Assembly: GCA_963921275.4 (NCBI GenBank)
Contig: OZ001293.3
Location: 5,888,001-5,952,000 of the forward strand
Source of the DNA: an uncultured Hormoscilla sp.
Lineage (GTDB): Bacteria > Cyanobacteriota > Cyanobacteriia > Cyanobacteriales > Desertifilaceae
Length of the DNA: 64,000 nt
Reading direction: 5' to 3'
In this document: positions 1-64,000 of the stretch, piece by piece
Layout of the letters: every line of letters begins with the position of its first letter
Numbering within the stretch: position 1 is the first letter of the stretch
Notes under the pieces: generated by a model
What the model was told of the DNA's origin: nothing
The model's input: only the letters and a program-made list of their open reading frames with translations
Database searches by the model: none
Position numbers and translations under genes: made by a program

Positions 1-241
1 AGATTTGCTTGCTCTAGCCTTGGGTATCTTTCCTAGCGGAGTCACCGGCTTAGGCTGCCAGTTATCCTGCATTTGAGTCCTCGCTTGGCACCACGGCGAT
101 GTTGCTCCGTAGCACTGAGGACCGGTGTCACCCCCGTACCTGGGGGAGGGGAATTTAACCCCCATGATGATCAGAGTTATCTGGCTAATGGAACCAGACC
201 CGACTTTCACCATTACTGGTTTACGCCGGAACGAATCGCAC
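1..241 (-). mobile_element. Group II intron, 5' part (domain I), inserted in recJ; runs off the window
   Basis: The minus strand begins GTGCGATTCGTT at 241 and is colinear with the 5' part of the complete copy at 43359-44229. Confidence 0.9.
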
Positions 242-423
242 AATCTGGATCTAAATATACTTTGGCTTCTGCTGGCGTCTGAATGCCGCGATTAATCAGC
301 ACTTGGGCTAGCAGGGGTGGGAGTCCCGTTGCTTGGGCTAACTGGTGGATCTTGCTTGGCAAGATCGGATATATGTGCCATCGCTGGTTGGGGAGGTGAA
401 ATGATCTGCTGTCTTTTACATGC
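242..423 (-). CDS. recJ: ssDNA exonuclease RecJ, 5' exon
   Basis: LPNQRW..LAQATGLPPLLAQVLINRGIQTPAEAKVYLDPD resembles the cyanobacterial RecJ N-terminus. Similarity stops at the intron start. Confidence 0.75.
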
Positions 424-628
424 ATCGAAGCTTCCTCAAATTTACAGTTTACCACTAATTGCTAATTGCTAATTGTTCATTGCTAATTGCTAATGGACAT
501 GAATATGAGTTTTTGCTTCCCTAAGGATCCCTCACCCTTTAGGATTCTGTTGGCGAAGGTCGGGGATTACCCCCTGGTCAGCAGCTCCAACTGCTGACCG
601 CATGAGGTCCTAGACTAGTAAAAGGAGA

Positions 629-1320
629 GGCTCTTCTCAATCTAGTATGCTAGATTGAGGCTAAAAGCACCAGGAAAGGAGACTACGCAAGCGAAAATTT
701 TCCAGATTTCTGAATCCATATCCCTTACGTTTGATTAACTTGAGACGGTTATTTATTCCTGACACAGTCCCTTGAGTTTTCCCCGATTCATTATCACCTA
801 CAATTTCTCCGAACCATCTAATAATTGTCTTCACACGAGAAAATCCTCTCTTGCCTCTAGGATCCAATCGAGGATTTGTAAGGTAGGATTTTCCGACTTT
901 TTGGACCTCTCATATATGTAGCTGATCCTCGGTACATTTTTCCCAATTTGGGAATTTTTTCTTGAATTTATTTCAGCTTAATTTCTTATTTTTTTTTTAA
1001 GCTTTCTTAATTTTTATGAGCTTTATTTTTATTTAATACTGATGATATTTATTTTTTTTCTGACTTTAAGTTTTTTAGCTTCATTCTTGATTTGTTTTCG
1101 ACAATTATCTAGCTCTTCATTTACTTGCTTAGTCAGGTGAAAATGGTCAGCTATAACTTCAGTATTAGGCATCAATTCTTCCACTAAACTTTGATACGGT
1201 TTCCACATACTCACTTCTTCAATACCATTCAACACCTCGGGACCCCATGATAGCAAGAATTCTCGCAGATATTCTTGTCGCCGAGACTTCACTATTTCCA
1301 GAAGTTTGATCGCCATACTA
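629..1320 (-). mobile_element. ISL3-family transposase remnant (frameshifted)
   Basis: ADHFHLTKQVNEELD and GINNRLKLIKRKGYGFRNLENFRLR motifs occur in broken frames. Confidence 0.85.
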
Positions 1321-1339
1321 GGCTCTCTGCTACAAAAGC

Positions 1340-1520
1340 CTATTGCTGCACCCAAACTTGTCGCAGAATTTCTACCCTATCCAGCCCTTGTAACTTTTGA
1401 GTAGTTGCCCAGTTATAAATAGCCTCTAAAATTAAGTGTCCGTCTGCACCAATGGCTAGGGCTAATTCCTCTTGTTCTTTTTCTCTATGGCTGCGCCACG
1501 CTGCGCGATTGGGTAATCGA
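1340..1520 (-). mobile_element. IS1182-like transposase fragment
   Basis: YRLP..ALAIGADGHLILEAIY..VEILRQVWVQQ. Confidence 0.6.
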
Positions 1521-2514
1521 TATTGCATTACGCAAATACATTAGGACATTCTCGAAAGGCAGCATCAATGCAGTCTTGGAAATTCTCAAATTCCTTTATC
1601 CTTTGTTTCATCCAATTCTTGAGAACAAACCACCAATGCTCTCTTTTATTAAGATCGGGAGAAGAGGTTGGTAAGTATAACAGCTCGCATCCAGCCGACT
1701 CAATTAGTTCCCTAACGAATATTGACTTATGAAAACTTGCATTTTCAATAATAACTACATTTCCCTCCTCAAGTTGAGAGATTAAACAGAATTCTACCCA
1801 AAATTCAAATAAATCCTTGTTACAACCTCCACTAAATACTAAAGGAGCAAAGACCTTATCTTCTCTCTGCGCCGCTATCCAACTGACTCTCTCGGTTCGT
1901 TTTCCGGATTTTATTGCGTAAAATCTTTCTCCTCGGATCGCAGTAATCATAGGGGTATTCTTCTCTGTTATCTATTCCTGCGATGTCTCCGGAGAGCGCT
2001 AATCGCACTACTCCTGAGACATCGCCTCATCAACGTATATTCTCTTATTTTTTTCGAGATTATCTAGTTTTCGCAAAAACTCTTGACGTTTTTCTTCATC
2101 TCTTTCCCGATATCCATAGGTCTTTTTTTTTCTGCTTATCCCTAACCAAAGCATGGTTCTACTAATATTTGGTTGCGTAACACAATATGGCCATCTCTTT
2201 TTGAGTTTTATCTCCATGCTCCTTTCTAAACGCACGAAACTTTTCTTGATTGTTGATTTTGGGTTGAGGATCTTTGCGACTGGCTGTTTTAGCCTGAAAA
2301 TTTCCAGTCTCAGCCTCTCTTTTCAACCAAAGGTCCAGAGTCTTCCTGCTAATATTGAGTTTTCGACATATGTTTGTTTTTCGTTCACCTCGTTTATAAG
2401 CTTCGATTGCCTTTTTCCGAAAATCATAGCTGTAAGGGGCCGGCATTATTATTCTCCTCGAATCGGTCTTCTTGTTTTACATTATACGTCCTAAGCTGCT
2501 TTGGTAGTGCTATA
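1521..2514 (-). mobile_element. IS630-family element, transposase fragmented
   Basis: MPAPYSYDFRKK HTH; YVDEA|GIDN split by a 44-nt palindromic insert; LYLPTSSPDLN. Imperfect TA-ended TIRs (TATTGCATTACGC.. / ..GGTAGTGCTATA). Confidence 0.85.
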
Positions 2515-2996
2515 TAAGAACTACTTTCTCCTGAGATTTCCTACTATCACCGACCTACGTCTGCGTATCCTAGGCATTACCCCAGACATTTGCTTCTTAG
2601 GCCATGCCTCCCCACCTGGACATACGCTTCACATCTGGTTGGTCCCTAGGGACAGTACCACGGGGGTTACTTCGTTCCCAAACGTCATATCTCGATGTCT
2701 TTAGGTCTCCTCTCTAAGCTGGCAGTTGTTTGTGTACAAAACTAATGAAAGCTAAGCATCAGTCCTAACTGCTTGCACTTTTGTGCCCGGTGTATCAGCC
2801 TTATTTCACCGGTTTTTTCTTACGACCCTTACAAGGATTTGCCTGTTCTAACCATGGACATCTTTCCTAGCGGCGTTACCTCCTCAGGGCTGGAAGCTAT
2901 CCTACATTTACCCTCGCTCAGCACCATGGTGATGTTGCTCCACAGCACCGATTTTTCCGGAACGGTGGGCCAATGTCACCCCTGTACATGGGGGAA

Positions 2997-5755
2997 ATTA
3001 GGGGTCGAGCTGGGAATCGCTCCCCAACCCTCCCATTCGGAACCTAAAGAGCGACTTTCATCGCACACGGCTACTGGGTATCAGGCCCGTTGTCATAGGT
3101 AGCCTTACTGGGGATTACTCCTGTTGGCCCTTACTACTTGTGATTTAGCCCCTTTCCTGGTTAACCAGTAACTCATTCCTCGATTACATTTGTAACGGGC
3201 TTATGATCTTTTGGGTTTACTCTCACCAGTAGTATCCTGATATCACCGACCCGCGTCTGCATATCCTGAGCATTACCCCAGGCTTTAGCTTCTCGGGCCA
3301 TCTCTCCCTTCATGCCTTGCGCTTCACATCTGACTGGTCCAGTAGGACAGAACACGAAGGGTTACTTCGTTCCCTGGTATCATTTCACGATGCCTTTAGG
3401 CCCCTACTTTTCCCCGGCAGTTATTTGGGTACAATGTTAGCCAATTCCCTAACTAACACTAACTGCATTAACTTTTGTTCCAGCGCATTAAGCCTTATTT
3501 CGCTGGTTGGGTTTAACGAGGTTTACATAGGTTCGCCTGTTCTAGCCATGGACATCATCGAGCGCGTCCTCACCGGTAAGGGCTACCAGTTATCCTACAT
3601 TTGAGTTCTCGCTTAGCACCACGACGATGTTATTTCGCAGCACCTCCAACCGGTGTTACCCCCGTACCTGGGGCTATGCCTTACTCACATATTTCTTAAC
3701 AATTGTAGCAACAGTCACGATTGGCAAATATGAGTCTATTGTTTTTTCAATAAAACCTATATATTATCAATAAGCCCGCCATTGAATTGAATATCTGGTG
3801 AAGAGTCAGCTCCTTTTTTGTTTGAGCACAAGTCTTTTGAGTAATTGTACCAGTTCACCACAAGAAATTCTTCTATAAAGTTGTGAACTGGCACGGTTCA
3901 TTCAGTTCTACTTCCGGCGCTCAATTGTCAGATAAGGACCGGACTATTGACGACCGTCCGGGCGAGAGAGCGAATTTACACTTATGGAGTTAAACATACT
4001 TTTTCATATTTTGGGACAGAGGCGAATCTAGAGAATCGCTTGAGCTAGAATTCAAGTATCAGCTATGTCATGCAAGCGTCGTAACCCTTGCCAAATAGTT
4101 TTCACCCCTGGTTCACCATCCCGTTTTCGTCCTAAAAAACCACCTAATTTAGCAATCCAATGAATACAAGTCTTTATTGTTGGCGTCGCCTCTAGTGGTG
4201 TCAAAGTTTTATTTATCGTGCAGTAAAGAGCTTGCTACTCATGGGTTTCTAAAATACTATCTGCTGGGGCCTCCGGGTTGTAACGAGCTTCATAAGTAAG
4301 CCACAATAATCGCCATGCCACGATTGTATAAGTGGCTAAAGCCCTTTCAATGCGATCTGCTGTTTCTAGTTGTAGTTGTTCTTTTCGACAACCACTTTTT
4401 AGGACATAATGATAACGTTCAATTAACCAACGATAGCTATACCAACGCAGGCACCACGTCATCAAAGCCAGTAATCGTCAGCGTCGTTAACAACAACCAG
4501 CTAACCCGGTCAACTCCAGAAGGTGGATGCTCTTCTTCTGCCAGAATTACTTGTATTTTAATTGGCTTTAATGATTTGTAGTGAATATGTGTTTTGGGTG
4601 GTTGAATCTCTACCGAAGTGCTACCCAGGGTTAAGGTTGCTTCGCGAGCCTTTCTCTCGGGATTTTTTGATAATTCTATCGTCACAACTCCTACGGGAGA
4701 AACTTTGTAGATAGCTGATTCTAATTTCTCTACTTCCTCTGAATCAACTGATTTTACAGAACGGTTCTAATAAGCGCGAATTAGAAGCATGCTCTGAATT
4801 CTCAGAGCGAGGCAAGGCCAAAAAATCATAAATATCTGCCTCCCGATCCGCCACTGTCACCACTGTAACATCTGATGGTATCACTGCTTCCGTTGCCGAT
4901 AGCGAGTCCAGCCACCGCTGGCTTTCTTTATCTTTTGTTTCTATGAATCTGTCGAGAATGCTTCTTGCCAATATCAGAAATATCCCGTGCCCTGCTGATT
5001 TAACACTCAAGGGCGGTACTCCTGTCCCACTGGTACAAAAAACCGAGTGAACTTTTAGTTCTCGACTGGTTCTACAATTCCATTTGCCCCATTCCTTTTT
5101 TACTGGGATGGTGCGTAAAATTTAGTTCGGTGGTGTCCTGAATTGCTAAAATCGTTTCATGTTGTTTGACTCGGGAGAGCGTACTTTGTTGGTGGCAATC
5201 GCGAATCGCTTCCGCTTGAATCTGTGGATTTGCCCAAAAGTCATTTGTGCTTGGGTCCCTGCCCAATCTCCACAAGCTTGTGGTACCGTAGCATTGGGTT
5301 GTTCTGCTAAATCTGATACAATTTTTACCAGTATGAATGTGGCGACGGCGATCGCCCAAATCAGCAGATTTTAGTTCTTCTGCGGCCCAAGACTTCATAT
5401 TTTTCTGTCCATGGATAATTTTTGCTCTTCGTGCTCTCTACAATATTAGCAACGCCAGAAGCAAGAGTCGTTTTATTTAATCATTATTTTACTTTTTAGC
5501 ACTGGCGAGGGTTCCGACAGCGCGTAGCGCATTTCGTATCGGACTATATATTAACTTAGTGGAAGTATATTGTTAACTTTTTTGAAGCAATTGTACTCAA
5601 ATCAAGACGGTGTAAGGATTTCAGATTGTTAAGAAATATGTGAGTAAAGCATAGGTACCTGGGGAGGGGGAATTAAACCCCCATGATTACCAGAGTTCCT
5701 AGTTTCCTAGGCCAGCGTTCCGTATATGACTACGTTAGGCTGGAACTCATCGCAC
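2997..5755 (-). mobile_element. Inner ORF-less group II intron (twintron), interrupted by IS4
   Basis: 5' GTGCGATGAGTT at 5755. Domain V (AGCCGTGTGCGATGAAAGTCGC) and domain VI end ..CTCGACCCCTAAT at 2997. EBS1 at 3443-3449 matches the flank GATTCCC. Confidence 0.92.
3674..5654 (-). mobile_element. IS4-family (IS50/Tn5-like) element, transposase frameshifted
   Basis: ~30-bp TIRs CTATGC(C/T)TTACTCACATATTTCTTAACAAT; 10-bp TSD GTACCTGGGG at 3664-3673 and 5655-5664; motifs IQDTTELNF, VADREADIY, YSYRWLIERYHYVLKSGC. Confidence 0.95.
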
Positions 5756-5840
5756 GGGAATCTAACCCTCATAACGTCTGAGTTGTGGGTTGCCCCACCC
5801 GACTTTCCTGATTTCTCAGTTACGCCGGAACGAATCGCAC

Positions 5841-7207
5841 TAACTTCCATAAAATAGCCGGGCGGGAAACTCCTAAAGCCGCTGCTGCTCGACGATAGTC
5901 ATCGGGAACGCTTTGAAACCCTTCTTGGGTAGATCGAATCAAAATCGGGAGTACCATACAGGCGAGGGTTAGCCCTCCTGAAAGAATCGAAAAACCCATC
6001 CCGAGGGTTTTACAAAAGAAGGCATTGCCAAATAATCCGAAGACAATTGAAGGAGTACCGGCTAATAGATTTAGACTCTGACTTACCCACCGCCCGAACC
6101 AACTAGACTTCTCCAAAATATAAATTTTGGCTATAATAAACTTTGAAAATTTAATTTAGTGTCAATAAGTATGAGTTTAGATTTAAACTAGACAGTTTCA
6201 ATGTTTCAATTGGTAAATTAACAAATGCTTTTGAGCAGCTAGTTTATAAGCTCAATATTATTGAGCTTCAAAGCGCAAGTCCGTTGGCTGAAAGGCAATC
6301 ACAGTGCGGTATCCCCCCTTTTGTGCGAGTTCGGTATCCCCTGGGTAGTGCGACTAGCGCTCCCAGGGGATACCGAAAGCTCCCGGGGGATACCGCCAAA
6401 GTTTCAGCTTTTTTCATAGCTCTCGCAGGTTAGAAGGGAGTACATCAGGAGTGAGTCAGTTATTGCTCCAAGTTGTAACCGAGAACTAATTTTCGTGTCA
6501 ATTTTAGGCATATTAGAATCTGGGTATTGCTCTGAAAAATTTGAGCTTAATTAATTCTACTTAGGGGCGCTTTTTTAACAGGAAATCCATCAAACCCTTA
6601 TGATTTCGTACAGGTAACATATGTGAGAATGTGAGGTGGGGCTTGAAACTCATAGCTAGCAAGGGTTTCATTCTCGGAGAGGTCTACTTTCTTTCACGGT
6701 AAATTCGGCCAATAAAATTGCCGTCCCCAATCGCTACCGTCATACAAACTCCCAGAATTAATCCCGTTGATACCAGAATGGGGGCAATTCCTCCCCCGCG
6801 ACCGGCTATCGGGTGATAAATTACCAATTTACCAGACTCCATCCCTGCCAGAATATATCGCTCAACAGCCACAATAACCTACATTTTGCACTACAAAATG
6901 TAGGATGTAATGATTACAAGAGCTTGGTGATGAAAGCGAACCTAAAAGCTCATATCCGTATAAATATTTATACGTTATGTTCGACAAATTGCCAGGCGGT
7001 GTCTCCGGAGGGGACACCGATATATTACGTATTACAAAATGTCGTGCAATGGCAATCGTATCGAGTAATTACATATTACTTATCATATTACAATTTGTCG
7101 TACGGAATATGGGACAATAATATTCCACTCACTCCCAGGACCACTGCCCAAATTAAACCGGTGGCGATCGCCTCTTTTTGATTAAGCTTAAACCTTACCT
7201 CAGTCAT
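5841..7207 (-). pseudogene. pstA: Phosphate ABC transporter permease PstA, shattered
   Basis: Fragments MTEVRF..GLIWAVV, LWLLSDIFWQG, AGRGGGIAPILVST, LAEFTVKES|WFGR..LAGTPSIVFGLFG..MVLPILIRST are separated by insertions. The 3' exon is absent. Confidence 0.85.
6105..6685. mobile_element. Non-autonomous IS derivative/MITE in pstA
   Basis: Ends AGACTTCTCC / GGAGAGGTCT with a 3-bp TSD ACT. Removing it restores the frame KESWFG. Confidence 0.75.
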
Positions 7208-7383
7208 AAATATGTCCTCGATTTATCACTTCGGCGATCGCCACCAGCAGCAGCACCATTGCCATTAATATCAGACCGCTGACAAATAAAGCCCCCTGAT
7301 GATTTCCCATAGCATATGCCATTTCTAGAGCAATATTTGCCGTCAAGGTCCGCACCGGTGCAAAAATATTGTTAGGGATTTTC
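7203..7383 (-). pseudogene. pstC: Phosphate ABC transporter permease PstC, C-terminal fragment
   Basis: IPNNIFAPVRTLTANIALEMAYAMGNHQGALFVSGLILM; its stop overlaps the pstA ATG. Confidence 0.85.
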
Positions 7384-7437
7384 CGTTTGAAAAGACTTGT
7401 CTAGTTTGCGATCGGCGCAAAGTTTTTGAATGAAAAC

Positions 7438-7551
7438 GGCGTTGCACTTCGGACGGGATGATAGACATAGTTGCAAATAGTTTTAAACCTAGACTACAAG
7501 CGACTTTCAGTTATGTGCAAAAAGAGTATCATCCCCAAAATGTGCAACGCC
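7438..7551. mobile_element. MITE
   Basis: TIR GGCGTTGCAC..GGGATGA / TCATCCC..GTGCAACGCC. Confidence 0.6.
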
Positions 7552-7980
7552 TGGAAAACGTCTGATGGAGCTGACGACCATGAGATCCTTGCAGTTTAAG
7601 GATTTCTCCTTTTTGAGTATGATTTTGAGTATTTTGAATATGACGAAGACCTGAGAAATTATACTTATCTTGCCGCCGCGCAGATCTAGGCGATACGCCG
7701 AGCATAGAGGGAGCTAAGTACATACGCGCAGTTGCAGTACGTCACTTTTCAGTATCTAGAGTATATAAAGGGTCATAACCAGCGATCACTATCGTCACCT
7801 CGCAGCTGCTCGCCTCAGCACTGGCTTCACCTCATGCCCGATCGCCTTCGCCACCATGTTGCACTCTTCAGGTGTACAGAGTTGCTGTGTCCCTTGACAG
7901 GCATGAGACGATAGTATCTCATGACGTACAGCTGGTTGCTGTGTCTGGGGAACGGTACTTTTTTCTTCTGTGGGTAGCTA

Positions 7981-8877
7981 GGGCGTGTCATCAGTTAAGC
8001 CAAACAACAGTAGCAGCCAGGTAGATAGCACCCAAGAAATTCTGAGCCCTCTTATCGTAACGGGTGGCAATGGCTCGATATTGCTTGAGTTTGGCAAAAA
8101 AATTCTCAATCAAATGACGTGCTTTGTATAGATATTTGTCATAACGGCGTTGTTCTTTTCGATTGGATTTAGGCGGAATCACAGGTTCGCATTGCTGGGC
8201 TTCAAGACGTTTCAAAACCCGTTCGTCAGCATCAGAAGCTTTGTCTGCGAGTAACGCATCAGCCTTAATATTATCAAGTAACACATCAGCCCCTTCCAAA
8301 TCGTGAGCTTGACCGGCTGTTAAATGAAAACCCGTTGGGTTCCCCAATGCGTCACAGGTCGCGTGAATTTTGGTACTCAAACCCCCTTTACGGCGTCCGA
8401 TGGCTTGGTCGCAATCTTTTTTTTTTGAGCACCTGCACTATGTTGATGAGCCCTTTATATCGTGGCATCAATCATCGCATATTCGTTATCGGCATCGGAC
8501 GCAAGTACCTTGAATACTCTTTCCCATACCCCGGATTTTGACCACCTACTATGGCGCGTATGAATTACCCTCAAGTCCCCAAATCGCTCGGGTAAGTCCC
8601 GCCAAGGTATCCCAGCTCTATATCGATACAAGACAGCATAGACAAATAAGCGGTTATCCTTAGCTGTCCCCCCCACATAACCCTCCCGACCTGGCAATAG
8701 GTCCCTGATTCTCTCTCACTGGTCATCTCTTAAAGCATAGCGACGCATTTCTCAAATTCTCCTGCTCTAACCTTTACCCTCTTAGATCACACCAATATAT
8801 CCTGGTTGTCAACTCAATCATCTGGTTATATATTTTTGGTGGGGACCCATATCGTTAATCTAACTGATGACACGCCC
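7981..8877 (-). mobile_element. IS5-family element (two-ORF transposase, premature stops in orfA)
   Basis: TIR GGGCGTGTCATCAGTTA in CTAG context; PWRDLPERFG, ARHLIENFFAKLKQYRAIATRYDK; A-run slippery site near 8420. Confidence 0.92.
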
Positions 8878-8998
8878 TAGCTAGGTTTACCAACGATGTA
8901 AAGTTCTGACTTGCTACGGGTTAATGCTACGTACAGCAAGTTGTCTTCCTGCTCTTCCTGCCAAGGCTTGATGTTTCGCCAAGACATAGGCATGTCCC

Positions 8999-9126
8999 CA
9001 GGGCAAACGCATCTTATTTTTGAAACGCTTACAGGACAAGGGTTTGAGCATCTAGAGTATTTATACTTATATAATTCCAGAATGCTTACTGGGAAAGGCT
9101 TCCAGGATTTAGATGCGTTTTCCCTG
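8999..9126. mobile_element. 128-bp MITE (ISAs1-like ends)
   Basis: TIR CAGGG(C/A)AAACGCATCT; 10-bp TSD GGCATGTCCC at 8989-8998 and 9127-9136. Confidence 0.85.
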
Positions 9127-9863
9127 GGCATGTCCCCAGTCTTGTACAGGAAAATGCCATCGGCCTCCAATCCCTTGGCCCGATGGCACGTACATTTGCT
9201 CAATTCCAACTGGACAGCATTTAAGTCTTGGCATTCATCGACTAAGACGAACTCATAGGAATTGAAAGATCTATTTAGTCTTAACTCCCATTTGACGGGA
9301 AGCCATATCATGTCGGTAAAGTCAAAGCTTCTCTTGCGATTCGCCAAACCTTCTCCCACGGACAAGACAGAGGCGACCGCCTCGGCTACACGGCCAAAAT
9401 CCCAAATATCAGCAAGCTCACTCCGGACTGCAAATGCTCATCACTGAATACTCCGTCGGCTTTAAGTTAGTCAACCTGACAAGGTCTACCAACTTAAAGA
9501 AGTCCCCAGCCTTGTCTAGAGCCCCTTCAAGTTCAGCGAGTTGGCCACGGACTATCAACCCCAAGTTTTTGCTAATGTCTTTGTACTTGCTTGAATCGAG
9601 CAAGCTCCTGGGATTTCGGATCGACAGATGGGAGCGTAGTAACGACCACCCGGCGATGTCTCCTGTGTGCCGTTCGCTTCGCGTGGCGCAGCCATGTCCC
9701 CTGGGACAAGAGCACAAAGGAGATATCGAAGCTGTGAAGAGTGCTGATGCTCTTGGTCCACTGTGGACCCAAGCTAGAGATTAACTGATTCGCGTTGGCT
9801 TTCCCGAATACAATAATCTTAATGTTGCGGGGCTTAATGCCATCAGCCTCTAAAGCTTGGGCT

Positions 9864-10766
9864 GGTCGGGGTCGAGCTGTCCCTCACGGGACAACCCTCC
9901 CATTCGGAACCTGAAGAGCGACTTTCACCGCACACGGCTACTGGTTGATAAGCTGTTGTCATAAGCAGGATTACTCTGGGTTACCCCCTTTGTCCCTCGT
10001 CCCATGAAATTTTGCCCCTTATGGTCAGTCGATGAACCGTTAACTACCTAACTCCGGAAGGTTTGCGGGGGTGAACCAGTAAACCATTAAGTTTGCTCTT
10101 TACTTACATCTCCCCTGTATTTGGGGCCCTGAGTTTTTACCCGGTTAGGATTTAATCCACCATTAATCCCTAGGATTTCTCCTGGTTTATTACATTCAAA
10201 AGCTACTTTTTCCCAGAACATCTTACCATATCCGTCCGACGTCAGCTTATCCACAGGTATTACCCTGGGCTTTTGCTTCTTAGGACATCCCTCCCCTCGT
10301 GGCTTGCGTTTTACATCTAACTGGTCCAAATGAGGACAGCCCACAAGAGGTTACTTCGTTCCCTGGTATCATTTCACGATGCTTTTAGGTTCCTACTATC
10401 CTCCGGGAGTTCTTCGAGCACGATGCTAGCCAGATGATACAACTAGCACTAACTACCATTTCCCTTTTGGGCCAGCGTATTAGCCTTATTCCGCTGGTTT
10501 AAAGTAACGAAGTTTACACAGGTTCGCTTGTTCTAACCATGAGCATCTAACAAGCGCGGTGTCACCGGCTTAGGCTGCCAGCTATCCTACATTTAAGTCC
10601 TTGCTTCGCACCACAGCGATGTGACTCTATAGCACTAAGGACCGGTAGTACCCTCGACCCCCGTAGCTGAGGAGAGGGAATTTAACCCCCATGATAACCA
10701 GAGTTTCTGGCAAATGAAACCAGACAGACTTTCACCGTTACCGATTTACGCCTGAACGAATCGCAC
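9864..10766 (-). mobile_element. Complete ORF-less group II intron (903 nt) in the helicase gene
   Basis: GTGCGATTCGTT start at 10766; DV/DVI end CTCGACCCCGACC. Removal gives the in-frame TTLKMV-AQALEADG..IVFGKANA. EBS1 is at 10432-10438. Confidence 0.93.
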
Positions 10767-10988
10767 ACCATCTTCAAGGTTGTTGACTTCCCGCTGCCTG
10801 CAACCGCATTGCAACAAGCGCTACCCGACCCAAAGCGGGCCCATGAGATTATGGTTTTCTGGTATTTTGACGCTTTCCAGAAAGCCACCTCACTTCTTTT
10901 TATTATACTGTAGGCAAATCGTCATTTGAGTAGGGTGGGCAATGCCCATCTTACCATATTACCCTGTGCTAATCTGTAATTAACACTA

Positions 10989-11682
10989 ATGTCACGGGAA
11001 AAATATAAAATTGCTATGCATTACTCAACCCTAGCTACGCGCCACCCAGCTAATACCCTACCCCAATGGCAACCCGCCACCTGGTCGGAATATTTAGCAG
11101 ATCGTGACGAGCCGAATTTGGAGAGAGTTAAGCTGTTTTTTAATGAAGGATATCTTTTAATCGAAATGGGAGCAGAAGGAATTAATCACGCGATCGTCTG
11201 TAACTTATTTCCGATCCTGTTTTTTCTCTGGTTCAGTCGCACTCCCGAGCAGAGGTTTAAATGTATGGGGCGCTGTCAACTGGAAAAGCTAAACCAACAA
11301 GCAGCAGCACCAGACCAAGTTCTCTATATTGGAGAAGGTGCTCCTAGCTATTCAAAAGGAACCACGTCGTATCGACTTGAGAAAATGGCGGGTTCCCGAT
11401 CTGGTGGGAGAAATTACTGATACTACTTTAGCAACTGACTTGCAAGAGAAAAAGCAGCTTTATGCCGAGCTGAAAATTCCTGAATATTGGGTGAGTGATG
11501 TTAAGAAAAAACAGGTGTTAGCGTTTCGCTTGCACTCTGATGGCAAGTATCAGCCCTGCGAATATTCTGTAGCCCTTGAGGGTTTGCCAATCTCTTTGTT
11601 AGAGGATACTTTAGAACAGTTAAGTCAGGGAGATCATGTGAGTGCGGCTCTCTGGTTCTCTCAACGGATCGTTAATCTGTAA
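10989..11682 (+). pseudogene. Uma2-family endonuclease, frameshifted
   Basis: PDQVLYIG and PDLVGEITDTTLATD..KKQLYAELKIPEYWV lie in two frames; the shift is near 11350. Confidence 0.85.
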
Positions 11683-11937
11683 TTTATGCTTTTATCCTGG
11701 AGACCGCTTACGGGAAAACTACCACCCATTTCCTCCCTGCTGTTGGAGATACGCTCTATCCTGATGGGGCCGATCTCCCTATTGCTGCTGCTACTGCTCT
11801 GGCAATGGGAGGCTAAGCAATACACTAGCGTGATACAGATAAAGGGTTCTAGGGTTGTTGACAATTTTTTACACTCGGAAAATAATTATGTCCTACTAAA
11901 TACTGAGAAGCATTGGGCCCAAGCAATATTTACCGCA

Positions 11938-12180
11938 GGAGTAGCTCAGTCATTCCGTGGAGTAACTCAGTCATTCCTTGGAATGCTGAGTTACTCCGTG
12001 GAGGGAGTGAGTTATTAAGGTGGAGGGAGTCCCTATTAAGGTGGAGGGAGTCCCTATTAAGGTGGAGGGAGTCCCTATTAAGGTGGAGGGAGTCCCTTAT
12101 TCCGTGGAGGAAGTTACTCCGAAGGTAGAGAGAGGCACTCCAAACGGAGGAAATGAGTTATTCCGTGGAGGGAGTCATTT
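11938..12180. repeat. Degenerate 21-bp tandem array of palindromic units
   Basis: GGAGTAACTCAGTCATTCCNN units grade into about 4 copies of TAAGGTGGAGGGAGTCCCTAT. Confidence 0.85.
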
Positions 12181-12715
12181 GGCCTTCGGAGCCAATACTT
12201 GTTGGTTTTGCACTCAAGGAACAGTTTTAACAACAGGATTTCAAGCATTTCAGCTTTCCCGAATACAAAGATCGCGGACAATACCTCTTGGTATTGGGGT
12301 CGGGGTAAGGACAACAGTTGTTGTAGCGGGTTCCGTTGGTGTCGGGGTGATGTCGGGAAAAAGGCGATCGCCTGTCCTCTGCTAGGCCATCCGCAGCCGC
12401 CAAGGCCGAGAGCAACCGGATATCGTATAGTCTGGGGGGTCTCACTCTATATTAACCCCCCGGAAAAATTTTTCACCAGATTTGCGAAAAAAAATCTTCC
12501 TTCTCGCCAAACGTATATAGAAAGGCAGGCAAAACTATATTCACGGTTCGTAGTAAGCACTGAAGTGCTTAACGGTTCGTAGTAAGCACTTCAGTGCTTA
12601 ACTCGCCCAGGAGCCGATAGCGCCGGTACTTGGCAGATGGCCATTTCTCCAGGTTCGGCTTCTTTGTGCTTTGGCTTGCTCAACTTAGATGCCAAAGCAG
12701 AAGCTGCTTCATTGT

Positions 12716-12983
12716 TATAGCACTTCTGGTGATTAGTGTGATATACTGTCGGAGATTGCTAGCCGGACGAAGCTTGTTGCGAGGCACGGCCTTCGCAGCG
12801 GCCCGCACCGACAGGCTACCGGTCCTGCGCGTGCTCGCGACGCCGGAATGCGCTCTTCATCTGCCGCTGCGCTAGCGGGGGGGGTAACTCTATGAAAGCA
12901 TAAGTTACTCGTTAGTCTCCCCCCCCTCGCTCCGGACTTCTAGGCGATTGTGTTGTACCACATTAATGCCGAGATTCGCTATA
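12716..12983. mobile_element. TA-ended MITE with nested micro-repeats
   Basis: TATAGCA..GCTATA ends; inverted homolog of 34397-34551, including the G7-AGACTA..GAGTAACTTATGCTT..C7 core. Confidence 0.65.
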
Positions 12984-13634
12984 TAATGGGATTCAACAGC
13001 GTGGCATCGTGGTCAACTTGTCGATCCGCTTCGCCAAGAGATGTCAGATTTTCTCAATGAGTTTGATGGTGGAGATCCCTTTAGCAGTACTTACATCTCC
13101 AGCAAGACTCCAGGGGAGTTTGCCACCCATATGGTATCTTATAGCAGTGTGAGGTCTGATATCCGACTCCTGTTCTATGCCTCACTGGAAAGCTAAGCAG
13201 AAATACACAATACCAAGGAAGAAACCCAATGTTATAAAATGAAACATGGCGGCTACTGCTACTATGGCACCGTCAGCAAAAATCCCCCACCGGGCATGGT
13301 GTCCCAGTAGTGGCTAACCAATGGAAAGAATTGACCGAGACAAGGGACGTGATTGTTTGTTTTGAAACTCAACCCTGAGAAATCCCATCTGAAGCGGAGA
13401 ACGTGATGATTTTCCGGCCTATTGGGCGATCGCCACCATCGAGGAGCAAAGAATCCAGAAACTCAGGGACACCTTGCTAGCCCCAGGGTCAGCGGACTTC
13501 TGGCATGCAAAGGCAATCGCCGACTTTCTTAGCAAAGGTGCTAAATGGCAAAGTTTCCCAGACTGCCCAAGCCCTAATTACTTGGTATTACTCCGAGAAA
13601 GAATGCATTGGCACAGTCTAGTAGAGACTAATAT

Positions 13635-14474
13635 TTGGGCGATCCACTAGCGCACTATCGCCCCTTATCCACGGAGGTAACAAAAATTGAACTAAAAACC
13701 AATATCCTGATCGTACTGTGGTATAAACATACAATCCTTTGGATTGCTCCGTCTATCAACATGTTTGAGAATAACCCGAATCTCAGCAGCGCATGGCGTA
13801 GTTTAGTTGAGGATGGTGACATCGAAACACATTCTAACATGACAGCTGAGTTAACGGTTCAAGGCAAGGAAACACTTCGCAACAGCTTACCAAAGCCTGG
13901 TGCTAAGGATTACTGGGAAGACCCACAAATCGCCGGATTAATGCGCGACCCGCCTGAGACTTTTCTCGAAATTGTGAGGATCTTAGTAGCGTGGTATTAT
14001 TCCGACGACCCGTCCCAAGTATTACAAGCATCAGAAGAGCAATTTGATCGAAAACTCCCAAGTCTGCTCATAGCATGGAATCAGTGGATGGCAAATAAAA
14101 AAATACATCCCGGTATCATCGGCGGCATATTTGACCCGATCATGGACAGCAACGGCAAATGGCGCGAAAACTGTAGTTTACTTGAGGCAAATGGTGATAT
14201 AAAACTACATCCTGAAAGCGGGGGCCTTGTGGTAGTTGAGTTAACAGCTCAAGGCATGGAAACACTCTACAACAGCTTACCGGAGCCTGGTGCTAAGGAT
14301 TACTGGGAAAACCCACGGATCACCGAATTCGTGCGCATATCTATAATACAAAAAGCCCCGGGTCTCATAGTGGCTCTAGCAAAGTGGTATTACGACGGGC
14401 CCCGCATTAAACACATGTTACAGCAGCCCAACGACATTGCAATCCCAATAATCCCCTCCGATAACGATGATTAG
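13635..14474 (+). CDS. Hypothetical protein with an internally duplicated domain (start probably ATG 13761)
   Basis: Long ORF; ELTxQGxETLxNSLPxPGAKDYWExPxI..WYY occurs twice. Confidence 0.6.
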   Translation: MGDPLAHYRPLSTEVTKIELKTNILIVLWYKHTILWIAPSINMFENNPNLSSAWRSLVEDGDIETHSNMTAELTVQGKETLRNSLPKPGAKDYWEDPQIAGLMRDPPETFLEIVRILVAWYYSDDPSQVLQASEEQFDRKLPSLLIAWNQWMANKKIHPGIIGGIFDPIMDSNGKWRENCSLLEANGDIKLHPESGGLVVVELTAQGMETLYNSLPEPGAKDYWENPRITEFVRISIIQKAPGLIVALAKWYYDGPRIKHMLQQPNDIAIPIIPSDNDD

Positions 14475-14489
14475 TACGGAATAACACCC

Positions 14490-14687
14490 ATGGCGATCGC
14501 ACCAACGCGATCGCCCCAAATATCAATGGAGGAAACCAAAATGATTGATGACAAAATCGCCGCACTACTTCTACTGTGGCAGTGTCAGAGGCTTAAATAC
14601 TCCTTGGATGAATTACTAGCAGGTGAGATCGAAGATGGCGAGGAAGAAATATATTGGGGCAAGCCAGAAGGAGAAGAAGTGTGGTAA
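14490..14687 (+). pseudogene. MazE/AbrB antitoxin, C-terminal remnant
   Basis: KYSLDELLAG..EIYWGKPEGEEVW overlaps the toxin start; the AbrB N-terminus is missing. Confidence 0.65.
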
Positions 14688-15022
14688 ACTATATTCCCAA
14701 ACTAGGTGACTTTATTCGCCTTAACTTTGACCCCCAGGCAGGACATAAGCAGATGGGGCTTCGCCCTGGGCTTGTTGTCAGTCAGGATAAATTTAACCGC
14801 AAAATGGGATTTGTTTTTATTTGCCCTATCAGCAATAAAAAACGTAAAAACCCGTTTTACTTTACCATTCTCGATGGGTAAGCGGTGACAGGTGTAATTA
14901 TGGCTAACTAGATGCGATCTCTTGACGAGCGCGCTAGACAGGCAAGTTTTATTAGTGAATGTCCAGAAGGTTTACTTGAAGAAGTGCTAAAACGGATTAA
15001 GCCGATTTTATTTGATTCTTAG
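14681..15022 (+). pseudogene. PemK/MazF toxin with two in-frame stops
   Basis: YIPKLGDFIRLNFDPQAGHKQMGLRPGLVVS..G*AVTGVIMAN*MRSLD. Confidence 0.88.
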
Positions 15023-15255
15023 GCAGGGATTTATGCCGTTTCCGTCCAGACGCACCTAGGGCGGGACGCTTTCATCTTACCTGACGGGGCGATCGCCAGT
15101 AACCACGTACCAGGCCGACGGACGGACAGGCGAGACAAGTCCTACGCTGACAGGCGAGACAAGTCCTACGCTGACAATTTTGGGATTGCTCGCGCTGGGG
15201 TGTACTCTAGATCGAGTCACTCTATTTACTGCTCTTACCAAAGGCACGACGCGAT

Positions 15256-16218
15256 ATGACAGTCTCCAGTCCTCCCCGTACCATACGCATCGGTTCCCGC
15301 AAAAGCCAGCTAGCTTTGATCCAAACTAACTGGGTGCAAGCACGCTTTGTCGAAAAGTTCCCCGATCGCACCTTTGAAATCCACACCATGAGCACCCAGG
15401 GTGATAAGATTCTGGATGTGGCCCTATCCAAGATTGGCGATAAGGGACTGTTCACCAAGGAACTGGAACTAGGAATGCTGCACGATCGGACGGATCTGGC
15501 GGTGCATTCCCTCAAGGATCTGCCGACTAACTTGCCAGAGGGGTTAGTCTTGGGATGCGTCACGGAACGGGAAGATCCCGCTGATGCCCTGGTTGTCCGT
15601 GCCCAGCATCAAGATAAGCAACTGGATACTCTGCCCCCTGGAACTGTAATTGGCACATCTTCCCTGCGCCGCCTGGCACAGTTGCGCCATCATTATCCCC
15701 ATCTGGAATTTAAGGATGTCCGGGGTAATCTCAATACCAGACTGGCCAAGCTAGATGCCGGGGAGTACGACGCCCTGATCCTGGCAGTGGCCGGTTTGCA
15801 ACGCCTGGGTATGGCCGATCGCATTCATCAAGCAATTCCAGCGTCCGTTTCTCTCCATGCCGTGGGACAAGGTGCTTTGGGCATAGAATGTCGCGCTGAT
15901 GACACCGAAGTGCTAGATTTGCTCCAAGCAATCTCTCATACTCCTACCACCCAACGCTGCTATGCCGAACGGGCCTTCCTGCGATCGCTGGAAGGGGGTT
16001 GCCAAGTCCCGATCGGGGTGAATACGACCATAGATGGGGATAAACTGACCTTGACTGGTATGGTGGCCAGTCTTGACGGTCAGCGCTTAGTCAAAGATAG
16101 TATTACAGGTTCGGCTAATAATCCCGAACAGTTGGGACTCGATCTGGCAGAACGCCTGCGCGAGATGGGCGCACAAGATATTTTAGCTGAAATCTTAGCT
16201 GAAGTCCAACGAGATTAA
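15256..16218 (+). CDS. hemC: Hydroxymethylbilane synthase
   Basis: [40 protein letters not shown]. Confidence 0.98.
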
Positions 16219-16258
16219 CAGATCCACCCCATTGACCATCATTGACAATAGATAGCTG

Positions 16259-17680
16259 ATGAGAATTCTGTTTGTTGCTGCTGAAGCAGCCCCGATCGCT
16301 AAGGTAGGCGGTATGGGGGATGTAGTGGGTGCCTTACCCAAAGTGTTGAGAAAAATGGGGCATGATGTCCGCATCTTCATGCCTTACTATGGCTTTTTGC
16401 CCGATAAAATGGAAATCCCCCAAGACTCTGTCTGGTGGGGGTTTGCCATGTTTGAAAACTTCGGAGTTTACGAGACGGTGTTACCCGGAACTGACGTCCC
16501 CTTATACCTGTTTGGACATTTGTCTTTCTCGGGTCGGAACATCTACTACGGGGAAGATGAAGGTTGGCGGTTTACTCTGTTTGCTAATGGTGCCGCAGAG
16601 TTTGCCTGGAATTACTGGAAACCGCAAATTATTCACTGCCATGACTGGCACGCGGGGATGTTGCCAGTATGGATGCACCAATCTCCAGATATCAGCAGCG
16701 TGTTCACGATTCACAATTTAGCCTATCAAGGACCGTGGCGTTGGTATTTGGATCGGATTACTTGGTGTCCCTGGTACATGCAGGGTCATAATACCATGGC
16801 AGCAGCAGTGCAGTTTGCCGATCGGGTAACGACAGTGTCTCCGACCTACGCCCAGCAAATCAAAACGGTAGAATATGGGGAAAAGCTGGAGGGTTTGCTA
16901 TCTTTTATCAGCGGCAAAACCGTGGGTATCCTCAATGGCATCGATACGGAAAGCTATGACCCGGCCACCGACAAGTATATTCGGAAAAACTTTACAGCTG
17001 ATACGATAGAAAAGCGTGCCGCTAATAAGATTTCCCTGCAAGAAGAAGTCGGTATGGAGGTAAACAAGGGCACCTTTTTGATGGGTATGGTGACCCGGTT
17101 GGTGGAACAAAAGGGCATAGACTTGACCATTCAAATCCTCGATCGGTTTATGGCCTACACTGATGCTCAGTTCGTGCTGCTGGGGACGGGCGATCGCTAT
17201 TATGAAACCCAAATGTGGGAGATGGCATCCCGTTATCGGGGGCGGATGTCGGTGCAACTGCTTTATAATGATGCCCTGGCCCGCCGCATTTATGCAGGTT
17301 GCGATGCTTTCTTGATGCCTTCGCGCTTTGAACCCTGCGGGATCAGCCAAATGCTAGCCATGCGCTACGGTTGCGTTCCCATTGTACGACGCACGGGGGG
17401 CTTAGTCGATACGGTCTCCCACAATATCCCGGATCTAGAAATCGGTACGGGTTATTGCTTCGATCGCTACGAACCCTTGGACCTATTTACCTGTATGGTC
17501 AGGGCTAGCGAAGCTTTCCGGTTTAAGGCGGAATGGCAGAAACTACAGCAGCGGGGGATGCGGCAGAACTTCAGTTGGGATCTTTCCGCGAAAGAGTACA
17601 TTAAAATGTACCGAGAAGTTATCGGTCTGCCGCCGGAAGAGGAAGAAACTCAACCAGAGTTAGCTACTGCTACATCCTGA
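16259..17680 (+). CDS. glgA: Glycogen synthase
   Basis: [35 protein letters not shown]. Confidence 0.98.
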
Positions 17681-17733
17681 TAGATTGTCGGGTGGGCTGC
17701 GGCCCACCTGACAGTTGCATCTAATCATGTAAA

Positions 17734-18360
17734 ATGGGGAAAGCGGCTATGATTCAATCCCTGCAAAAAACCCTAACCTTTGAGGAATTTCTGGAATGCT
17801 ATCCAGAAGATGGGAGATGCTACGAACTTATTGATGGAGAGGTTGTCGAAATGCGACCGAAGGGTGACCATGAGGACATATCAAGTACCATTACTCGCAA
17901 ACTCGATCGGGAAATAGAACGCTTGCACCGTCCTTTTTCTATTCCTAAAACCTGCTGCATTAAGCCTGAAAGTGATATTGATGGGTATGTGCCAGATGTA
18001 ATTGTGCTCGATCGCCGGCAACTTCCGTTAGAACCCCTGTGGAAAAAAGCTTCGACCATTACAAAGGGTAGTTCTGCTTGTTTAGTGGTAGAGGTAGTTA
18101 GCACAAATTGGCAGGATGATTATGCTAAAAAGTTGGAAGATTATGAGAGATTACTAATTCCAGAATATTGGATTGTGGATTATCTAGCATTGGGCGGTCG
18201 GCGATATATTGGATATCCTAAGCAGCCGACAGTTAGCATTTACTCTCTGGTGGGTGAATCCTATCAATTGCAACAATTTAGAGAAAAAGAAAAAATGGTG
18301 TCGGCAATATTTCCAGAATTAAACTTGCCGGCGGAGGCGCTTTTAACGGTGCCTTATTAA
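17734..18360 (+). CDS. Uma2-family endonuclease
   Basis: YELIDGEVVEM, PDVIVLD, VVEVVS..DYAKKLEDY..IPEYWIVD. Confidence 0.92.
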   Translation: MGKAAMIQSLQKTLTFEEFLECYPEDGRCYELIDGEVVEMRPKGDHEDISSTITRKLDREIERLHRPFSIPKTCCIKPESDIDGYVPDVIVLDRRQLPLEPLWKKASTITKGSSACLVVEVVSTNWQDDYAKKLEDYERLLIPEYWIVDYLALGGRRYIGYPKQPTVSIYSLVGESYQLQQFREKEKMVSAIFPELNLPAEALLTVPY

Positions 18361-18534
18361 TAGTTTACTGTAGGTTGGGTTTCGTGCCTCAACCCAACCT
18401 CTAGCCGATCGCAATGCAACAAGCAGAAGCGTCCTGGACTTTCCCTGACTAAAGCAGGAAACAAGAGACAGATTCGCGATCTTGTGCTAGAATTAAACAT
18501 GTAAACGCGATCGCATTGGGTAGCGGCAGAAACA

Positions 18535-21224
<2,690 letters not shown>

Positions 21225-21226
21225 TA

Positions 21227-21570
21227 GGGTGTGTCATTAATTAAGCCAGATGACCGTAGCAGCCAAATAAATCGCACCCAGAAAGTTCTGAGAACGCTGA
21301 TCGTAGCGGGTCGCGAGCGCTCGATACTGCTTGAGTTTGGCAAAGAAATTCGAGGGTTAGATGGCGCGCTTGGTACAAGTATTTGTCATACTCCCGAGGG
21401 TTGGTTCCATTGCGCTTGGGAGGAATCACCGCCGTTTTTCCCTATCGACTGAAACGGGTATGAACTACTCTAAAATCGCCAAATCTTTCGGGTAAGTCCG
21501 CCAGGGGATACCAGGTAGCGATACAACACCGCTTCAACAAATAGTCGGTTATCTTTTGCAGTAACTCCCA
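21227..21570 (-). mobile_element. IS5-family remnant related to 7981-8877
   Basis: End GGGTGTGTCATTAATTAAG; DLPERFGDFRVVHTRFSR, IPPKRN..YDKYLYQARH. Confidence 0.8.
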
Positions 21571-21837
21571 ATGAAATAGCCCTGGGGTCTCATAGTCCAA
21601 AGAACTGTTAGTTAGCAGTTGGTCCCCTACTATGGTGAAGGCGTTGTTGCCGGAGACTAACTGGTAAGTAAAGGGATCTCCCAGGTTGGGGTCGGCCCAA
21701 GCCTGCCAGAAAGTCCCCACGAATACGACAATGCTGCTGTTACTGAGCTCTAGGTCGGTAGGAGAGGAGTGCTCTGAAAATCGCTCACGTAAATCTTTGA
21801 AATCCCCTGCAGGGTAGCCAGGGTTTCCCCTTCAAAA

Positions 21838-24293
21838 TTAATCATAGACGATCGTCAAATCTTCGAAACTCAAACCTCCTGCTAGCTCGATCTTGTCCGT
21901 ACCCTCTTGAAAGCCTATGATAATATCCCGGCCCATGTCCGGCTCCAGAACAAAAATATTGGCCTCTGATCCTTCGTAGAGGCGATCGTTTCCATTTCCG
22001 CCGATGAGAAAGTCGTTCCCATTTCCGCCGTAGAGGCGATCGTTTCCATTTCCGCCGATGAGAAAGTCGTTCCCATTTCCTCCGTAGAGGCGATCGTTTC
22101 CATCTCCACCAATAAAACAGTCGTCCCCCTCCTCTCCGTAGAGGCGATCGTTTCCATCTCCGCCGATGAGAAAGTCGTTCTCATTTTCTCCGTAGAGGCG
22201 ATCGTTTCCGCCGATGAGAGTCTCGTCCCCTTCTTTCCCCTGTAGCCAGTCATTCTGACCATCCTGACAGACAATCTTCAAGACATCCGAAACATCGTTG
22301 ACGTTAATAGTAAAGACCTCCGAGTAACTGGCCCCAGCAGCGTCGATAGTTTGGACGCAGATGCTGTAACTCGACTTGGTCTCAAAGTCTAAAGAACTGT
22401 TAATTAGCAGTTGGTCCCCTGCTATGGTGAAGGCGTCGTTATCATCGTCACCAACGCCTGAGACTAACTGGTAGGTAAAGGTATCTCCAACGTCGGGGTC
22501 GCTAGTTCCGAAAGTCCCCACTACAGTATTGACTGGGGAGTTCTCATTGATGCTGCTGTTGCTAAGAAACAGGTCGGTAGGAGAGGAGTTCAATGCTTCA
22601 TCCTTGACGTTAATAGTAAAGACCTCCGAGTAACTGGCCCCAGCAGCGTCGATAGTTTGGACGCGGATGCTGTAACTCGATTTGGTCTCAAAGTCCAAAG
22701 AACTGTTAATTAGCAGTCGGTTCTCTTCTATGGTGAAGGCGTCGTTATCGTCGCCACCAATGCCGGAAACTAACTGGTAGGTAAAGCTATCTCCTGAGTC
22801 GGGGTCGGTAGTGGAGAAAGTCCCCACGCGGCTACCCAATGCGGAGTTTTCATTAATACTGCTGTTGCTGAGTTCGAGGTCGGTAGGAGAGGAGTTCTCT
22901 ACAACATCGTTCACTTGAATCGTGAAGGCCTCCGAGTAACTGGCCCCAGCAGCGTCGGTAGTCTGGACGCGGATGCTGTAACTCGATTTGGTCTCAAAGT
23001 CCAAAGAACTGTTAATTAGCAGTCGGTTCTCTTCTATGGTGAAGGCGTCGTTATCATCGGCACCAACGCCGGAGACTAACTGGTAGGTAAAGCTATCTCC
23101 TGAGTCGGGGTCGGTAGTGGAGAAAGTCCCCACGCGGCTACCCAATGCGGAGTTTTCATTAATACTGCTGTTGCTGAGTTCGAGGTCGGTAGGAGAGGAG
23201 TTCTCTACAACATCGTTCACTTGAATCGTGAAGGCCTCCGAGTAACTGGCCCCAGCAGCGTCGGTAGTCTGGACGCGGATGCTGTAACTCGATTTGGTTT
23301 CAAAGTCCAAAGAACTGTTAATTAGCAGTCGGTTCTCTTCTATGGTAAAGGCGTCGTTATCGTCGCCACCAACACCGGAGACTAACTGGTAGGTAAAGCT
23401 ATCTCCTGAGTCGGGGTCGGTAGTGGAGAAAGTCCCCACGACTGCACCCTCAGCGGAGTTTTCATTAATACTGCTGTTGCTGAGTTCGAGGTCGGTAGGA
23501 GACTCGGCAACATCGTTGACGTTAATAGTCAAGGTCTCCGAGTAACTGTTATTAGTAGAGTCGGTAGTCTGGACGCGGATGCTGTAACTCGATTTGGTCT
23601 CAAAGTCCAAGGAACTGTTAGTTAGCAGTGAGTTCCCTTCTATGGTGAAGGCGTCGTTATCATTGACACCAGCGCCTGAGACTAACTGGTAGGTAAAGGA
23701 ATCTCCACTGTCGGGGTCGGTAGTGGAGAAAGTCCCCACGACTGCACCCTCAGCGGAGTTTTCATTAATACTGCTGTTGCTGAGTTCGAGGTCGGTAGGA
23801 GACTCGGCAACATCGTTGACGTTAATAGTCAAGGTCTCCGAGTAACTGTTCCTAGCAGAGTCGGTAGTCTGGACGCGGATGCTGTAACTCGATTTGGTCT
23901 CAAAGTCCGGGGAAATTTTAATTAGCAGTTGGTCCCCTACTATGGTGAAGGCGGCGTTATCATAGTCAAGAGCATCGTCACCAAGGATGGAGACTAACTG
24001 GTAGGTAAAGGTATCTCCAACGTCGGGGTCGGTAGTGGAGAAAGTTCCCACGACAGTATTGACTGGGGAGTTTTCATCGATGCTGCTGTTGCTGAGTTCG
24101 AGGTCGGTAGGAGGGGAGTTCTCTACAACAATGTCAAAGGTATCTCCCCTTCGATTTCCCGCTTGGTCGATGGCGGTTACCGTTACGGTAAAGATGCCTC
24201 CGGTAGCAGGGATACCGCTGATAACTCCCTGAGAGTTGATGGTTAAGCCCTCTGGTAAACCGGTAGCTGTGTAGTTATTGATGTTGTCAGCTA
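21838..24293 (-). pseudogene. Cadherin-repeat/RTX Ca-binding adhesin-like protein, 5'-truncated
   Basis: A putative-Ig fragment ([12 protein letters not shown]), six ~100-aa cadherin-like repeats ([17 protein letters not shown]) and GGxGNDxLY nonapeptides. No start codon at the 5' junction. Confidence 0.85.
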
Positions 24294-24437
24294 ATAACGG
24301 GTGCGGCTCCGAATTTTTTGATCAATTTTCGACTCTGGTCGGTAGCGGGCGCTCCCTCCCCAGCGGGGGGAGCAATTTGCCCCCGGGGGGCTGGAGGGGC
24401 TCTTCTTGCCAACGGGCGCAAGACCACACTCCCGATC

Positions 24438-24695
24438 TTACTCCGGCCAAGGAGGTGCTTACTCCGGCCAAGGAGGTGCTTACTCCGGCCAAGGAGGTGC
24501 TTACTCTGGCCAAGGAGTTACTCAACTGCCCTTCGGTAATCTTGTCTCACGCCAAAGCAAAAGGTTGTGACGCCACCGAATGACTCTCGTACTTGGTGGA
24601 ATGATTCAGTTACTCCTGGAAATGAATAGTTACTCCTGGAAATGACTGATTTTTCCAATAACTGAGTCACTCCCTGGAGTGACTCAGTTATTCCC
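24438..24695. repeat. Degenerate 21-bp tandem array
   Basis: TTACTCCGGCCAAGGAGGTGC x3-4, then GGAATGANTCAGTTACTCC-type units homologous (inverted) to 11938-12000. Confidence 0.85.
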
Positions 24696-24814
24696 GGATA
24701 AAATATCTCTATTGTTAAGGGGCGTGAGCGCAGGCTGCGACCTTGGAGGCCAAGGCCATTTAGGGAGAAAGCCCGGAGTCGGCTGAGATGTCTAAGGGGC
24801 GCACTACTCGTATT

Positions 24815-25331
24815 GCCGCTAACCCCCCACAATATCGGTCGCCCCAATAGCACTGCTTTTGCCCCTAATGCTAACGCTTTTAACACATCTGTTGAAACCA
24901 TTGGTATGTGTTCCCGGGGTAGTGCGAGTAGCGCTGGGGACACATGGGGTTTGCTGTCTGACGCTAGCAACTGCTTCTAAACTTTTGGTCGCCATCGTAC
25001 TCAATATCACGCTTCCTAACTTGGCCGCTGCTTTCGCCGTGGCCATTTCTCCTTCCTTTGCGGCCAGGCATTGAAAAGCCATTGGCGCGATCGCGATCGG
25101 CAGAGGCCAAGCTTGACCGAGAATAGTTGTACTTAAATCTCGGTGACTGACATCTACTAACATGCGCGGACGGAGTTTGTATCGTTCAAATGCGGCACGG
25201 TTGTCTTGCAGAGTAATTTCGTCTCCAGCACCGCTAGCGTAGTAGTCTAGGGCCATTTGAGATAACTGCCCGGCGGCCAATGTTTGATACTCGAATAGAT
25301 TGATCAGTTTCGTGCTATTAGTCTTGGTCAT
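24815..25331 (-). pseudogene. FMN-dependent alpha-hydroxy-acid oxidase with a large internal deletion
   Basis: DYYASGAGDEITL..LRPRMLVDVS..IAPMAFQ; QWFQ is joined directly to TDVLKALALGAKAVLLGRPILWG. Confidence 0.88.
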
Positions 25332-25430
25332 TGGGTGAGAATGAAAATATAATTTTATTGCCCATAGTACCGCAGTTGTGTTAAAATGGTTTCATCGAGA
25401 CCAAACTGATGCCCTAACCAGGAGAAAACC

Positions 25431-25721
25431 ATGACTTTAACAGAGTTCGCCCAACTGCCCCAAAATCCCTCTTCCCTACCTCCGGCGCTGCAAGCTTTGT
25501 GGTACGATCGACAAGGGAACTGGGACAAAGCTCATGAAATCGTGCAAGATGCCAACGATCTTGACAGTGCCTGGGTTCATGCCTACTTGCATCGTCAAGA
25601 AGAAGACCTGAATAATGCTCGTTACTGGTATCATCGCAGCAGACAGCCATTCTTTACCTCTGACCTCAAGTCCGAATGGGAACATATTGCCAGCCACTTG
25701 CTTTTGAGAATTGAAAATTGA
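25431..25721 (+). CDS. Conserved hypothetical protein
   Basis: GGAG RBS; ALWYD..GNWDKAHEIVQ..AWVHAYLHR..NARYWY. Confidence 0.85.
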   Translation: MTLTEFAQLPQNPSSLPPALQALWYDRQGNWDKAHEIVQDANDLDSAWVHAYLHRQEEDLNNARYWYHRSRQPFFTSDLKSEWEHIASHLLLRIEN

Positions 25722-25842
25722 GAATTGAGAATTGAAAATTGAGAAAAGTAGATTTATTTATTCATGTCCATTCGCAATTTTCCTTTGTCCATTCGCAATT
25801 TTCCCTTGTCTATTCGCTTTTGTCTATTCGCCATTGTCCATT

Positions 25843-27021
25843 ATGACCTTAAAACATATAAAGATTATCGGGCATCGTGGAGCCAGTGGCTACCTGCCCG
25901 AAAATACCCTAGCTGCTTTTTCTTTAGCGATCGAGATGGGTGCTAACGCGATCGAACTCGACATTGTCCCCACAAAAGAGAGGGAATTAATAGCCCGTCA
26001 CGAAAACGACATCACCCACACTACCAATATATCACATCTGACTGAATTTAGCGATCGCCTGACCGTCAAAAGCATCAACGGCCAAGAAATAACAGGCTGG
26101 TTTACAGAAGATTTCACTTTAGCAGAAATCAAAACCCTCACAGCGAAAGCACCTCCCGATCGCCAACTTGGGTACAATTTAAAGCCTGCGCAGGCAGGCT
26201 TTGTAACTGTAGCCCCACCCTTTAGGGTTGGGGCTCCCGATCGCCAACTTGGGTACAATTTAAAGCCTGCGCAGGCAGGCTTTGTAACTGTAGCCCCACC
26301 CTTTAGGGTTGGGGCTCCCGATCGCCAACTTGGGTACAATTTAAAGCCTGCGCAGGCAGGCTTTGTAACTGTAGCCCCACCCTTTAGGGTTGGGGCGGCG
26401 GCGGTGGGGGCGGAGGTGGGGGCGGTAGTGCCGACATTACAGGAAGTTATCGATCTAGTCAAGCATCAAAGGACAGCTGCCGGGCGGGCGATCGGGCTTT
26501 ACATAGAAATCAAGCATTCTACCTATTTTAGAACAATGGGGCTGCCAATCGAAGAGCCTTTAGTAGAAATATTGGAAAAGAATGGATACAGGACAGCGGA
26601 TGCCCCGATTTTTCGCGCAGCGATCGCGATCGAATCCTTTGAAAGCGAGAGCCTCAAACACCTGCATCAACTTACCCAAGTACCTCTCGTGCAGCTGCGC
26701 CAGGACTTGACATCAGCATCAGAATTAGCTAATATAGCCGAGTATGCTGTAGGATTAGCAGCCTACAAACGTTTAATTGTCCCCACTGACGAACGGGGAC
26801 ATCTGTTAGCGCCTACCTCATTAATTCAGGATGCCCATCAAGTTAATCTAAAGGTGTATAGCTGGACATTTAGAAATGAAAAAATCTATCTCGCCCCCGA
26901 GTACAAAGGTAACCCACAAGCAGAATACGAGCAATTCCTGCTCTTAGGATTAGATGGAGTGTTTAGCGACTTCCCAGATACCGCAGTCTCAGTGCGCGAT
27001 CGGTTCCATCCTTCGCAGTAA
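25843..27021 (+). CDS. Glycerophosphodiester phosphodiesterase with an in-frame repeat insertion
   Basis: IIGHRGASGYLPENTL, IELDIVPTK, ARHE, YIEIKH, GVFSDFPD. Confidence 0.9.
   Translation: MTLKHIKIIGHRGASGYLPENTLAAFSLAIEMGANAIELDIVPTKERELIARHENDITHTTNISHLTEFSDRLTVKSINGQEITGWFTEDFTLAEIKTLTAKAPPDRQLGYNLKPAQAGFVTVAPPFRVGAPDRQLGYNLKPAQAGFVTVAPPFRVGAPDRQLGYNLKPAQAGFVTVAPPFRVGAAAVGAEVGAVVPTLQEVIDLVKHQRTAAGRAIGLYIEIKHSTYFRTMGLPIEEPLVEILEKNGYRTADAPIFRAAIAIESFESESLKHLHQLTQVPLVQLRQDLTSASELANIAEYAVGLAAYKRLIVPTDERGHLLAPTSLIQDAHQVNLKVYSWTFRNEKIYLAPEYKGNPQAEYEQFLLLGLDGVFSDFPDTAVSVRDRFHPSQ
26153..26395. repeat. 81-bp tandem repeat x3 containing a REP-like palindrome
   Basis: Three identical units. The AGCCTGCGCAGGCAGGCTTTG..TGTAGCC core is also intergenic near 41398 and 59062. 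Confidence 0.95.
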
Positions 27022-27067
27022 AATGCTTGTAATTAGCCATCCGCCATTCACTATTCGCAATTAGCAT

Positions 27068-27640
27068 TCACTTGCCCATATTGCGCTTCATTTGTTCTAG
27101 TTCGTCATCCATTTCCCATTGGCGAAACTTCTCCAGTAAAGGATCTGCTTTGCTATCAAAACTATAACTTTTGTTCCAACCTGGCAGTGTTTGCTTCTGA
27201 GATGTTTTGGCCCGATGACGTTCCGCTTCCACCTGAGTAGCTTTAACTCGCACTTCTTTCAAGCGTTCCTTAATTTTACGATAAAGAACCTTCGCTTGTT
27301 CGATGCGTTCTTTGCACCCTTGCATCTTACCCCACAGTTGATTTCCTTGACGTAGCAGGGCCGCTTCCCTTTCTGCCGCTGCTTCGGCCAAATCTAACCT
27401 TCCTTTCTCCCGCGCCTTATTTACCCAGTTATGCCAGCGCTGGATTTCTTGAGCTGTAGTCAGTATCTCATCCTGCAATTTCTTTTCTTGCTTTTGTAAA
27501 TCGGCAATCAATCGCAAGGTATCTTCGTCTTGCTGTTGCAATTGTTCTTCTAAGATTGATAGCTCTAAATGCGGATTCTTACTGAGAAAATCATCTAATC
27601 TGTTCTCAAAAAAACGGCTGAAATCTTCAAATATGCCCAC
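27068..27640 (-). CDS. TIGR04376-like (PspA-related) coiled-coil protein
   Basis: MGIFEDFSRFFENRLDDFL..ALLRQGNQLWG..DPLLEKFRQWEMDDEL. Confidence 0.8.
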   Translation of the reverse strand: MGIFEDFSRFFENRLDDFLSKNPHLELSILEEQLQQQDEDTLRLIADLQKQEKKLQDEILTTAQEIQRWHNWVNKAREKGRLDLAEAAAEREAALLRQGNQLWGKMQGCKERIEQAKVLYRKIKERLKEVRVKATQVEAERHRAKTSQKQTLPGWNKSYSFDSKADPLLEKFRQWEMDDELEQMKRNMGK

Positions 27641-27732
27641 TTTTACAACTCCTATAATAACCGACCCGGGCAGGCGGATCGCCCGTCCTACGTTCCGACC
27701 CGGGCAGGCGATCCGCCCTACAGGCTACGCTA

Positions 27733-28982
27733 TCATAACTTCTGTCCTACATAGATTGAGCGCAGTTGGCCATTTCTCCCCACGATCGCCTCTTGTTGTG
27801 AGATATTCACTAATGTCCAGCCACTCTCTCCAATATTGTCTCCCACTCGGAAGGAATGGGTCACTCCATCAATATCAAATAAGACCGTAGACCGATCGCC
27901 CAATTCTAGAATTCCTACCAGAGTCTGAGTAGCATTTGATGTCACTGGTGGCGGGTCGGGCGCCACTGGGGTAAGTAAGGATATGGGCGCGATCGCGGTT
28001 GGTCCGGACGGCAGCGGGACTATATTCGATAATGGGGGCGGGGGTGGTAGCACCGCTACATCCGATGATGAGGGAGGGGGATGTAGGGGTAGGGGAGATG
28101 GCTGCGATCGCGTCCAGCGCGCGATGCAGGCCGCAGGGGCTGAATATAGACTCTTTCCAGCACTGTCGGCAGCCAGTTAAGCCCTGAAAACTGCCTGTTG
28201 GTCGCTAATTCAGGAGAGATTTTATTAGTCTTAGCCGGAGGACCTGGCAGAGTCGCGACTTGTTGGCGCTGCCGTGCGTTTTGGTCGATCGCGTAGCGTG
28301 CGCGCAGCGCAATCGATGCCAGAGTTTGCTGCATATATTGCGCGAACCGGGCATCGGCATCGGCTTCGATCCGTGCCTGTATCTCTTCCCTGGACGGACC
28401 CACAACATCTCTACCCGATACAAACAAACTCTGCCACCCTTGCCCCTCTATTACTCCCGGTCTCGCCAGCCATAATAACAATGGTACCCCCAGGCAGGTC
28501 GAGACTAGCAGCAACAGTAGCTTCCTCACCGACCGATCGATGTCTCCGGAGACATCGCCTACTGGTTTTGCCGTTCTGCTTTCCGAGGTACTGCTGTTTT
28601 CCTCACCAGCGATCGGCCTGTCTATTGCGGATGTAGAAGTAACCCTTTCTATTTCCCCACTGCTTTTTATTTCCTCAGTCAACGCCGACTCTTCTGCTGG
28701 CGTCCTTTGTACAACTAGCGGTTCGACTTCCCTCACCGCAAGTGACTCTTGGGGGGAATGGGGCGCTAGTGGCAGGCCGATGGACTGCATATCCATCGGC
28801 TGCAAATATAGGTATTCTGGTTGTACTGGCTCTTTATGAAGGGCTGTGCCGCCATTTAGCACCCGATCGATGTCTTCAAATAGATCTTCCATCAACCGAT
28901 CGGCCTCTGCTTCCATCGACCAGGGTTCCAGGGGGAGGGCCAGTGTGGGCTTCTGGTGGTTATCGTTGGCATCTTCAAGCAT
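27733..28982 (-). pseudogene. Conserved cyanobacterial membrane protein with a T2SS/pilus-type C-terminal beta domain, frameshifted
   Basis: ADRLMEDLF N-terminus, a TM helix and a Pro-rich linker; TLVGILELGDRS..IGESGWTLV lies in a second frame. Confidence 0.65.
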
Positions 28983-29088
28983 AGATGACTTATTCTAGTC
29001 TAGGACTGCTGTCTATTGTATATTTTCGATAGCAGAAGATAATTCCCATACCAATCTGCCCTAGACTTTAGCATCTGACAACTGTCTT

Positions 29089-30996
29089 TCACGCCATTGC
29101 TAGCTGGCGAGAACGCATCTCCAGATACACCAGCAAAGCGTTAATATCAGCGGGGTTAACCCCACCCATGTGGGACGCTTGACCGATGGTGAGGGGTTTT
29201 ACCCGAGCCAGTTTTTCTCGGGACTCCTTCGAGAGTGTCTCTATTGCCATGTAATCTAGGTCTGCCGGTAGCTTCCGGTTCGCGGCCCTGACAATTTGGT
29301 CGATCTGATTTTGCTGACGCTGGATGTAACCTGCGTATTTGATGTCTATTTCTGCTACTTCTTTTTCCGCTAACACCAGTTGGGAGTTCCCCAGTCCATA
29401 GCGCTCTAGGTCATCGTAGTGGATGCCCGATCGCCTGAGCAACTCTGCCAGAGTAATAGAACCTTTGATTTTTTGTTGGGTATCGGCGGCTATTTTCTGC
29501 CCCACTGGATCCTGTTCTTTCAGCCGCGTTCCCTGTAAACGTTCCTTCTCGGCGGCTATCTTAGCATACTTGCTCGTAAATAACGAGTAGCGCCGATCGT
29601 CTATTAAACCCACGTCTCTTCCCCGAGGCGTCATCCGCAGATCCGCATTATCCGATCGCAGCAGCAAGCGATACTCTGAACGGGAAGTCAGCATCCGGTA
29701 GGGTTCCCGCAAATCTTTAGTACAGAGGTCGTCTATTAAAGTGCCAATATAACTGGTTTCTCGGGGGAAGACTAACATCTCTTGACCTCGGACCAACTGC
29801 ACCGCATTTATGCCCGCTACAATACCTTGGGCCGCCGCTTCTTCATAACCCGTGGTGCCGTTTATCTGTCCCGCACAGAATAACCCCGAAATCTTCTTAG
29901 TCATCAGAGTCGGATAGCACTGAGTTGCGGGCAGATAGTCATATTCTACTGCATAGGCGGGACGCAGCATGATGCAATTTTCCAAACCCGGCAGACTGCG
30001 CAGCAAATGCAACTGCAAATTTTCTGGCAACCCGGTGGAAAATCCCTGAATATAGAGTTCGGGAATATCTCTCCCTTCCGGTTCGATAAATATCTGATGG
30101 GACTGCTTATCAGCAAAACGGACTATTTTATCTTCAATGCTAGGACAATAGCGCGGTCCCTTAGCATCTACCCAACCCCCATAAACTGGAGACAAATGCA
30201 GATTTTCCCTAATTAAGCGATGAGTTTCGGCAGTCGTCCGGGTAATATAGCAGTGCATTTGTTCCCGTTCTACCCAGACTTCCGGGTCAAAGCTGAACCA
30301 CCGCACTTCGGGATCTCCCGGTTGGGGTTGTATCTTGCTGTAGTCAACAGAACACTTATCCACCCGGGCGGGCGTTCCTGTTTTCAGGCGTCCCGTTTCA
30401 AAACCTAATTGGTTGAGAGTTTCTGTCAGACCTACTGCTGCAAATTCTCCCGCCCGGCCTGCGACCATGGACTTATTTCCCACCCATATCTTACCACCCA
30501 GGAAGGTGCCCGTGGTCAGAATAACTGCCTGACATTGGAATGCCACCTCGAAGTATGTCTGGACCCCTATTATATCATCATTTGCACCCAGCACTAAGTC
30601 CGTGACCATTGCTTCGCGAACTGTCAAATTTGTTTGGTTCTCGACTATGCGCTTCATTACTGCTGAGTATTCCCGCTTGTCCGTTTGGGCCCGTAACGCC
30701 CAGACTGCTGGTCCCCGAGAAGAGTTCAGTACCCGCTTTTGCAGGTAGGTGCGATCGGCCATTTTGCCAATTTCCCCTCCCAGGGCATCCACCTCATGAG
30801 TAAGTTGAGATTTTGCGGGTGCGCCTACCGCTGGGTTACAGGGTTGCCAAGCTATTTTATCCAGGTTGAGTGTTAGTAGGAGGGTACGACAACCCAGGCG
30901 GGCGGAAGCGAGGGCCGCTTCGCAGCCTGCATGTCCCGCACCGACTACAATGATGTCAAAAGCGTCTTGGAATTCTACTGGCCCGTTCATGGTCAT
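29089..30996 (-). CDS. mnmG: tRNA uridine-5-carboxymethylaminomethyl(34) synthesis enzyme MnmG
   Basis: [44 protein letters not shown]. Confidence 0.98.
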
Positions 30997-31213
30997 TGGT
31001 AATCTTGATTATTATATTTCTCGTTCCCAGTCTCTGGCTGGGAACGGCCTATGGCTGCGCCACGCTGCGCGATGGGGAGGCTCTGCCTCCAGCTTTTATA
31101 ATTATAGCTGCTATAATTATATTCGTCCAGCAACCTCGCTCTGCCCGACAATCTGCCAAGGGCCGATCGGGGGACAGGTGCAGGTAAGATAAAAGGAAGT
31201 TGTTATGACAAAG

Positions 31214-31598
31214 AGGACCAGTCAGATGTGAAGCGCAAGCTACGAGCGGGAAAGATGGCCCAAGAAGCTAAAGCCTAGGGTAATGCCTAGGATACGCCGA
31301 CGTGGGTCGGTGATAGTAGGAAGTCTTGGGTAAAAGTAGCTCTAAACGCTATAAGCCCATCGCCAGAGGTGATGAGGAATGGGCGGTGTCTTCCGCATGC
31401 TCTTGTCCTGAAGGACAAGAGCATGCGGAAGACGCCGGGTGAAAAGGAGCCAAATTACATGAGACAAGGGACAAGGGGAGTAATCCCGAAGTTACCTGCC
31501 CATGACAAGGGCCTATTACCCAGTAGCCTCCTGCGGTAAAGAGAGTCCGGTTCCGCTCTTGGAGGGTCGGGAGGCGACAATGCGGCTCGGGCCCGACT
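31214..31598 (+). mobile_element. Group II intron remnant (DII-DVI, 5'-truncated, degenerate DV)
   Basis: Colinear with the 3' half of 43359-44229 (GATGGCCCAAGAAGC, ACGTGGGTCGGTGATA, TACCCAGTAGCC, GGAGGGTCGGGA). Confidence 0.8.
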
Positions 31599-31726
31599 TA
31601 TATATAGACAAAATCAAGGGTTTCAGCCTTTTTTATCGTTCCTAAATGTATGCCGAAATACATTTTACACTACAAACCCAGAAGAGCCCCTAATAGCATA
31701 GGTTTCCAGAACGGAGCACTGTCCAG

Positions 31727-31938
31727 CTGAGACAAAAATATCTCAAAATTATAGGTAATAACCCTCATGCCGAATCTAGCACAATCGATTAATGTATATT
31801 GTAGTCGAAGGACAGGTTCCTAGACCAAAATACTGAGACAAAAATATCTCAAAATCATAGGTAATAACTCTTATACCGAATCTAGCACAATCGATTAATG
31901 TATATTGTAGTCGAAGGACAGGTTCCTAGACCAAAATA
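31727..31938. repeat. 106-bp tandem duplication
   Basis: Two near-identical units starting CTGAGACAAAAATATCTC. Confidence 0.9.
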
Positions 31939-32111
31939 CTGGAACTAGGAAAGAATCCCTGTCTCAGCGATGTAAGAGAAAGAGGAGTAGTACCCCCTAT
32001 TACCCAATCACAGGATCTTTGTTGAAGGGGATGGGTCTGATACCAAATTGGTTTGGCTCTAGGAGGGTTCAACCCCTGGCTAATTGTTGTATTTTACGGC
32101 GATTATGAATT

Positions 32112-32546
32112 ATGGAACCTTTAACGATGGCGGCTGTAGCTATTGGAACTGTATTAGCTACGAAAGCATTGGAAAAAACAGGAGAAAAAGTTGGAGAAGC
32201 AGTATTTGACCAGACTGCAAAGTTTCTAGAATCGCTCAAGCAAGAGTCTCCAGGTACTATGATAGCCATTGAGCAGGCTCCAGAACTACCTTTAGATTAT
32301 GGTAAAGCAGTGCTGGAGATAGAAGCAGCAGCAAAAATCAATCCTCAACTTGCCCAAGGGATGCAGGAATTGGTAACAACAGCAGAAGCTGAGGGAAATC
32401 CCAAGCTAGATGAAGTTCTCCAAGAAATTAAAGATACGCTGAATGATCGACAAGCATCCATGTCTAAATTGGATAAATTTGCAGATAAAATCGGGCAATT
32501 TGTCCAAGCTGGCAGTACGGGTAAAATTGAACATCAGAGCTTTTAA
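32112..32546 (+). CDS. Small helical protein (Bell-domain-like) with a C-terminal motif shared with the next gene
   Basis: Hydrophobic N-terminal helix MEPLTMAAVAIGTVLATKALEK; C-terminus FADKIGQFVQAGSTGKIEHQSF. Confidence 0.75.
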   Translation: MEPLTMAAVAIGTVLATKALEKTGEKVGEAVFDQTAKFLESLKQESPGTMIAIEQAPELPLDYGKAVLEIEAAAKINPQLAQGMQELVTTAEAEGNPKLDEVLQEIKDTLNDRQASMSKLDKFADKIGQFVQAGSTGKIEHQSF

Positions 32547-32710
32547 TTAAAAGTTGTTTGCGCCAGTTATTGATGCTAGGCCGCCCTCCTGGAAGTTATA
32601 GCAAGCCCAAATGATTTGGGAGGGCGGTTATCGCTGAAGGATTTAGGCTAGGGTTATTGAATGTCGAAAATGGGGGGATGTAAGATATATTGGGAAAATT
32701 GGTATTAGCT

Positions 32711-34048
32711 ATGAATAGAGAATATGGTAATTTTGCTGATAAAATAGGTGCTTTCGCTGCTCCAGGCGGTAAAGTTCATATTGAAAACCAAACTATTATT
32801 GTTTCCGAGCAGGATGGGAGGAGCGAAGGACGGAGAGACTGGCAATCAATCAATGCTGGAATGCTCAATACGGTAATCACTGGCAATTATCTGTACAAAC
32901 CAGTGCAGAAGCAGCAGTGTGAGAAGGAAGATTTCTTGAGGGAAAGAATAGCCCAAGAAAAAACCAAGGGAAAGGAAATTGCTTTGATTGGGGAAATGGG
33001 TGTGGGTAAAACTATGCTGGTCCAGGAGATTACAGAATGTGAGTTGGAGCAAAAGTTAGGCTTGGAGGTCGAAAATTTGATAGCAGAAAGAGTAGAAAAT
33101 ATGGGCAAAAAATATCAGGTGAATATCGCCGAGTTAGTGCAACAGTATGATCGATGGGAATTAACTAGCAGGGAAGCAGCAGAAAGATTAGGGAAAATTG
33201 ACACGGTATCGACGATCGCGGGATTAGTGCAACTGCTCCAGAAGACGAGAAATGAAGAAACCCGCAGAAAAGTAGCAGAAATATTAGGGGAAATAGGGAA
33301 GGGGGATTCAGAGGCGATCGCGGGATTAATGCAACTGCTCCAGGATACTAGAAATGAAAACACGCGCCAGGAAGTAGCACGAAGCTTGGGGAACATTGGC
33401 AATGGTGACTCAGAGGCGATCGCGGGATTAGTGCAACTGCTCCAGAAGACGAGAAATGAAGAAACCCGCAGAAAAGTAGCAGAAATATTAGGGGAAATAG
33501 GGAAGGGGGATTCAGAGGCGATCGCGGGATTAGTGCAACTGCTCCAGGATACGAGAAATGAAAACACGCGCCAGGAAGTAGCACGAAGCTTGGGGAACAT
33601 TGGCAATGGTGACTCAGAGGCGATCGCGGGATTAGTGCAACTGCTCCAGAAGACGAGAAATGAAGAAACCCGCAGAAAAGTAGCAGAAATATTAGGAAAA
33701 ATAGGGAAGGGGGATTCAGAGGCGATCGCGGGATTAGTGCAACTGCTCCAGGATACGAGAAATGAAAACACGCGCCAGGAAGTAGCACGAAGCTTAGGGA
33801 ACATTAGCAATGGTGACTCAGAGGCGATCGCGGGATTAGTGCAACTGCTCCAGGATACGATTAATAAAGAAACTCACAGTCAAGTAGCAGAAATCTTAGG
33901 AAAAATTGGCAATAGTTCCTTAGAAACTATCGCAGCTTTACTGGAACTGTTACAGTCATCTCAAGAAGAAGTAAACAACTGGAAATTAGGAGCAAGTTTG
34001 GGATTTTTTGGCATCGGATCTCGGTCTGCGATCTCGGCTTTAGAATAA
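32711..34048 (+). CDS. HEAT/PBS-lyase repeat protein with a truncated NACHT-like P-loop
   Basis: IALIGEMGVGKT, then alternating 35-aa repeats (IGxGDSEAIAGLVQLLQ; 210-bp period). Confidence 0.8.
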   Translation: MNREYGNFADKIGAFAAPGGKVHIENQTIIVSEQDGRSEGRRDWQSINAGMLNTVITGNYLYKPVQKQQCEKEDFLRERIAQEKTKGKEIALIGEMGVGKTMLVQEITECELEQKLGLEVENLIAERVENMGKKYQVNIAELVQQYDRWELTSREAAERLGKIDTVSTIAGLVQLLQKTRNEETRRKVAEILGEIGKGDSEAIAGLMQLLQDTRNENTRQEVARSLGNIGNGDSEAIAGLVQLLQKTRNEETRRKVAEILGEIGKGDSEAIAGLVQLLQDTRNENTRQEVARSLGNIGNGDSEAIAGLVQLLQKTRNEETRRKVAEILGKIGKGDSEAIAGLVQLLQDTRNENTRQEVARSLGNISNGDSEAIAGLVQLLQDTINKETHSQVAEILGKIGNSSLETIAALLELLQSSQEEVNNWKLGASLGFFGIGSRSAISALE

Positions 34049-34184
34049 CTTATCTCGTCGTATATATTGGAAATAATATTTGCATAATTAGCAGGTATTC
34101 TATAGAGATCCTAAATACTAGTGTAGAAGCTTGCTACGGGCGGCGGAGCCGCGAAAATTGGTTGCTAGTCTGGAGACTAGCAAA

Positions 34185-34384
34185 TTATGCTTCAACGAGG
34201 GCTGGTCCCTCGACTTTTATCTCCCAAACGCTGCAAAGACTTACTTTCCGACCTACTCAACCCGAGCAAAAATGGCAATTTTTCCTTGATGGTAGCGATG
34301 GCGGCGAGAACAGCCAGTTTATCTTCAGGGGATAAACTGGCACTAATGCGATTTTCGGTCATCTTCTCCAACTCCGAGGGATGA
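34185..34384 (-). pseudogene. Internally deleted copy of the 160-aa gene cassette
   Basis: MTENRISASLSPEDK..RLGDKSRG is fused to the cassette tail motif GAGGGACCAGCCCTCGTTGAAGC. Confidence 0.85.
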
Positions 34385-34396
34385 ATAAAAATCAAT

Positions 34397-34551
34397 TATA
34401 GCGTTTCTCAAATTGATGTGGTATCGCCTATTTGTCATTGCGATTTTTCGCGCAGCGTGGGGGGGAGACTAGCGAGTAACTTATGCTTGATGAGCTACCC
34501 CCCCGAAGCAATCTCCGAGAGCATATCACACTAAGAAATAGAACTGCTATA
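34397..34551. mobile_element. TA-ended MITE
   Basis: TATAGCGTTTCTC..GAACTGCTATA; homologous to 12716-12983. Confidence 0.65.
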
Positions 34552-34816
34552 TAACCTCACGGCCCTAATTTCCCCACCCCCAGGGAAAGCATAGCATGTA
34601 AAAGCCTGATGGTGAAAATTTTCGATTTTTCGCGTAGCGTGGGTTGGAGCCCGAGAAGAGCTGGGAGTACAGTGTCAATTTCGCCCTTGTGAAGTGCTAA
34701 TATTATACAGAAATCATCCCTCTGAGTAATCACAGGTAATGTAGAGTAAAATATCTAGGAAAGATCGGGAATAAGAAAAGAGATATGACAGAAACTTGGA
34801 TATAGTATAGGAGATT

Positions 34817-35539
34817 TTGCTCGTGATTTACCAGATAAAAAACAGCCCGCTAGATAATTCTCTAGGTTGGACCGAAAATCGGAAAACGCCTCCCCTGGAA
34901 AGTGGCGATCGCCTCTCACGTCCAGAATTTGAGCGTCGCTACGCAGCCATGCCCGAAGGTCAAAAAGCAGAACTAATTGAAGGAGTAGTATACTTGGCAT
35001 CACCATTACGCTTTGAGAGTCATGCTGAACCCCACGCATCAATTATTACCATGCTGGGAATTTATCAAATCAGTACCCCTAGAGTCAGGTTAGGAATTGA
35101 GCCGACGGTACTGCTGGATCTAGACAACGAACCTCAGCCTGATGGAGTTTTGCTTTTGGACGAAAGGGTAGGAGGGCGATCGCGTTTGCTGGAGTCAGAT
35201 TACATTGAAGGAGCACCGGAACTGGTAGTAGAAGTAGCAGCTAGCAGTGCTGCTAGGGACTTGCACGACAAGCAGCGGGCTTATCGGCGCAACGGCATTC
35301 AAGAATACATTGTTTGGCAGATTTTTGAGAACCAGCTAGACTGGTGGCAGCTAGTGGATGGGGAATATGTGGCCCTGGAACGAGACTCGGAAGGTATAAT
35401 AAAGAGTCAGGTATTCCCAGGATTGTGGTTGGATGTATTGGCATTGCTGGATGGAAACATGAGTCAGATAATGGGGGTATTGCAGCAAGGATTGAATTCC
35501 CCAGAACATGATAATTTTGTGCGCCGCTTGTCCGAGTAA
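34817..35539 (+). CDS. Uma2-family endonuclease
   Basis: PPLESGDRL, KAELIEG, NEPQPD, GAPELVVEVAASS, IQEYIVW. Confidence 0.92.
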   Translation: MLVIYQIKNSPLDNSLGWTENRKTPPLESGDRLSRPEFERRYAAMPEGQKAELIEGVVYLASPLRFESHAEPHASIITMLGIYQISTPRVRLGIEPTVLLDLDNEPQPDGVLLLDERVGGRSRLLESDYIEGAPELVVEVAASSAARDLHDKQRAYRRNGIQEYIVWQIFENQLDWWQLVDGEYVALERDSEGIIKSQVFPGLWLDVLALLDGNMSQIMGVLQQGLNSPEHDNFVRRLSE

Positions 35540-35653
35540 GAACGATAAGCAGTAGGTTGGGTTTCGTGCCTCAACCCAACCGATAAATGTTGTTGGCGTT
35601 GAACAGGGAGTGCGATCGAGCCCTCTGAGTAATAACCGGTAATGTAGCGGAAA

Positions 35654-35815
35654 ATGTCTAGCAAAGATCCTGAAAACGTCCACGTTGCCACAGATCGGCA
35701 AAAGTGTCGGGATATGGCACGCAAGTATAGATGGAAACTAAAAGCAATTAGACCAACACGCGATCGCATTCTGAAAGTTGATTGCGTGTTCGATGGAGAA
35801 CAAACTTCATTTTAG
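35654..35815 (+). CDS. Small hypothetical protein (53 aa), not in the ORF track
   Basis: MSSKDPENVHVATDRQKCRDMARKYRWKLKAIRPTRDRILKVDCVFDGEQTSF, directly upstream of the next gene. Confidence 0.5.
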   Translation: MSSKDPENVHVATDRQKCRDMARKYRWKLKAIRPTRDRILKVDCVFDGEQTSF

Positions 35816-35825
35816 GAAGAGAGAT

Positions 35826-36194
35826 ATGACTGAAACTTGGATAATTTACAAAGCGGAAACAATTGAGGATCCAGAATGGGAAAAACGCCAACTGATGCCC
35901 TCTGGCTCTCTGACTGATATACTATGGGAAAACTGGGATTATTCTGGAAGCTTGCCAGCAGTGGGCGATCGCATACGAGAATACTTACAAGATAAAGAAA
36001 CCGGAAAAGTTACCCACGCCCGGGATGGAGATTGGGTAGTAACGCAGATGCATCAGTTTAACTCCATTAACACGGAGATGCGCATCGTCGTTTGTTATTG
36101 CCAGTTCCAAGCGATCGACCGCCAATGGGAACAGTTGCAACGGGGCAAACCTGTAGATGAAATCCTATCTGCTGAAGTTGTAGAAGTTAGGTGA
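35826..36194 (+). CDS. Hypothetical protein
   Basis: MTETWIIYKAE..LTDILWENWD..GDWVV..IVVCYC; purine-rich upstream sequence. Confidence 0.7.
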   Translation: MTETWIIYKAETIEDPEWEKRQLMPSGSLTDILWENWDYSGSLPAVGDRIREYLQDKETGKVTHARDGDWVVTQMHQFNSINTEMRIVVCYCQFQAIDRQWEQLQRGKPVDEILSAEVVEVR

Positions 36195-36403
36195 ATTTCA
36201 TATCTTGCACCATTGGAAATAAGCCCTACGGCCCTGGAGTTTTTGTTCGCGATCGCCCTATCGCTTGATAGACATGATATACTATCAACTAATGCCTGTC
36301 AAGTGATACAGCCTGATGGTATTCGTCATAATCAGAATCTCTATGCTATAATCAAGTCAGAGGAGGTCGGAGTAAAATCACGTCATCAACTCCGCATCAG
36401 TAA

Positions 36404-36823
36404 ATGGGAAGAATTACAACAACGCTAGCGGTCACGAATCGTGCTGACCAAATTCTGGCAACAAGAGATATGATAACCCCAGAACAAGTCCGATCGATTA
36501 CCCTAGAGAATGTGCTCGTGGATATAGGTGCGACCACATTGTGCTTGCCCAAAGAGACGATCGCATCTTTAGGACTGGAATTGTTAAAGGAAGTTGATGT
36601 GGAAACGGCAAGTGGCATTGGTAAAGCCAGGATATTTCAAGATGCGAAGATTTCGTTATTATCACGAGAAGGGACATTTGAATGTTTAGAACTACCCGGT
36701 GGAAGTTCTCCATTACTTGGTGTCATCCCCTTGGAAGCATTAGGAATAGAACTGGACTTAAAGAACCAAAGGTTAGAGCCGTTACCCATTAGTCCGACAC
36801 AAACATATCTGACAATCCTCTAA
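36404..36823 (+). CDS. Clan AA (retropepsin-like) aspartyl protease
   Basis: LVDIGATTLCLP (DTG variant), PLLGVIPLEALG. Confidence 0.8.
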   Translation: MGRITTTLAVTNRADQILATRDMITPEQVRSITLENVLVDIGATTLCLPKETIASLGLELLKEVDVETASGIGKARIFQDAKISLLSREGTFECLELPGGSSPLLGVIPLEALGIELDLKNQRLEPLPISPTQTYLTIL

Positions 36824-36987
36824 TATCAAGTCCGGATGATTAACCATAATAAAACAATATCTTCGTAGGTTAGGTAGAGCGGCTACGCGCCAGCGAAACC
36901 CAACAGGGCTTACCAAAGTTGGGTTTCGTGCCTCTACCCAACCTACGGGCGATAAAATTTTTATTATGATTTAATCGGACATGATAT
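36823..36987. mobile_element. MITE enclosing an inverted REP doublet
   Basis: ATATCAAGTCCG..CGGACATGATAT ends; inner GTAGGTT(A/G)GGTAGAG../..CTCTACCCAACCTAC. Related REPs occur near 18370 and 35551. Confidence 0.65.
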
Positions 36988-37120
36988 AATAAAGCTTAAT
37001 AAACAATGTTTTTAGTCGGTTTTCAACCGACTTTAGCCTCGTTCCCTGGCTCCCGCCTGGGAACGCGGGGGTTTGAACCCCCTGCGGGCTATCGGGTTGA
37101 CTAATATCGCAAATCAGAAG

Positions 37121-38081
37121 CTAATTGAGATTCCACGTAATAATTTCCTGTTCGACAGTTTCAATAGCAGCCATGATACTATTTTCCGGAGCATAGAGAA
37201 TGGACATTTTCACCTCCTGCAAGTAATCAGAAATATTTTCCCGCAACAGGGGGCGAGATGCTGCTACCATGCGATTGTAGTCCCAGAGGTCCCAAATCAC
37301 GATGCCAATACCCAGAAGGGGGTCTAAAACTTGAGCCCCCACCTTACGGCCCCTCCAGCTTTAGCTGCGATTTTCGCAGCAGCTTTACCCGCAAAAGTCA
37401 GAGCAATTTTACCCCCGATCGCGGCGGTAGAAACGATTAGCACCTCATTAGTAAGACTTTCTGGGGAAAGACTAGATTTACTATTTCCCGTATCGTAAAC
37501 CAGAGTAGCCAGGTCATTTAAGTATCTTTCCCAATCCCCATCGGGAATCTGATAGGTAGATTTAACTTGGGCAAACTTCATCCCCAGTGCGGAAGCATAG
37601 TTGCGACCGACTCTAGCTGCCAATTCTCTTAAATATTTCCCTCCCGCTTCTGGGTCGAGAACCAGTTGGTTAAACTTCCGTTCAAAATCAGCAACCAGTT
37701 TTTCTTGATAAGCCCGATCGGGATTTAACTTTTTATCCCGTTCCGACCTGAATCTATTTAAGGCATAATCTCCCGCCAAGAACAGCCAAGTAAAAGGGGC
37801 GCTGAACTCCATTTTTTCTGATGCAAGTAGCTGAAATACCAATTGAGAAATCGATCGTCAACCTTCTGCATCAAATCATCTAGCCAACGGTCTAACTCAT
37901 AAGTAGCAAATTCCTCAGTGCTATCATGGGCAGTCCTGACCGCTTCGATCGGATATCGATCGACTTCAGACCAGTCCCTATCTGAATTCATGGCAGCGGC
38001 CTCCGGCACCAGAGTCCCTAAAGCTATGGCTACAGTTATCATCAGAGAGACAAGCTGCTTGCCCACTCGGTTGTAAAGCAT
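37121..38081 (-). pseudogene. Paralog of the upstream hypothetical protein, two frameshifts
   Basis: DWSEVD..VDDRFLNWYFSY, IPDGDWERYL and LDPLLGIGIVIWDLWDY are spread over three frames. Confidence 0.85.
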
Positions 38082-39229
38082 TATCTCGCTCCCGCACTTA
38101 TTGATGGTAAAATATTCTTCTCTATTTCCCCGATCTCCTTCATTATCCCATTTTCCGAATTATAGAGCAAAGAATACTTTACTTCCTGCAAGTAATCAGC
38201 AATATTGTCATGTAAAATTGGTCGATCTACTTTAACTGTGTTATGATAGTCCCAGACATCCCAAATGATAATGCCAATGCCGACGATCGGGTCTAAAAGT
38301 TGCGATCCGATTTTGCCTGCCAGAGTAGCGCCTGTTTTGCTCGCAATTTTAGCCCCCGCCTTACCAGAGAGTTTCGCCACCACCTTACTGCCGATTTTAG
38401 CAGCGATCGGGATAACCAAAGGCTTCAGAGCCAAATAACCGCCTCCAGCAGCCAAGAGTTTGAGGGAAAGATTAGAGACATTTCCTTGGGTATCATTAAT
38501 AGCGATCGCAATCTCACTCAGATATCGGTCCCAGTCAGCCTGGGGAATTTTGTAACTACCTTGAATTTGCTGAATATGATCGCTCAAAGCATCCAGGTAA
38601 TGCTTAACAGTTGCTTGGGTTAAGCGTTCCAGCCTCAGTTGAGCAATAGTTGGTCTAAGTACCCGTCTGGCAAATTCTTGCTGGAAATCAGAGGTAATTA
38701 CTTCCGCCACCTTTTCCTCGGGAGTAGGATTATCGGGGTTCAGCAAACGAACTGCACCAGCAGATAATTGCACGAAAAAGCTCTTAAATTCCAATTGCTT
38801 CTGGTTGAAATAGCCGAAATACCAATCTAAAAATCGATCGTCCACCCGGTCGATTAATTCCTCAACCCAGAGATCCAGTTCTCCAGAGGCATAATTTTCG
38901 GCACTGGCACGGGCCTCACTCAGGGCCTCTACCATTGCCCGATCGACTTGACTCCAGTCAGGCTTTTCCACAACAACAACTTCAGTCTTTTCTGGCACAT
39001 CTGTTGCCGTAGAGAATGCTTGGGAAATAAAGAATTGACCCAGCAGGGGAATGAGAACTACCAAAATCACGATCGCCCAGACGATCGGGGTAACAGACTT
39101 AATTAGTTGCACCCAAGAGCGGATCCGGTCCGTTTTCTGGGCATAACTACCTTCTTTTTCTGCCGTCAACTTTTGCTCTTCATTCTTAGAGTCTGTTTTT
39201 TCTATTATTTGCTGTTGTTCTTCATTCAC
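38081..39229 (-). CDS. Conserved hypothetical membrane protein (start probably GTG 39229)
   Basis: TM helix; DWSQVD..VDDRFLDWYFGY; Ala/Gly/Lys-rich helix; LDPIVGIGIIIWDVWDY. Confidence 0.75.
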   Translation of the reverse strand: MNEEQQQIIEKTDSKNEEQKLTAEKEGSYAQKTDRIRSWVQLIKSVTPIVWAIVILVVLIPLLGQFFISQAFSTATDVPEKTEVVVVEKPDWSQVDRAMVEALSEARASAENYASGELDLWVEELIDRVDDRFLDWYFGYFNQKQLEFKSFFVQLSAGAVRLLNPDNPTPEEKVAEVITSDFQQEFARRVLRPTIAQLRLERLTQATVKHYLDALSDHIQQIQGSYKIPQADWDRYLSEIAIAINDTQGNVSNLSLKLLAAGGGYLALKPLVIPIAAKIGSKVVAKLSGKAGAKIASKTGATLAGKIGSQLLDPIVGIGIIIWDVWDYHNTVKVDRPILHDNIADYLQEVKYSLLYNSENGIMKEIGEIEKNILPSISAGAR

Positions 39230-39281
39230 AGTAATATTTCCCCAGACGATCTGCGTAAGGTGGGCAATGCCCACCCTACTT

Positions 39282-41357
39282 TCAATTCTTCATTTTCATA
39301 TCCATCACCCGCATCAGAAAAGCAAACTGATCGGCAATTTCCTTGATCATCTTAGCAGTAGGCTTGCCACCACCATGTCCCGCCTTAGTTTCAATTCTGA
39401 TTAACACGGGATTTTCACCCTCGTGGGCCTCCTGCAAAGCCGCAGCAAACTTAAAACTATGAGCAGGAACCACCCGATCGTCATGATCTGCCGTAGTAAT
39501 CAGAGTTGCTGGGTAAGCCGTGCCAGGTTTAAGATTATGCAAGGGCGAATAAGCATAGAGGGCCTTAAACTCCTCGGGGTCATCAGGAGAACCGTAATCA
39601 GAACACCAAGCCCAGCCAATGGTAAACTTATGGAAGCGCAGCATATCCAGCACCCCCACAGCTGGTAGCACCGCCGCAAACAGATCGGGGCGTTGGGTCA
39701 TGCAAGCACCTACCAATAAACCCCCATTACTGCCGCCAGCAATTGCTAGCTTTGCAGAACTCGTATACTTGCGATCGATCAGCCACTCAGCCGCCGCGAT
39801 AAAATCATCAAATACATTCTGCTTCTGTAGCTTCGTCCCCGCCTGGTGCCATTCCTCACCGTACTCGCCACCGCCACGCAAATTCGGAACCGCATAGACA
39901 CCACCCATCTCCATCCACACCAGATTAGAGATGGAGAAATTGGGCGTCAGCGAGATATTAAAGCCACCATAGCCATAGAGGTAAGTAGGATTATTCCCAT
40001 CTAACTGCAACCCTTTTTTGTGGGTAATAAACATCGGGACTTTGGTCCCATCCTTGCTGCTATAGAAAATCTGCTGCGTCTCGTAATCATCTGGGTTAAA
40101 ATCCACCTGGGGTTGCCGATAGATGGTACTTTCGTCCGTTACCAGATCGTAGCGGTAAATAGTTCCCGGTGTGGTGAAACCGGTAAACATGTAAAAGGTT
40201 TCCCGGTCATGACGCTTACCATCAAATCCCCCAACAGAACCAATTCCCGGCAATTTTACCTCTCGCACAAAAGTCCCGTCCAGGTCAAAAATCTTGACAA
40301 GCGATCGGGCATCTTTCAGGTAATTCACCACAAACTGATTATGCAATATTCCCACATCTTCCAGCACTTCCGATGCTTGGGGGATAACTTCTTGCCAATT
40401 TGCGCGATCGGGCCGTTCTACATCAATAGCAATTATCCGACTCCGGGGCGCATCCAAATCAGTCATTAACCAGAACCGAGAGCCCTCATTATCGATCAAA
40501 CTATAGCTAGCCTCGAACTCGCCAATCAGTTCTACTACCGGTGCTTCTGGTTTGCTTAAATCCCGATAGAAAAGCAAATTTCTGGGATACGTTCCTCGCC
40601 CGACGCTAATAATTAAATAACGTCCATCCTCAGTTACATTACCACTAAACATCCATTCCTTGTGGTCAGGACGTTCGTAAATCAGCACGTCCTCTGATTG
40701 GGGTTGATCCAGCTGATGATAATAAAGCTTCTGGTAATAATTGACATCTTCCAACTTAGTCGCATCATTTGGTTCGTCGTAGCGACTGTAGAAAAAACCC
40801 TTACCATCCTTAGTCCAAGCTGCGCCAGAAAATTTCACCCATTTAATCAAATCTGGTAAATCCTCACCCGTTTCCACATCCTGCACGTGCCATTCTTGCC
40901 AATCAGAACCCGAAGTAGACAGGCCATAAGCTATTAACTTCCCATCTTCAGTAATTGCTGTCCCCGATAGGGCGATCGTACCATCATCCGAGAGAGTATT
41001 CGGGTCCAGCAGCACCCGGGGTTCGCCCTCCAAGTCCGTTAAAGTGTAAAGGACAGATTGATTTTGCAGACCTGTATTGCGGGAATAAAAATAGCGATCG
41101 CCCCGCTGGAAAGGAATCCCATATTTTTCAAAATCCCACAGCTTTCTCAGCCGCTGCTGAAGTCCAGATCGGGCTTTAATTGCACCCAGATAACCAAAAG
41201 TCACCCGATTTTGAGCCTCAACCCAAGCCTTAGTTTCTTCCGAGTCTGGGTCTTCTAGCCATCTATAAGGGTCTGGCACCCGAACACCGTGGTAATCATC
41301 AATTTGGTCAACTTTGCGGCTGACTGGATAGACGATATGTTGCCTTGCATCTGACAT
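39282..41357 (-). CDS. Prolyl oligopeptidase (S9A)
   Basis: DPYRWLED, GGSNGG nucleophile, DDRV, AGHG. Confidence 0.97.
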   Translation of the reverse strand: MSDARQHIVYPVSRKVDQIDDYHGVRVPDPYRWLEDPDSEETKAWVEAQNRVTFGYLGAIKARSGLQQRLRKLWDFEKYGIPFQRGDRYFYSRNTGLQNQSVLYTLTDLEGEPRVLLDPNTLSDDGTIALSGTAITEDGKLIAYGLSTSGSDWQEWHVQDVETGEDLPDLIKWVKFSGAAWTKDGKGFFYSRYDEPNDATKLEDVNYYQKLYYHQLDQPQSEDVLIYERPDHKEWMFSGNVTEDGRYLIISVGRGTYPRNLLFYRDLSKPEAPVVELIGEFEASYSLIDNEGSRFWLMTDLDAPRSRIIAIDVERPDRANWQEVIPQASEVLEDVGILHNQFVVNYLKDARSLVKIFDLDGTFVREVKLPGIGSVGGFDGKRHDRETFYMFTGFTTPGTIYRYDLVTDESTIYRQPQVDFNPDDYETQQIFYSSKDGTKVPMFITHKKGLQLDGNNPTYLYGYGGFNISLTPNFSISNLVWMEMGGVYAVPNLRGGGEYGEEWHQAGTKLQKQNVFDDFIAAAEWLIDRKYTSSAKLAIAGGSNGGLLVGACMTQRPDLFAAVLPAVGVLDMLRFHKFTIGWAWCSDYGSPDDPEEFKALYAYSPLHNLKPGTAYPATLITTADHDDRVVPAHSFKFAAALQEAHEGENPVLIRIETKAGHGGGKPTAKMIKEIADQFAFLMRVMDMKMKN

Positions 41358-41467
41358 AGTATGGTATTCCTAATCGAGTTTGAAGTTTACGGACTTAAGC
41401 CCGCGCAGGCGGGCTTTGTTTCTGTAGCCCTACCCTTTAGGGGTGGGGGTTAGGGGGAGGGTAACTA

Positions 41468-44400
41468 TCAACTCGTAGCAGCGATCAGGACTTCGCCTTT
41501 AAGCATCCGTTGAGCAGCCTCCAGCAAAGCTTCTTCCAAATAAGGCTTAGTGAAATAGCCCTTGGCACCCGAGTTAGCCGCCCTTTGCCGGTGCTTATCG
41601 GCACCACGAGAAGTCAGCATCGCCATAGGCATATGATTGAGGTGCTCGTCTTTCTGAAGCCGATCGAGAAGTTCCAGACCATCCATTCTGGGCATTTCGA
41701 TGTCACAGAAGATAATATCGCAAGGCAGACCCGATCGCAATTTATCCCAAGCATCCTGACCGTCACGAGCTTGTTCCACCCGGTAACCAGCCTTATTAAA
41801 GGTCATCGACAGCAGTTCCCGCACCGTAATCGAGTCATCGACAATCAGCACAGTCGGCTCAGTTTTGATCTGCGGTACCTCAGGAATAGTTTGCATAGCA
41901 TCGTAATCCCAGGTTCTTTCCCGCCGGGACCGTCCCTTCGAGAGGTCAATCAGTTCCAGCACATCCGCGATCGGCATAATCCGACTATCCCCCAAAACCG
42001 TAGCGCCCGCCACCCCCATGGGCTTAGGTACCGGGCCTTCCAGTTGCTTAATCACAATTTCCTGCTCGCCCAGTACCCGATCGACCTGGAGAGCAATGTA
42101 TTCACCAGCACCGCGCAGGACCATTTCCAGCACGTCAAATTCTTCCTCCGTATAGTGTTGATTATTACTAGGTGCCGTTTCCTTTAACTGAGCACCAGGC
42201 CGATTGCCAGTGCGCGAATTCAGTAGGGCCGCTTCCAGGAGCGATCGCTCATATAGGTCCTGCATCCGCCCGCCCACATCATTCAGTTGTTGCACCTGAT
42301 AGAGCAAATTATCCAAAGTTGTCCGTAGCCGATATTGGTTTTGCTCCAATCTATTGCGGTTCACCACCAATTCCCCGACCAAGTTACTGAGGTTGTCCAG
42401 CTGCTTGATCGGCACCTTCATGTTCTGCTCAGGCTGTCGCGGTCGGCTATGGGTTTGCTGTTGCCGCTGTTTGCTGTGTGGTTTGATCGGAGGTCCACCC
42501 AACTTGTCTGCATCTACCAACATTGCTTCGAGTTCATCAAACTCATCACTGTTTGATGAACCATTACCTGCTTCTGATTGAGTCTCTTCGTTTCCGGTGG
42601 ACTCTGCTTGCAGACCATCTTGCGAGGCATCCAAAAATTCTTCTAGTCGAGCGAATACTGCTTGCTCGGCGTCCCCTAGGCTTGCCTGCTCTTCATGCCC
42701 CAGTAAAGCCTCCAATTCTTCCCATTGGTTATTTTTCGCTGCTGCTGTGTCCCCGGGGAGCGCTATTCGCACAAAAACGGGGACACAGGCTGTCGATGTC
42801 TGTTCCCCTGTCGAACCCTCATCAGGATCCCGATCGCCCAAGAGTTCCATATCTTTTTCCCAATCTATCGGACCCAAGTCAAGGTCATCGGACAGATCCT
42901 CTGTTTGAGAAAAATCGGTAGCATCCAGTTCATCAAGGATCGCTTCAATATCATCTGTACTTTGCCCAGATGCAAACATATTGGAATCCATGTCTAGCAT
43001 ATCTAGCGGCGTCTGGCTAGAACTTGATGCCACATCGGGATCCAACGATGCCGATATATCCCACATCGGATCTAATTTTTCATCTTCTGATGTCTTGACC
43101 TCTTTTGTCCCTTCGGATGACAAGTCCAACAATTCCTTGTCTGACATATCCGGCCAAGAGTCAGTTGCCGTTTGGACTTCTGCCAAACCTTCTGCCAAAG
43201 AAAGTTCCTCTACCTCTCCTGATGGCTGACCGTACTCTGAAAATATATCCAACTCTTCTGGCATCTGATTTTTCGCGCAGCGTGCTTCACCTGCCCCTGC
43301 CTTGCTTACTTCCGATGACAAGTCCAACAGTTCATTTGACATATCTTCAAGAGAGTCTGTGCGATTCGTTCTAGCCTAACGTGGTCAAACACGGAACGCT
43401 AGCCCGGTTTCATTAGCCGGGAACTCTGACCGCATGGGGGTTAAATTCCCCTCCCCCCAGGTACGGGGGTGACACCGGTCCTCGGTGCTACGAAGCGACA
43501 TCATCGTGGTGCTAAGCGAGGACTCAAATGTAGGATAACTGGCAGCCTAAGCCGGTGACGCCGCTAGGAAAGATATCCAAGGTTAGAGCAGGCAAACATG
43601 TGCAAGCCTCGTTATAAGGAACCAGCGAAATAAGGCTATATGCGCTGGCCTAAAAAGGAAATGGTAGCTAGTATTAGTTTTAGACTCTGGCTAATATAGT
43701 ACTCAAATAGCTCCCGGGGTATAGTGTGGACCTAAAGGTATCGCGAAATGTTGTTAGGGAACGAAGTAACCTCTCGTGTGCTGTCCATCAGGACAAGTTA
43801 GATGTTAAGCGCAAGCCACGGGGGGAGGGATGGCCCAAGAAGCGAATGCCCGGGGTAATTCCTGGGATAACATCTACAGTAATGTAGATGATGCTGGGTA
43901 GCCAGCGCTGACGTGGGTCGGTGATACTAGGAAGCTGCTGGAATGAGTAATCCTAAAAAGCCACGGAACTAATCCGAAACGCAAGTGGAGGATAAGGTAT
44001 GGATAACTGGTAAAACTGACTTGAAAATGGTGATACTAACGGTTATCAGAACAACCACTCGCTAAACCAGGAAAGGGAAGAAAAGACAGGCGGCAAGGGC
44101 TAACGGAAGTAATTCCTATTAAGTCTACCTATGAAAAGGGCCTAGTACCCAGTAGCCGGATGCGGTGAAAATCGCAAGTCCGGTTCCTCAAGGGAGGGTC
44201 GGGAAGCGATTCCCGGCTCGACCCCATCCAATGAAATAGACTCTCCCTCGTCCAGAGATTCCGCATACTCCATCTCCAGCTCCAACTCTTGCAGCATCTT
44301 CCGATTTTTCGCGCAGCGATCGCGTAGGACCGGTACCCTGTCGGTGCGCGCAGCGCAATCGCCTGCCGCTTCCGAGTCAGATGCTTCTTTTGTTTCTGTC

Positions 44401-46262
44401 TGGGAGTCTAACAGTTCATTTGACAGCTCCTCAAGAGAGTCTAATGAGAGAGACTCTTCAGACATGTCGGTACCTGTAGCTGACGATGAAAACATATCCA
44501 GTTCTAAGTCAGACAGCATACTTTCTTCCTTGAGGTCGATGTCTAACTCTTCGGTCGCCAACTCTGTCTCTAATCCTGACTCTAGCGGGTCGGAAACATT
44601 GTCAGTCAGCTGGAAATCTTCCCAGGATGCTGCTGCCTCCAGATCCTCTAGATCCAGTTCTCGGTCATCCCTAGAGTTCTGGCTATCAACTTCGGCCGGT
44701 TCCATATCTGTTGTGATGTCAAATAAATCATCATCAGATACTTCGAGCAATTGAGACTCGTAACTTTCCAAGGGTTCTAGGACGTCCCAATTATCCTTGT
44801 GGCCATCGGATGAGGCGATCGCCAGCAGATCGTCAAAATCCTCTAATTCTGCCTGCTGTCCTATACTGTCATGATTTGCCAGTTTCTCATGCTCCGATCC
44901 TGAGACAGTTTTGCCACCCGTCGCCGCCAGTTCCGACTGGCCTCTTTTACTGGACTGCTCTGATGTTTGAGCTTTAATTTTTGGATTATTAGCTTGCGTT
45001 TTTGATGCTGCGGTCATCTCACCAGTATCTGAGTATCCCCCCTCTGCATTATGGCCATTTTCCTCTGCTGACAGCAATTCCAACTCCTCTTCCAACTCTT
45101 CTGAGATTCCTTGTAGAGCGCTAATCCGATCCGAGTCGTCAGGCTTTTGCGGTGTGATTTCTAATAAGTCAGTAAAATCCCTTTCCTCTTGTTCATCTTG
45201 TGCATCTTCCAGATCCAGCAACTTCTCACCAAATAAGCTATTTAAATCATTCTTGCCGCTTTTTGTCCCACCCTCGCTCAGATTTGGTTCCTCTGCCCTA
45301 CCCGCAGAAGCTTCCAGAATATCCGAAAAGTCCCTATCAAAATCGGCCATTTCCAGGTTATCACCCTCTGGTTCCCCCAGAGAATCTGCTGCTTGCCAGG
45401 TTAGATCCAGATCGGGTTCTTTCCCTTTGAACAAGTCCGCCAGGGTGTTAAGTTCTGCCATTCCCACTTCCGGACCCTGGGAATCTTCGGTCTTTACAGG
45501 AGTTGATATCGGATCGGAGGCCCAAGGGATGATTTCCGATATATCTGAGCTGCTAGTCACCGGTGGCACTGGTGGCTGGTCAGTAATTACTACTCGTGCT
45601 AAGCTGTGATAGCTGTTTTCCTGATGGCCGATCACCCTACTTATTGCCTCTACTAACCTCTTCCACCTCACTGTTTCAAATCGATCGCCTGCTTGGGATA
45701 GAGTGCGACAAATTGATGCAAGCTGGGAGCGACTCTCACTATTATCAGCTTGCTTAAACAGCTGTAGCATCTTTTTCAACTGCGCCTGCACTTCCCTACC
45801 AAACACCTGTTGTAGCGCACTATCTTCTGTCTGGTCCTGCTGTATAATCTTTCTACCCAGACGATTGTCTATACTCACCAAAACTGGTTCTATCGCTAAC
45901 ATTATTTCGCTTGCTTTTTCCTCAGTCAGACCCAATGAACCTTGCAGACTATCGAGCAACTCTTGCAAGCTATCAAACACCTGAAACAATAGGTACTCTA
46001 GCTTTTTATCTACCACTTCCTGACAATTTCGCATAATTTCCAGGTAATCTTCCAGCTTATGAGCTATTTTCTGAATACTGTTTATTCCCAGCATTGCTGC
46101 TCCCCCTTTCACCGAGTGAGCAGCGCGGAACACCTCATCGATCATTTCTGGATCCGCGATCTTATTGCTCATATAAATCAAACCTTGTTCAATCGTATTG
46201 AGGTGGTCTTTTGCCTCCTCAATGAATTAACCTATTATTCTCTCTTCTTGTTCCGCTTCCAT
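41468..46262 (-). pseudogene. Hybrid CheA-CheY kinase (PilL/HmpE-like): N-terminal stop and frameshift, antisense intron, HATPase missing
   Basis: RIIG*FIEEAKDHL..FRAAHSVKGGAAMLG (Hpt); LDNLSNLVGELVVNR; DVLEM is joined directly to a CheW C-terminus (GEQEIVIKQL); REC domain. Confidence 0.9.
43359..44229 (+). mobile_element. Complete ORF-less group II intron (871 nt), antisense within cheA
   Basis: GTGCGATTCGTT start; canonical DV AGCCGGATGCGGTGAAAATCGCAAGTCCGGTT; end CTCGACCCCATCC. EBS1 AGACTCT at 43682-43688 pairs with the flank AGAGTCT. Removal restores ESISL-DSLEDMSNELLD. Confidence 0.95.
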
Positions 46263-46519
46263 AATTTTTACTTGCTCGTTTATTTTTTCTCTCTCATCTT
46301 TCATTTAGCAATTTCTCTCATCCCACTTTCTTTATTTCTTACCGACATTTACAACTTCGCTACAATTTCCGATCTCCCCTGGCTCTCTTTTCCTCTTATT
46401 TATGTTATATATAGACAAATATCCTTTGCGAGTGTGATCAGTGAGGACGGGAACGACCCAACCGCTTCTCTTTCTATACTAATCGGAGTTGGGGCTAATT
46501 TTTGACGAATATCTAAAGT

Positions 46520-46616
46520 CAGTGGTCCGTGGTCAGTAGTCCGTGGTCCGTGGTCCGTGGTCCGTGGTTAGTGGTCAACTAACCACCCACAACTAACAAC
46601 CCACAACTAACAACTC
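46520..46616. repeat. Heptamer STRR-type repeats
   Basis: GTGGTCC and ACTAACA tracts; similar heptamer tracts lie at 455-495, 25700-25745 and 50197-50240. Confidence 0.8.
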
Positions 46617-46807
46617 AGTGATAACTGTACTGATTATACCATTTTAAACTAAAGAAGCTACTGATGTCCAACCCGAACATCCTTGCCACCTAGTTTGGCA
46701 ATCTCAAATCCCAATCACCTCAATGACGCGACAATTTTACTATTTATGAATAAAAATGACTATATTATTGCCCATACAAATCTGAGGGCACCTTCGAGAA
46801 TGTCTTA

Positions 46808-49567
46808 TTATTCCTTCGTTTCCACGCGGAAGCGCTCTACTGAAGTCAAGAGATCTCGCGCCACATTCACCAGGTTACCTAAAGCGCCGGATACCCGCTG
46901 AGCCTCTTGGGAAGTTTCTTGGGCTGTCAGTTCTACTGATTGGGTCACGTGAGCCACCGCTCGCGAAGTTTCAATCTGCTCAACCGTGTCAGCAGTAATC
47001 GAGCGGACCAGAACATCAATGCGATTATTAATCTGAATGATCTCTTCGAGAGATGTAGCAGCTTCTTTTGCCAGATTAGTTCCTTTAATCACCTGCTGCG
47101 TACCGTCTTCCATCGCCTGCATGACTCCATTTGTCTCGCTCTGGATCTGCAAGACGATCTGCTCAATTTGCTTCGACGCTTTAGCTGCCCGGTCAGCTAA
47201 TTGGCGCACCTCATCGGCCACGATCGCAAAGCCCCGACCCGCATCACCAGCACGGGCCGCCTCAATACTAGCATTGAGGGCCAGCAGGTTAGTCCGAGAA
47301 GCAATCGAGGAAATCAGGGCCACAATCTTAGAAATTTCTTGGGAAGATTCTGCCAGTCGCTTCACCTTGCGAGTCGTCTCAGCCACAGTTTCTCGGATCG
47401 CCAGGATCCCCTCCATCGTCCGTTCCACTGCTTCACCACCCTTAATAGCCGTAGTAGCAGCCGATCGAGCCACATTTTCTGCCTGACGAGCACTTTCTGC
47501 CACCCGTTGAATCGAATCAGTCATCATCTGGACCGAATTCAGCGTCACCGTCAGATCCTCCGCCTGCCGCAGAGCGTCAGAAGACAAGCTTCTAGCAAAC
47601 TCCGAGCTATCAGTCGCACTCCTATTCACTTGCCGCGCTGCTGCCTTCACCTGTTGGACAATTTCCCGTAGGTTCTGAATTGTCAGGTTAAACGAGTCTG
47701 CCACCGCACCCAAAACATCAGCAGTCACCTCGGCCTGTACCGTCAGGTCTCCACGAGCCGCACCTTCTACATCATCGAGCAATCTAATCACCTGACGCTG
47801 CAAATCCTCCTTCGCCTGCTCCTGCTCCGCCGCCCGACGCTGGGAATCAGTCATAGTAGTCAAAATATTCCGGGCCATCCTGTTAAAGCTATCCGCCAGA
47901 CGCCCCAGTTCATCTTCTCCGTATACCTTTGCCTGAGCTCCTAGCTGACCTGAGGCCACTGCCTCGAATTGAGCTTGCAAGTTATCCGTAGACTGCTTGA
48001 TTTGTTTAGAGGTTACCCAGCCCAGACCATAGGTGATACCAGCCGTTTCTGCTCCTGGCAGCACAATCATTAATAACTTTGACAGGGCTGAGGCTTGTGG
48101 TTTCGTGGTATAGATCACACTGGCACCCAACAGAGCAGATACTACAGCAGCAATCACCGCCGTATACAATTGTTTTTGCATCAGGGAGGCATTTTCAAAA
48201 AAGCCCAACAACCCCTGCTCCCCTGAAACTGCTAGTTCGGACTTTTGCTTGGCCTCCGGAGCGAAACTCGGAACCTGTTCGGTAGAAGTAAACATCTCTC
48301 CTGGTTCTCCCAATATGGTCGAGGGTTTCATCTGAGAACTTTCCATTGATGAGGTGCTCAAGTCGGAAAGGTCCGTAGAGTCGGGAAACTCAGAAAAGTC
48401 GTCTAGCTTATCGTCAAATACATCGAAGTCGTCCAGGAAATCAACCGTGCCATTGTCAGATGACAACGGCTCGCTGATGTCACCGGTTTCTTCTGGTTCT
48501 ATATCTGGCAGTTCATCATCAATGTCAGTTGCGCCCTTATAGAAGATCTCGTCCCTGTCCGGCGGAGAGTATTTCTCCGTATCTGACAGGGTTTTATCGC
48601 TGCTGCCATTGCCCAGCACCACCTCCTCGTCAACATCGGACTCTGGTAGCGGTTCCATCCCAGGCATAAATAGGGTTTTTTCTTCCCCGATCTCTCTAGG
48701 GGGTAAATAGCCCGTTTCATGCAACTGCCCATTACCATTGCTTGCATATTCGGACTCTTCGGGGTCTTTTAAATGCGGCTCTTGATGCCCATTCAGATCC
48801 TTTACCTGCTCTTGGGCGTCCAGCAACTGATCGACTGGGTTTTCCAAGACCGTTTTACCTGGACGATCGTGATAATTTGAGGAGGGTTCTCCCTCTAAAG
48901 TCAGAACATCATCTGCAGCCAACAATGTTTTTTCTTCCAGTTCTGATATTTCCTCAACATCGAAGATGTCTTCGCTCATAGTCATGCTATAAGCTGACTG
49001 GTTTAAACTCTCAGGTAAATCAGCAAAGGGATTGTCATCACCTTGGTCATCCAATTGGGTACCCGAGTCTAAGTCTGTATAATTATCGACATCAAAGGGG
49101 CTAGCAAATGGTCCCGAAATTTCTTGGCCTGATGTCAACTCCGGAGAGCTGTCAGCTATACTATCAAAACCATCTAGGTCAAATTCCGAGTCCTCAAGTA
49201 GTTCTTCCCATTTTTCTGCAAACGACTGCTCGTCAACCTCTGCTGAATCTTGTTCTGCGACTGCCCGTGGCGCCATTGACTCTATCTGGGCTGCTGGTTT
49301 GCTAGTAAATTGACTAGCGTAATCGATCCCATCGTTGGCATAATTAACCAACACTTCCTCAGTTGCGATCGCCAGTACTGACTCGTACTCTTCTATGGCT
49401 GTCTCATACTGCTGTAGCCCATAGCAGTATATGTGACCCCGGAGTAAATGGCCATTGGGCTCCGATGGGAAATCTTCCACTAATGAGTCAACAATTGCCG
49501 CCGCCTCTTCGTATCTACCCTGCATGTAGGCTGTTTCAGCTTTTTGGTATTCTTGTAGATAGTCCAT
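46808..49567 (-). CDS. Methyl-accepting chemotaxis protein (PilJ/HmpD-like)
   Basis: TPR-like N-terminus, acidic linker, [26 protein letters not shown]. Confidence 0.95.
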
Positions 49568-49652
49568 CTACCACGCCCCCCTGCTAAACAATTTATCCAT
49601 CCCGGAACCCCCCTCGAACTTTCACTGTCCCGAATTAGTCTTCCCCTTATTT

Positions 49653-50189
49653 TTATGCTGCCCACCGCGCTGACCACAGCAGTACCACTTGGTTTAGCAA
49701 CCGCAGATATTTACCATTCTCTTTGTCTATCAACCATTCACCCAAGAGGAATGGTTCCATAGTATCCTGTACATTTGTTGGTCTTTGTAGTTCATCTACA
49801 TCCAGCCAGACCAATCCCACTATGTTGTCAACTGCTAATCCCAGCATCGTGTCTTGATCTTCGACTGCAATCACCGGAATGTCTGGTCTATCAGTATTTA
49901 ATGGCTCTTCATCTCCTAAAAACTTACCTAGGTCCGCCACCCAAATCACCCGGCCTCGTATGTTTATGGTACCCAATAGCAAGGGAGAAACGTTAGGTAT
50001 CGCCGTAATCATGTCTGGTGACTGAGACAGCACTTCCCGAATGCCAATCGCATTTAGGGCCAACTCCGATCCCGAAGGTACGTAAAACCTTAAATGTAAC
50101 TCTCCCTCTGGATTTTCCAGTTCCTCGAATGCCAGCGCTTGTCCTTTTTCTGCATCAGCACCCGTTAAAAAGTCAGGATTTCCTATCAT
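49653..50189 (-). CDS. CheW (PilI/HmpC-like)
   Basis: IPNVSPLLLGTINIRGRVIWVADL, MLGLAVD. Confidence 0.93.
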   Translation of the reverse strand: MIGNPDFLTGADAEKGQALAFEELENPEGELHLRFYVPSGSELALNAIGIREVLSQSPDMITAIPNVSPLLLGTINIRGRVIWVADLGKFLGDEEPLNTDRPDIPVIAVEDQDTMLGLAVDNIVGLVWLDVDELQRPTNVQDTMEPFLLGEWLIDKENGKYLRLLNQVVLLWSARWAA

Positions 50190-50934
50190 TGCCTCCTTAG
50201 TTGTTAGTTTTTAGTTGTTAGTTGTTAGTTTTTAGTTGCTCCCGACAGGCGTCTGGCTGTCTGTCTGTCGCCTAGAGAGTCGGTCCATTAATAAAAATTG
50301 ACAAATTTCGGCACATCCGAAGCGTCTAATTAAAAGGAGCGCATGAAACCCTCACCCAGCAAGGGATATAGCCAGGTGTTGCCTAAATTTCCGCGCATAC
50401 CTACTCTGTAATGGTTTCAGCAGTTTTATTAATCAAACTGAACCAGTGGCCAAATTTCAACTACTGTGCATAGACAGAAAATCGATCTTATTTCGGACTG
50501 TGTATCTTTACATATATTATACTATATTAAATAACCCATGTCAAGATACACAGCGGGAGCATTTCATAAGCCAAGGTATTACAAGCAGCTTTCATGTAAT
50601 ACAAAAGGGAATTGAAAATAACTCCGAACTCCGTTACGAAGTGCTCTCAGCGCTACTCCGAACTCTGAACTCTTACTGTACCGACGCTTTAGGACAGGCG
50701 TCTGGCCTGTCACTCAGTTATTAGTTGTTAGTTACTGGACAACGATGGCGTGAGCACTCTCTTTATAGATGGAACCGACTTTGACCCCAGTTGTCGCCCC
50801 TCACCGGAGCACCCAATGCTGACCCCAATCACCAGTCACCATTCGATGGCGGTCACCGGTCGATGGCGGTCGATGGCGGTCGATGGCGGTTATCATTATT
50901 CTAACCGCTAACCACTAACCACCTACGAGAATCA

Positions 50935-51300
50935 CTACCCTCGTAGTAGTTGTTTCACCGTTCCCACCAGCTCCGTCGGCTGAAACGGTTTAGCAATGTA
51001 GGCATCTGCCCCTTGCTTCATTCCCCAGTAGTGATCGAATTCTTCTCCTTTGGAAGAGCACATTACCACCGGTACATTCTCGGTTTTTGGGTCTGCCTTC
51101 AGACGACGGCAGACTTCATAACCATTCATTCGCGGCATGACAATATCCAATACCACTAAATCCGGGCTCAGGGATTGGATTTTCTCCAATGCTTCTAACC
51201 CATCACTTGCTTTTTCTACATTTAAGCCCCTTCCCTTCAAGAGGTCTGCGATCATCTCCCGTTGGGCTACACTATCTTCAACCACTAGAACAGTACTCAT
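50935..51300 (-). CDS. CheY-like response regulator (PilH/HmpB-like)
   Basis: VLVVEDS, DIVMPRMNG, AYIAKPF. Confidence 0.95.
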   Translation of the reverse strand: MSTVLVVEDSVAQREMIADLLKGRGLNVEKASDGLEALEKIQSLSPDLVVLDIVMPRMNGYEVCRRLKADPKTENVPVVMCSSKGEEFDHYWGMKQGADAYIAKPFQPTELVGTVKQLLRG

Positions 51301-51411
51301 AACTTTCTACCTGCTAACTGCACCGCCTGCCACTACGGGTTCTTACTGATTTTAATTCACCCCTGTTTTGTCTCATCTGTTCAACACTTTCTAATTTAGC
51401 TAAAATATCCA

Positions 51412-52686
51412 CTAGGGCGCTGTCTCAATTGAGCCAATCTCCAGTTCGTCGTCCGACCCTAGGAGGGCATCATCTAGCGGTCTCGAAGCTAACGGACCCG
51501 GCGCGTCCGACGGGCCGCTGCCCAGATATATTTCTAATATTGTCAATAGTTCACCTGTTCCAAAGGGTTTTGTCAGGTAGTCCGTCGCTCCCACCATCCG
51601 GGCTTTTACTCGGTCAATAAATCCATCTAAGCCGGTCAGCATCACGATCGGAGTCTGCCGAAATAGCGTCGAGCGCCGGAGCATTGCACATATTTCGTAG
51701 CCATCTAGTTCGGGCATCGCAATGTCACAAAGGATTAAGTCCGGTTTGAGTTTGAACACCAGACTCAGTGCCTTGATGGGATTGCAAATCGAGGCTACTT
51801 CGTAACCTTGCTGCTTGAGGATGGACTCTACTGCCTTACAAATGGCAAGGCCATCATCAATACAAACAATGCGGGGGATATGAGCTGACTGGTGAGGCCA
51901 TGCATGCTTTCCCTCTGTGGGTTCGCCATCCGAGGGGTAAACCAGTTGTACCGACCCCTCTTTTATATAAGGATAAAGTACCTTGGCCAATGTTAAGACA
52001 TCTCCATTTAAGTAACGGGCTATTTGCCGCATGGAACTTTTGCCGTCTGCCCAAGTCCGGATGATTCTGTAGTTATTTTTGCTCATTTTTGAGCTCAATT
52101 GGGTATGATTGGCAATCACTGGACATTGGTTAGGGGACTGGATGTGGGGATTAAACTGCATCCACTCCTGCATCTGGTGCATAATTTTTGTTACCAGGGA
52201 GCGTATGTCCAGGGTTGTTAGCTATGGGGCCAAAGCTGGTCCTACTTCAAAGATGAAAGAACCTTGGTACAGCGAGAGCAGGTCAAATAGGGTTTCATGC
52301 ACCATATTCCCAATTATGGTCCGCCCTTGAGCTGGCGTTAGGTAGTGATTTTCCAGCATTGCCCACAGGTATCCGTACTCTAGCGCATTGATGGAGGAGA
52401 TAGATGGGGCCTCTATCAGGTCCCCCACGGCATCTTTTTTGTAGTAACGCATGTAGTCCCGTAAACGGAACAAATTGCTATCTTTATCTGCTGCTGCATA
52501 GATGATTTTACCGTTGAGAAAAAATACAAACCATGATTGTTCTGTCAACAAACGGGAACTGCGGTCACTGACTGATACATCTGGTCCCGAGACATACGCC
52601 TCTACAAACAACTCTCCTGTTCGCTGTCCCAACTCTATCAGTTGCAAGATGCTACGGATATCAATTTCGCTCAACTGTCCCTGCAT
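51412..52686 (-). pseudogene. PatA-type response regulator (PilG/HmpA-like) with an in-frame TAG
   Basis: MQGQLSEIDIRSILQLIELGQRTGEL..ALAP*LTTLDI..REC domain; the same frame continues across the stop at 52222-52224. Confidence 0.9.
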
Positions 52687-53994
52687 GCAGATCCTGATGC
52701 TTTTTTAAACTAGATTTTGTTTCCGCGATGTCTCCGTATCGGTGCTCTGCGTAGTGCGAATAGAGCGCAGAGCACATCGGGAGTAGTGCGAGTACGATGG
52801 AGGTAGTACGAATAGCGCGTCCCCTGGAGGGGGGACATGGAGCGACTCGGAGACATCGAAGCGCGGCCAGCGCTATATTCTAATTCCCGATCGAGATCGT
52901 GGTAATAGTACTTCTGGTGTATTCTTGGCTTATTTGTCCGTCGAACGCCGGTTCAAATCGAAATCCGCCACACAGATATCTACTTTGAGCGGTCAACTGC
53001 TCGGCTGATAGCTATTAGCTTATAGCTGCGAAAGGTTTGAGCTTTTGGCCCAAGTGCAAGTATAGCAGCGACGCTAAACCAGAGCCCGGTCTCGTCCGAA
53101 GCACCCTAGTTGTCCTCGATGTCTCCGGAGAGCGCTAAAAGCACTACTCCGGAGACATCGAAGCGGCGCGGCGGTCGCTATGATTGAGGCTCAACTATTT
53201 GCCTATTATACCCGGTTTAGAGTTAACTTGCGATATGATTGTCATCAGTCTCCCTTGTCGGTGGAATTTATCAGTCAGGCTTAACTGGGTGGAACTCATG
53301 AGCGATCGCCCTGTTCGGGGTCATCGTCGCGTCAGGTTAGTATAATTCCATATAGTAGTGAACATGGGCGATAAGCAGGCCAACACAAATAAACGGGAGC
53401 ATGTAGGACTGCGCTGATACCATGCCAGTTGACAATTGTCAATTTTGAATTTTCAGCACTATCCCCGTCCAGAGGTAATTGTCTAAGAGCAAAAATATTT
53501 ATTGACTGCGACATGCTCCCTAAGTCAAATTCACGATGCGGGTTGGCAAACCATAGTAAAAATACTGAAAAAGGAGTTCGATGTCTCCGGAGAGCGCTAA
53601 AAGCACTACTCCGGAGACATCGAGGGATGGTTTGGGATTAGCATAGAGATGAAATTGCCACTAGATGAGAGTGTAAAGTATTGTCAAAGGTGGCCAGGAA
53701 GGAGACAGAGGATGAGGAAAAAGGGATTTACATAAAAGTGGGTAAAAGGGACGGGAATAAACTATTATAGAAATGGGTGTTGCACATAGATGGTATGATG
53801 GATGCGCTAATTGCTAATTGCGTTCCCGTCCCCAGGGTTGACAGAGTTCGGGCACTGGCGAGGCTAATTGCAGCTTGACCATTAGCAATTAGCAATAATT
53901 ATTCGCGCTCAAGTAGTTGAATACCAAAATAGTGAACCCAGTCAAAATGTAAAGTCAGACAAGCGTACAGGGAATTATAAAGAGGAAGAACGGC

Positions 53995-55581
53995 GTGCTG
54001 TATCTAGCAGAAGTACAAAAAAAGGTTGGGACTTTTGGTGTAGGTGCGAAAGCGGAATTGAAACTGCTGGCTAGTCAGCGTGGCGAGCAAAATTGGAAAG
54101 CAGAGAAGGAGGAAGTGGTTGCTACTGAAGAGGCGAAAAATTTTGAAGATGGAGAACTGGTGCTGGTAGAACTATCGGCGAGTAAACAGGTGCAGCGACC
54201 TCCACAAAAGGCAGGGCGTCCTTTGGTGGCAATTCTGCAAAATTTCTCGAAATTGCAGGAAAAGTTTAAGAACCAAGAAGAAGAAATAGAGACTTGGAAA
54301 CAGTCTCTGACTTATCAAGCTCAGGAGTTGAATCGCCGAGAAATGGAAATGCAAGCTCGGCAAGAACAACTGGAGGCGTTGGAGGAAGAGTCGGAAAAGA
54401 TAGAGGAACAAGCGTCCGTGCTGGATGAAGAGCAAAGTGGTAAAATTCAGGAGATATTGGACCGCTTATCGGGGACGATCGCCCCTACGGAGTCGGTGCG
54501 TTCCGAACTAAATCAGGCTTTTGAACTGGTTTCCTCTCAGCAGGGAAATCTAGATCGCCACTGGCAACGGCTGGAGCAACAACGCTCTGAGGGGGACCAA
54601 CTACAAGCAGAAGTTGACAGGATGACCGCAGATCTGGAAAATAGAAGGCAACAGTGGCAAGAAGCTTGCTTAGCTCTAGAACAGGCGAACTCGGAGTTGA
54701 AAACGCAGCAGAAAGCTTTGACTCTGAAGCAAGAATATGCCTCAGCATTGGGACTAAATCTGAAAACTACCGAAGAGTTATATCAACAAATTAATCAGCT
54801 GGCGGAGTCGGCGGGTCAAGTTATTGTCTCTGTAGATATCGAAGCTCTGGAAAAGATGCCGATAGAAGAGCTGCAAGGAAGAGTAGCAGATTTACAACGA
54901 GATCTAGATAAAGCATCAGGCTTTGTCAAAGACCAGGAGGAAGAGCTGCAATACCAATTACAGGCAATTGAGGATCTCAAACAGAAGATCGGGCAAGCTA
55001 GTGAGTACGATCGCCTGACTCTGGAAACGGAAATCTCGGGTGAGGAGGAAAGCTATCGGTACTTGAATGAATTCCTGGTAGGTTCCCGCCGGAATCTCCG
55101 AGAACGAGAAGAGATTTTCAATCAGCATGAAGCGGTGCTGAAACGCCGCCAGAGATATCCGGTGGATCCGGGAAAAGGCGCACAGATTAATCTGGGACCA
55201 GTGCTGGAACAGTTGGAGACTCAGCGACAAGCACAGACGGCGGAATTGCAAAAGTTGGAAAGGGAAATTACTCAGATGCGGGAGGCCATTGGCCAAGCAG
55301 AAAGTTTGATTAACACTCAGATGAGCGAACAAGAGGCCAAAGGCAATGAAATAAAAGAATTGGAGCTTAATTGCCAAGCACAGCGGACCTCGGCGGCAGA
55401 AGTTAGGGCTAAGGTGCATCTATATCAAGAAACTCTACAGCCTATTCAGGACCAGCTCAATGGCCTGCGCTCAAAACTGGAGGCAATTGCTGAGGCCCTC
55501 AACCGGGTGCAGGAAACGGGTGACTATCAACTTCAGGCGATCACGGAAATGCAGCAAACTATTACCAGTCTGACTAATTAG
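53995..55581 (+). CDS. hmpF: Pilus motility/taxis coiled-coil protein HmpF
   Basis: (M)LYLAEVQK..ELKLLA..WKQSLTYQAQELNRREME; divergent from the hmp/pil cluster and followed by tilS. Confidence 0.85.
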   Translation: MLYLAEVQKKVGTFGVGAKAELKLLASQRGEQNWKAEKEEVVATEEAKNFEDGELVLVELSASKQVQRPPQKAGRPLVAILQNFSKLQEKFKNQEEEIETWKQSLTYQAQELNRREMEMQARQEQLEALEEESEKIEEQASVLDEEQSGKIQEILDRLSGTIAPTESVRSELNQAFELVSSQQGNLDRHWQRLEQQRSEGDQLQAEVDRMTADLENRRQQWQEACLALEQANSELKTQQKALTLKQEYASALGLNLKTTEELYQQINQLAESAGQVIVSVDIEALEKMPIEELQGRVADLQRDLDKASGFVKDQEEELQYQLQAIEDLKQKIGQASEYDRLTLETEISGEEESYRYLNEFLVGSRRNLREREEIFNQHEAVLKRRQRYPVDPGKGAQINLGPVLEQLETQRQAQTAELQKLEREITQMREAIGQAESLINTQMSEQEAKGNEIKELELNCQAQRTSAAEVRAKVHLYQETLQPIQDQLNGLRSKLEAIAEALNRVQETGDYQLQAITEMQQTITSLTN

Positions 55582-55589
55582 CGGCCAGA

Positions 55590-56582
55590 TCAATTCAGGT
55601 TCTGGTCTGAGGTTAGCCAGATCCAGGGGTCTTCTACAAGGGCGATCGCCCCCCCGGGAAAAGGATCGGTGTTCGACCGGTTGGGGGCAGATATCAGGGT
55701 GCGAACTTTCTCTATCTGGTCAAAGCGAGGACAGCGGGATAGGGCCATTGTCAAAAATTGTCGCAGTACGCGGCGCTGGAGGGCCACGGGTACTACACGC
55801 AATATCCGACGATTTAAGCCTGGTTGGCTGGGATGTTGAGCTTCCTCTCGGATCTTGGTGGCTGTCTCCTCTAGATACTCTACTTCGGCTTGCAGCAATT
55901 CTGCTGTCTTTGCCAAATTTTCTTCTGCTTTAGGGTTGACATATTGCTGTAAATATGGGATAATTTCCAGGCGCAGGCGATTGCGGGCATATTTCAAATT
56001 TTGGTTGGTGGAGTCTTCCCAGATGGTCAGGTGGAACTGGTGGCAAAATGCGCCAGTTTGAGTGCGGGTGATTTCTAGCAGGGGACGGACTAGCTGGATG
56101 CCAGCATCAAGGGGGCGTTTCCAGGTTAAGGCTTGTAAACCGTCGGCACCGCTACCGCGAATCAGGTTGTATAGCAGGGTTTCGGCCCGATCGCTGGCTG
56201 TGTGTCCGGTGACGATGTACTCCTGGCCCTCTTGACGGGCGATCGCACTCAGGGCCAGATAGCGCCACTGCCTGGCTGCGGCCTCGCTGTTTAATGGCTC
56301 TGTTGCTGTCTGTTGGTAATATGGGATCCCCCAAGTTTGGGCCAGTTGTTCTACGTGCTGGGCGTTGGTCTGGGAGTCGGAACGCCAGCGATGATCGCAG
56401 TGGGCGATCGCCAGTTCCCACCCCCACTTCGACTGTAAGTCTAGCAGTAATTTTATCAAGCACAAAGAGTCTTGTCCGCCAGATACTGCCACGAGGATGG
56501 GCCTGTTTTTGGGCAGGAGTTGGCGCGATCGCAATGTCCGATGTAGCTGGGCGTGGAGTTCTGTCCAATCGTGCTTTACCAT
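55590..56582 (-). CDS. tilS: tRNA(Ile)-lysidine synthetase
   Basis: AVSGGQDS, GHTASDRAET, RPLL, WEDSTN..RNRLR. Confidence 0.96.
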   Translation of the reverse strand: MVKHDWTELHAQLHRTLRSRQLLPKNRPILVAVSGGQDSLCLIKLLLDLQSKWGWELAIAHCDHRWRSDSQTNAQHVEQLAQTWGIPYYQQTATEPLNSEAAARQWRYLALSAIARQEGQEYIVTGHTASDRAETLLYNLIRGSGADGLQALTWKRPLDAGIQLVRPLLEITRTQTGAFCHQFHLTIWEDSTNQNLKYARNRLRLEIIPYLQQYVNPKAEENLAKTAELLQAEVEYLEETATKIREEAQHPSQPGLNRRILRVVPVALQRRVLRQFLTMALSRCPRFDQIEKVRTLISAPNRSNTDPFPGGAIALVEDPWIWLTSDQNLN

Positions 56583-56761
56583 ATTCTACCGTTCGTAGTA
56601 AGCACTTTAGTGCTTCCGTCACTTCGCTGTCAGCCCGCTTTCGCTATCTCGTGGGTAGTGCGAGTAGCGCTCCCACGAGATAGCGAGGGTTCAAACCCCC
56701 TGCTAATAGCTCAAGAGAGAATAATGATTAAACTATTTATAGCATTCTTTTGACAAACTCG

Positions 56762-56992
56762 CTATTCTTCCTCCAGTCCCTCCAAAACCACATCCTCATA
56801 AAGCATCTCGATAGGAAAACTTAAATCGACCGAAGTTAAATTGACCTCATCCCCTTCCCCATAATTATATATTTCCAAAACCCCATTTTTGTTAGGTCGA
56901 AAGCACTCCACCGACATCTCTTCGCCATCTATCAAAACGTATTCTTTGAAAGTAGAAATGCGGCGATAATTTTGAAACTTTTTGCCCCCCAT
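56762..56992 (-). pseudogene. Uma2-family C-terminal fragment
   Basis: KFQNYRRISTFKEYVLID..LYEDV. Confidence 0.75.
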
Positions 56993-57166
56993 AAAGGAGA
57001 CATCAGTAGGAGTTTACTCAGACGAATTTTAATGCCTGCTGGTATTTCTTAAGATGAATGGGAAAATTTGTAGTTGGAGAACGCGATCGCCCTTGTTGGC
57101 AGTGGCTGCGATCGCCTTTCCTCAAGTTTTAGCATCGGGATCATCCCATTTCTCTCCCCTACTCCC

Positions 57167-57901
57167 CTAGGCCTTCATCTGTGAAATAATCTGCAAACTC
57201 ATTTCGCTAGATAACTCCCATTGCCGATTTTCAAGAGCGACTTTCTGTAAAAATATCAGATAGTTCGGCTTGCAAATACAGGGGTTCGGCTTCGGCGTAT
57301 CGTCCTTGGGACTTGTAGAGTCCTGCCAGGCCGTTGAGACTTTTGGCCACATCGGGATGTGCGGACCCCAGCAGTTGCTTTCTCATCTCCAAGGCTTCTT
57401 TATACAGGGGTTCGGCTTCGGCGTATCGTCCTTGGGACTTGTAGAGTCCTGCCAGGTTGTTGAGAATGGTGGCCACATGAGGATGTGCGGACCCCAGCCG
57501 TTGCTTATACATCTCCAAGGCTTCTTTATACAGGGGTTCGGCTTCGGCGTATCGCCCTTGGTCCGAGTAGAGTCCTGCCAGGTTGTTGAGACTTTGGGCC
57601 ACATGGGGATGTGCGGACCCTAGCAGTTGCTTTTGGATCTCCAAGGCTTCCTTATACAGGGGTTCGGCTATGCGCTGCGCGCACGCTGCGCGGACGGCGT
57701 ATCATCCTTGGGAGTAGTAAAGTAAGCCAGGTTGTTGAGACTGGTGGCCACATGGGGATGTGCGGACCCCAGCAGTTGCTTTCTCATTTCCAAGGCTTCG
57801 GTAAGCAGGGGTTCGGCTTCGGCGTATCGCCCTTGGGAGTAGTAGAGTTCTGCCATGTCGTTGAGACTGGCCGTATAATCATTCGACTGTTCGTTTGTCA
57901 T
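57167..57901 (-). pseudogene. Kinesin-light-chain-type TPR protein, frameshifted
   Basis: 42-aa repeats HPxVAxSLNNLAxLYxSQGRYAEAEPLY, with frameshifts, a CGA>TGA change and a 24-nt insert. Confidence 0.88.
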
Positions 57902-58193
57902 ATCGTTCCTCTTTTGTAAATTTGTTAAGCATTATATGATTGCGCTTCAACGAGGGCTAGTCCCTCTTCACCTCTGCGAATCCTTCGACGGTTCGTTTGT
58001 CATATCGTTCCTTCTTTGTAGATTTGTTAAGCATTATATGATTACGCTTCAACGAGCGCTGGTTCCTCTTAACTTTGACCTGTCCGATCGGTGACGAGCC
58101 TAAGTCTCTCTTAACACCGGTCTGTCCTCATGGTCTAACTTGAACCCTCGTCATGGGTGGCCGGGGAGAATGAAACAGACATGTTGGCCTCTT

Positions 58194-58382
58194 GAGAGGT
58201 TTAAAACCTCAACTGAGAGGTTTAAAACCTCAACTGAGAGGTTTAAAACCTCAACCGAGAGGTCTAAAACCTCAACCGAGAGGTCTAAAACCTCAACCGA
58301 GAGGTTTAAAACCCCAATTGAGAGGTTTAAACCCCCAACCGAGAGATTTTCAACCCCAACCGAGAGGTCCAAAACCAGAACA
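58194..58382. repeat. 21-bp tandem array, 9 units
   Basis: Consensus GAGAGGTTTAAAACCTCAAC(C/T) with an internal GAGGTTT-A-AAACCTC palindrome. Confidence 0.95.
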
Positions 58383-58438
58383 GTGAGGCATGGGTTTGTA
58401 GATAGGTGCCGGTTGAGGTCAAAGTACCCTCCCCAGAA

Positions 58439-58921
58439 CTAAGACTCAGGCTGTTGTGACGCCCCACTGCTGGACTTGCGGGCGAACCGACGGGCCATAT
58501 CGTCCACAGCCGCTTCTAACCCCGCATTTCCTTTGGTCGCCTTGGCATAGTTATAAACCTCCAAAGCTGCCATATAAGCCTCGCTTCCTACCACTGCCAC
58601 GGTATCGTCCAGAAGTTCCTGAAGTTGACTTACTGCCAAGACAATGGGATAAAGGGCCTCAAACAGTTCCATATCTTTCCGCATCTCCTCGATATCAAAA
58701 GATCGGGGCAAAAAATCCGGGTTTTGGGTCGCCACTTCCAATGCCTTGACCACAAACCCCCGACTTTTATCTCCCAAACGCGGCAAAGATTTGCTTTCCT
58801 CGGGACTCAACCCGAGCAAAAATGGCAATTTTTCCTTGATTTTAGCGATCGCGGCGAGAACTGCCTGTCGATCTTCAGGCGTTAAACTGGTACTAATTCG
58901 ATTTGCAGTCATCTTGTCCAA
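58439..58921 (-). CDS. Conserved ~160-aa helical protein of unknown function
   Basis: Intact ORF (LPFLLGLSPEE..LGDKS..NPDFLPRSFD..LDDT..GSEAY..VYNYAK) with two paralogous fragments in this window. Confidence 0.85.
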   Translation of the reverse strand: MDKMTANRISTSLTPEDRQAVLAAIAKIKEKLPFLLGLSPEESKSLPRLGDKSRGFVVKALEVATQNPDFLPRSFDIEEMRKDMELFEALYPIVLAVSQLQELLDDTVAVVGSEAYMAALEVYNYAKATKGNAGLEAAVDDMARRFARKSSSGASQQPES

Positions 58922-58954
58922 CTCCGAGGAATGACATCAACTTCTCTATTTTGA

Positions 58955-58986
58955 CCAAGTATATCCTTGGAAAAGGATATACTTGG
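58955..58986. promoter_or_regulatory. Perfect 14-bp inverted repeat upstream of the 160-aa gene
   Basis: CCAAGTATATCCTT-GGAA-AAGGATATACTTGG. Confidence 0.5.
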
Positions 58987-59011
58987 GTGTAGTCTTGCGC
59001 CCGTTGGTGAC

Positions 59012-59159
59012 GGGTGCATCTGCTATGCACGCAAAGGTACATTAATAATACATGTAATGAGCGCCCGCGAAGGCGGGCTTTGTTTGTGTAGCCGGACCCT
59101 TAGCTGCTGCGCAGCAGTTTCCTATTAGGGTTCGGGCGATGCAAATATGAGATGCACCC
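59012..59159. mobile_element. MITE with an internal REP
   Basis: GGGTGCATCT..AGATGCACCC ends. Confidence 0.6.
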
Positions 59160-59231
59160 ACCCTCAATACTTCTCGGTTAACAACTTGTCATTGCGATTT
59201 TATGCGCTGCGTGGGGGGTCGGACCTGCCCG

Positions 59232-59381
59232 AAGCACTTTAGTGCTTACTACGAACCGCCCCAAGCACTTTAGTGCTTACTACGAACCGCCCCAAGCACT
59301 TTAGTGCTTACTACGAACCGCCCCAAGCACTTTAGTGCTTACTACGAACCGCCCCCAGTAAAGTGCTTACTACGAACCGCC
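59232..59381. repeat. 31-bp tandem REP-like repeats (about 5)
   Basis: AAGCACTTTAGTGCTTACTACGAACCGCCCC units with no unique spacers. Confidence 0.9.
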
Positions 59382-59476
59382 CATCGCTTATCGATTAACA
59401 AAACTTAACTTGCCGAACCGACCGGTTCCGTGTTAAATTTAAGTCAACAAGAAATGAAAACCAAGAAAAGAAGGAG

Positions 59477-60415
59477 ATGTCGGTGATGGAAAAACCAACT
59501 AAGAAAAAACCTACATTCATCAGTCCCACAGTCGATTATGCGTTCAAAAAAATATTTGGCTCTGACAGAAGTGAAGATATTCTGCTCAGCTTCTTGAATG
59601 CAATAATATATAAAGGGGAAAACGTCATATCTTCCTTAACAATTACAAATCCTTACAACCCGGGTCAAGTAAAGACATTAAAGGACAGTTACTTGGATGT
59701 GAGAGCGGTACTAAGAAGTGGAGAGATAGTCCTGATAGAAATGCTAGTAGCACGGGTGCAGGCATTTCACAAGCGAGTGACCTACAATATGTGTAAGTCC
59801 TATGCGAATCAGTTGGATGAAGGAGAATTTTACCTGGGGATAGCACCAGTGATAGCAGTGACTGTAACAGATTTTATCCTGTTCAAGGAAAGCAAATTAA
59901 TTCATCATTTTGTGTTCCGAGAAAAAGAAGAAAAGGGGACAGAGTATCCGGAGCATGAATTACAGCTCGTATTTGTGGAATTGCCAAGATTAAAAAAAGA
60001 GTTGAAAGACCTGATGACCTTAACAGATAAATGGATTTATTTCATTAAACATGCGTCAGAATTAACGGAAGTTCCTCCGACTTTGGGAGAGATAGCAGAA
60101 ATAGACAAGGCATTAAAGATAGCAAAGCTAGTTAATATGGAGCCGGAAGAAGCAGAAGCAGTAATAAGTCGTGCAATAAGTTTGCAAGATGAGATAGGAA
60201 AGATTAAGTATGCAAATGAAGAAGGGCGCATTACTGAAGCAGGGACTTTGGTAATGCGCCTGCTTAAAAAGCGATTTGGAGAAATGACAGAGGAAATAAA
60301 TAGCGTCATAGAAAGTTTGTCGCTGTCAGATTTAGAAAGGTTAACAGAGGATATTTTGGATTTTAATAGTCGGGAAGATTTGTTGCATTGGTTGTCGTCA
60401 GCCTCTAAGTATTAG
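59477..60415 (+). CDS. Rpn-family PD-(D/E)XK nuclease/putative transposase with a DUF4351-like tail
   Basis: DYAFKKIFG, YLDVRA..IEM, FVELP, KWIYFIK, RLLKKRFG..LERLTEDILDF. Confidence 0.9.
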   Translation: MSVMEKPTKKKPTFISPTVDYAFKKIFGSDRSEDILLSFLNAIIYKGENVISSLTITNPYNPGQVKTLKDSYLDVRAVLRSGEIVLIEMLVARVQAFHKRVTYNMCKSYANQLDEGEFYLGIAPVIAVTVTDFILFKESKLIHHFVFREKEEKGTEYPEHELQLVFVELPRLKKELKDLMTLTDKWIYFIKHASELTEVPPTLGEIAEIDKALKIAKLVNMEPEEAEAVISRAISLQDEIGKIKYANEEGRITEAGTLVMRLLKKRFGEMTEEINSVIESLSLSDLERLTEDILDFNSREDLLHWLSSASKY

Positions 60416-60526
60416 TTTTTGGGCTCTGGCAAGGACTAGAAACCGGGTTTCTCTGTTCAACCTTGGGTAAAGACTTTTGGATATCGCCCCGGTTTCTTGC
60501 CACAATGCCCATGTTGTGAAATCAGA

Positions 60527-60657
60527 ATGGGTTCGGCTATGCGCTGCGCGCACGCTGCGCGGACGGCGTATCGCCCTTGAGACCTGTAGAGTTCTGCCAA
60601 ATTGTTGAAACTGGTGGCTACATCTGGATGTGCGGACCTCAGCAGTTGCTTTCTTTC
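60527..60657 (-). pseudogene. Isolated TPR repeat fragment
   Basis: One degenerate repeat carrying the same 24-nt insert as at 57670. Confidence 0.7.
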
Positions 60658-60754
60658 CGCTCGTCGTATCCCTTGCGGGAGCGCAGCGCAATCCCTTTCA
60701 AGGTATATACAGGTGAGCGTCGAGTCTGACAGTGGGCACGGCCCACTCTACTGG

Positions 60755-62343
60755 CTATAGATTAAAACTGCCGAAGCCTTTGTTGTTCTTGCTCTTTTTC
60801 TTTTTCTTCTTAGGAGTCCCGCCGCTGTAGCCCCACTCGTTAGATAACTCCCCTTGCCGATTTTTAAGAGCGACTTGCTGTAAAAACATCAGGTAGTTCT
60901 GCTGAAGTTTCTGAGTAAGGGGATGATCTTGTCCTAGTTGTGAAATCAGAATAGTTACAGCTTCCTTAAACAGGGGTTCGGCTTCGGCGTATCGCCCTTG
61001 GGAGGAGTAGAGTAAAGCCAGGTTGTTGAGACTGCCGGCCATATGGGGATGTGCGGACCCCAGCAGTTGCTTTCTCATCTCCAAGGCTTCCTTATGCAGG
61101 GGTTCGGCTTCTGCGTATCGTCCTTGGGAGTAGTAGAGTTCTGCCAGGCCGTTGAGACTGCTGGCCACATGGGGATGTGCGGACCCCAGTAGTTGCTTAG
61201 ACATCTCCAAGGCTTCCTTAAACAGGGGTTCGGCTTCGGCGTATCGCCCTTGGGAGTCGTAGAGTCCTGCCAGGTTGTTGAGACTGGTGGCCACATTGGG
61301 ATGTGCGGACCCCAGCAGTTGCTTCTGGATCTCCAAGGCTTCCAAATACAGGGGTTCGGCTTCGACGTATCGCCTTTGAGACCTGTAGAGTTCTGCCAGG
61401 TTGTTAAGACTGGCGGCCACATCTGGATGTGCGGACCCCAGCAGTTGCTTTCTCATCTCCAAGGCTTCCAAATACAGGGGTTCGGCTTCGGCGTATCGCC
61501 CTTGGTCCGAGTAGAGTACTGCCAGGTTGTTAAGACTGCCGGCCACATCTGGATGTGCGGACCCCAGCAGTTGCTTTCTCATCTCCAAGGCTTCCTTATA
61601 CAGAGGTTCGGCTTAAACAGGGGTTCGGCTTCGGCGTATCGCCCTTGGGAGTAGTAGAGTCCTGCCAGGTTGTTGAAACTGTTGGCCACATCTGGATGTG
61701 CGGACCCCAGCAGTTGCTTTCTCATCTCCAAGGCTTCCTTATACAGAGGTTCGGCTTCGGCGTATCGCCCTTGGGACTTGTAGAGTAAAGCCAGGTTGTT
61801 GAGACTGGTGGCCACATCGGGATGTTTCGACCCCAGCAGTTGCTTAGACATCTCCAAGGCTTCCTTATACAGGGGTTCGGCTTCGGCATATCGCCCTTGG
61901 AACCTGTAGAATTCTGCCAGGTTGTTGAGACTGGTGGCCACATCGGGATGTTTCGACCCCAGCAGTTGCTTAGACATCTCCAAGGCTTCCTTATACAGAG
62001 GTTCGGCGTCGGCGTATCGTCCTTGGGATTCGTATAGTCCTGCCAGGTTGTTGAGACTGGTGGCTACAGAAGGATGTGCGGACCCCAGCAGTTGCTTTTT
62101 CATCTCCAAGGCTTCCTTAAACAGGGGTTCAGCTTCGGCGTATCGCCCTTGGAACCTGTAGAGTACTGCCAGGTTGTTGAGACTGGTGGCCACATCGGGA
62201 TGTTTCGACCCCAGCAGTTGCTTAGACATCTCCAAGGCTTCGGTAAGCAGGGGTTCGGCTTCGGCGTATCGCCCTTGGGACATGTAGAGTTCTGCCCGGC
62301 TGTTGAGACTGGCCGTATAATCATTCGACGGTTCGTTTGTCAT
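60755..62343 (-). pseudogene. Kinesin-light-chain-type TPR protein, frameshifted by a 17-nt duplication
   Basis: About 11 42-aa repeats; GCCGAACC(C/T)CTGT(T/A)TAA is duplicated near 61597-61630; C-terminus KKKKKKSKNNKGFG. Confidence 0.9.
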
Positions 62344-62376
62344 ATCGTTCCTCCTTTGTAGATTTGTTAAGCATTA

Positions 62377-63388
62377 ACTCAAGTTGCGACCTATAAAAAT
62401 TGGATACAAAAAGCTATGATAAAGAGAATTATTTTCAACTCTAATCCCTTAGATGTAACAGCATGAATTGACTTGGGAAACAAATTGGTGATTCGACTAA
62501 AACAGGTTTCAACTTGTTTTCTTGTTACTTTTTGTATATATTCAAAACAAGAATATTCTTTTCTTTTTGAGTTCTTTTTTCGCAAAGGTTTTAACATTAT
62601 ACTTGACGACTCTTTTAGTAAATCCTCTAATTGATAATCATTATAAGCTTTATCTCCATAAACTATTGAATTTGATGGTAAGTCAAAGCCAAAAGATTGC
62701 AAAACTTTAACATCATTATAACTACCAGGATCTAGATAAAATTCTATTGGCTTTCCATTTTTGTTTACCAACATATGAACTCTTAATCCATAAAAATAAC
62801 GTTTTTTACTGGCAATATACCCTCGATATTCTTCCTTGTTATAAATTTGGCATCTATCAATCCTAATATTATCACATACTGGCACCGGGAAACTATCAAG
62901 AATATATTCTTGACCCGGATTGAGCTCTTTAAATGTTTGAGCTATAACTTGGAAGAAAAACATCCAAATTGGTTCGTCAATATTGTGTAATCGACGATTG
63001 AACCTACTTTTACTTAACAGATTTTTTATATACTTGTGTTCGACCATAAATTGACAAGAGCGATCGTGGTGTCCTCCGAAAAAATATGCAGCAACTAATC
63101 CGACTGTCATCACTTCGGCATTGTTCATTTTTACTTGTGGATCTTCTTTTATATTTAACGCTTTTAGTAGCTCGTCACAAAGAACAAAAATTGTTGTAAT
63201 CATATCTTCCATCATCTACATCCCCCAGCAATTAACTATTATTTTAGTACATTATAACCTATAAACAGCCAACCCGCCGTCTAGCACAAAAAAAATATAA
63301 TTTTGTATCAAAAGCTACGAAATATCCCAAATATCTGTAAAGTCTAAGTGGGTAATTCATATTTTTTTTAATAGGTCGCAACTTAGGT
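62377..63388 (-). mobile_element. IS982-family element, transposase intact (62391-63215)
   Basis: TIR AC(TC/CT)AAGTTGCGACCTAT; 9-bp TSD TAAGCATTA; LDSFPVPVC, YFYGLRVH, YGDKAY, RKQVETCFS. Confidence 0.95.
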
Positions 63389-63553
63389 TAAGCATTATAT
63401 GATTACGCTTCAACGAGGGCTAGTCCCTCTTCATCTCTGCTGTCCGATCGGCGACAGGCCCGAGTCTCTCTTAACACAGGTCTGTCTTCATGGTCTAACT
63501 TGAACCCTCATCATGGGTGGCCGGGGAGAATGAAACAGACATGCTGGCCTCTT

Positions 63554-63699
63554 GAGAGGTTTTAAACCCCAACCGAGAGGTCCAAAACCTCAACCGAGAG
63601 GTCCAAAACCTCAACTGAGAGGTCCAAAACCTCAACTGAGAGGTTTAAAACCCCAACCGAGAGGTTTAAACCTCAACCGAGAGGTCCAAAACCAGAACA
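63554..63699. repeat. 21-bp tandem array, 7 units
   Basis: Same consensus as 58194-58382, with a different order and number of variants. Confidence 0.95.
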
Positions 63700-63739
63700 A
63701 ACGGGTTTGCCGGTTGAGATCAAAGTCCCCTCCCCAGAA

Positions 63740-63968
63740 CTAAGACTCAGGCTGTTGTGACGCCCCACCGCTGGACTTGCGGGCGAACCGACGGGCCATA
63801 TCGTCTACCGCCGCTTCTAACCCCGCATCTCCCTTGATGGCCTTGGCATAGTTATAAACCGCCAACCATATAAGCCTCGCTTCCTGCCAAGGCGACTGTA
63901 TCGTCCAGAAGTTCTTGGAGTTGGCTCGAGGCCAAAGTAATAGGATAAAGGGCCTCGAACAACTCCAC
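63740..63968 (-). pseudogene. 3' half of a further copy of the 160-aa gene
   Basis: Colinear with about 58439-58670, with small deletions; replaced by unrelated sequence beyond about 63969. Confidence 0.85.
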
Positions 63969-64000
63969 AGTCTAGAAGAACCAACCGTAAGAATGTAAAC

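Follow-up and report, generated by a model that had tools for sequence, protein, structure and literature searches.

Homing of one intron into another is a recognised route of proliferation, and the described bacterial and archaeal families that use it target a protein gene or domain IV of the host intron. In Thermosynechococcus elongatus, twintrons consist of ORF-less F3 introns (TeI3a-e) within F1 introns (TeI4a-e) (Mohr, Ghanem, Lambowitz 2010, PMC2882425). The nested introns of Methanosarcina acetivorans are described as repeated site-specific homing into group II introns, with a perpetual homing site (PMC4424553). Trichodesmium erythraeum has a twintron in which Tr.e.I8 lies within Tr.e.I7 (Pfreundt and Hess 2015, PMC4649490), and plant mitochondria have 'zombie' twintrons, decayed nested introns of which one lies in domain I of its host (Zumkeller et al. 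2020, PMC7049729).

Here we analyse a nested locus in an uncultured Hormoscilla sp. The window, meaning the whole stretch of 64,000 nucleotides that was studied, is C1:5888001-5952000 of a 7.03-Mb genome (96.7% complete) whose main contig of 6.88 Mb is without N. An IS4-family element lies in an ORF-less intron, which lies in an outer group IIB intron, which lies in pstA (Table 1). The inner intron belongs to a family, here family 4, whose copies recur at one hairpin in domain I of other ORF-less introns.

The inner intron and its family

Table 1. Features of the nested locus (positions count from the first nucleotide of the window)
Feature	Position	Strand	Description
N-terminal part of pstA with the final 60 codons of pstC	7115..7382	-	set off by ~236-bp insertion (~6878-7113)
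pstA pseudogene, upstream piece, frameshifted	6686..6877	-	set off by ~585-bp insertion (~6103-6687)
pstA pseudogene piece adjoining the intron	5841..6110	-	corresponds to residues 117-206 of the 305-aa open frame in a relative; intact in relatives
Outer group IIB intron, first 85 nt	5756..5840	-	GTGCG start to 3' strand of the hairpin preceding the alpha hairpin
Inner-intron target in the outer intron	5756..5769	-	IBS1 ATTCCC 5756-5761, IBS2 GGGTT 5764-5768, -14 A 5769; from sequence
Inner ORF-less intron (family 4), 5' part	5665..5755	-	holds its own unused target hairpin, -14 G, +1 C
IS4 target duplication, copy 1	5655..5664	.	in the inner alpha hairpin, spanning its 5' arm and alpha loop
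IS4-family element	3674..5654	-	1981 bp with 30-bp inverted repeats; transposase frameshifted
IS4 target duplication, copy 2	3664..3673	.	complete alpha hairpin left downstream of the IS
Inner intron, 3' part	2997..3673	-	remaining domain I, then II-VI; ends CCCCTAAT; no ORF
Inner EBS2 AACCC and candidate EBS2a U	3509..3515	-	EBS2 3509-3513, U 3515; alignment against exon consensus, position rule of PMC8643678
Inner EBS1 GGGAAU	3444..3449	-	in stem-loop
Inner EBS3 (A), pairs with +1 T	3409..3409	-	covariation with +1, 286 copies
Inner domain V (variant whose stem is broken) and domain VI (bulged A)	2997..3072	-	from fold; no Rfam match
+1 T of inner-intron target	2996	-	from sequence
Outer intron, second part	2517..2996	-	runs from the alpha hairpin into the beginning of domain IV, where it is truncated
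IS630-family element ending the outer intron	1521..2516	-

The innermost element has 30-bp terminal inverted repeats with one mismatch, is flanked by the 10-bp direct repeat GTACCTGGGG, and has ORFs of which three pieces match NCBIfam NF033590 (IS4 transposase) below the cut-off; these three features together assign it to the IS4 family. Its transposase is frameshifted, with stops, and so is not intact. As the earlier note on this DNA had proposed, taking out the element and one repeat leaves a continuous intron, which is 768 nt long (5755 to 2997), ORF-less and collinear end to end with eight paralogues. IS4-family elements duplicate 9-12 bp of their target, and a second copy of this IS type has a 9-bp duplication. 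A C run lies about 10-14 bases away beside most of 22 ends of this IS type, and a C-run/G-run palindrome also holds the only other paired copy; because the inner alpha hairpin is such a palindrome, the hit there fits the element's own preference. Since the duplication keeps the alpha hairpin complete, nothing but the 2-kb insertion formally interrupts the inner fold.

The inner intron has group IIB ends (5' GTGCG and 3' TAAT, conforming to GUGYG and AY), a bulged A in the predicted fold of domain VI, an alpha-alpha' pairing (GGTAC/GTACC; across families, eight of nine distinct combinations are fully paired) and the three group IIB pairings with its flanks, EBS1-IBS1 at 6/6 positions, EBS2-IBS2 at 5/5 and EBS3-IBS3 as A-T. 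Its 3' boundary obeys the rule of the large families, in which conservation stops four bases past ACCCC (252 copies: 140 F0, 81 F1, 15 F2 and 16 F3). Domain V has the AGC triad and GAAA loop and a broken stem, and Rfam RF00029 gave no match to it even at E<=1; eight other family 4 copies have a canonical domain V, and the same kind of variant also occurs in the multi-copy families F2 and F6.

Iterated BLAST seeded with the 5' ends of both introns recovered a single intron lineage in this genome, with 402 starts in 63 crude 5'-end clusters. Two of its large families are very young, copies equal to the majority sequence making up 64/137 in F0 and 17/72 in F1. No reverse transcriptase was found in the 13 complete introns >1.5 kb that were examined in this main lineage, to which family 4 and the outer intron belong. 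A related lineage that does encode the enzyme contributes 55 further intron 5' ends, 32 of them with an intact reverse transcriptase gene, and RVT_1 matches number 93 genome-wide.

Family 4 comprises 14 starts that share the inner intron's 5' end. Thirteen are inside another ORF-less intron at one and the same domain I nucleotide, after the motif GGGTTA-R-RTTCCC, 11 of them at 85-93 nt from the host start and two in hosts with a disrupted 5' part; the hosts fall in 10 of the 63 clusters, and a further host has a broken 5' end. Copies apparently of this family include ones near 4.58 Mb and 1.43 Mb on C1. The remaining copy is in non-intron DNA after GGGCAAGATTCCT, a poorer match. The proposal in the earlier note that this subfamily enters other introns is borne out by these positions, and an outcome it had named as fatal, copies sitting mostly outside introns, is not what is seen, with one of the 14 outside. 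Its suggestion that family 4 is guided to itself is not supported: none of the 14 copies lies in a family member, and the family's own site carries G at -14 and C at +1, where EBS3 A needs T. Insertion is precise and without duplication. The family is mosaic, with a nearly constant guide module in sub-lineages that are ~85% alike and whose 3' halves differ by ~15%, and it contains young groups, one with 1-7 differences of 994 bases and another with 1 of 754 bases.

The landing hairpin and its occupancy

EBS1 and EBS2 were located by alignment to families F0-F3, whose exon consensus derives from 17-148 insertions, and EBS3 by covariation with +1. Over 286 parsed copies the combinations of +1 with EBS3 were T-A in 208, T-G in 34, A-T in 15, G-C in 5 and other in 24, giving pairs in 262 when G-U is counted and in 228 by Watson-Crick pairing. 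A position for EBS3 after GTACCC was ruled out, since covariation with +1 is lacking there and is seen instead at the base that precedes AG. The guides of family 4 are EBS1 GGGAAU, EBS2 AACCC and EBS3 A, and the target hairpin is GGGTT-NN-ATTCCC/T (the slash marks the insertion point). The pairing of the inner EBS1 with ATTCCC that the earlier note had read from this locus holds at 6/6 positions, and in the family as a whole EBS1 pairs 6/6 in all 14 copies counting G-U, while the 5-bp IBS2 GGGTT is perfect in 13. The EBS1 hairpin has 12 copies in the genome, all within these family 4 introns.

The insertion point lies on the 3' strand of a short hairpin. In the hairpin that follows directly, it is the loop that covaries with alpha'; from general IIB structure we take the two hairpins to be Ia and Ib. 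The alpha loop was considered as the landing site and ruled out, covariation placing alpha in the next hairpin. On the alpha loop sits the IS4 duplication, not the intron.

EBS2 has been described as 5 bp long, with mobility also requiring that -14 pair with the nucleotide two positions upstream of EBS2 (PMC8643678); a 6-bp EBS2 was set aside in favour of this 5-bp pairing. The nucleotide in question, the candidate EBS2a, is U in the inner intron and in every family representative viewed, and because it is always U in these, covariation between EBS2a and -14 is not demonstrable. EBS2a would be the reader of -14; a protein could read it instead, and for TeI3c protein-linked selection for A-14/A-15 has been described (PMC2882425).

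The genome contains 359 such hairpin sites. Where -14 is A, eight are filled (seven by family 4 and one by family 31), one is empty with T at +1 and two are empty with C; where -14 is G, six are filled, 142 are empty with T and 200 are empty with C. Occupancy is 8/9 for A with T and 6/148 for G with T, and the 202 empty sites with C have no counterpart among the filled sites whose +1 is readable. Filled and empty sites differ at -14 (Fisher 3e-9), and +1 is T in 9/9 hairpin-site family 4 copies with an intact 3' junction against 143/345 empty sites (p 4e-4), p-values that overstate the effect because copies and hosts are kin, the -14A hosts coming from about four lineages. In the other four of the 13 hairpin-site copies +1 is unreadable, three having lost their 3' ends by recombination and one being without a few exon bases. 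For comparison, -14 in 271 insertions of F0-F3 is A in 136, C in 84, T in 43 and G in 8. The -14 rule is a preference and not strict, since 6/13 insertions are at -14G and C or T occurs in 127/271 of the F0-F3 insertions.

None of the large families serves as a host: F0 (148 sites) has C at +1, and F1-F3 have G at -14. The youth of F0 and F1 may contribute to this pattern. Timing alone may account for F1-F3 staying empty, with F0 and F1 very young and the 994-base group of family 4 differing by 1-7 bases, although the base at -14 explains it more simply. Family 4's own site (-14 G, +1 C) is never filled. Among 70 listed sites with looser pairing and +1 T, eight were intron hairpins, and the roughly 62 outside introns are all empty. 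The GFDFLG codons of reverse transcriptase genes were considered as the real target and rejected, 0/16 copies being at such look-alike sites, and the target motif was found in 0/55 of the 5' ends of RT-encoding introns.

Four same-genus genomes have the intron lineage at 71-77% identity. The family 4 junction pattern is absent from these four, and so is the EBS1 hairpin pattern (0/4). The junction pattern gave one match in 60 relatives, which was not an intron, and 0/400 in genomes of the phylum; a looser pattern in five genomes gave IS and chance matches (one locus inspected). Ten matches in metagenomes had no domain V downstream, and a scan of contig collections, matching at least 117 stretches, gave none with domain V downstream (by regex) among the matches listed and is uninformative. 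Because repeats often stay unassembled, these results are to be read as 'not found' rather than as absence.

Origin of the nested copies and state of the locus

The observations on which an explanation has to draw are the site, the three pairings, the precise insertion, the preference for -14A and +1T, and the absence of family 4 from its own copies and from RT-encoding introns. Most probably, family 4 was placed at the domain I hairpin of other ORF-less introns by guide-directed retrohoming, its EBS1, EBS2 and EBS3 pairing with the conserved hairpin. Reading mobility from sequence in this way, we would expect the reverse transcriptase to be borrowed, likely from the protein-coding introns of the genome, and the inner intron would have to splice first so that the host could fold.

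The same mechanism may operate without any specialisation, the guides matching a motif of ~350 copies by accident, and to this reading, which alters only the word 'parasite', we assign a probability a little short of even. With 359 hairpin sites available, any intron with such guides would sit mostly in introns, and one copy does lie in non-intron DNA; the family was not found in the four same-genus genomes that have the same lineage, so that it may be young and local; and -14 G with +1 C is the commonest state (200/359), so that self-avoidance requires no selection. Two observations pull the other way. The near-constancy of the family 4 guide module, while the 3' halves differ, is one. The other is F31 (family 31), which has its own guides for the same site on the backbone of the outer intron.

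Both copies of F31 are at the hairpin site of family 4. The only complete one has EBS1 GAGAAU (5/6), an EBS2 region AAACC and EBS3 A facing +1 T, with the guides set in stems of the outer intron's type. In a domain I tree F31 groups with the outer intron, far from family 4, with 100/100 support for each clade, in a single tree search on 46 rows of mosaic sequences with at most two per cluster. The comparison suggests separate retargeting of the two families, judged from one complete F31 copy, and the presence of another, separately derived family at this hairpin speaks for selection, on a basis of two copies. We nevertheless think it rather unlikely that the whole of a stronger reading holds, namely that two separately evolved ORF-less families were selected as second-order parasites, with retuned guides, harmless landing pads and resistant hosts. 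If it were true, EBS1, EBS2 and EBS3 would have been retuned to a hairpin that other ORF-less introns must conserve, the bloom of introns would continually supply harmless landing pads, and +1 C and -14 G would shield both the parasites and the largest host family; and which sites are filled and which empty would report, naturally and across the whole genome, on how the EBS2a-IBS2a and EBS3 rules work in ORF-less introns.

Spread of the nested copies by DNA duplication, recombination or gene conversion of one or two ancestral twintrons is improbable as an alternative to retrohoming. It would accord with the mosaic structure of family 4, with the three copies that have recombined 3' parts and with two tandem twintrons whose hosts are 98.8% identical; the inner introns of that tandem pair, however, come from two sub-lineages (the 754 and 994 types), and the hosts in general come from different subfamilies. 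Near-identical inner copies with precise ends occur in unrelated hosts and in non-intron DNA, the 994-nt sub-lineage (1-7 differences) being present in three different hosts and at the non-intron site. Three filled hosts have empty twins that are 99.1-99.7% identical and join exactly at ATTCCC/T or GTTCCC/T, and these filled and empty pairs largely refute the duplication account.

That the nest itself is a misassembly of repeats is very improbable. Every layer is a repeat, and the inner-intron and IS junctions are bridged by none of the contig pieces listed from four public runs, whose read-derived contigs cover all 30 bins of the stretch and bridge the junction of pstA with the outer intron (the runs are one study with at most three samples, possibly the source of the assembly itself). 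Against an artefact stand the exact 10-bp duplication with its inverted repeats, the exact register of both intron junctions, 111-139 differences that give this inner copy private sequence relative to the other full-length copies, the recurrence of this junction at 12 further loci, and the lack of N in the 6.88-Mb contig. A contig from one run that joins 3663 to 5655 was considered as an excision of the IS; it most likely represents an IS-free paralogue at C1:5243199, with 99.7% identity over 289 nt.

The outer intron begins within pstA (TIGR00974, E 1e-28), interrupting it after a Leu codon, and its EBS1 pairs with the pstA exon at 6/6 positions. One intron lies precisely inside the other, and removing 2997-5755 does put domain I of the outer intron back in register, as the earlier note had it; what is recovered extends only over domains I-III and the start of domain IV, where the IS630 element ends it, and no domain V or VI was found within 3.5 kb after the truncation point. 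Searches of the whole genome (blastn, and tblastn with a relative's pstA and pstB) did not find the pstA 3' exon or the cognate pstB, no tblastn match extended past PstA residue 207, a relative's pst region as query matched three pieces, all inside the window, and the remainder of pstC was not found in the genome. In three same-genus genomes pstA is uninterrupted, without the intron and 89-92% identical; here it has two further insertions and a frameshift, and an intact paralogous pstC-pstA-pstB cluster is located at C1:6589590-6592251.

The nest in the window is a relic. Of the four-level nest in pstA that had been described, the nesting and coordinates stand and a working nest does not, because the outer intron is without domains V and VI and pstA is a pseudogene; splicing cannot yield PstA, and no function is likely. 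That excision or tolerance of the IS, followed by sequential splicing, still gives PstA has a negligible chance, the complete alpha hairpin, formally intact inner fold and 6/6 outer EBS1 pairing notwithstanding, since the missing outer domains, 3' exon and pstB, the additional damage to pstA and the intact paralogous cluster refute it unless the missing segment is absent from the assembly. The outer intron would have entered pstA, the inner intron the outer one and the IS4 element the inner alpha hairpin; last, IS630 with an adjacent deletion probably took away outer domains V and VI, the 3' half of pstA and pstB.

Comparison with known systems

Intron-into-intron homing is a known habit; the landing site appears to be new. 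We found no report of the family 4 site in the literature, of which subscription papers or supplements could hold one. The target is a structural hairpin of the ribozyme, common to ~350 copies of many subfamilies, and the genome offers an unusual natural experiment: its 359 sites are nearly identical, vary chiefly at -14 and +1, and range in occupancy from 8/9 to none. The target-recognition rules of ORF-less introns and the resistance of hosts become directly testable.

In plant mitochondria the outer intron of 'zombie' twintrons continues to splice (PMC7049729), whereas in the window it is the outer intron that is truncated. The Trichodesmium pair Tr.e.I8/Tr.e.I7 likewise interrupts a protein gene of a cyanobacterium, and its inner intron also lies in host domain I; it is a single locus with an ORF in both introns, has its site 154 nt in, by theta, and splices in vivo, whereas family 4 is multi-copy, has its site at 85-93 nt and is represented in the window by a broken locus.

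Like the M. acetivorans introns, family 4 lands repeatedly and site-specifically in other group II introns. There, judging from the title of Dai and Zimmerly 2003, insertion is into the ORF of related introns, with up to five introns nested; here the target is ribozyme domain I, the depth is two introns and self-insertion was not seen. Closest is T. elongatus F3, which family 4 resembles as an ORF-less IIB family with its own EBS set, one conserved intron site and repeated independent insertions. Mobilisation in trans by the proteins of other introns is demonstrated for T. elongatus F3 and is predicted for family 4. F3 introns enter domain IV of hosts that encode an RT, at a point flanked by two start codons; family 4 instead occupies a domain I hairpin in ORF-less hosts of many subfamilies, and shares that site with a second family.

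Neighbours of the nested locus and the target hairpin

The nested introns and IS4 element within the broken pstA gene are flanked by two further insertion sequences, and another intron spans the window start (table below). The exons of this intron join in frame to encode a protein with a GDYDADG motif, which we take to be RecJ-like. Its own copy of the target hairpin, the domain I site read by the inner intron family (family 4), is empty and carries G at −14 and C at +1 relative to the insertion point.

Features around the nested locus (C1, main contig of the genome)
Feature	Position	Description
Intron	C1:5887449-5888241 (window 1-241 and upstream)	Complete, ORF-less, 793 nt, canonical domain V
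ISL3 remnant	window 629-1308	Flanks locus
Insertion sequence	window 7978-8880	DDE_Tnp_1, ~70 copies; flanks locus

The target hairpin (window 5756-5768 and its paralogues) presumably resembles the tRNA T-arm, most strongly in the GGGTTCAATTCCC variant of intron families F6 and F7; no family-4 copies were found inside tRNA.

Broken domain V in multi-copy families

The intron families F2 (C1:310702 and 14 other copies), F6 (8 copies) and F3 have in common a domain V whose stem is broken, and the GAAA loop is also missing in 12 F2 copies. All three families are multi-copy, with near-identical copies lying at different sites that each match the guides. They may have spread through a tolerant fold, by trans-complementation, or before a later conversion.

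Other nests and intron load

Nesting recurs elsewhere in the genome. At C1:5193398 an antisense F2 intron lies within the first hairpin of a family-4 copy, making a three-intron nest. Five copies of family F0 sit inside another F0, all at a single site 767-768 nt in (C1:1326652, 4742825, 5180973, 6030547 and 6411229), and three more directly follow another F0, at 870-871 nt. Nesting is reversed at C1:3238112, where sequence equal to the terminal repeat of the window's IS4 hosts an F6 intron.

We count a minimum of 457 5′ ends of group II introns (402 + 55) in the genome, along with 376 domain V-like motifs. The highest published number per genome is 101, obtained by a different method of counting (PMC8919778).

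Follow-up and report, generated by a model that had tools for sequence, protein, structure and literature searches.

Related Intron Systems

According to reviews, bacteria rarely have group II introns without an ORF, and the spacer between the branch point and the 3′ end is fixed at 6 or 7 nt. In Thermosynechococcus elongatus, ORF-less TeI3 and reverse transcriptase (RT)-bearing TeI4 introns of class IIB1 are arranged in families that are distinguished by EBS1, EBS2, and EBS3 (Mohr, Ghanem, Lambowitz 2010, PMC2882425), and mobilization in trans has been demonstrated there (PMC2882425). The passengers are described as ORF-deletion derivatives that are 85–100% identical to their helpers (PMC2882425). 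The window considered here, a 64,000-nt stretch (C1:5888001-5952000) from a 7.03 Mb Hormoscilla assembly (47% GC, 7 contigs, 96.7% complete), contains members of an intron swarm with families of the same kind, which also shares with TeI3 the well-paired sites, the nesting of introns within introns, and a preference for A near position −15. The T. elongatus introns, as described, number 28 in six families and are IIB1 (PMC2882425); the present swarm comprises 326 complete ORF-less copies in 43 families and is IIB2-like. For the swarm, unlike the T. elongatus introns, neither a trace of an ORF nor a close RT parent was found in the assembly, and its domain V–VI end differs from that of the resident RT introns. 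The match to a described class extends to the strategy reported by Mohr et al. (2010) and stops at the 8-nt spacer, the IIB2-like character, and the missing close parent. By analogy, the retargeted ORF-less swarm would operate as the T. elongatus introns do, on a scale more than tenfold larger. The spreading mechanism is already known from Thermosynechococcus; what is new is the scale, the 8-nt spacer, and possibly a non-cognate helper.

The cyanobacterial IIB2/CL2 introns begin with the same 5′ GUGCGAUUC (Monachello et al. 2021, PMC8643678; Pfreundt and Hess 2015, PMC4649490) and are described as having a stem-less EBS2, EBS2a, and EBS3 (PMC4649490, PMC8643678). They also have additional stem-loops at the domain I base (PMC8643678, PMC4649490); RNAfold predicts two stem-loops within nt 1–70 of family A, which may be counterparts. 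The swarm is unlike them in having an 8-nt spacer and no ORF, the CL2-type RT of domain IV being absent. RmInt1 from Sinorhizobium meliloti, class D/IIB3, is reported to have a CC end, a last base held by γ, and an exon +1 recognized by EBS3 (PMC4238363), all of which are found here. However, RmInt1 is RT-bearing and belongs to another class, and the CC end is an exception there whereas CC/CU is the rule here (303/326). B.a.I2 and B.c.I4 of Bacillus likewise have a 3′ site set by γ and EBS3 and a flexible spacer (PMC9294222); these are single introns with an alternative +4 site or an extra domain of 53–56 nt, whereas here the spacer is longer by one fixed base throughout the lineage. Finally, CL-type introns are reported to have multiplied massively in the filamentous cyanobacterium Arthrospira platensis (Miura et al. 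2022, PMC8919778), where 101 introns is given as the highest count among representative genomes; Pfreundt and Hess (PMC4649490) cite at least 150. The present genome has 404 parsed ORF-less ends together with 77 exact-motif ends of the RT-bearing lineage.

Intron Copies in the Window

Six related intron pieces were found in the window when both strands were read. The four pairs of guide and 5′ flank described by the sequence-only reading are all present, at copies Y (5840, reverse strand), X (5755, reverse), c38 (10766, reverse), and A (43359, forward), and all four are genuine introns of group IIB (IIB2-like) that lack an ORF. Copy A (43359..44229, forward) is a complete 871-nt intron that starts with GUGCG and ends with CGACCCC-AUCC. 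An Rfam scan matched its domain V–VI to RF00029 with 44.4 bits at 44151-44227 against a cut-off of 40; this was the sole group II domain V–VI call in the window, so the proposed Rfam comparison succeeded for copy A only. Domain V with an AGC triad and domain VI with a bulged A were identified from the RF00029 match to copy A, from RNAfold folds, and from 442 profile matches.

Copy c38 (9864..10766, reverse) is a complete 903-nt ORF-less intron of a single-copy type with the end GACC. Its EBS1 (AUCAUC) is paired at 6/6 positions, and its host is a 148-aa frame on the same strand with no Pfam match. Copies X and Y are nested. Copy X (2997..5755, reverse; EBS1 GGGAAU, EBS3 A, end UAAU) sits inside the outer copy Y (2520..5840, reverse; EBS1 UAGCUU), which is left as two parts, 5840-5756 and 2996 to about 2520. 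Copy Y lacks domains V–VI and is cut off close to transposase remnants. Copy X is itself split by a decayed IS-like element of 1.98 kb (3674..5654, reverse) with 30-bp terminal inverted repeats that are 29/30 identical and a 10-bp target duplication; no Pfam match was obtained for its segment 5072-5398. Of the three copies that had been taken as complete, A and c38 are so and X is interrupted. The remaining pieces are the 5′ part of a further ORF-less copy (1..241, reverse), which runs past the window edge and is 793 nt when complete with the end GACU, and a 3′ half remnant of the same lineage (31215..31588, forward) in which domain VI is degenerate and the branch A position is a G.

Copy A splits a cheA-like gene (41468..46181, reverse) with a CheA-like N-terminus and H-kinase_dim, CheW, and receiver domains. 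Being antisense, the intron likely knocks out this gene. No joint that skips copy A was present in contigs from four sequencing runs, a source in which rare forms are dropped and which therefore does not bear on empty alleles.

Genome-Wide Families

Profiles made from the window copies gave 442 end matches and 402 full domain I matches genome-wide. With 38 of the 442 end matches unparsed, 449 starts were paired with 404 parsed ends to give 350 elements, of which 326 of 700–1100 nt were kept as complete copies and 24 outside this range were dropped. The 326 copies occupy 283 distinct sites and fall into 43 families (clusters), among which there are 41 EBS1 sequences; 45 of the copies sit within other introns. 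They amount to 4.1% of the genome; with RT introns or ORFs and fragments the share is at least 6.5%. No YADD ORF occurs in any of the 334 paired elements shorter than 1500 nt. The largest families are A, with 144 complete copies, and B, with 73. Since 63 of the 127 family A copies of 871 nt are identical to the majority sequence, the spread of this family is recent.

A GUGYG start is present in 72/72 family B copies and in family A examples. While the lineage has the 5′ GUGCGAUUC, stem-less EBS2, and EBS2a of IIB2/CL2 introns, the elements are filed as an IIB2-like variant and not as plain IIB2 members because their spacer is 8 nt instead of 7 nt. The strict end pattern was found in 0 of 400 other sampled genomes of the phylum, and a DNA search over 200 genomes gave a good match in one genome of the same genus only. 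The same-genus genome G148 has 66 matches to the end pattern, and ORF-less copies with the same end are also present in Hormoscilla records.

Guides and Exon Recognition

An unbiased column scan for covariation between guides and flanks was performed over the 43 families and 283 sites. Exon positions −1 to −6 mapped to a 6-nt EBS1 and positions −9 to −13 to a 5-nt EBS2, with exon −14 mapping to EBS2a, which lies two bases 5′ of EBS2, and exon +1 to a single base in the region of the coordination loop (EBS3). In copy A, on the forward strand, these are EBS2a at 43613, EBS2 (UAAGG) at 43615-43619, EBS1 (AGACUC) at 43682-43687, and EBS3 at 43722; a near-invariant U at 43681 is δ. The sequence-only reading had been unable to identify an EBS2, and an early candidate, AAGGUU near 43580, was dropped once covariation placed EBS2 at 43615-43619.

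The null consisted of 1000 shuffles of families against flanks with G-U pairs allowed, the scores of which are not strict probabilities since the families are related. By this measure EBS1 pairing, which had been set beforehand as the test against chance genome-wide, stood well above the null (0.83 versus 0.44 ± 0.03, shuffle maximum 0.53). The values for EBS2 (0.76 versus 0.43) and EBS2a (0.83 versus 0.43) were never reached in the 1000 shuffles, and all observed scores are lowered because clusters c3 and c6 each contain two EBS1 types. A 7-base EBS1, as originally read, was rejected as the seventh position does no better than the null (0.53 versus 0.52). The EBS3 base is Watson-Crick paired to exon +1 in 17/17 multi-site families and in 38/43 overall.

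The base immediately 5′ of EBS1 had been thought to complement exon +1, which would be a subgroup IIA feature. This δ base is a U in 42/43 families and the candidate δ′ column is an invariant A, in keeping with the intron-internal δ pairing of subgroup IIB. In the 19 families in which δ differs from EBS3, exon +1 pairs with δ at 5 of the 38 discriminating sites and with EBS3 at 29, and the δ pairing was rejected. Exon recognition is consequently by the ordinary IIB set of EBS1, EBS2, EBS2a, and EBS3. The EBS2a pairing is described as RT-stabilized and as retained in ORF-less introns that are mobilized in trans (PMC8643678). Exon −15 is an A at 85/119 family A sites and 41/61 family B sites; TeI3c with its helper RT is also reported to prefer A near −15 (PMC2882425).

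The guides, described previously as copy-specific, proved to be specific to the family. Family A has a single EBS1 loop in 144/144 copies at 119 distinct sites, mostly with 5 or 6 of 6 EBS1 pairs, and there are 41 EBS1 sequences over the 43 families. Thus, the relaxed specificity that had been suggested holds for a family taken as a whole, yet the site remains guide-determined. Among 20 close pairs of types (88–96% identical), guide columns differ in 62% and other columns in 9%. A few non-guide columns are as variable as the guides (0.5–0.65), and mosaic blocks were seen between close families; some of these mosaics may be products of recombination among inserted copies or artefacts of the way in which starts and ends were paired.

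The 3′ End and Its Spacer

The sequence-only reading placed the 3′ end 4 nt past CGACCCC, and this is confirmed: the introns end 8 nt past the predicted branch A. The call is based on copy conservation, open host frames, empty-site paralogs, and covariation with γ. A BLAST search with copy A returned 160 near-identical matches, 139 of them full length and 138 of these ending in ATCC. The full-length matches (n = 139) are constant through CGACCCCATCC, with 138/139 agreeing at the one base that varies, and conservation collapses at the next base. In family B the end is GACT in about 70/72. Excision of 43359-44229 with the ATCC end restores a cheA-like frame of 1280 aa on the opposite strand; three other ends tried for copy A gave only 650–668 aa, the AY end being the one with 668 aa. 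Across the genome, the host frame is open with this end at 56 of 295 sites compared to 4–7 at offsets of −2, −1, +1, and +2, and empty-site paralogs support this end for 87 of 326 copies versus 0–11 at other offsets. An Rfam-style AY call would end copy A 2 nt early and make the host gene look frameshifted.

In copy A, J2/3 is GGA (43828..43830, forward) with γ at G43828, and the predicted branch A at 44221 is followed by the 8-nt spacer CCCCAUCC to the 3′ end (range 44221..44229). The covariation of γ with the last intron base, already observed in the window, extends to the whole swarm, with Watson-Crick pairs in 40/43 families and G-U in 3/43. The last two bases of the 326 copies are CC in 206, CT in 97, AT in 21, and other in 2, so that 305/326 have an end other than AY. 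The predicted branch A lies at −9 in 43/43 families, a figure that is partly imposed by the parsing of ends.

The norm for the spacer is given as 6 or 7 nt (Costa 2022, PMC9294222; PMC4748821) and that of IIB2 introns as 7 nt (Costa 2022, PMC9294222). Three published IIB2 introns of the 21 in Table S3 of Monachello have spacers of 6, 7, and 7 nt and ends of UC, UC, and AC. Non-AY ends are therefore uncommon yet already known, from RmInt1 and two IIB2 members, and with these published exceptions the AY end is a consensus and not absolute. Neither an 8-nt spacer nor this lineage was found in the literature searched, the scope of which stopped short of the Calgary intron database and two key surveys; an 8-nt CL2 intron may already be listed in that database.

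Host Genes

Among the 295 sites, a sense frame is restored at 36 and an antisense frame at 23. The only enolase locus and the only G6PD locus found in a family search are each split by a sense, well-paired copy, the introns (C1:1800238-1801136 in enolase and C1:6446752-6447684 in zwf) ending in UAAU and GACC, respectively. These two loci suggest that introns with the 8-nt spacer, CC end included, may be spliced accurately. Genes for RF3, a class-II glutamine amidotransferase (glutamate synthase-like), and an MscS-like channel are also split. The many antisense copies within genes (23/295 versus 36 sense) are in a position where splicing gives no help.

Resident and Related Reverse Transcriptases

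As had been noted, the window has no RT ORF: there are 93 RVT_1 matches in the genome and none lies inside C1:5888001-5952000. Sixty open frames of at least 250 aa contain the catalytic motif and 14 of them reach at least 590 aa; a full-length example lies at C1:5883217-5884992. Where mobilization by a single RT had been proposed, the genome offers these 14 long frames as candidates. The resident RT introns form a second lineage with the end CUUAGUUYAAY and a 7-nt spacer, for which there are 77 exact-motif ends. One resident RT that was checked has RVT_N, RVT_1, GIIM, and HNH domains. The RTs of published IIB2 introns are among the best plasmid matches to the resident RTs, which group with published IIB2 RTs.

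RT-bearing introns that end in CGACCCC-UAAC occur in Coleofasciculus, Phormidium, and Floridaenema, and their RTs form one clade of their own (100/100) in a tree of 24 rows from which the A. marina RT was left out. These RTs are 54–58% identical to the long resident RTs. The ORF-less RNAs share only stretches of 35–56 nt with a resident RT intron. At the 3′ end their matches to the RT-bearing 8-nt introns are longer than those to the resident RT introns, and in domain I they are strongly unlike the RT-bearing 8-nt introns.

The proposed search for an RT-encoding parent found no close one for the ORF-less lineage in the 96.7% complete assembly. Of 136 RT-like segments, 133 score higher against the resident RTs; the other three are 37–42% identical to the 8-nt clade and distant from both. 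No sense-strand RT remnant was detected in the ORF-less copies (20/326 copies unparsed), and a plasmid search with the 3′ end gave short domain V matches only. Two elements of 2500 nt and six RT ORFs looked like parents with this end, but the end belonged to ORF-less copies located next to them or nested with them. CUUAGUUYAAY closes those RT ORFs for which an end could be located, except for three truncated ORFs that enter inserted copies. RT matches to ORF-less RNAs by tblastn arose where an interrupted RT ORF is read through on the antisense strand. Either a non-cognate RT acts on the swarm or the parent is absent from the 96.7% complete assembly.

Proposed Mechanism

The swarm is probably made up of ORF-less IIB2-like introns that spread by guide-directed reverse splicing, likely with the help of resident RTs, and that have an 8-nt end set by γ. 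The first proposal, in so far as it describes a non-autonomous family that has guides of many types and an unusual branch-to-3′-end register, is supported. We infer lariat formation at the predicted A, splicing in vivo, and the identity of the helper. The introns would reverse-splice into DNA sites picked by the family-specific EBS1, EBS2, EBS2a, and EBS3 pairings, with RTs supplied in trans by the second, RT-bearing lineage of introns in this genome. That these helpers are compatible is assumed, the RT identity being low and the shared RNA stretches short. The poor EBS2 pairing of copy c38 (1/5, beside a fully paired EBS1) and the many antisense copies within genes also count against this reading. 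The 3′ end would be set 8 nt past the predicted branch A by the base that covaries with γ instead of a fixed AY. New types of guide would originate from point changes, with selection favouring those that open up free sites, and from recombination between copies.

The extra spacer base is one more C behind the predicted branch A. The basal GGG of domain VI can pair with C1–3, leaving a 1-nt bulge, or with C2–4, leaving a 2-nt bulge, and RNAfold returns both registers, each in different families. A switch from one bulge form to the other is described as separating the first splicing step from the second (PMC6868427; PMC9294222). Ordinary IIB2 introns reportedly lack this domain VI strand shift. 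The extra C may provide it, and the swarm allows its gain by IIB2-like introns to be tested directly.

More tentatively, and with somewhat less than even confidence, the 8-nt-spacer lineage, with its sliding GGG/CCCC branch helix, may be viewed as a parasite of a non-cognate RT (about 56% identical to the RTs of its own clade) that exceeds its helpers about fourfold and splices accurately from core genes such as enolase. If true, bacteria would offer an example in which a single shared protein for splicing and mobility serves hundreds of introns of an unrelated lineage with more than 40 guide sets. The swarm also lends itself to testing the reach of an RT over foreign intron RNAs, a question tied to how a common splicing apparatus arose. 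The 283 natural guide/target pairs also constitute a data set for IIB2 targeting rules.

Alternative Explanations

The helper may instead have been a cognate RT intron of the 8-nt clade, now lost or carried on an unassembled replicon, that drives the swarm with the resident RTs uninvolved. RT-bearing introns with the same domain V–VI end do exist in other cyanobacteria, their 3′-end matches to the ORF-less RNAs are longer than those of the resident RT introns, and the T. elongatus helpers and passengers, as reported, are 85–100% identical (PMC2882425). The resident RTs are distant from the same-end RTs (54–58%), the RNAs of their introns share only short stretches with the swarm, and a cognate RT may be missing from an assembly of 7 contigs that is 96.7% complete. 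However, family A spread very recently, so a parent would be expected to be still near, whereas 133/136 RT-like segments are nearer to the resident RTs and the other three are only 37–42% identical to the 8-nt clade. The strong difference in domain I between the RT-bearing 8-nt introns and the ORF-less RNAs also speaks against a cognate parent, which is considered unlikely. It is also improbable, and more so than a cognate parent, that the confirmed 3′ end is reached without branching at the A at −9, by hydrolysis or circles, with the 8-nt spacer as tolerated drift. The basal stem is weak at three pairs, published spacers are given as fixed at 6 or 7 nt (PMC9294222; PMC4748821), and the CC end of RmInt1 is reported to accompany poor second-step fidelity and circles (PMC4238363), all of which would fit such a route. 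Yet the A is invariant in 43/43 families (in part through parsing) and in the RT-bearing relatives, and at hundreds of sites the introns are inserted exactly at either end. Such precision fits full reverse splicing of a lariat.

A dedicated step that rewrites the guides of each copy to suit a new site is very improbable. The excess of guide differences in the 20 close pairs (62% versus 9% elsewhere) and the many single-copy families would agree with it, but the 144/144 family A copies at 119 sites keep one EBS1 despite a mismatch at most sites, and the few equally variable non-guide columns (0.5–0.65) and the mosaic blocks point to ordinary recombination. That the copies spread as DNA, by a transposase or by recombination, with the intron features as relics, is hardly credible. 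The genome is rich in IS remnants and mosaic copies show recombination, but the empty sites rejoin at the exact intron ends without duplication, and the flanks covary base by base with the RNA guide positions.

Effects of the ORF-less introns on their likely helpers

Some ORF-less introns of the Hormoscilla assembly are found within the very elements that are likely to help them. The RT-bearing introns, which form a second lineage in this genome, harbor 33 of the 326 complete ORF-less copies, approximately half of them in the antisense orientation. Many of the resident RT ORFs on contig C1 have been shortened by insertions, either of ORF-less copies or of other sequences. Thus, the passengers harm their own likely helpers.

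The ORF-less introns also vary in domain V, where the 3' arm is changed in many copies, giving families on contig C1 with GCTCTTCAGG or GCTCTTTAGG. Two copies of the window, c38 (9864–10766, minus strand) and X (2997–5755, minus strand), belong to this group, and some of the intron types with an altered arm are multi-copy. With respect to the spacer between the predicted branch-point adenosine and the intron's 3' end, N.sp.I4 (L149, NC_003273.1) read at its published coordinates has a spacer of 6 nt and ends in UC. Therefore, a spacer of 7 nt is not universal among IIB2 introns.

Genes and mobile elements surrounding the window copies

An antisense intron copy interrupts the cheA-like gene of a chemotaxis-type cluster (41468–49567, minus strand), in which the adjoining gene encodes a methyl-accepting protein (46808–49567, minus strand). 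The cheA-like gene is likely inactive. Intron X, itself inserted in copy Y, contains a decayed IS-like element (3674–5654, minus strand) with 30-bp inverted ends and a 10-bp target duplication. This element appears to be IS4-like; the one piece of it that was tested had no match in Pfam. The truncated end of copy Y is adjoined by remnants of a DDE_3 transposase (1528–1950, minus strand) and an ISL3 transposase (1029–1355, minus strand).

Repeats and contig composition

A small palindromic repeat of the GCGCAGCG type is inserted in the loops of several introns across the genome, the domain V–VI linker of some copies among them. It is also dispersed between genes; in the window it occurs near 1490 and 31050. 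A separate high-copy repeat, with a motif beginning GTTCGATTCGTTTTCTCGG, is present in approximately 146 copies.

In the window, two arrays of 126-bp repeats (57147–62415) lie in broken ORFs and encode 42-aa units that are presumably TPR-like; the arrays are partly duplicated together with 21-bp repeats upstream of them. A long ORF (21586–24130, minus strand) combines 27-bp repeats with coding repeats of 300–312 bp, whose units of approximately 102 aa may be cadherin-like. Short tandem arrays occur at 11992–12138 (21 bp, five units), 26153–26396 (81 bp, three identical units), 33213–34022 (102 bp, six units) and 59222–59376 (31 bp, four units).

Contig C3 (31,420 bp) has a GC content of 17.6% compared to 42–49% for the remaining contigs, and is possibly foreign or an artefact.

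Follow-up and report, generated by a model that had tools for sequence, protein, structure and literature searches.

A BASS5 Bell-effector/NLR-like gene pair with a NACHT-deleted receptor in an uncultured Hormoscilla sp., a likely decaying remnant of a predicted amyloid-triggered defense

Gene organization of the locus

The analyzed window, a stretch of 64,000 bp from an uncultured Hormoscilla sp. (contig OZ001293.3, positions 5,888,001 to 5,952,000, forward strand), contained two adjacent genes that carry related 22-residue motifs, one at the C-terminus of the first gene and the other at the N-terminus of the second. The features of the pair are given below by their positions in the window, and a TTG at 32690 is a possible alternative start of gene 2.

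32112..32546, + strand: gene 1, 144 amino acids (AA), Bell-type effector candidate (ORF, homologs, structure model, published tails)
32112..32180, + strand: MEPLT start and hydrophobic helix 1, predicted to be membrane-targeting (model helix 3–23, hydropathy)
32478..32543, + strand: effector-side BASS5 motif (HMM, 37.8 bits; published C07 peptides)
32547..32710, + strand: spacer of 164 nt after the TAA stop of gene 1 (sequence)
32711..34048, + strand: gene 2, 445 AA, an internally deleted NLR-like receptor arranged as BASS5, NACHT remnant, and HEAT repeats
32732..32797, + strand: receptor-side BASS5 motif (HMM, 45.8 bits; FADKIGAFAAPG also in BAZ70469.1)
32882..33070, + strand: NACHT remnant with a strand, Walker A, and the next helix, ending at about AA 120 (alignment)
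33071..33212, + strand: deletion junction (about 33070–33081) followed by degenerate HEAT repeats (repeat analysis, contigs)
33213..34022, + strand: HEAT array of 8 repeat cores with 34-AA (102-nt) spacing (HEAT_2 match, repeat analysis)

The shared motif and its family

The original prediction held that the C-terminus of gene 1 and the N-terminus of gene 2 have a motif in common, and this was borne out at the positions it gave. Translation of the 144-AA ORF (32112–32546) placed FADKIGQFVQAGSTGKIEHQSF as the last 22 AA of gene 1 (32478–32543), and translation of the ATG-start ORF (32711–34048, 445 AA) placed FADKIGAFAAPGGKVHIENQTI at AA 8–29 of gene 2 (32732–32797). The two were identical at 11 of 22 positions with a BLOSUM62 local score of 51, which was reached by none of 20,000 shuffles (maximum 44). 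Among 2,708 adjacent co-directional ORF pairs of the genome, nine including the window pair scored at least 51, and the remaining eight, judged by their printed sequences, resembled repeat proteins or other frames of them. A motif HMM was built from 56 distinct non-Hormoscilla motifs of the collected loci, some of them identical to published entries. Across the 215,723 reading frames searched in the genome, it returned four matches of 37.8–45.8 bits, followed by a next score of 10.6; these were the window pair and one paralogous pair at C1:4964745, and no further BASS5 carrier was found by the HMM in this 96.7% complete genome. Chance similarity of the two motifs was ruled out by the shuffles, the ORF-pair scan, and the HMM.

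Near-identical peptides could be found by eye under cluster C07 in supplement 1 of the PMC8086366 dataset, whose README equates C07 with BASS5. Gene 1 homologs such as P0012 end in a peptide that is listed unchanged as an effector-side C07 entry, and the receptor-side entry BAZ70469.1 has FADKIGAFAAPG in common with gene 2. By these peptide matches, the motif is assigned to the already numbered, published cyanobacterial family BASS5, which settles the point that the original prediction had left undecided; a new motif family was ruled out by the C07 matches and the README mapping.

Pairing and co-variation in homologous loci

Pairing was assessed in the best 80 of 340 genome loci with gene 1 homologs. 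In 46 of these 80 loci the next gene started with a matching motif, so that the pairing on which the original prediction depends was found beyond the window. The motif was of the BASS5 type in 44 of the 46, and L081 and L101 were paired through other tails. An in-frame TGA junction took the place of the paired motif in 24 loci and four were unpaired, among them L033 just below the cut-off; a further four had too little flank, and two were excluded for being long or fused. The paired partners outside Hormoscilla matched NB-ARC in 37 of 42 cases and NACHT in one (L028).

Members of the gene 1 effector family with other tails, each matching the N-terminus of its neighbor, were present at L010, L018, L081, L101, and L108, and the L081 partner was an nSTAND1 protein. 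The five pairs with non-BASS5 tails scored 60–94 against their own partners and at most 33 across types. The effector tail and the partner head thus change in step, the motif co-varying in both genes, although the loci are related to one another, so that pairing and co-variation do not amount to an independent statistical test.

In the 24 TGA-type loci (L029, L053, L056, L064, L065, L067, L068, L072, L075–L077, L079, L080, L084–L086, L088, L090, L092, L094, L096, L097, L099, and L100), the Bell gene ended in TGA and was followed by a long in-frame ORF with neither a motif nor a start of its own; L007, L008, L017, and L022, outside the 24, were also of this type. The long frame was NLR-like in most TGA-type loci, and the junction was conserved as TGA-CTN-SAG-TCG-YC in most, which makes these loci candidates for programmed readthrough. 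For readthrough, as for truncated amyloid receptors, the literature search, with most subscription journals outside it, yielded only fungal NLR papers. The window pair does not belong to the TGA type, since the stop of gene 1 is TAA and gene 2 lies in another frame. A readthrough fusion at the window locus was likewise ruled out by the TAA stop and an in-frame run of only 8 codons. At L104:1477-3627, a Bell domain was fused in frame straight to a long HEAT array in a 717-AA frame without NACHT.

Gene 1 as a candidate Bell-type effector

A total of 543 gene 1 homologs were collected. Among the 120 matches listed, the closest named relatives were Hormoscilla proteins with 93–96% identity, Hormoscilla being an uncultured filamentous sponge symbiont (PMC6520454), and the remaining named ones were cyanobacterial, mostly from Nostocales. 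The hydrophobic N-terminal helix that had been predicted was confirmed by hydropathy (mean Kyte-Doolittle 1.7 over AA 6–20) and by the structure model, which gave a predicted helical bundle at AA 1–116 with helix 1 at AA 3–23 and a tail (AA 117–144) with pLDDT below 50.

Bell effectors are described in 10.1101/2020.01.06.895854 as helical proteins of 120–145 AA with a hydrophobic first helix and an acidic residue at position 2–3, and gene 1 agrees with this description in its MEPLT start, helix 3–23, and helical bundle. Its start also resembles the 'MEPIS' motif region of Bab (10.1101/2024.11.07.622273), and tails of its homologs were identical to published Bell-side BASS5 entries (PMC8086366). 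No Pfam, NCBIfam, or PADLOC family passed its cut-off in gene 1, Foldseek gave nothing at E < 0.001, the fold search reached a best Z of 5.9 to unrelated bundles, and the Atlas neighbors were unnamed or HetE-N at 20%. The fit of gene 1 to the Bell-type effectors therefore rests on the start and helix features together with the published tails. Upon activation it may damage the membrane and kill the cell, as suggested by Bab.

Architecture of gene 2 and loss of the NACHT core

Over its first 120 AA, gene 2 aligned with the BASS5-NACHT protein of L028, which is intact; the alignment covered Walker A (GEMGVGKT, AA 94–101, 32990–33013) and the following helix, and the NACHT remnant had 46–48% identity to the intact NACHT of L028, L103, and L109. 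The C-terminal repeat sensor matched HEAT_2 with an E value of 1e-94. In repeats 2–6 of the array alternate copies were 97–100% identical in DNA, and the sequence was HEAT-like from about 33081, to which repeat families D2 and D3 extend back.

No NACHT match could be found in gene 2 with PF05729, and a genome-wide NACHT search returned nothing at the window locus. The NACHT Walker B signature D[GAS]hDE, as defined in 10.1101/2022.07.19.500537, was absent from all three forward frames of gene 2. In relatives, the distance from Walker A to the first HEAT repeat was 451–904 AA with a median of 535 (51 measurable of the 150 nearest representatives), compared to about 60–75 AA in gene 2. Gene 2 lacks about 400–470 residues, Walker B among them, and is not an intact NLR. 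A search for longer homologs of AA 1–175 of gene 2, in itself a weak test, found none. Of the P-loop and HEAT repeats originally noted in gene 2, both could be confirmed as Walker A and HEAT_2, with no NACHT domain in between.

The deletion junction was bridged by contigs in four of four sequencing runs, of which X4 may be the source of the window itself. An assembly artefact at the junction was ruled out by these bridging contigs and by the same junction in L023, L025, and L026.

Sister copies, paralogs, and signs of decay

The window copy of gene 2 is one open frame of 445 AA with motif and Walker A intact. Its sister copies were damaged in several ways: L023 had two in-frame stops, and L024 lacked the sequence corresponding to window 32738–35963, leaving gene 2 missing from codon 10 onward. 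L025 and L026, although near-identical to each other, carried different frameshifts, which may stem from errors of assembly. Sequencing run X5, which may or may not represent a further strain, had a 5-nt deletion at 33062, and P0122 read as an X5-like frameshift allele. The window gene 2 stops 19 codons ahead of the L004 copy, with two stops within those codons. The pN/pS ratios were 0.76–0.95 for gene 2 and 0.29–0.58 for gene 1, with only 4–6 synonymous differences per comparison.

The paralogous BASS5 pair (G000:C1:4964745-4963435, − strand) had a degraded Walker A, a deleted NACHT, and a 5-nt frameshift within its HEAT part; this out-of-frame indel was the fourth between the two loci. About 14 kb past the window end lies a third Bell locus (G000:C1:5966203-5967779, + strand) of the in-frame-TGA type. 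It is decayed: its tail is interrupted by a premature TAA, a frameshift is present, and the NACHT deletion leads directly into HEAT repeats. The partner gene is thus NACHT-deleted and frameshifted at both other Bell loci of the genome.

The rest of the genome yielded no intact BASS5 receptor: of 9 NACHT and 5 NB-ARC matches obtained genome-wide, none was among the BASS5 hits, and several of the seven inspected were in pieces. A strict junction scan of the same genome returned nothing because only open frames were admitted. With L028 as query, a class-wide search of 151 genomes found five NACHT loci, located in three genomes, and no Bell gene was seen upstream in those of the loci that were listed.

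Proposed mechanism and alternative explanations

The two genes are best explained as a Bell-effector/NLR pair with BASS5 in which the receptor no longer has a NACHT core. The window copy is therefore probably inactive and in decay, the remains of a predicted cell-death defense with an amyloid trigger, and we give this reading a probability of about 72%. The Bell/BASS-NLR two-gene layout of the original prediction is supported, the motif being paired and co-varying; a working NACHT-HEAT receptor is not, since the NACHT core is deleted and the sister copies are broken or gone.

In the intact ancestor, as suggested by relatives such as L028 and P0140, recognition of an invader protein would fall to the HEAT repeats, and oligomerization of NACHT would cluster the N-terminal BASS5 motifs. 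The clustered receptor motifs would template the C-terminal BASS5 of the effector into a cross-beta stack, which would free helix 1 of the Bell domain and lead to membrane damage. The sensing, oligomerization, amyloid templating, helix 1 release, and membrane damage steps are proposed by analogy with HET-S/NWD2 and Bab/Agp. In the window copy the oligomerization step is likely lost, and its regulation would not be expected now that Walker B is gone together with the helical and winged-helix domains.

Gene 2 may otherwise be a streamlined, ATPase-free receptor, in which in-frame excision of the NACHT core joined BASS5 almost directly to a HEAT array that binds a multivalent ligand, clusters BASS5, and seeds the effector. 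The frame is open, the junction is in frame, and the three N-terminal indels against the paralog (123, 6, and 123 nt) are all in frame, a 1 in 27 chance if they are independent. At approximately 20% DNA divergence from the paralog no stop occurred in about 180 codons, and in a neutral simulation the frame survived in 7% of cases at 10% change per lineage; however, the divergence may predate the deletion. The HEAT repeats are near-identical, and NACHT-to-HEAT deletions recur in the genome's own loci A and B, in the Bell-HEAT fusion of L104, and in P0196. Agp also seeds a Bell-type effector without a NOD (10.1101/2024.11.07.622273), so that a NOD is not the sole way to do so. Against this, no intact sister copies were seen, the recent pN/pS is near 1, and a near-length search found only the paralog. 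Among the 150 nearest representatives, BASS5 without a NOD was present only in P0122 and P0164, both Hormoscilla-type, and for this reason a working NOD-less receptor is considered improbable, at odds of about one in eight.

Slightly less probable still is that the shared motif serves as a non-amyloid docking tag, for example a helix plus strand, that couples receptor and effector stoichiometrically. BASS5 is atypical among BASS families, and the general amyloid grammar modelled it poorly, with a disordered set as its nearest match (PMC8086366). The structure model gives AA 117–132 of gene 1 as a helix, at pLDDT below 50. The literature search, again with most subscription journals outside it, found no experiment on BASS5; only PMC8086366 proved relevant to the family and amyloid, PMC12261475 contributed nothing on BASS5, and the experimental sections of 10.1101/2020.01.06.895854 deal with BASS1 and BASS3. 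However, the layout is the same as that of BASS1, BASS3, and BASS11, which form amyloid (10.1101/2020.01.06.895854; 10.1101/2024.11.07.622273), beta and ArchCandy propensity was reported for all ten families (10.1101/2020.01.06.895854), and in the gene 1 effector family other BASS-like tails can take the place of BASS5. Amyloid formation and cross-seeding by BASS5 are treated here as predictions from analogy.

It is most doubtful that gene 1 is kept for use without gene 2, through another trigger or spontaneous conversion and with gene 2 as debris or a motif-absorbing decoy: gene 1 is open in L023–L026 even where gene 2 is deleted, has a lower pN/pS than gene 2, and has a tail conserved between paralogs (dN/dS 0.15; 4 synonymous, 3 non-synonymous), but the genome search turned up no further BASS5 carrier, gene 1 is likewise relaxed in paralog comparisons (dN/dS 0.5–0.68), and short genes remain open longer by chance.

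Comparison with known systems

The reading preferred here, a decaying BASS5 pair, could be compared with four known systems. Published BASS5 Bell/NLR pairs (10.1101/2020.01.06.895854; PMC8086366, C07) resemble the window pair in the motif on both sides and its positions, the collinear adjacent genes, the 120–145 AA effector, and filamentous cyanobacterial relatives. The word 'HEAT' is absent from the main text of 10.1101/2020.01.06.895854. The window receptor differs from these pairs in its NACHT-HEAT descent, whereas 37 of 42 collected partners match NB-ARC, with TPR in most of those scanned at full length; it differs also in its deleted NOD.

NWD2 of the fungal HET-S/NWD2 pair has a WD40 sensor. 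As described in 10.1101/2024.11.07.622273, this system likewise places a NACHT receptor next to a membrane-targeting effector with a shared motif, but unlike the window pair it has a HeLo effector, another motif, and an intact NACHT. The Bab/Agp system with BASS11 (10.1101/2024.11.07.622273) shares with the window a small helical effector with a MEPIS-like start and C-terminal motif, and an adjoining partner whose N-terminus carries that motif. The motif itself differs, the partner is TPR-GreA/B-PIN, and the antiphage activity was tested in E. coli, whereas the window pair is known from sequence alone. With regard to bacterial NACHT proteins (10.1101/2022.07.19.500537), the Walker A region and HEAT part of the window are homologous to the cyanobacterial NACHT-HEAT proteins L103, L109, and P0140, but the D[GAS]hDE Walker B signature and the remaining parts of the module are missing from gene 2.

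With the window pair, BASS5, for which only computational descriptions were found, gains a member with a HEAT sensor and NACHT ancestry, and the BASS5 module is seen to erode in a lineage with sponge symbionts as its named relatives. Intact relatives (L028, P0140-like) would be better subjects for a BASS5 experiment than the window pair. If the deleted receptor does signal, amyloid signaling can shed its ATPase switch, and ATP-independent sensors or decoys could then arise by way of the NACHT-to-HEAT excisions that recur in this lineage.

Other features of the window

A tandem duplication of 106 nt was observed upstream of gene 1 (31727–31938), present as a single copy in L023–L026, and a near-perfect 26-nt inverted repeat with a 2-nt loop was located at 31384–31437. 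A small gene that is fragmentary at 34192–34395 has a full-length copy at 58936–58442. On the − strand, a TPR gene in several pieces spans 57234–63215, with a transposase-like ORF (63215–62394) at its 5' end. On the + strand, the ORF at 25732–27021, which we take to resemble a glycerophosphodiester phosphodiesterase, contained three tandem copies of a 27-AA insert.

What the first reader, a model, noticed from the sequence alone, without database searches (positions are those of the whole stretch)
57894..58986. Cassette of unknown function: 160-aa protein, variable palindromic 21-bp array and conserved non-coding tail
Seen (minus strand): a 14-bp perfect hairpin, the intact gene, about 55 bp, nine 21-bp units each with a GAGGTTT/AAACCTC hairpin, a ~115-bp conserved tail, a GAGGG-ACTAG-CCCTC-type hairpin, then TATAAT and a TPR gene. 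The second copy (63398-63968) has 7 units with different variants and order but the same terminal unit and a near-identical tail, so the array changes faster than its flanks. A third copy is deleted (34185). There are no spacers, cas genes or recognisable transposase. On the gene's strand the array also reads as (LNLSVEV)n. From recollection, similar proteins are widespread hypotheticals. Inference: an undescribed protein-repeat system, in which the array is an RNA or DNA binding scaffold, a regulatory or mobile cassette, or a repeat-peptide partner.
Basis: partly seen in the sequence, partly recalled or inferred. Interest (0 to 1): 0.8.

Follow-up and report, generated by a model that had tools for sequence, protein, structure and literature searches.

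The report
SigJ-induced gene with 21-bp palindrome array
A small all-helical protein of no known family sits next to a non-coding array of palindromic repeats spaced exactly 21 bases (two DNA turns) apart in cyanobacteria and at least two other phyla, its gene is switched on strongly when Nostoc forms motile filaments, and the protein likely binds and coats its own array.

Summary
The gene and array are real and their linkage is general. 69 of 76 cyanobacterial homologs have a period-21 array within 600 bp downstream, against 3 of 76 upstream and 12 of 279 distant windows. Arrays also flank homologs from Acidobacteriota and Verrucomicrobiota clusters. Unit sequence turns over completely, but the 21-bp period, dyad symmetry and roughly 150-340 bp length persist. 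The array is not coding, shows no selected RNA fold, occurs in both orientations, and lies upstream of six genes. The 157-aa protein (3,460 clusters at 50% identity) matches no family or fold. Most cyanobacterial copies carry a SigJ J-Box, and all four copies in genome G319 are SigJ-dependent and induced 15-80-fold in hormogonia in published RNA-seq (PMC6495340 supplements); the window's copies lack the J-Box. The 14-bp hairpin and the 'conserved tail' are Hormoscilla-lineage features, not part of the system. Best reading: a DNA-binding protein that polymerises on its own phased array; binding is untested.

The parts
58439..58912 (-). Gene for 157-aa all-helical protein with basic C-terminal tail; no known family or fold
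58194..58382 (-). Array of nine 21-bp quasi-palindromic units (core GAGGTTT-n-AAACCTC), exact phase
58383..58438 (-). Leader between stop codon and array; looks like degenerate units; also carried by many gene-less arrays in this genome
58075..58193 (-). Tail; shared only among Hormoscilla-type copies, so not a family-wide element
58955..58986 (-). 14-bp perfect hairpin upstream of the gene; other Hormoscilla copies keep only about 8 bp of it; not conserved in the family
57877..58070 (-). Duplicated 102-bp promoter/start module of the downstream TPR gene (TATAAT); neighbour, not part of the cassette
63554..63699 (-). Second array, seven units
63740..63971 (-). Second gene copy: 3' half only, frameshifted
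34207..34362 (-). Third copy: 5' third of gene; rest of gene, array and tail deleted

Best explanation
The gene and a non-coding 21-bp-period palindromic array form a two-part cassette, and the protein likely binds the array as double-stranded DNA and polymerises along it. Shown: linkage, fixed period, dyad symmetry, bounded length, non-coding status, either orientation, either side of the gene, and SigJ-dependent induction of relatives in hormogonia. Inferred: with an odd period of 21 the two-fold axes fall every 10.5 bp, on one face of B-DNA, which would suit head-to-head/tail-to-tail dimers; the 52-residue helix (about 78 A if straight) would span about one 21-bp unit (about 71 A) and so fix the period while the sequence drifts; the basic RFARK-type tail would contact DNA. 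The likely purpose is to nucleate a nucleoprotein filament at that locus during a dispersal or stress state (local chromosome compaction or anchoring, possibly with feedback on its own expression).
For: Linkage 69/76 vs 3/76 and 12/279; in 80 non-redundant genes with full flanks 75 score an array on some side and the best period is 21, 42 or 63 in 74. Unit similarity falls to the shuffled level below 50% protein identity (0.41 vs 0.40) while period stays 21; 716 of 756 unit spacings are multiples of 21, only 12 other multiples of 7. Dyad symmetry p<0.05 in 58 of 86 arrays; orientation 56 vs 30; mirror positions co-vary across 71 loci. Six genes in three genomes have the array upstream, in L094 and L095 upstream of a J-Box. 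Four arrays sit behind an inserted gene (L014, L038, L126, L220). In L217 the feature that by elimination overlies the array (Npun_R5805) reaches 19 against 3604 for the gene. Confident all-helical model, pLDDT 93, helix 74-125; residues 141-152 net +4.
Against: No binding was shown or modelled. The protein as a whole is slightly acidic (net -2) and matches no known DNA-binding fold. Two of three arrays adjacent to their gene in G319 appear to be transcribed with it at about 30% of the gene's level, and most arrays lie downstream, which fits an RNA role. 4 of 7 re-examined genes have no array in the DNA held. The spacing count is partly circular because arrays were picked by period 21. Loci are mostly related cyanobacteria, so counts overstate independence. 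The window's copies lack the J-Box.
Confidence: 0.45

Rival explanations
1. The array acts as RNA: a 3' UTR of repeated short hairpins that the protein binds (a scaffold, stability switch, or a type III antitoxin-like sponge).
For: Predicted RNAs listed directly downstream of Npun_R1178 (21 to 635, 16 in the sigJ mutant) and Npun_F0426 after F0425 (12 to 346, 1 in the mutant) are SigJ-dependent in directional RNA-seq. 65 of 80 arrays are downstream only. Arrays fold stably, 71 of 91 with z<-2. All transition mismatches in the window's in-register units are G.T on the sense strand.
Against: Unit order does not matter for folding (median z -0.4). G.T vs A.C mismatches are 347 vs 247, not one-sided per array (p=0.21), and array skew tracks the gene's silent-site skew (rho 0.50), so the wobble signal looks mutational. 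17 of 91 arrays are A+C-rich on the sense strand. Arrays upstream of the promoter are outside the mRNA. No Rfam match in 10 loci. The supplement gives no coordinates for the predicted RNAs.
Confidence: 0.27
2. A selfish or mobile cassette in the manner of RAYT/REP: the protein moves or amplifies the palindromes and the array is its substrate or product.
For: Patchy, multi-copy distribution (20 of 301 genomes, 1-9 matches each); no conserved neighbour; 21 gene-less arrays in this genome; HIP1 sites enriched at both ends (15/68 vs 388/6066; 22/79 vs 27/237); a near-invariant Tyr120.
Against: All-helical, no conserved His pair or acidic triad. 16 of 24 arrays here lie within 250 bp of a MITE-like terminal repeat, which explains their spread without this protein. 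Paralogs in one genome are 40-65% identical with different units, so they are old. All four G319 copies stay under a host developmental sigma factor.
Confidence: 0.12
3. The array encodes a 7-residue-repeat peptide that partners the protein.
For: 21 bp is 7 codons; some arrays are open and probably annotated as ORFs.
Against: At least one open frame in 58 of 85 arrays vs 57.5 +/- 3.8 expected; no frame open in more than 36 of 71 loci and peptides differ; no period-3 signal; stops in the LNLSVEV frame of close relatives.
Confidence: 0.05
4. A neutral minisatellite inherited next to the gene from one ancestor.
For: Arrays homogenise and vary in copy number like VNTRs; some genes lack one.
Against: Period, symmetry and length persist after sequence similarity is lost and across at least three phyla.
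Confidence: 0.06

Closest known systems
Centromere-binding protein plus tandem DNA site (type II/III partition adaptors ParR/parC, TubR/tubC; recalled, no paper read)
   Same: Small gene next to a phased tandem array; paralogs with different units; cooperative filament is the proposed mode.
   Different: No NTPase or any conserved partner gene; chromosomal, almost absent from plasmids and phages; no Pfam or fold match; under a developmental sigma factor.
Developmental or domain-organising DNA binders RacA/ram and MatP/matS, and H-NS-type filaments (recalled)
   Same: Small helical proteins with long coiled-coil helices; palindromic sites; RacA is developmentally induced.
   Different: Their sites are dispersed or sequence-loose, not one array beside the gene; no sequence or structure match.
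RAYT/REP(IN) systems (PMC3116915, passages read)
   Same: One gene flanked by its own flavour of short palindromes; several distinct pairs per genome; copies elsewhere in the genome.
   Different: No HUH/Y1 transposase features; contiguous 21-bp tandem array, not REP doublets.
Type III toxin-antitoxin (ToxIN, CptIN, TenpIN; recalled)
   Same: About 160-aa protein with a tandem non-coding repeat array, orthogonal pairs.
   Different: Array here is mostly downstream and at lower level than the gene, either orientation, 21-bp palindromes; no Pfam, PADLOC or Rfam match.
SigJ regulon / J-Box (PMC6495340: passages and both data supplements in part)
   Same: Family members Npun_R1178, R5806, F0425 and F2482 are listed there as hypothetical proteins in SigJ cluster 12.
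   Different: The passages read do not discuss them; the four locus tags searched by pairs of spellings for three of them gave no relevant paper.
Cyanobacterial STRR heptamers and small dispersed repeats (SDR; recalled, primary paper not held)
   Same: 7-bp sub-period; short palindromic repeats spread in the genome.
   Different: Tied to one gene family, unit differs between paralogs, present outside cyanobacteria. Overlap with a named SDR family could not be checked.

Membership tests
CRISPR array / TIGR array | Repeats separated by unique spacers | tested here: not met
   Units are contiguous variants of one 21-mer
CRISPR array / TIGR array | Conserved cas or Nop-domain gene | tested here: not met
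   No Pfam family for 134 members, no conserved neighbour
Partition cassette (ParMRC, TubZRC, ParABS) | NTPase gene in the cassette | tested here: not met
   No conserved neighbour in 80 loci
Partition cassette (ParMRC, TubZRC, ParABS) | Tandem phased site next to the adaptor gene | tested here: met
Partition cassette (ParMRC, TubZRC, ParABS) | RHH or HTH DNA-binding fold | tested here: inconclusive
   No match by sequence or fold; best Z 5.3
Partition cassette (ParMRC, TubZRC, ParABS) | Protein binds the array | not testable with these tools
   needs EMSA or ChIP
RAYT/REP | HUH motif plus catalytic Tyr, Y1 transposase family | tested here: not met
   No conserved His, no strand in the model, no Pfam hit; only Tyr120 conserved
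RAYT/REP | Cognate palindromes dispersed in the genome | tested here: met
   24 arrays in G000, but 16 beside MITE-like ends; tested in this genome only
Type III toxin-antitoxin | Repeat array upstream of the gene, then a terminator | tested here: not met
   65 of 80 downstream only
Type III toxin-antitoxin | ToxN/CptN/TenpN family and Rfam antitoxin | tested here: not met
Type III toxin-antitoxin | Toxicity neutralised by array RNA | not testable with these tools
   bench test
Coding minisatellite (heptad peptide) | One frame kept open with conserved peptide | tested here: not met
SigJ regulon | J-Box about 40 nt upstream of the start | tested here: met
   53 of 79 low-GC genes vs 3 of 237 control windows; not met for the window's own copies
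SigJ regulon | Induction lost in a sigJ mutant | tested here: met
   4 of 4 G319 homologs in PMC6495340 Data Set S1; published data, other organism
SDR/STRR repeats | Sequence identity to a described family | not tested
   primary paper not held

The most novel reading that the evidence does not exclude
A new, multi-phylum class of self-contained 'ruler protein plus helically phased array' modules: each paralog builds an orthogonal filament on its own 21-bp array, the long helix sets the period, and in filamentous cyanobacteria SigJ deploys several of them at once to reorganise or anchor the chromosome in hormogonia. That would also be a family of thousands of natural orthogonal protein-array pairs.
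Probability: 0.3. Interest if true: 0.88.

Novelty: categorically new. Interest (0 to 1): 0.74.

Why it matters
It ties a very large uncharacterised protein family (3,460 clusters at 50% identity) to a conserved non-coding partner whose geometry, not sequence, is preserved, and to a defined developmental regulon in a genetically tractable organism with four copies. That makes the function directly testable, may bear on how DNA is handled in hormogonia, and could supply orthogonal protein-repeat pairs for engineering.

Tried and rejected
Family and fold searches gave nothing: Pfam, NCBIfam, PADLOC, PDB sequences, Foldseek PDB and viral, VIA wide (best Z 5.3-5.5, generic helices), ESM Atlas named clusters; absence does not show a new fold. 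UniRef's 'methyl-accepting chemotaxis protein' label on some members has no Pfam support. No fused forms among 7,997 long candidates (weak). No homolog in viral contigs or phages; one plasmid, whose gene has no clear array (68). Rfam: none in 10 loci. My early reading of G.U wobble as proof of RNA structure was dropped. A conserved tail or upstream hairpin was rejected. RNA contigs laid on L073 covered upstream DNA equally and were uninformative. The protein tree was a quick, poorly resolved one and is not used. Literature searches for a description of this module found none (open-access library only). Elhai's SDR paper was not held. PHROGs was not scanned; Bacteroidota homologs suggested by the Atlas were not examined for arrays.

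Full report
Observation. The minus strand carries a gene at 58439-58912 (157 aa from ATG; 160 from an upstream TTG), a 56-bp leader and nine 21-bp units at 58382-58194 in exact phase. A second array of seven units lies at 63699-63554 behind a frameshifted gene half, and a third copy at 34362-34207 is deleted after the first third of the gene. A fourth, intact copy lies outside the window. The nearest named relatives are Hormoscilla cyanobacteria. The genome has 24 arrays of this unit; 3 are beside a gene or remnant, and 16 of 24 lie within 250 bp of a MITE-like terminal repeat, many with the cassette's leader, so the solo arrays look like captured pieces.

The protein. 1,277 homologs by word search and 3,460 clusters at 50% identity by profile. 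No Pfam, NCBIfam or PADLOC family. With 134 sequences AlphaFold2 gives pLDDT 93: five helices, one of 52 residues. No structural match stands out. Residues 141-152 carry net +4, the whole protein about -2. It was found in 20 of 301 sampled genomes of the phylum, with 1-9 matches each, and not in phage or viral collections.

The linkage is general. In 80 cyanobacterial loci, a period-21 array follows the gene in 69 of 76 with enough flank, against 3 of 76 upstream and 12 of 279 distant windows; the spectrum peaks at 21 and 42 with minor peaks at 7, 14, 28, 35 and none at 3. Pooling 211 genes into 101 clusters at 90% identity, 80 have full flanks: 65 downstream only, 8 upstream only, 2 both, 5 neither; the best period is 21, 42 or 63 in 74. 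The two 'both' cases have unrelated upstream repeats; two upstream cases trail a broken paralog, leaving six true upstream arrays in three genomes. Of 7 genes without an adjacent array that I re-examined, 3 have it behind an inserted gene and 4 have none in the DNA held; L220 is a fourth displaced case. Loci whose 90% clusters are named Pyrinomonadaceae/Acidobacteriota (L147, L166, L203) and Verrucomicrobiota (L207, weak array) also have arrays (4 of 10 looked-up genes had a taxon name). No neighbour gene is conserved and orientation of neighbours is random; among 78 of the 149 nearest neighbours scanned, HNH, PIN, DUF5615, DUF559, Uma2 and TIR/TPR genes recur.

What is conserved in the array. 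Not the sequence: unit similarity drops from 0.59 to 0.41 (shuffled 0.40) as protein identity falls below 50%, and paralogs in G319 have different units. Conserved are the period (716 of 756 spacings are multiples of 21; partly circular), dyad symmetry (58 of 86 arrays p<0.05), a 7-bp sub-period (0.34 vs 0.25), mirror-position covariation (kin not independent) and length (median 245 bp, 10th-90th percentile 150-342, n=91). Against one shared matrix 56 arrays read one way and 30 the other.

Not coding. 58 of 85 arrays have an open frame vs 57.5 +/- 3.8 by column shuffling; no frame is open in more than 36 of 71 loci.

RNA or DNA. Arrays fold stably (71 of 91 z<-2), but shuffling unit order changes little (median z -0.4 sense, -0.3 antisense; 12 and 11 of 83 below -2). 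G.T mismatches exceed A.C only 347 to 247, are not one-sided per array, and the skew follows the gene's silent sites. Upstream arrays lie outside the mRNA. These points favour DNA. Against that, most arrays are downstream and some are transcribed (below).

Regulation. 53 of 79 low-GC genes have a GGG-A--T motif, mostly 37-46 nt before the start, vs 3 of 237 control windows. It matches the SigJ J-Box of PMC6495340 (passages read). Genome G319 has four homologs whose promoters match rows of that paper's Data Set S2A in sequence and coordinate: Npun_R1178, R5806, F2482, F0425, all in SigJ cluster 12. Data Set S1, wild type 0 h to 12 h (sigJ mutant at 12 h): 29 to 2098 (21), 45 to 3604 (26), 9 to 134 (2), 44 to 1072 (4). 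F2482 has an internal stop. Unplaced 'predicted RNA' rows just downstream of R1178 and R5806, and F0426 after F0425, rise in parallel at 26-32% of the gene (directional libraries). For R1178 and F0425 this probably includes the array; for R5806 the ORF that by elimination overlies the array reaches only 19, so that array is barely transcribed. These placements are inferred from row order. The window's copies have no J-Box, so their control is unknown.

Parts that do not belong. The tail, leader sequence and upstream hairpin match only Hormoscilla-type loci; inverted repeats of 10 bp or more upstream occur in 1 of 80 genes, as in controls; the TATAAT module also precedes another TPR gene.

Mechanism. 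Shown: a gene plus phased palindromic non-coding array, developmentally induced in Nostoc. Inferred: dyads every 10.5 bp face one side of B-DNA; a dimer with a long helix near the length of one unit and basic tails would bind cooperatively and form a filament nucleated at the array (0.45). Rivals: RNA scaffold or sponge in the 3' UTR (0.27), RAYT-like mobile pair (0.12), neutral minisatellite (0.06), repeat peptide (0.05). Binding and self-assembly were not tested.

Comparison and novelty. It resembles centromere-adaptor pairs, RacA/MatP, RAYT/REP and type III toxin-antitoxin systems in layout (all but RAYT/REP recalled, not read), and fails a defining test of each that could be tested. Eight searches of the open-access library found no description; subscription papers, including the SDR paper, were out of reach. 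Earlier scan notes: none by sequence or place; two by words report 21-bp arrays beside small helical genes in other phyla, unverified and not shown to be this family.

Noticed in passing
G000:C1, e.g. 758346-758492, 2350732-2350899, 4398392-4398559, 5427795-5427941: Gene-less copies of leader plus array sit inside or beside a MITE-like element with GTGTGGTC/GACCACAC ends (255 such cores genome-wide).
   Followed up: partly
window 62391-63215: IS transposase (PF13612/PF01609) inserted between the second cassette's tail and the TPR gene, splitting the promoter module.
   Followed up: partly
window 57231-57901 and 60755-62343: TPR_10/12 genes made of near-identical 126-bp repeats, broken by frameshifts, a 143-bp duplication and a small GC-rich insertion.
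   Followed up: no
window 59477-60415: Rpn/PD-(D/E)XK family gene with DUF4351, divergent from the cassette; five 31-bp repeats at 59227-59382 lie between them.
   Followed up: no
window 11938-12134 and 24437-24517: Other period-21 repeats of unrelated sequence in the window; not examined.
   Followed up: no
L001-L080 flanks: HIP1 sites are enriched just before the promoter and just after the array, suggesting they bound the cassette.
   Followed up: partly
L038, L126, L220, L014: DUF559-type genes or an HTH operon inserted between gene and array; in L220 the DUF559-type gene (probably Npun_F2483) is co-induced by read-through.
   Followed up: partly
L133:2-793: A homolog with array lies divergent to a gene that looks like type I-E cas1 (by eye, not scanned).
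   Followed up: no
   Followed up: no
L096, L116, L117, L119, L129: A clade where the unit has become a strict 42-bp doublet.
   Followed up: partly
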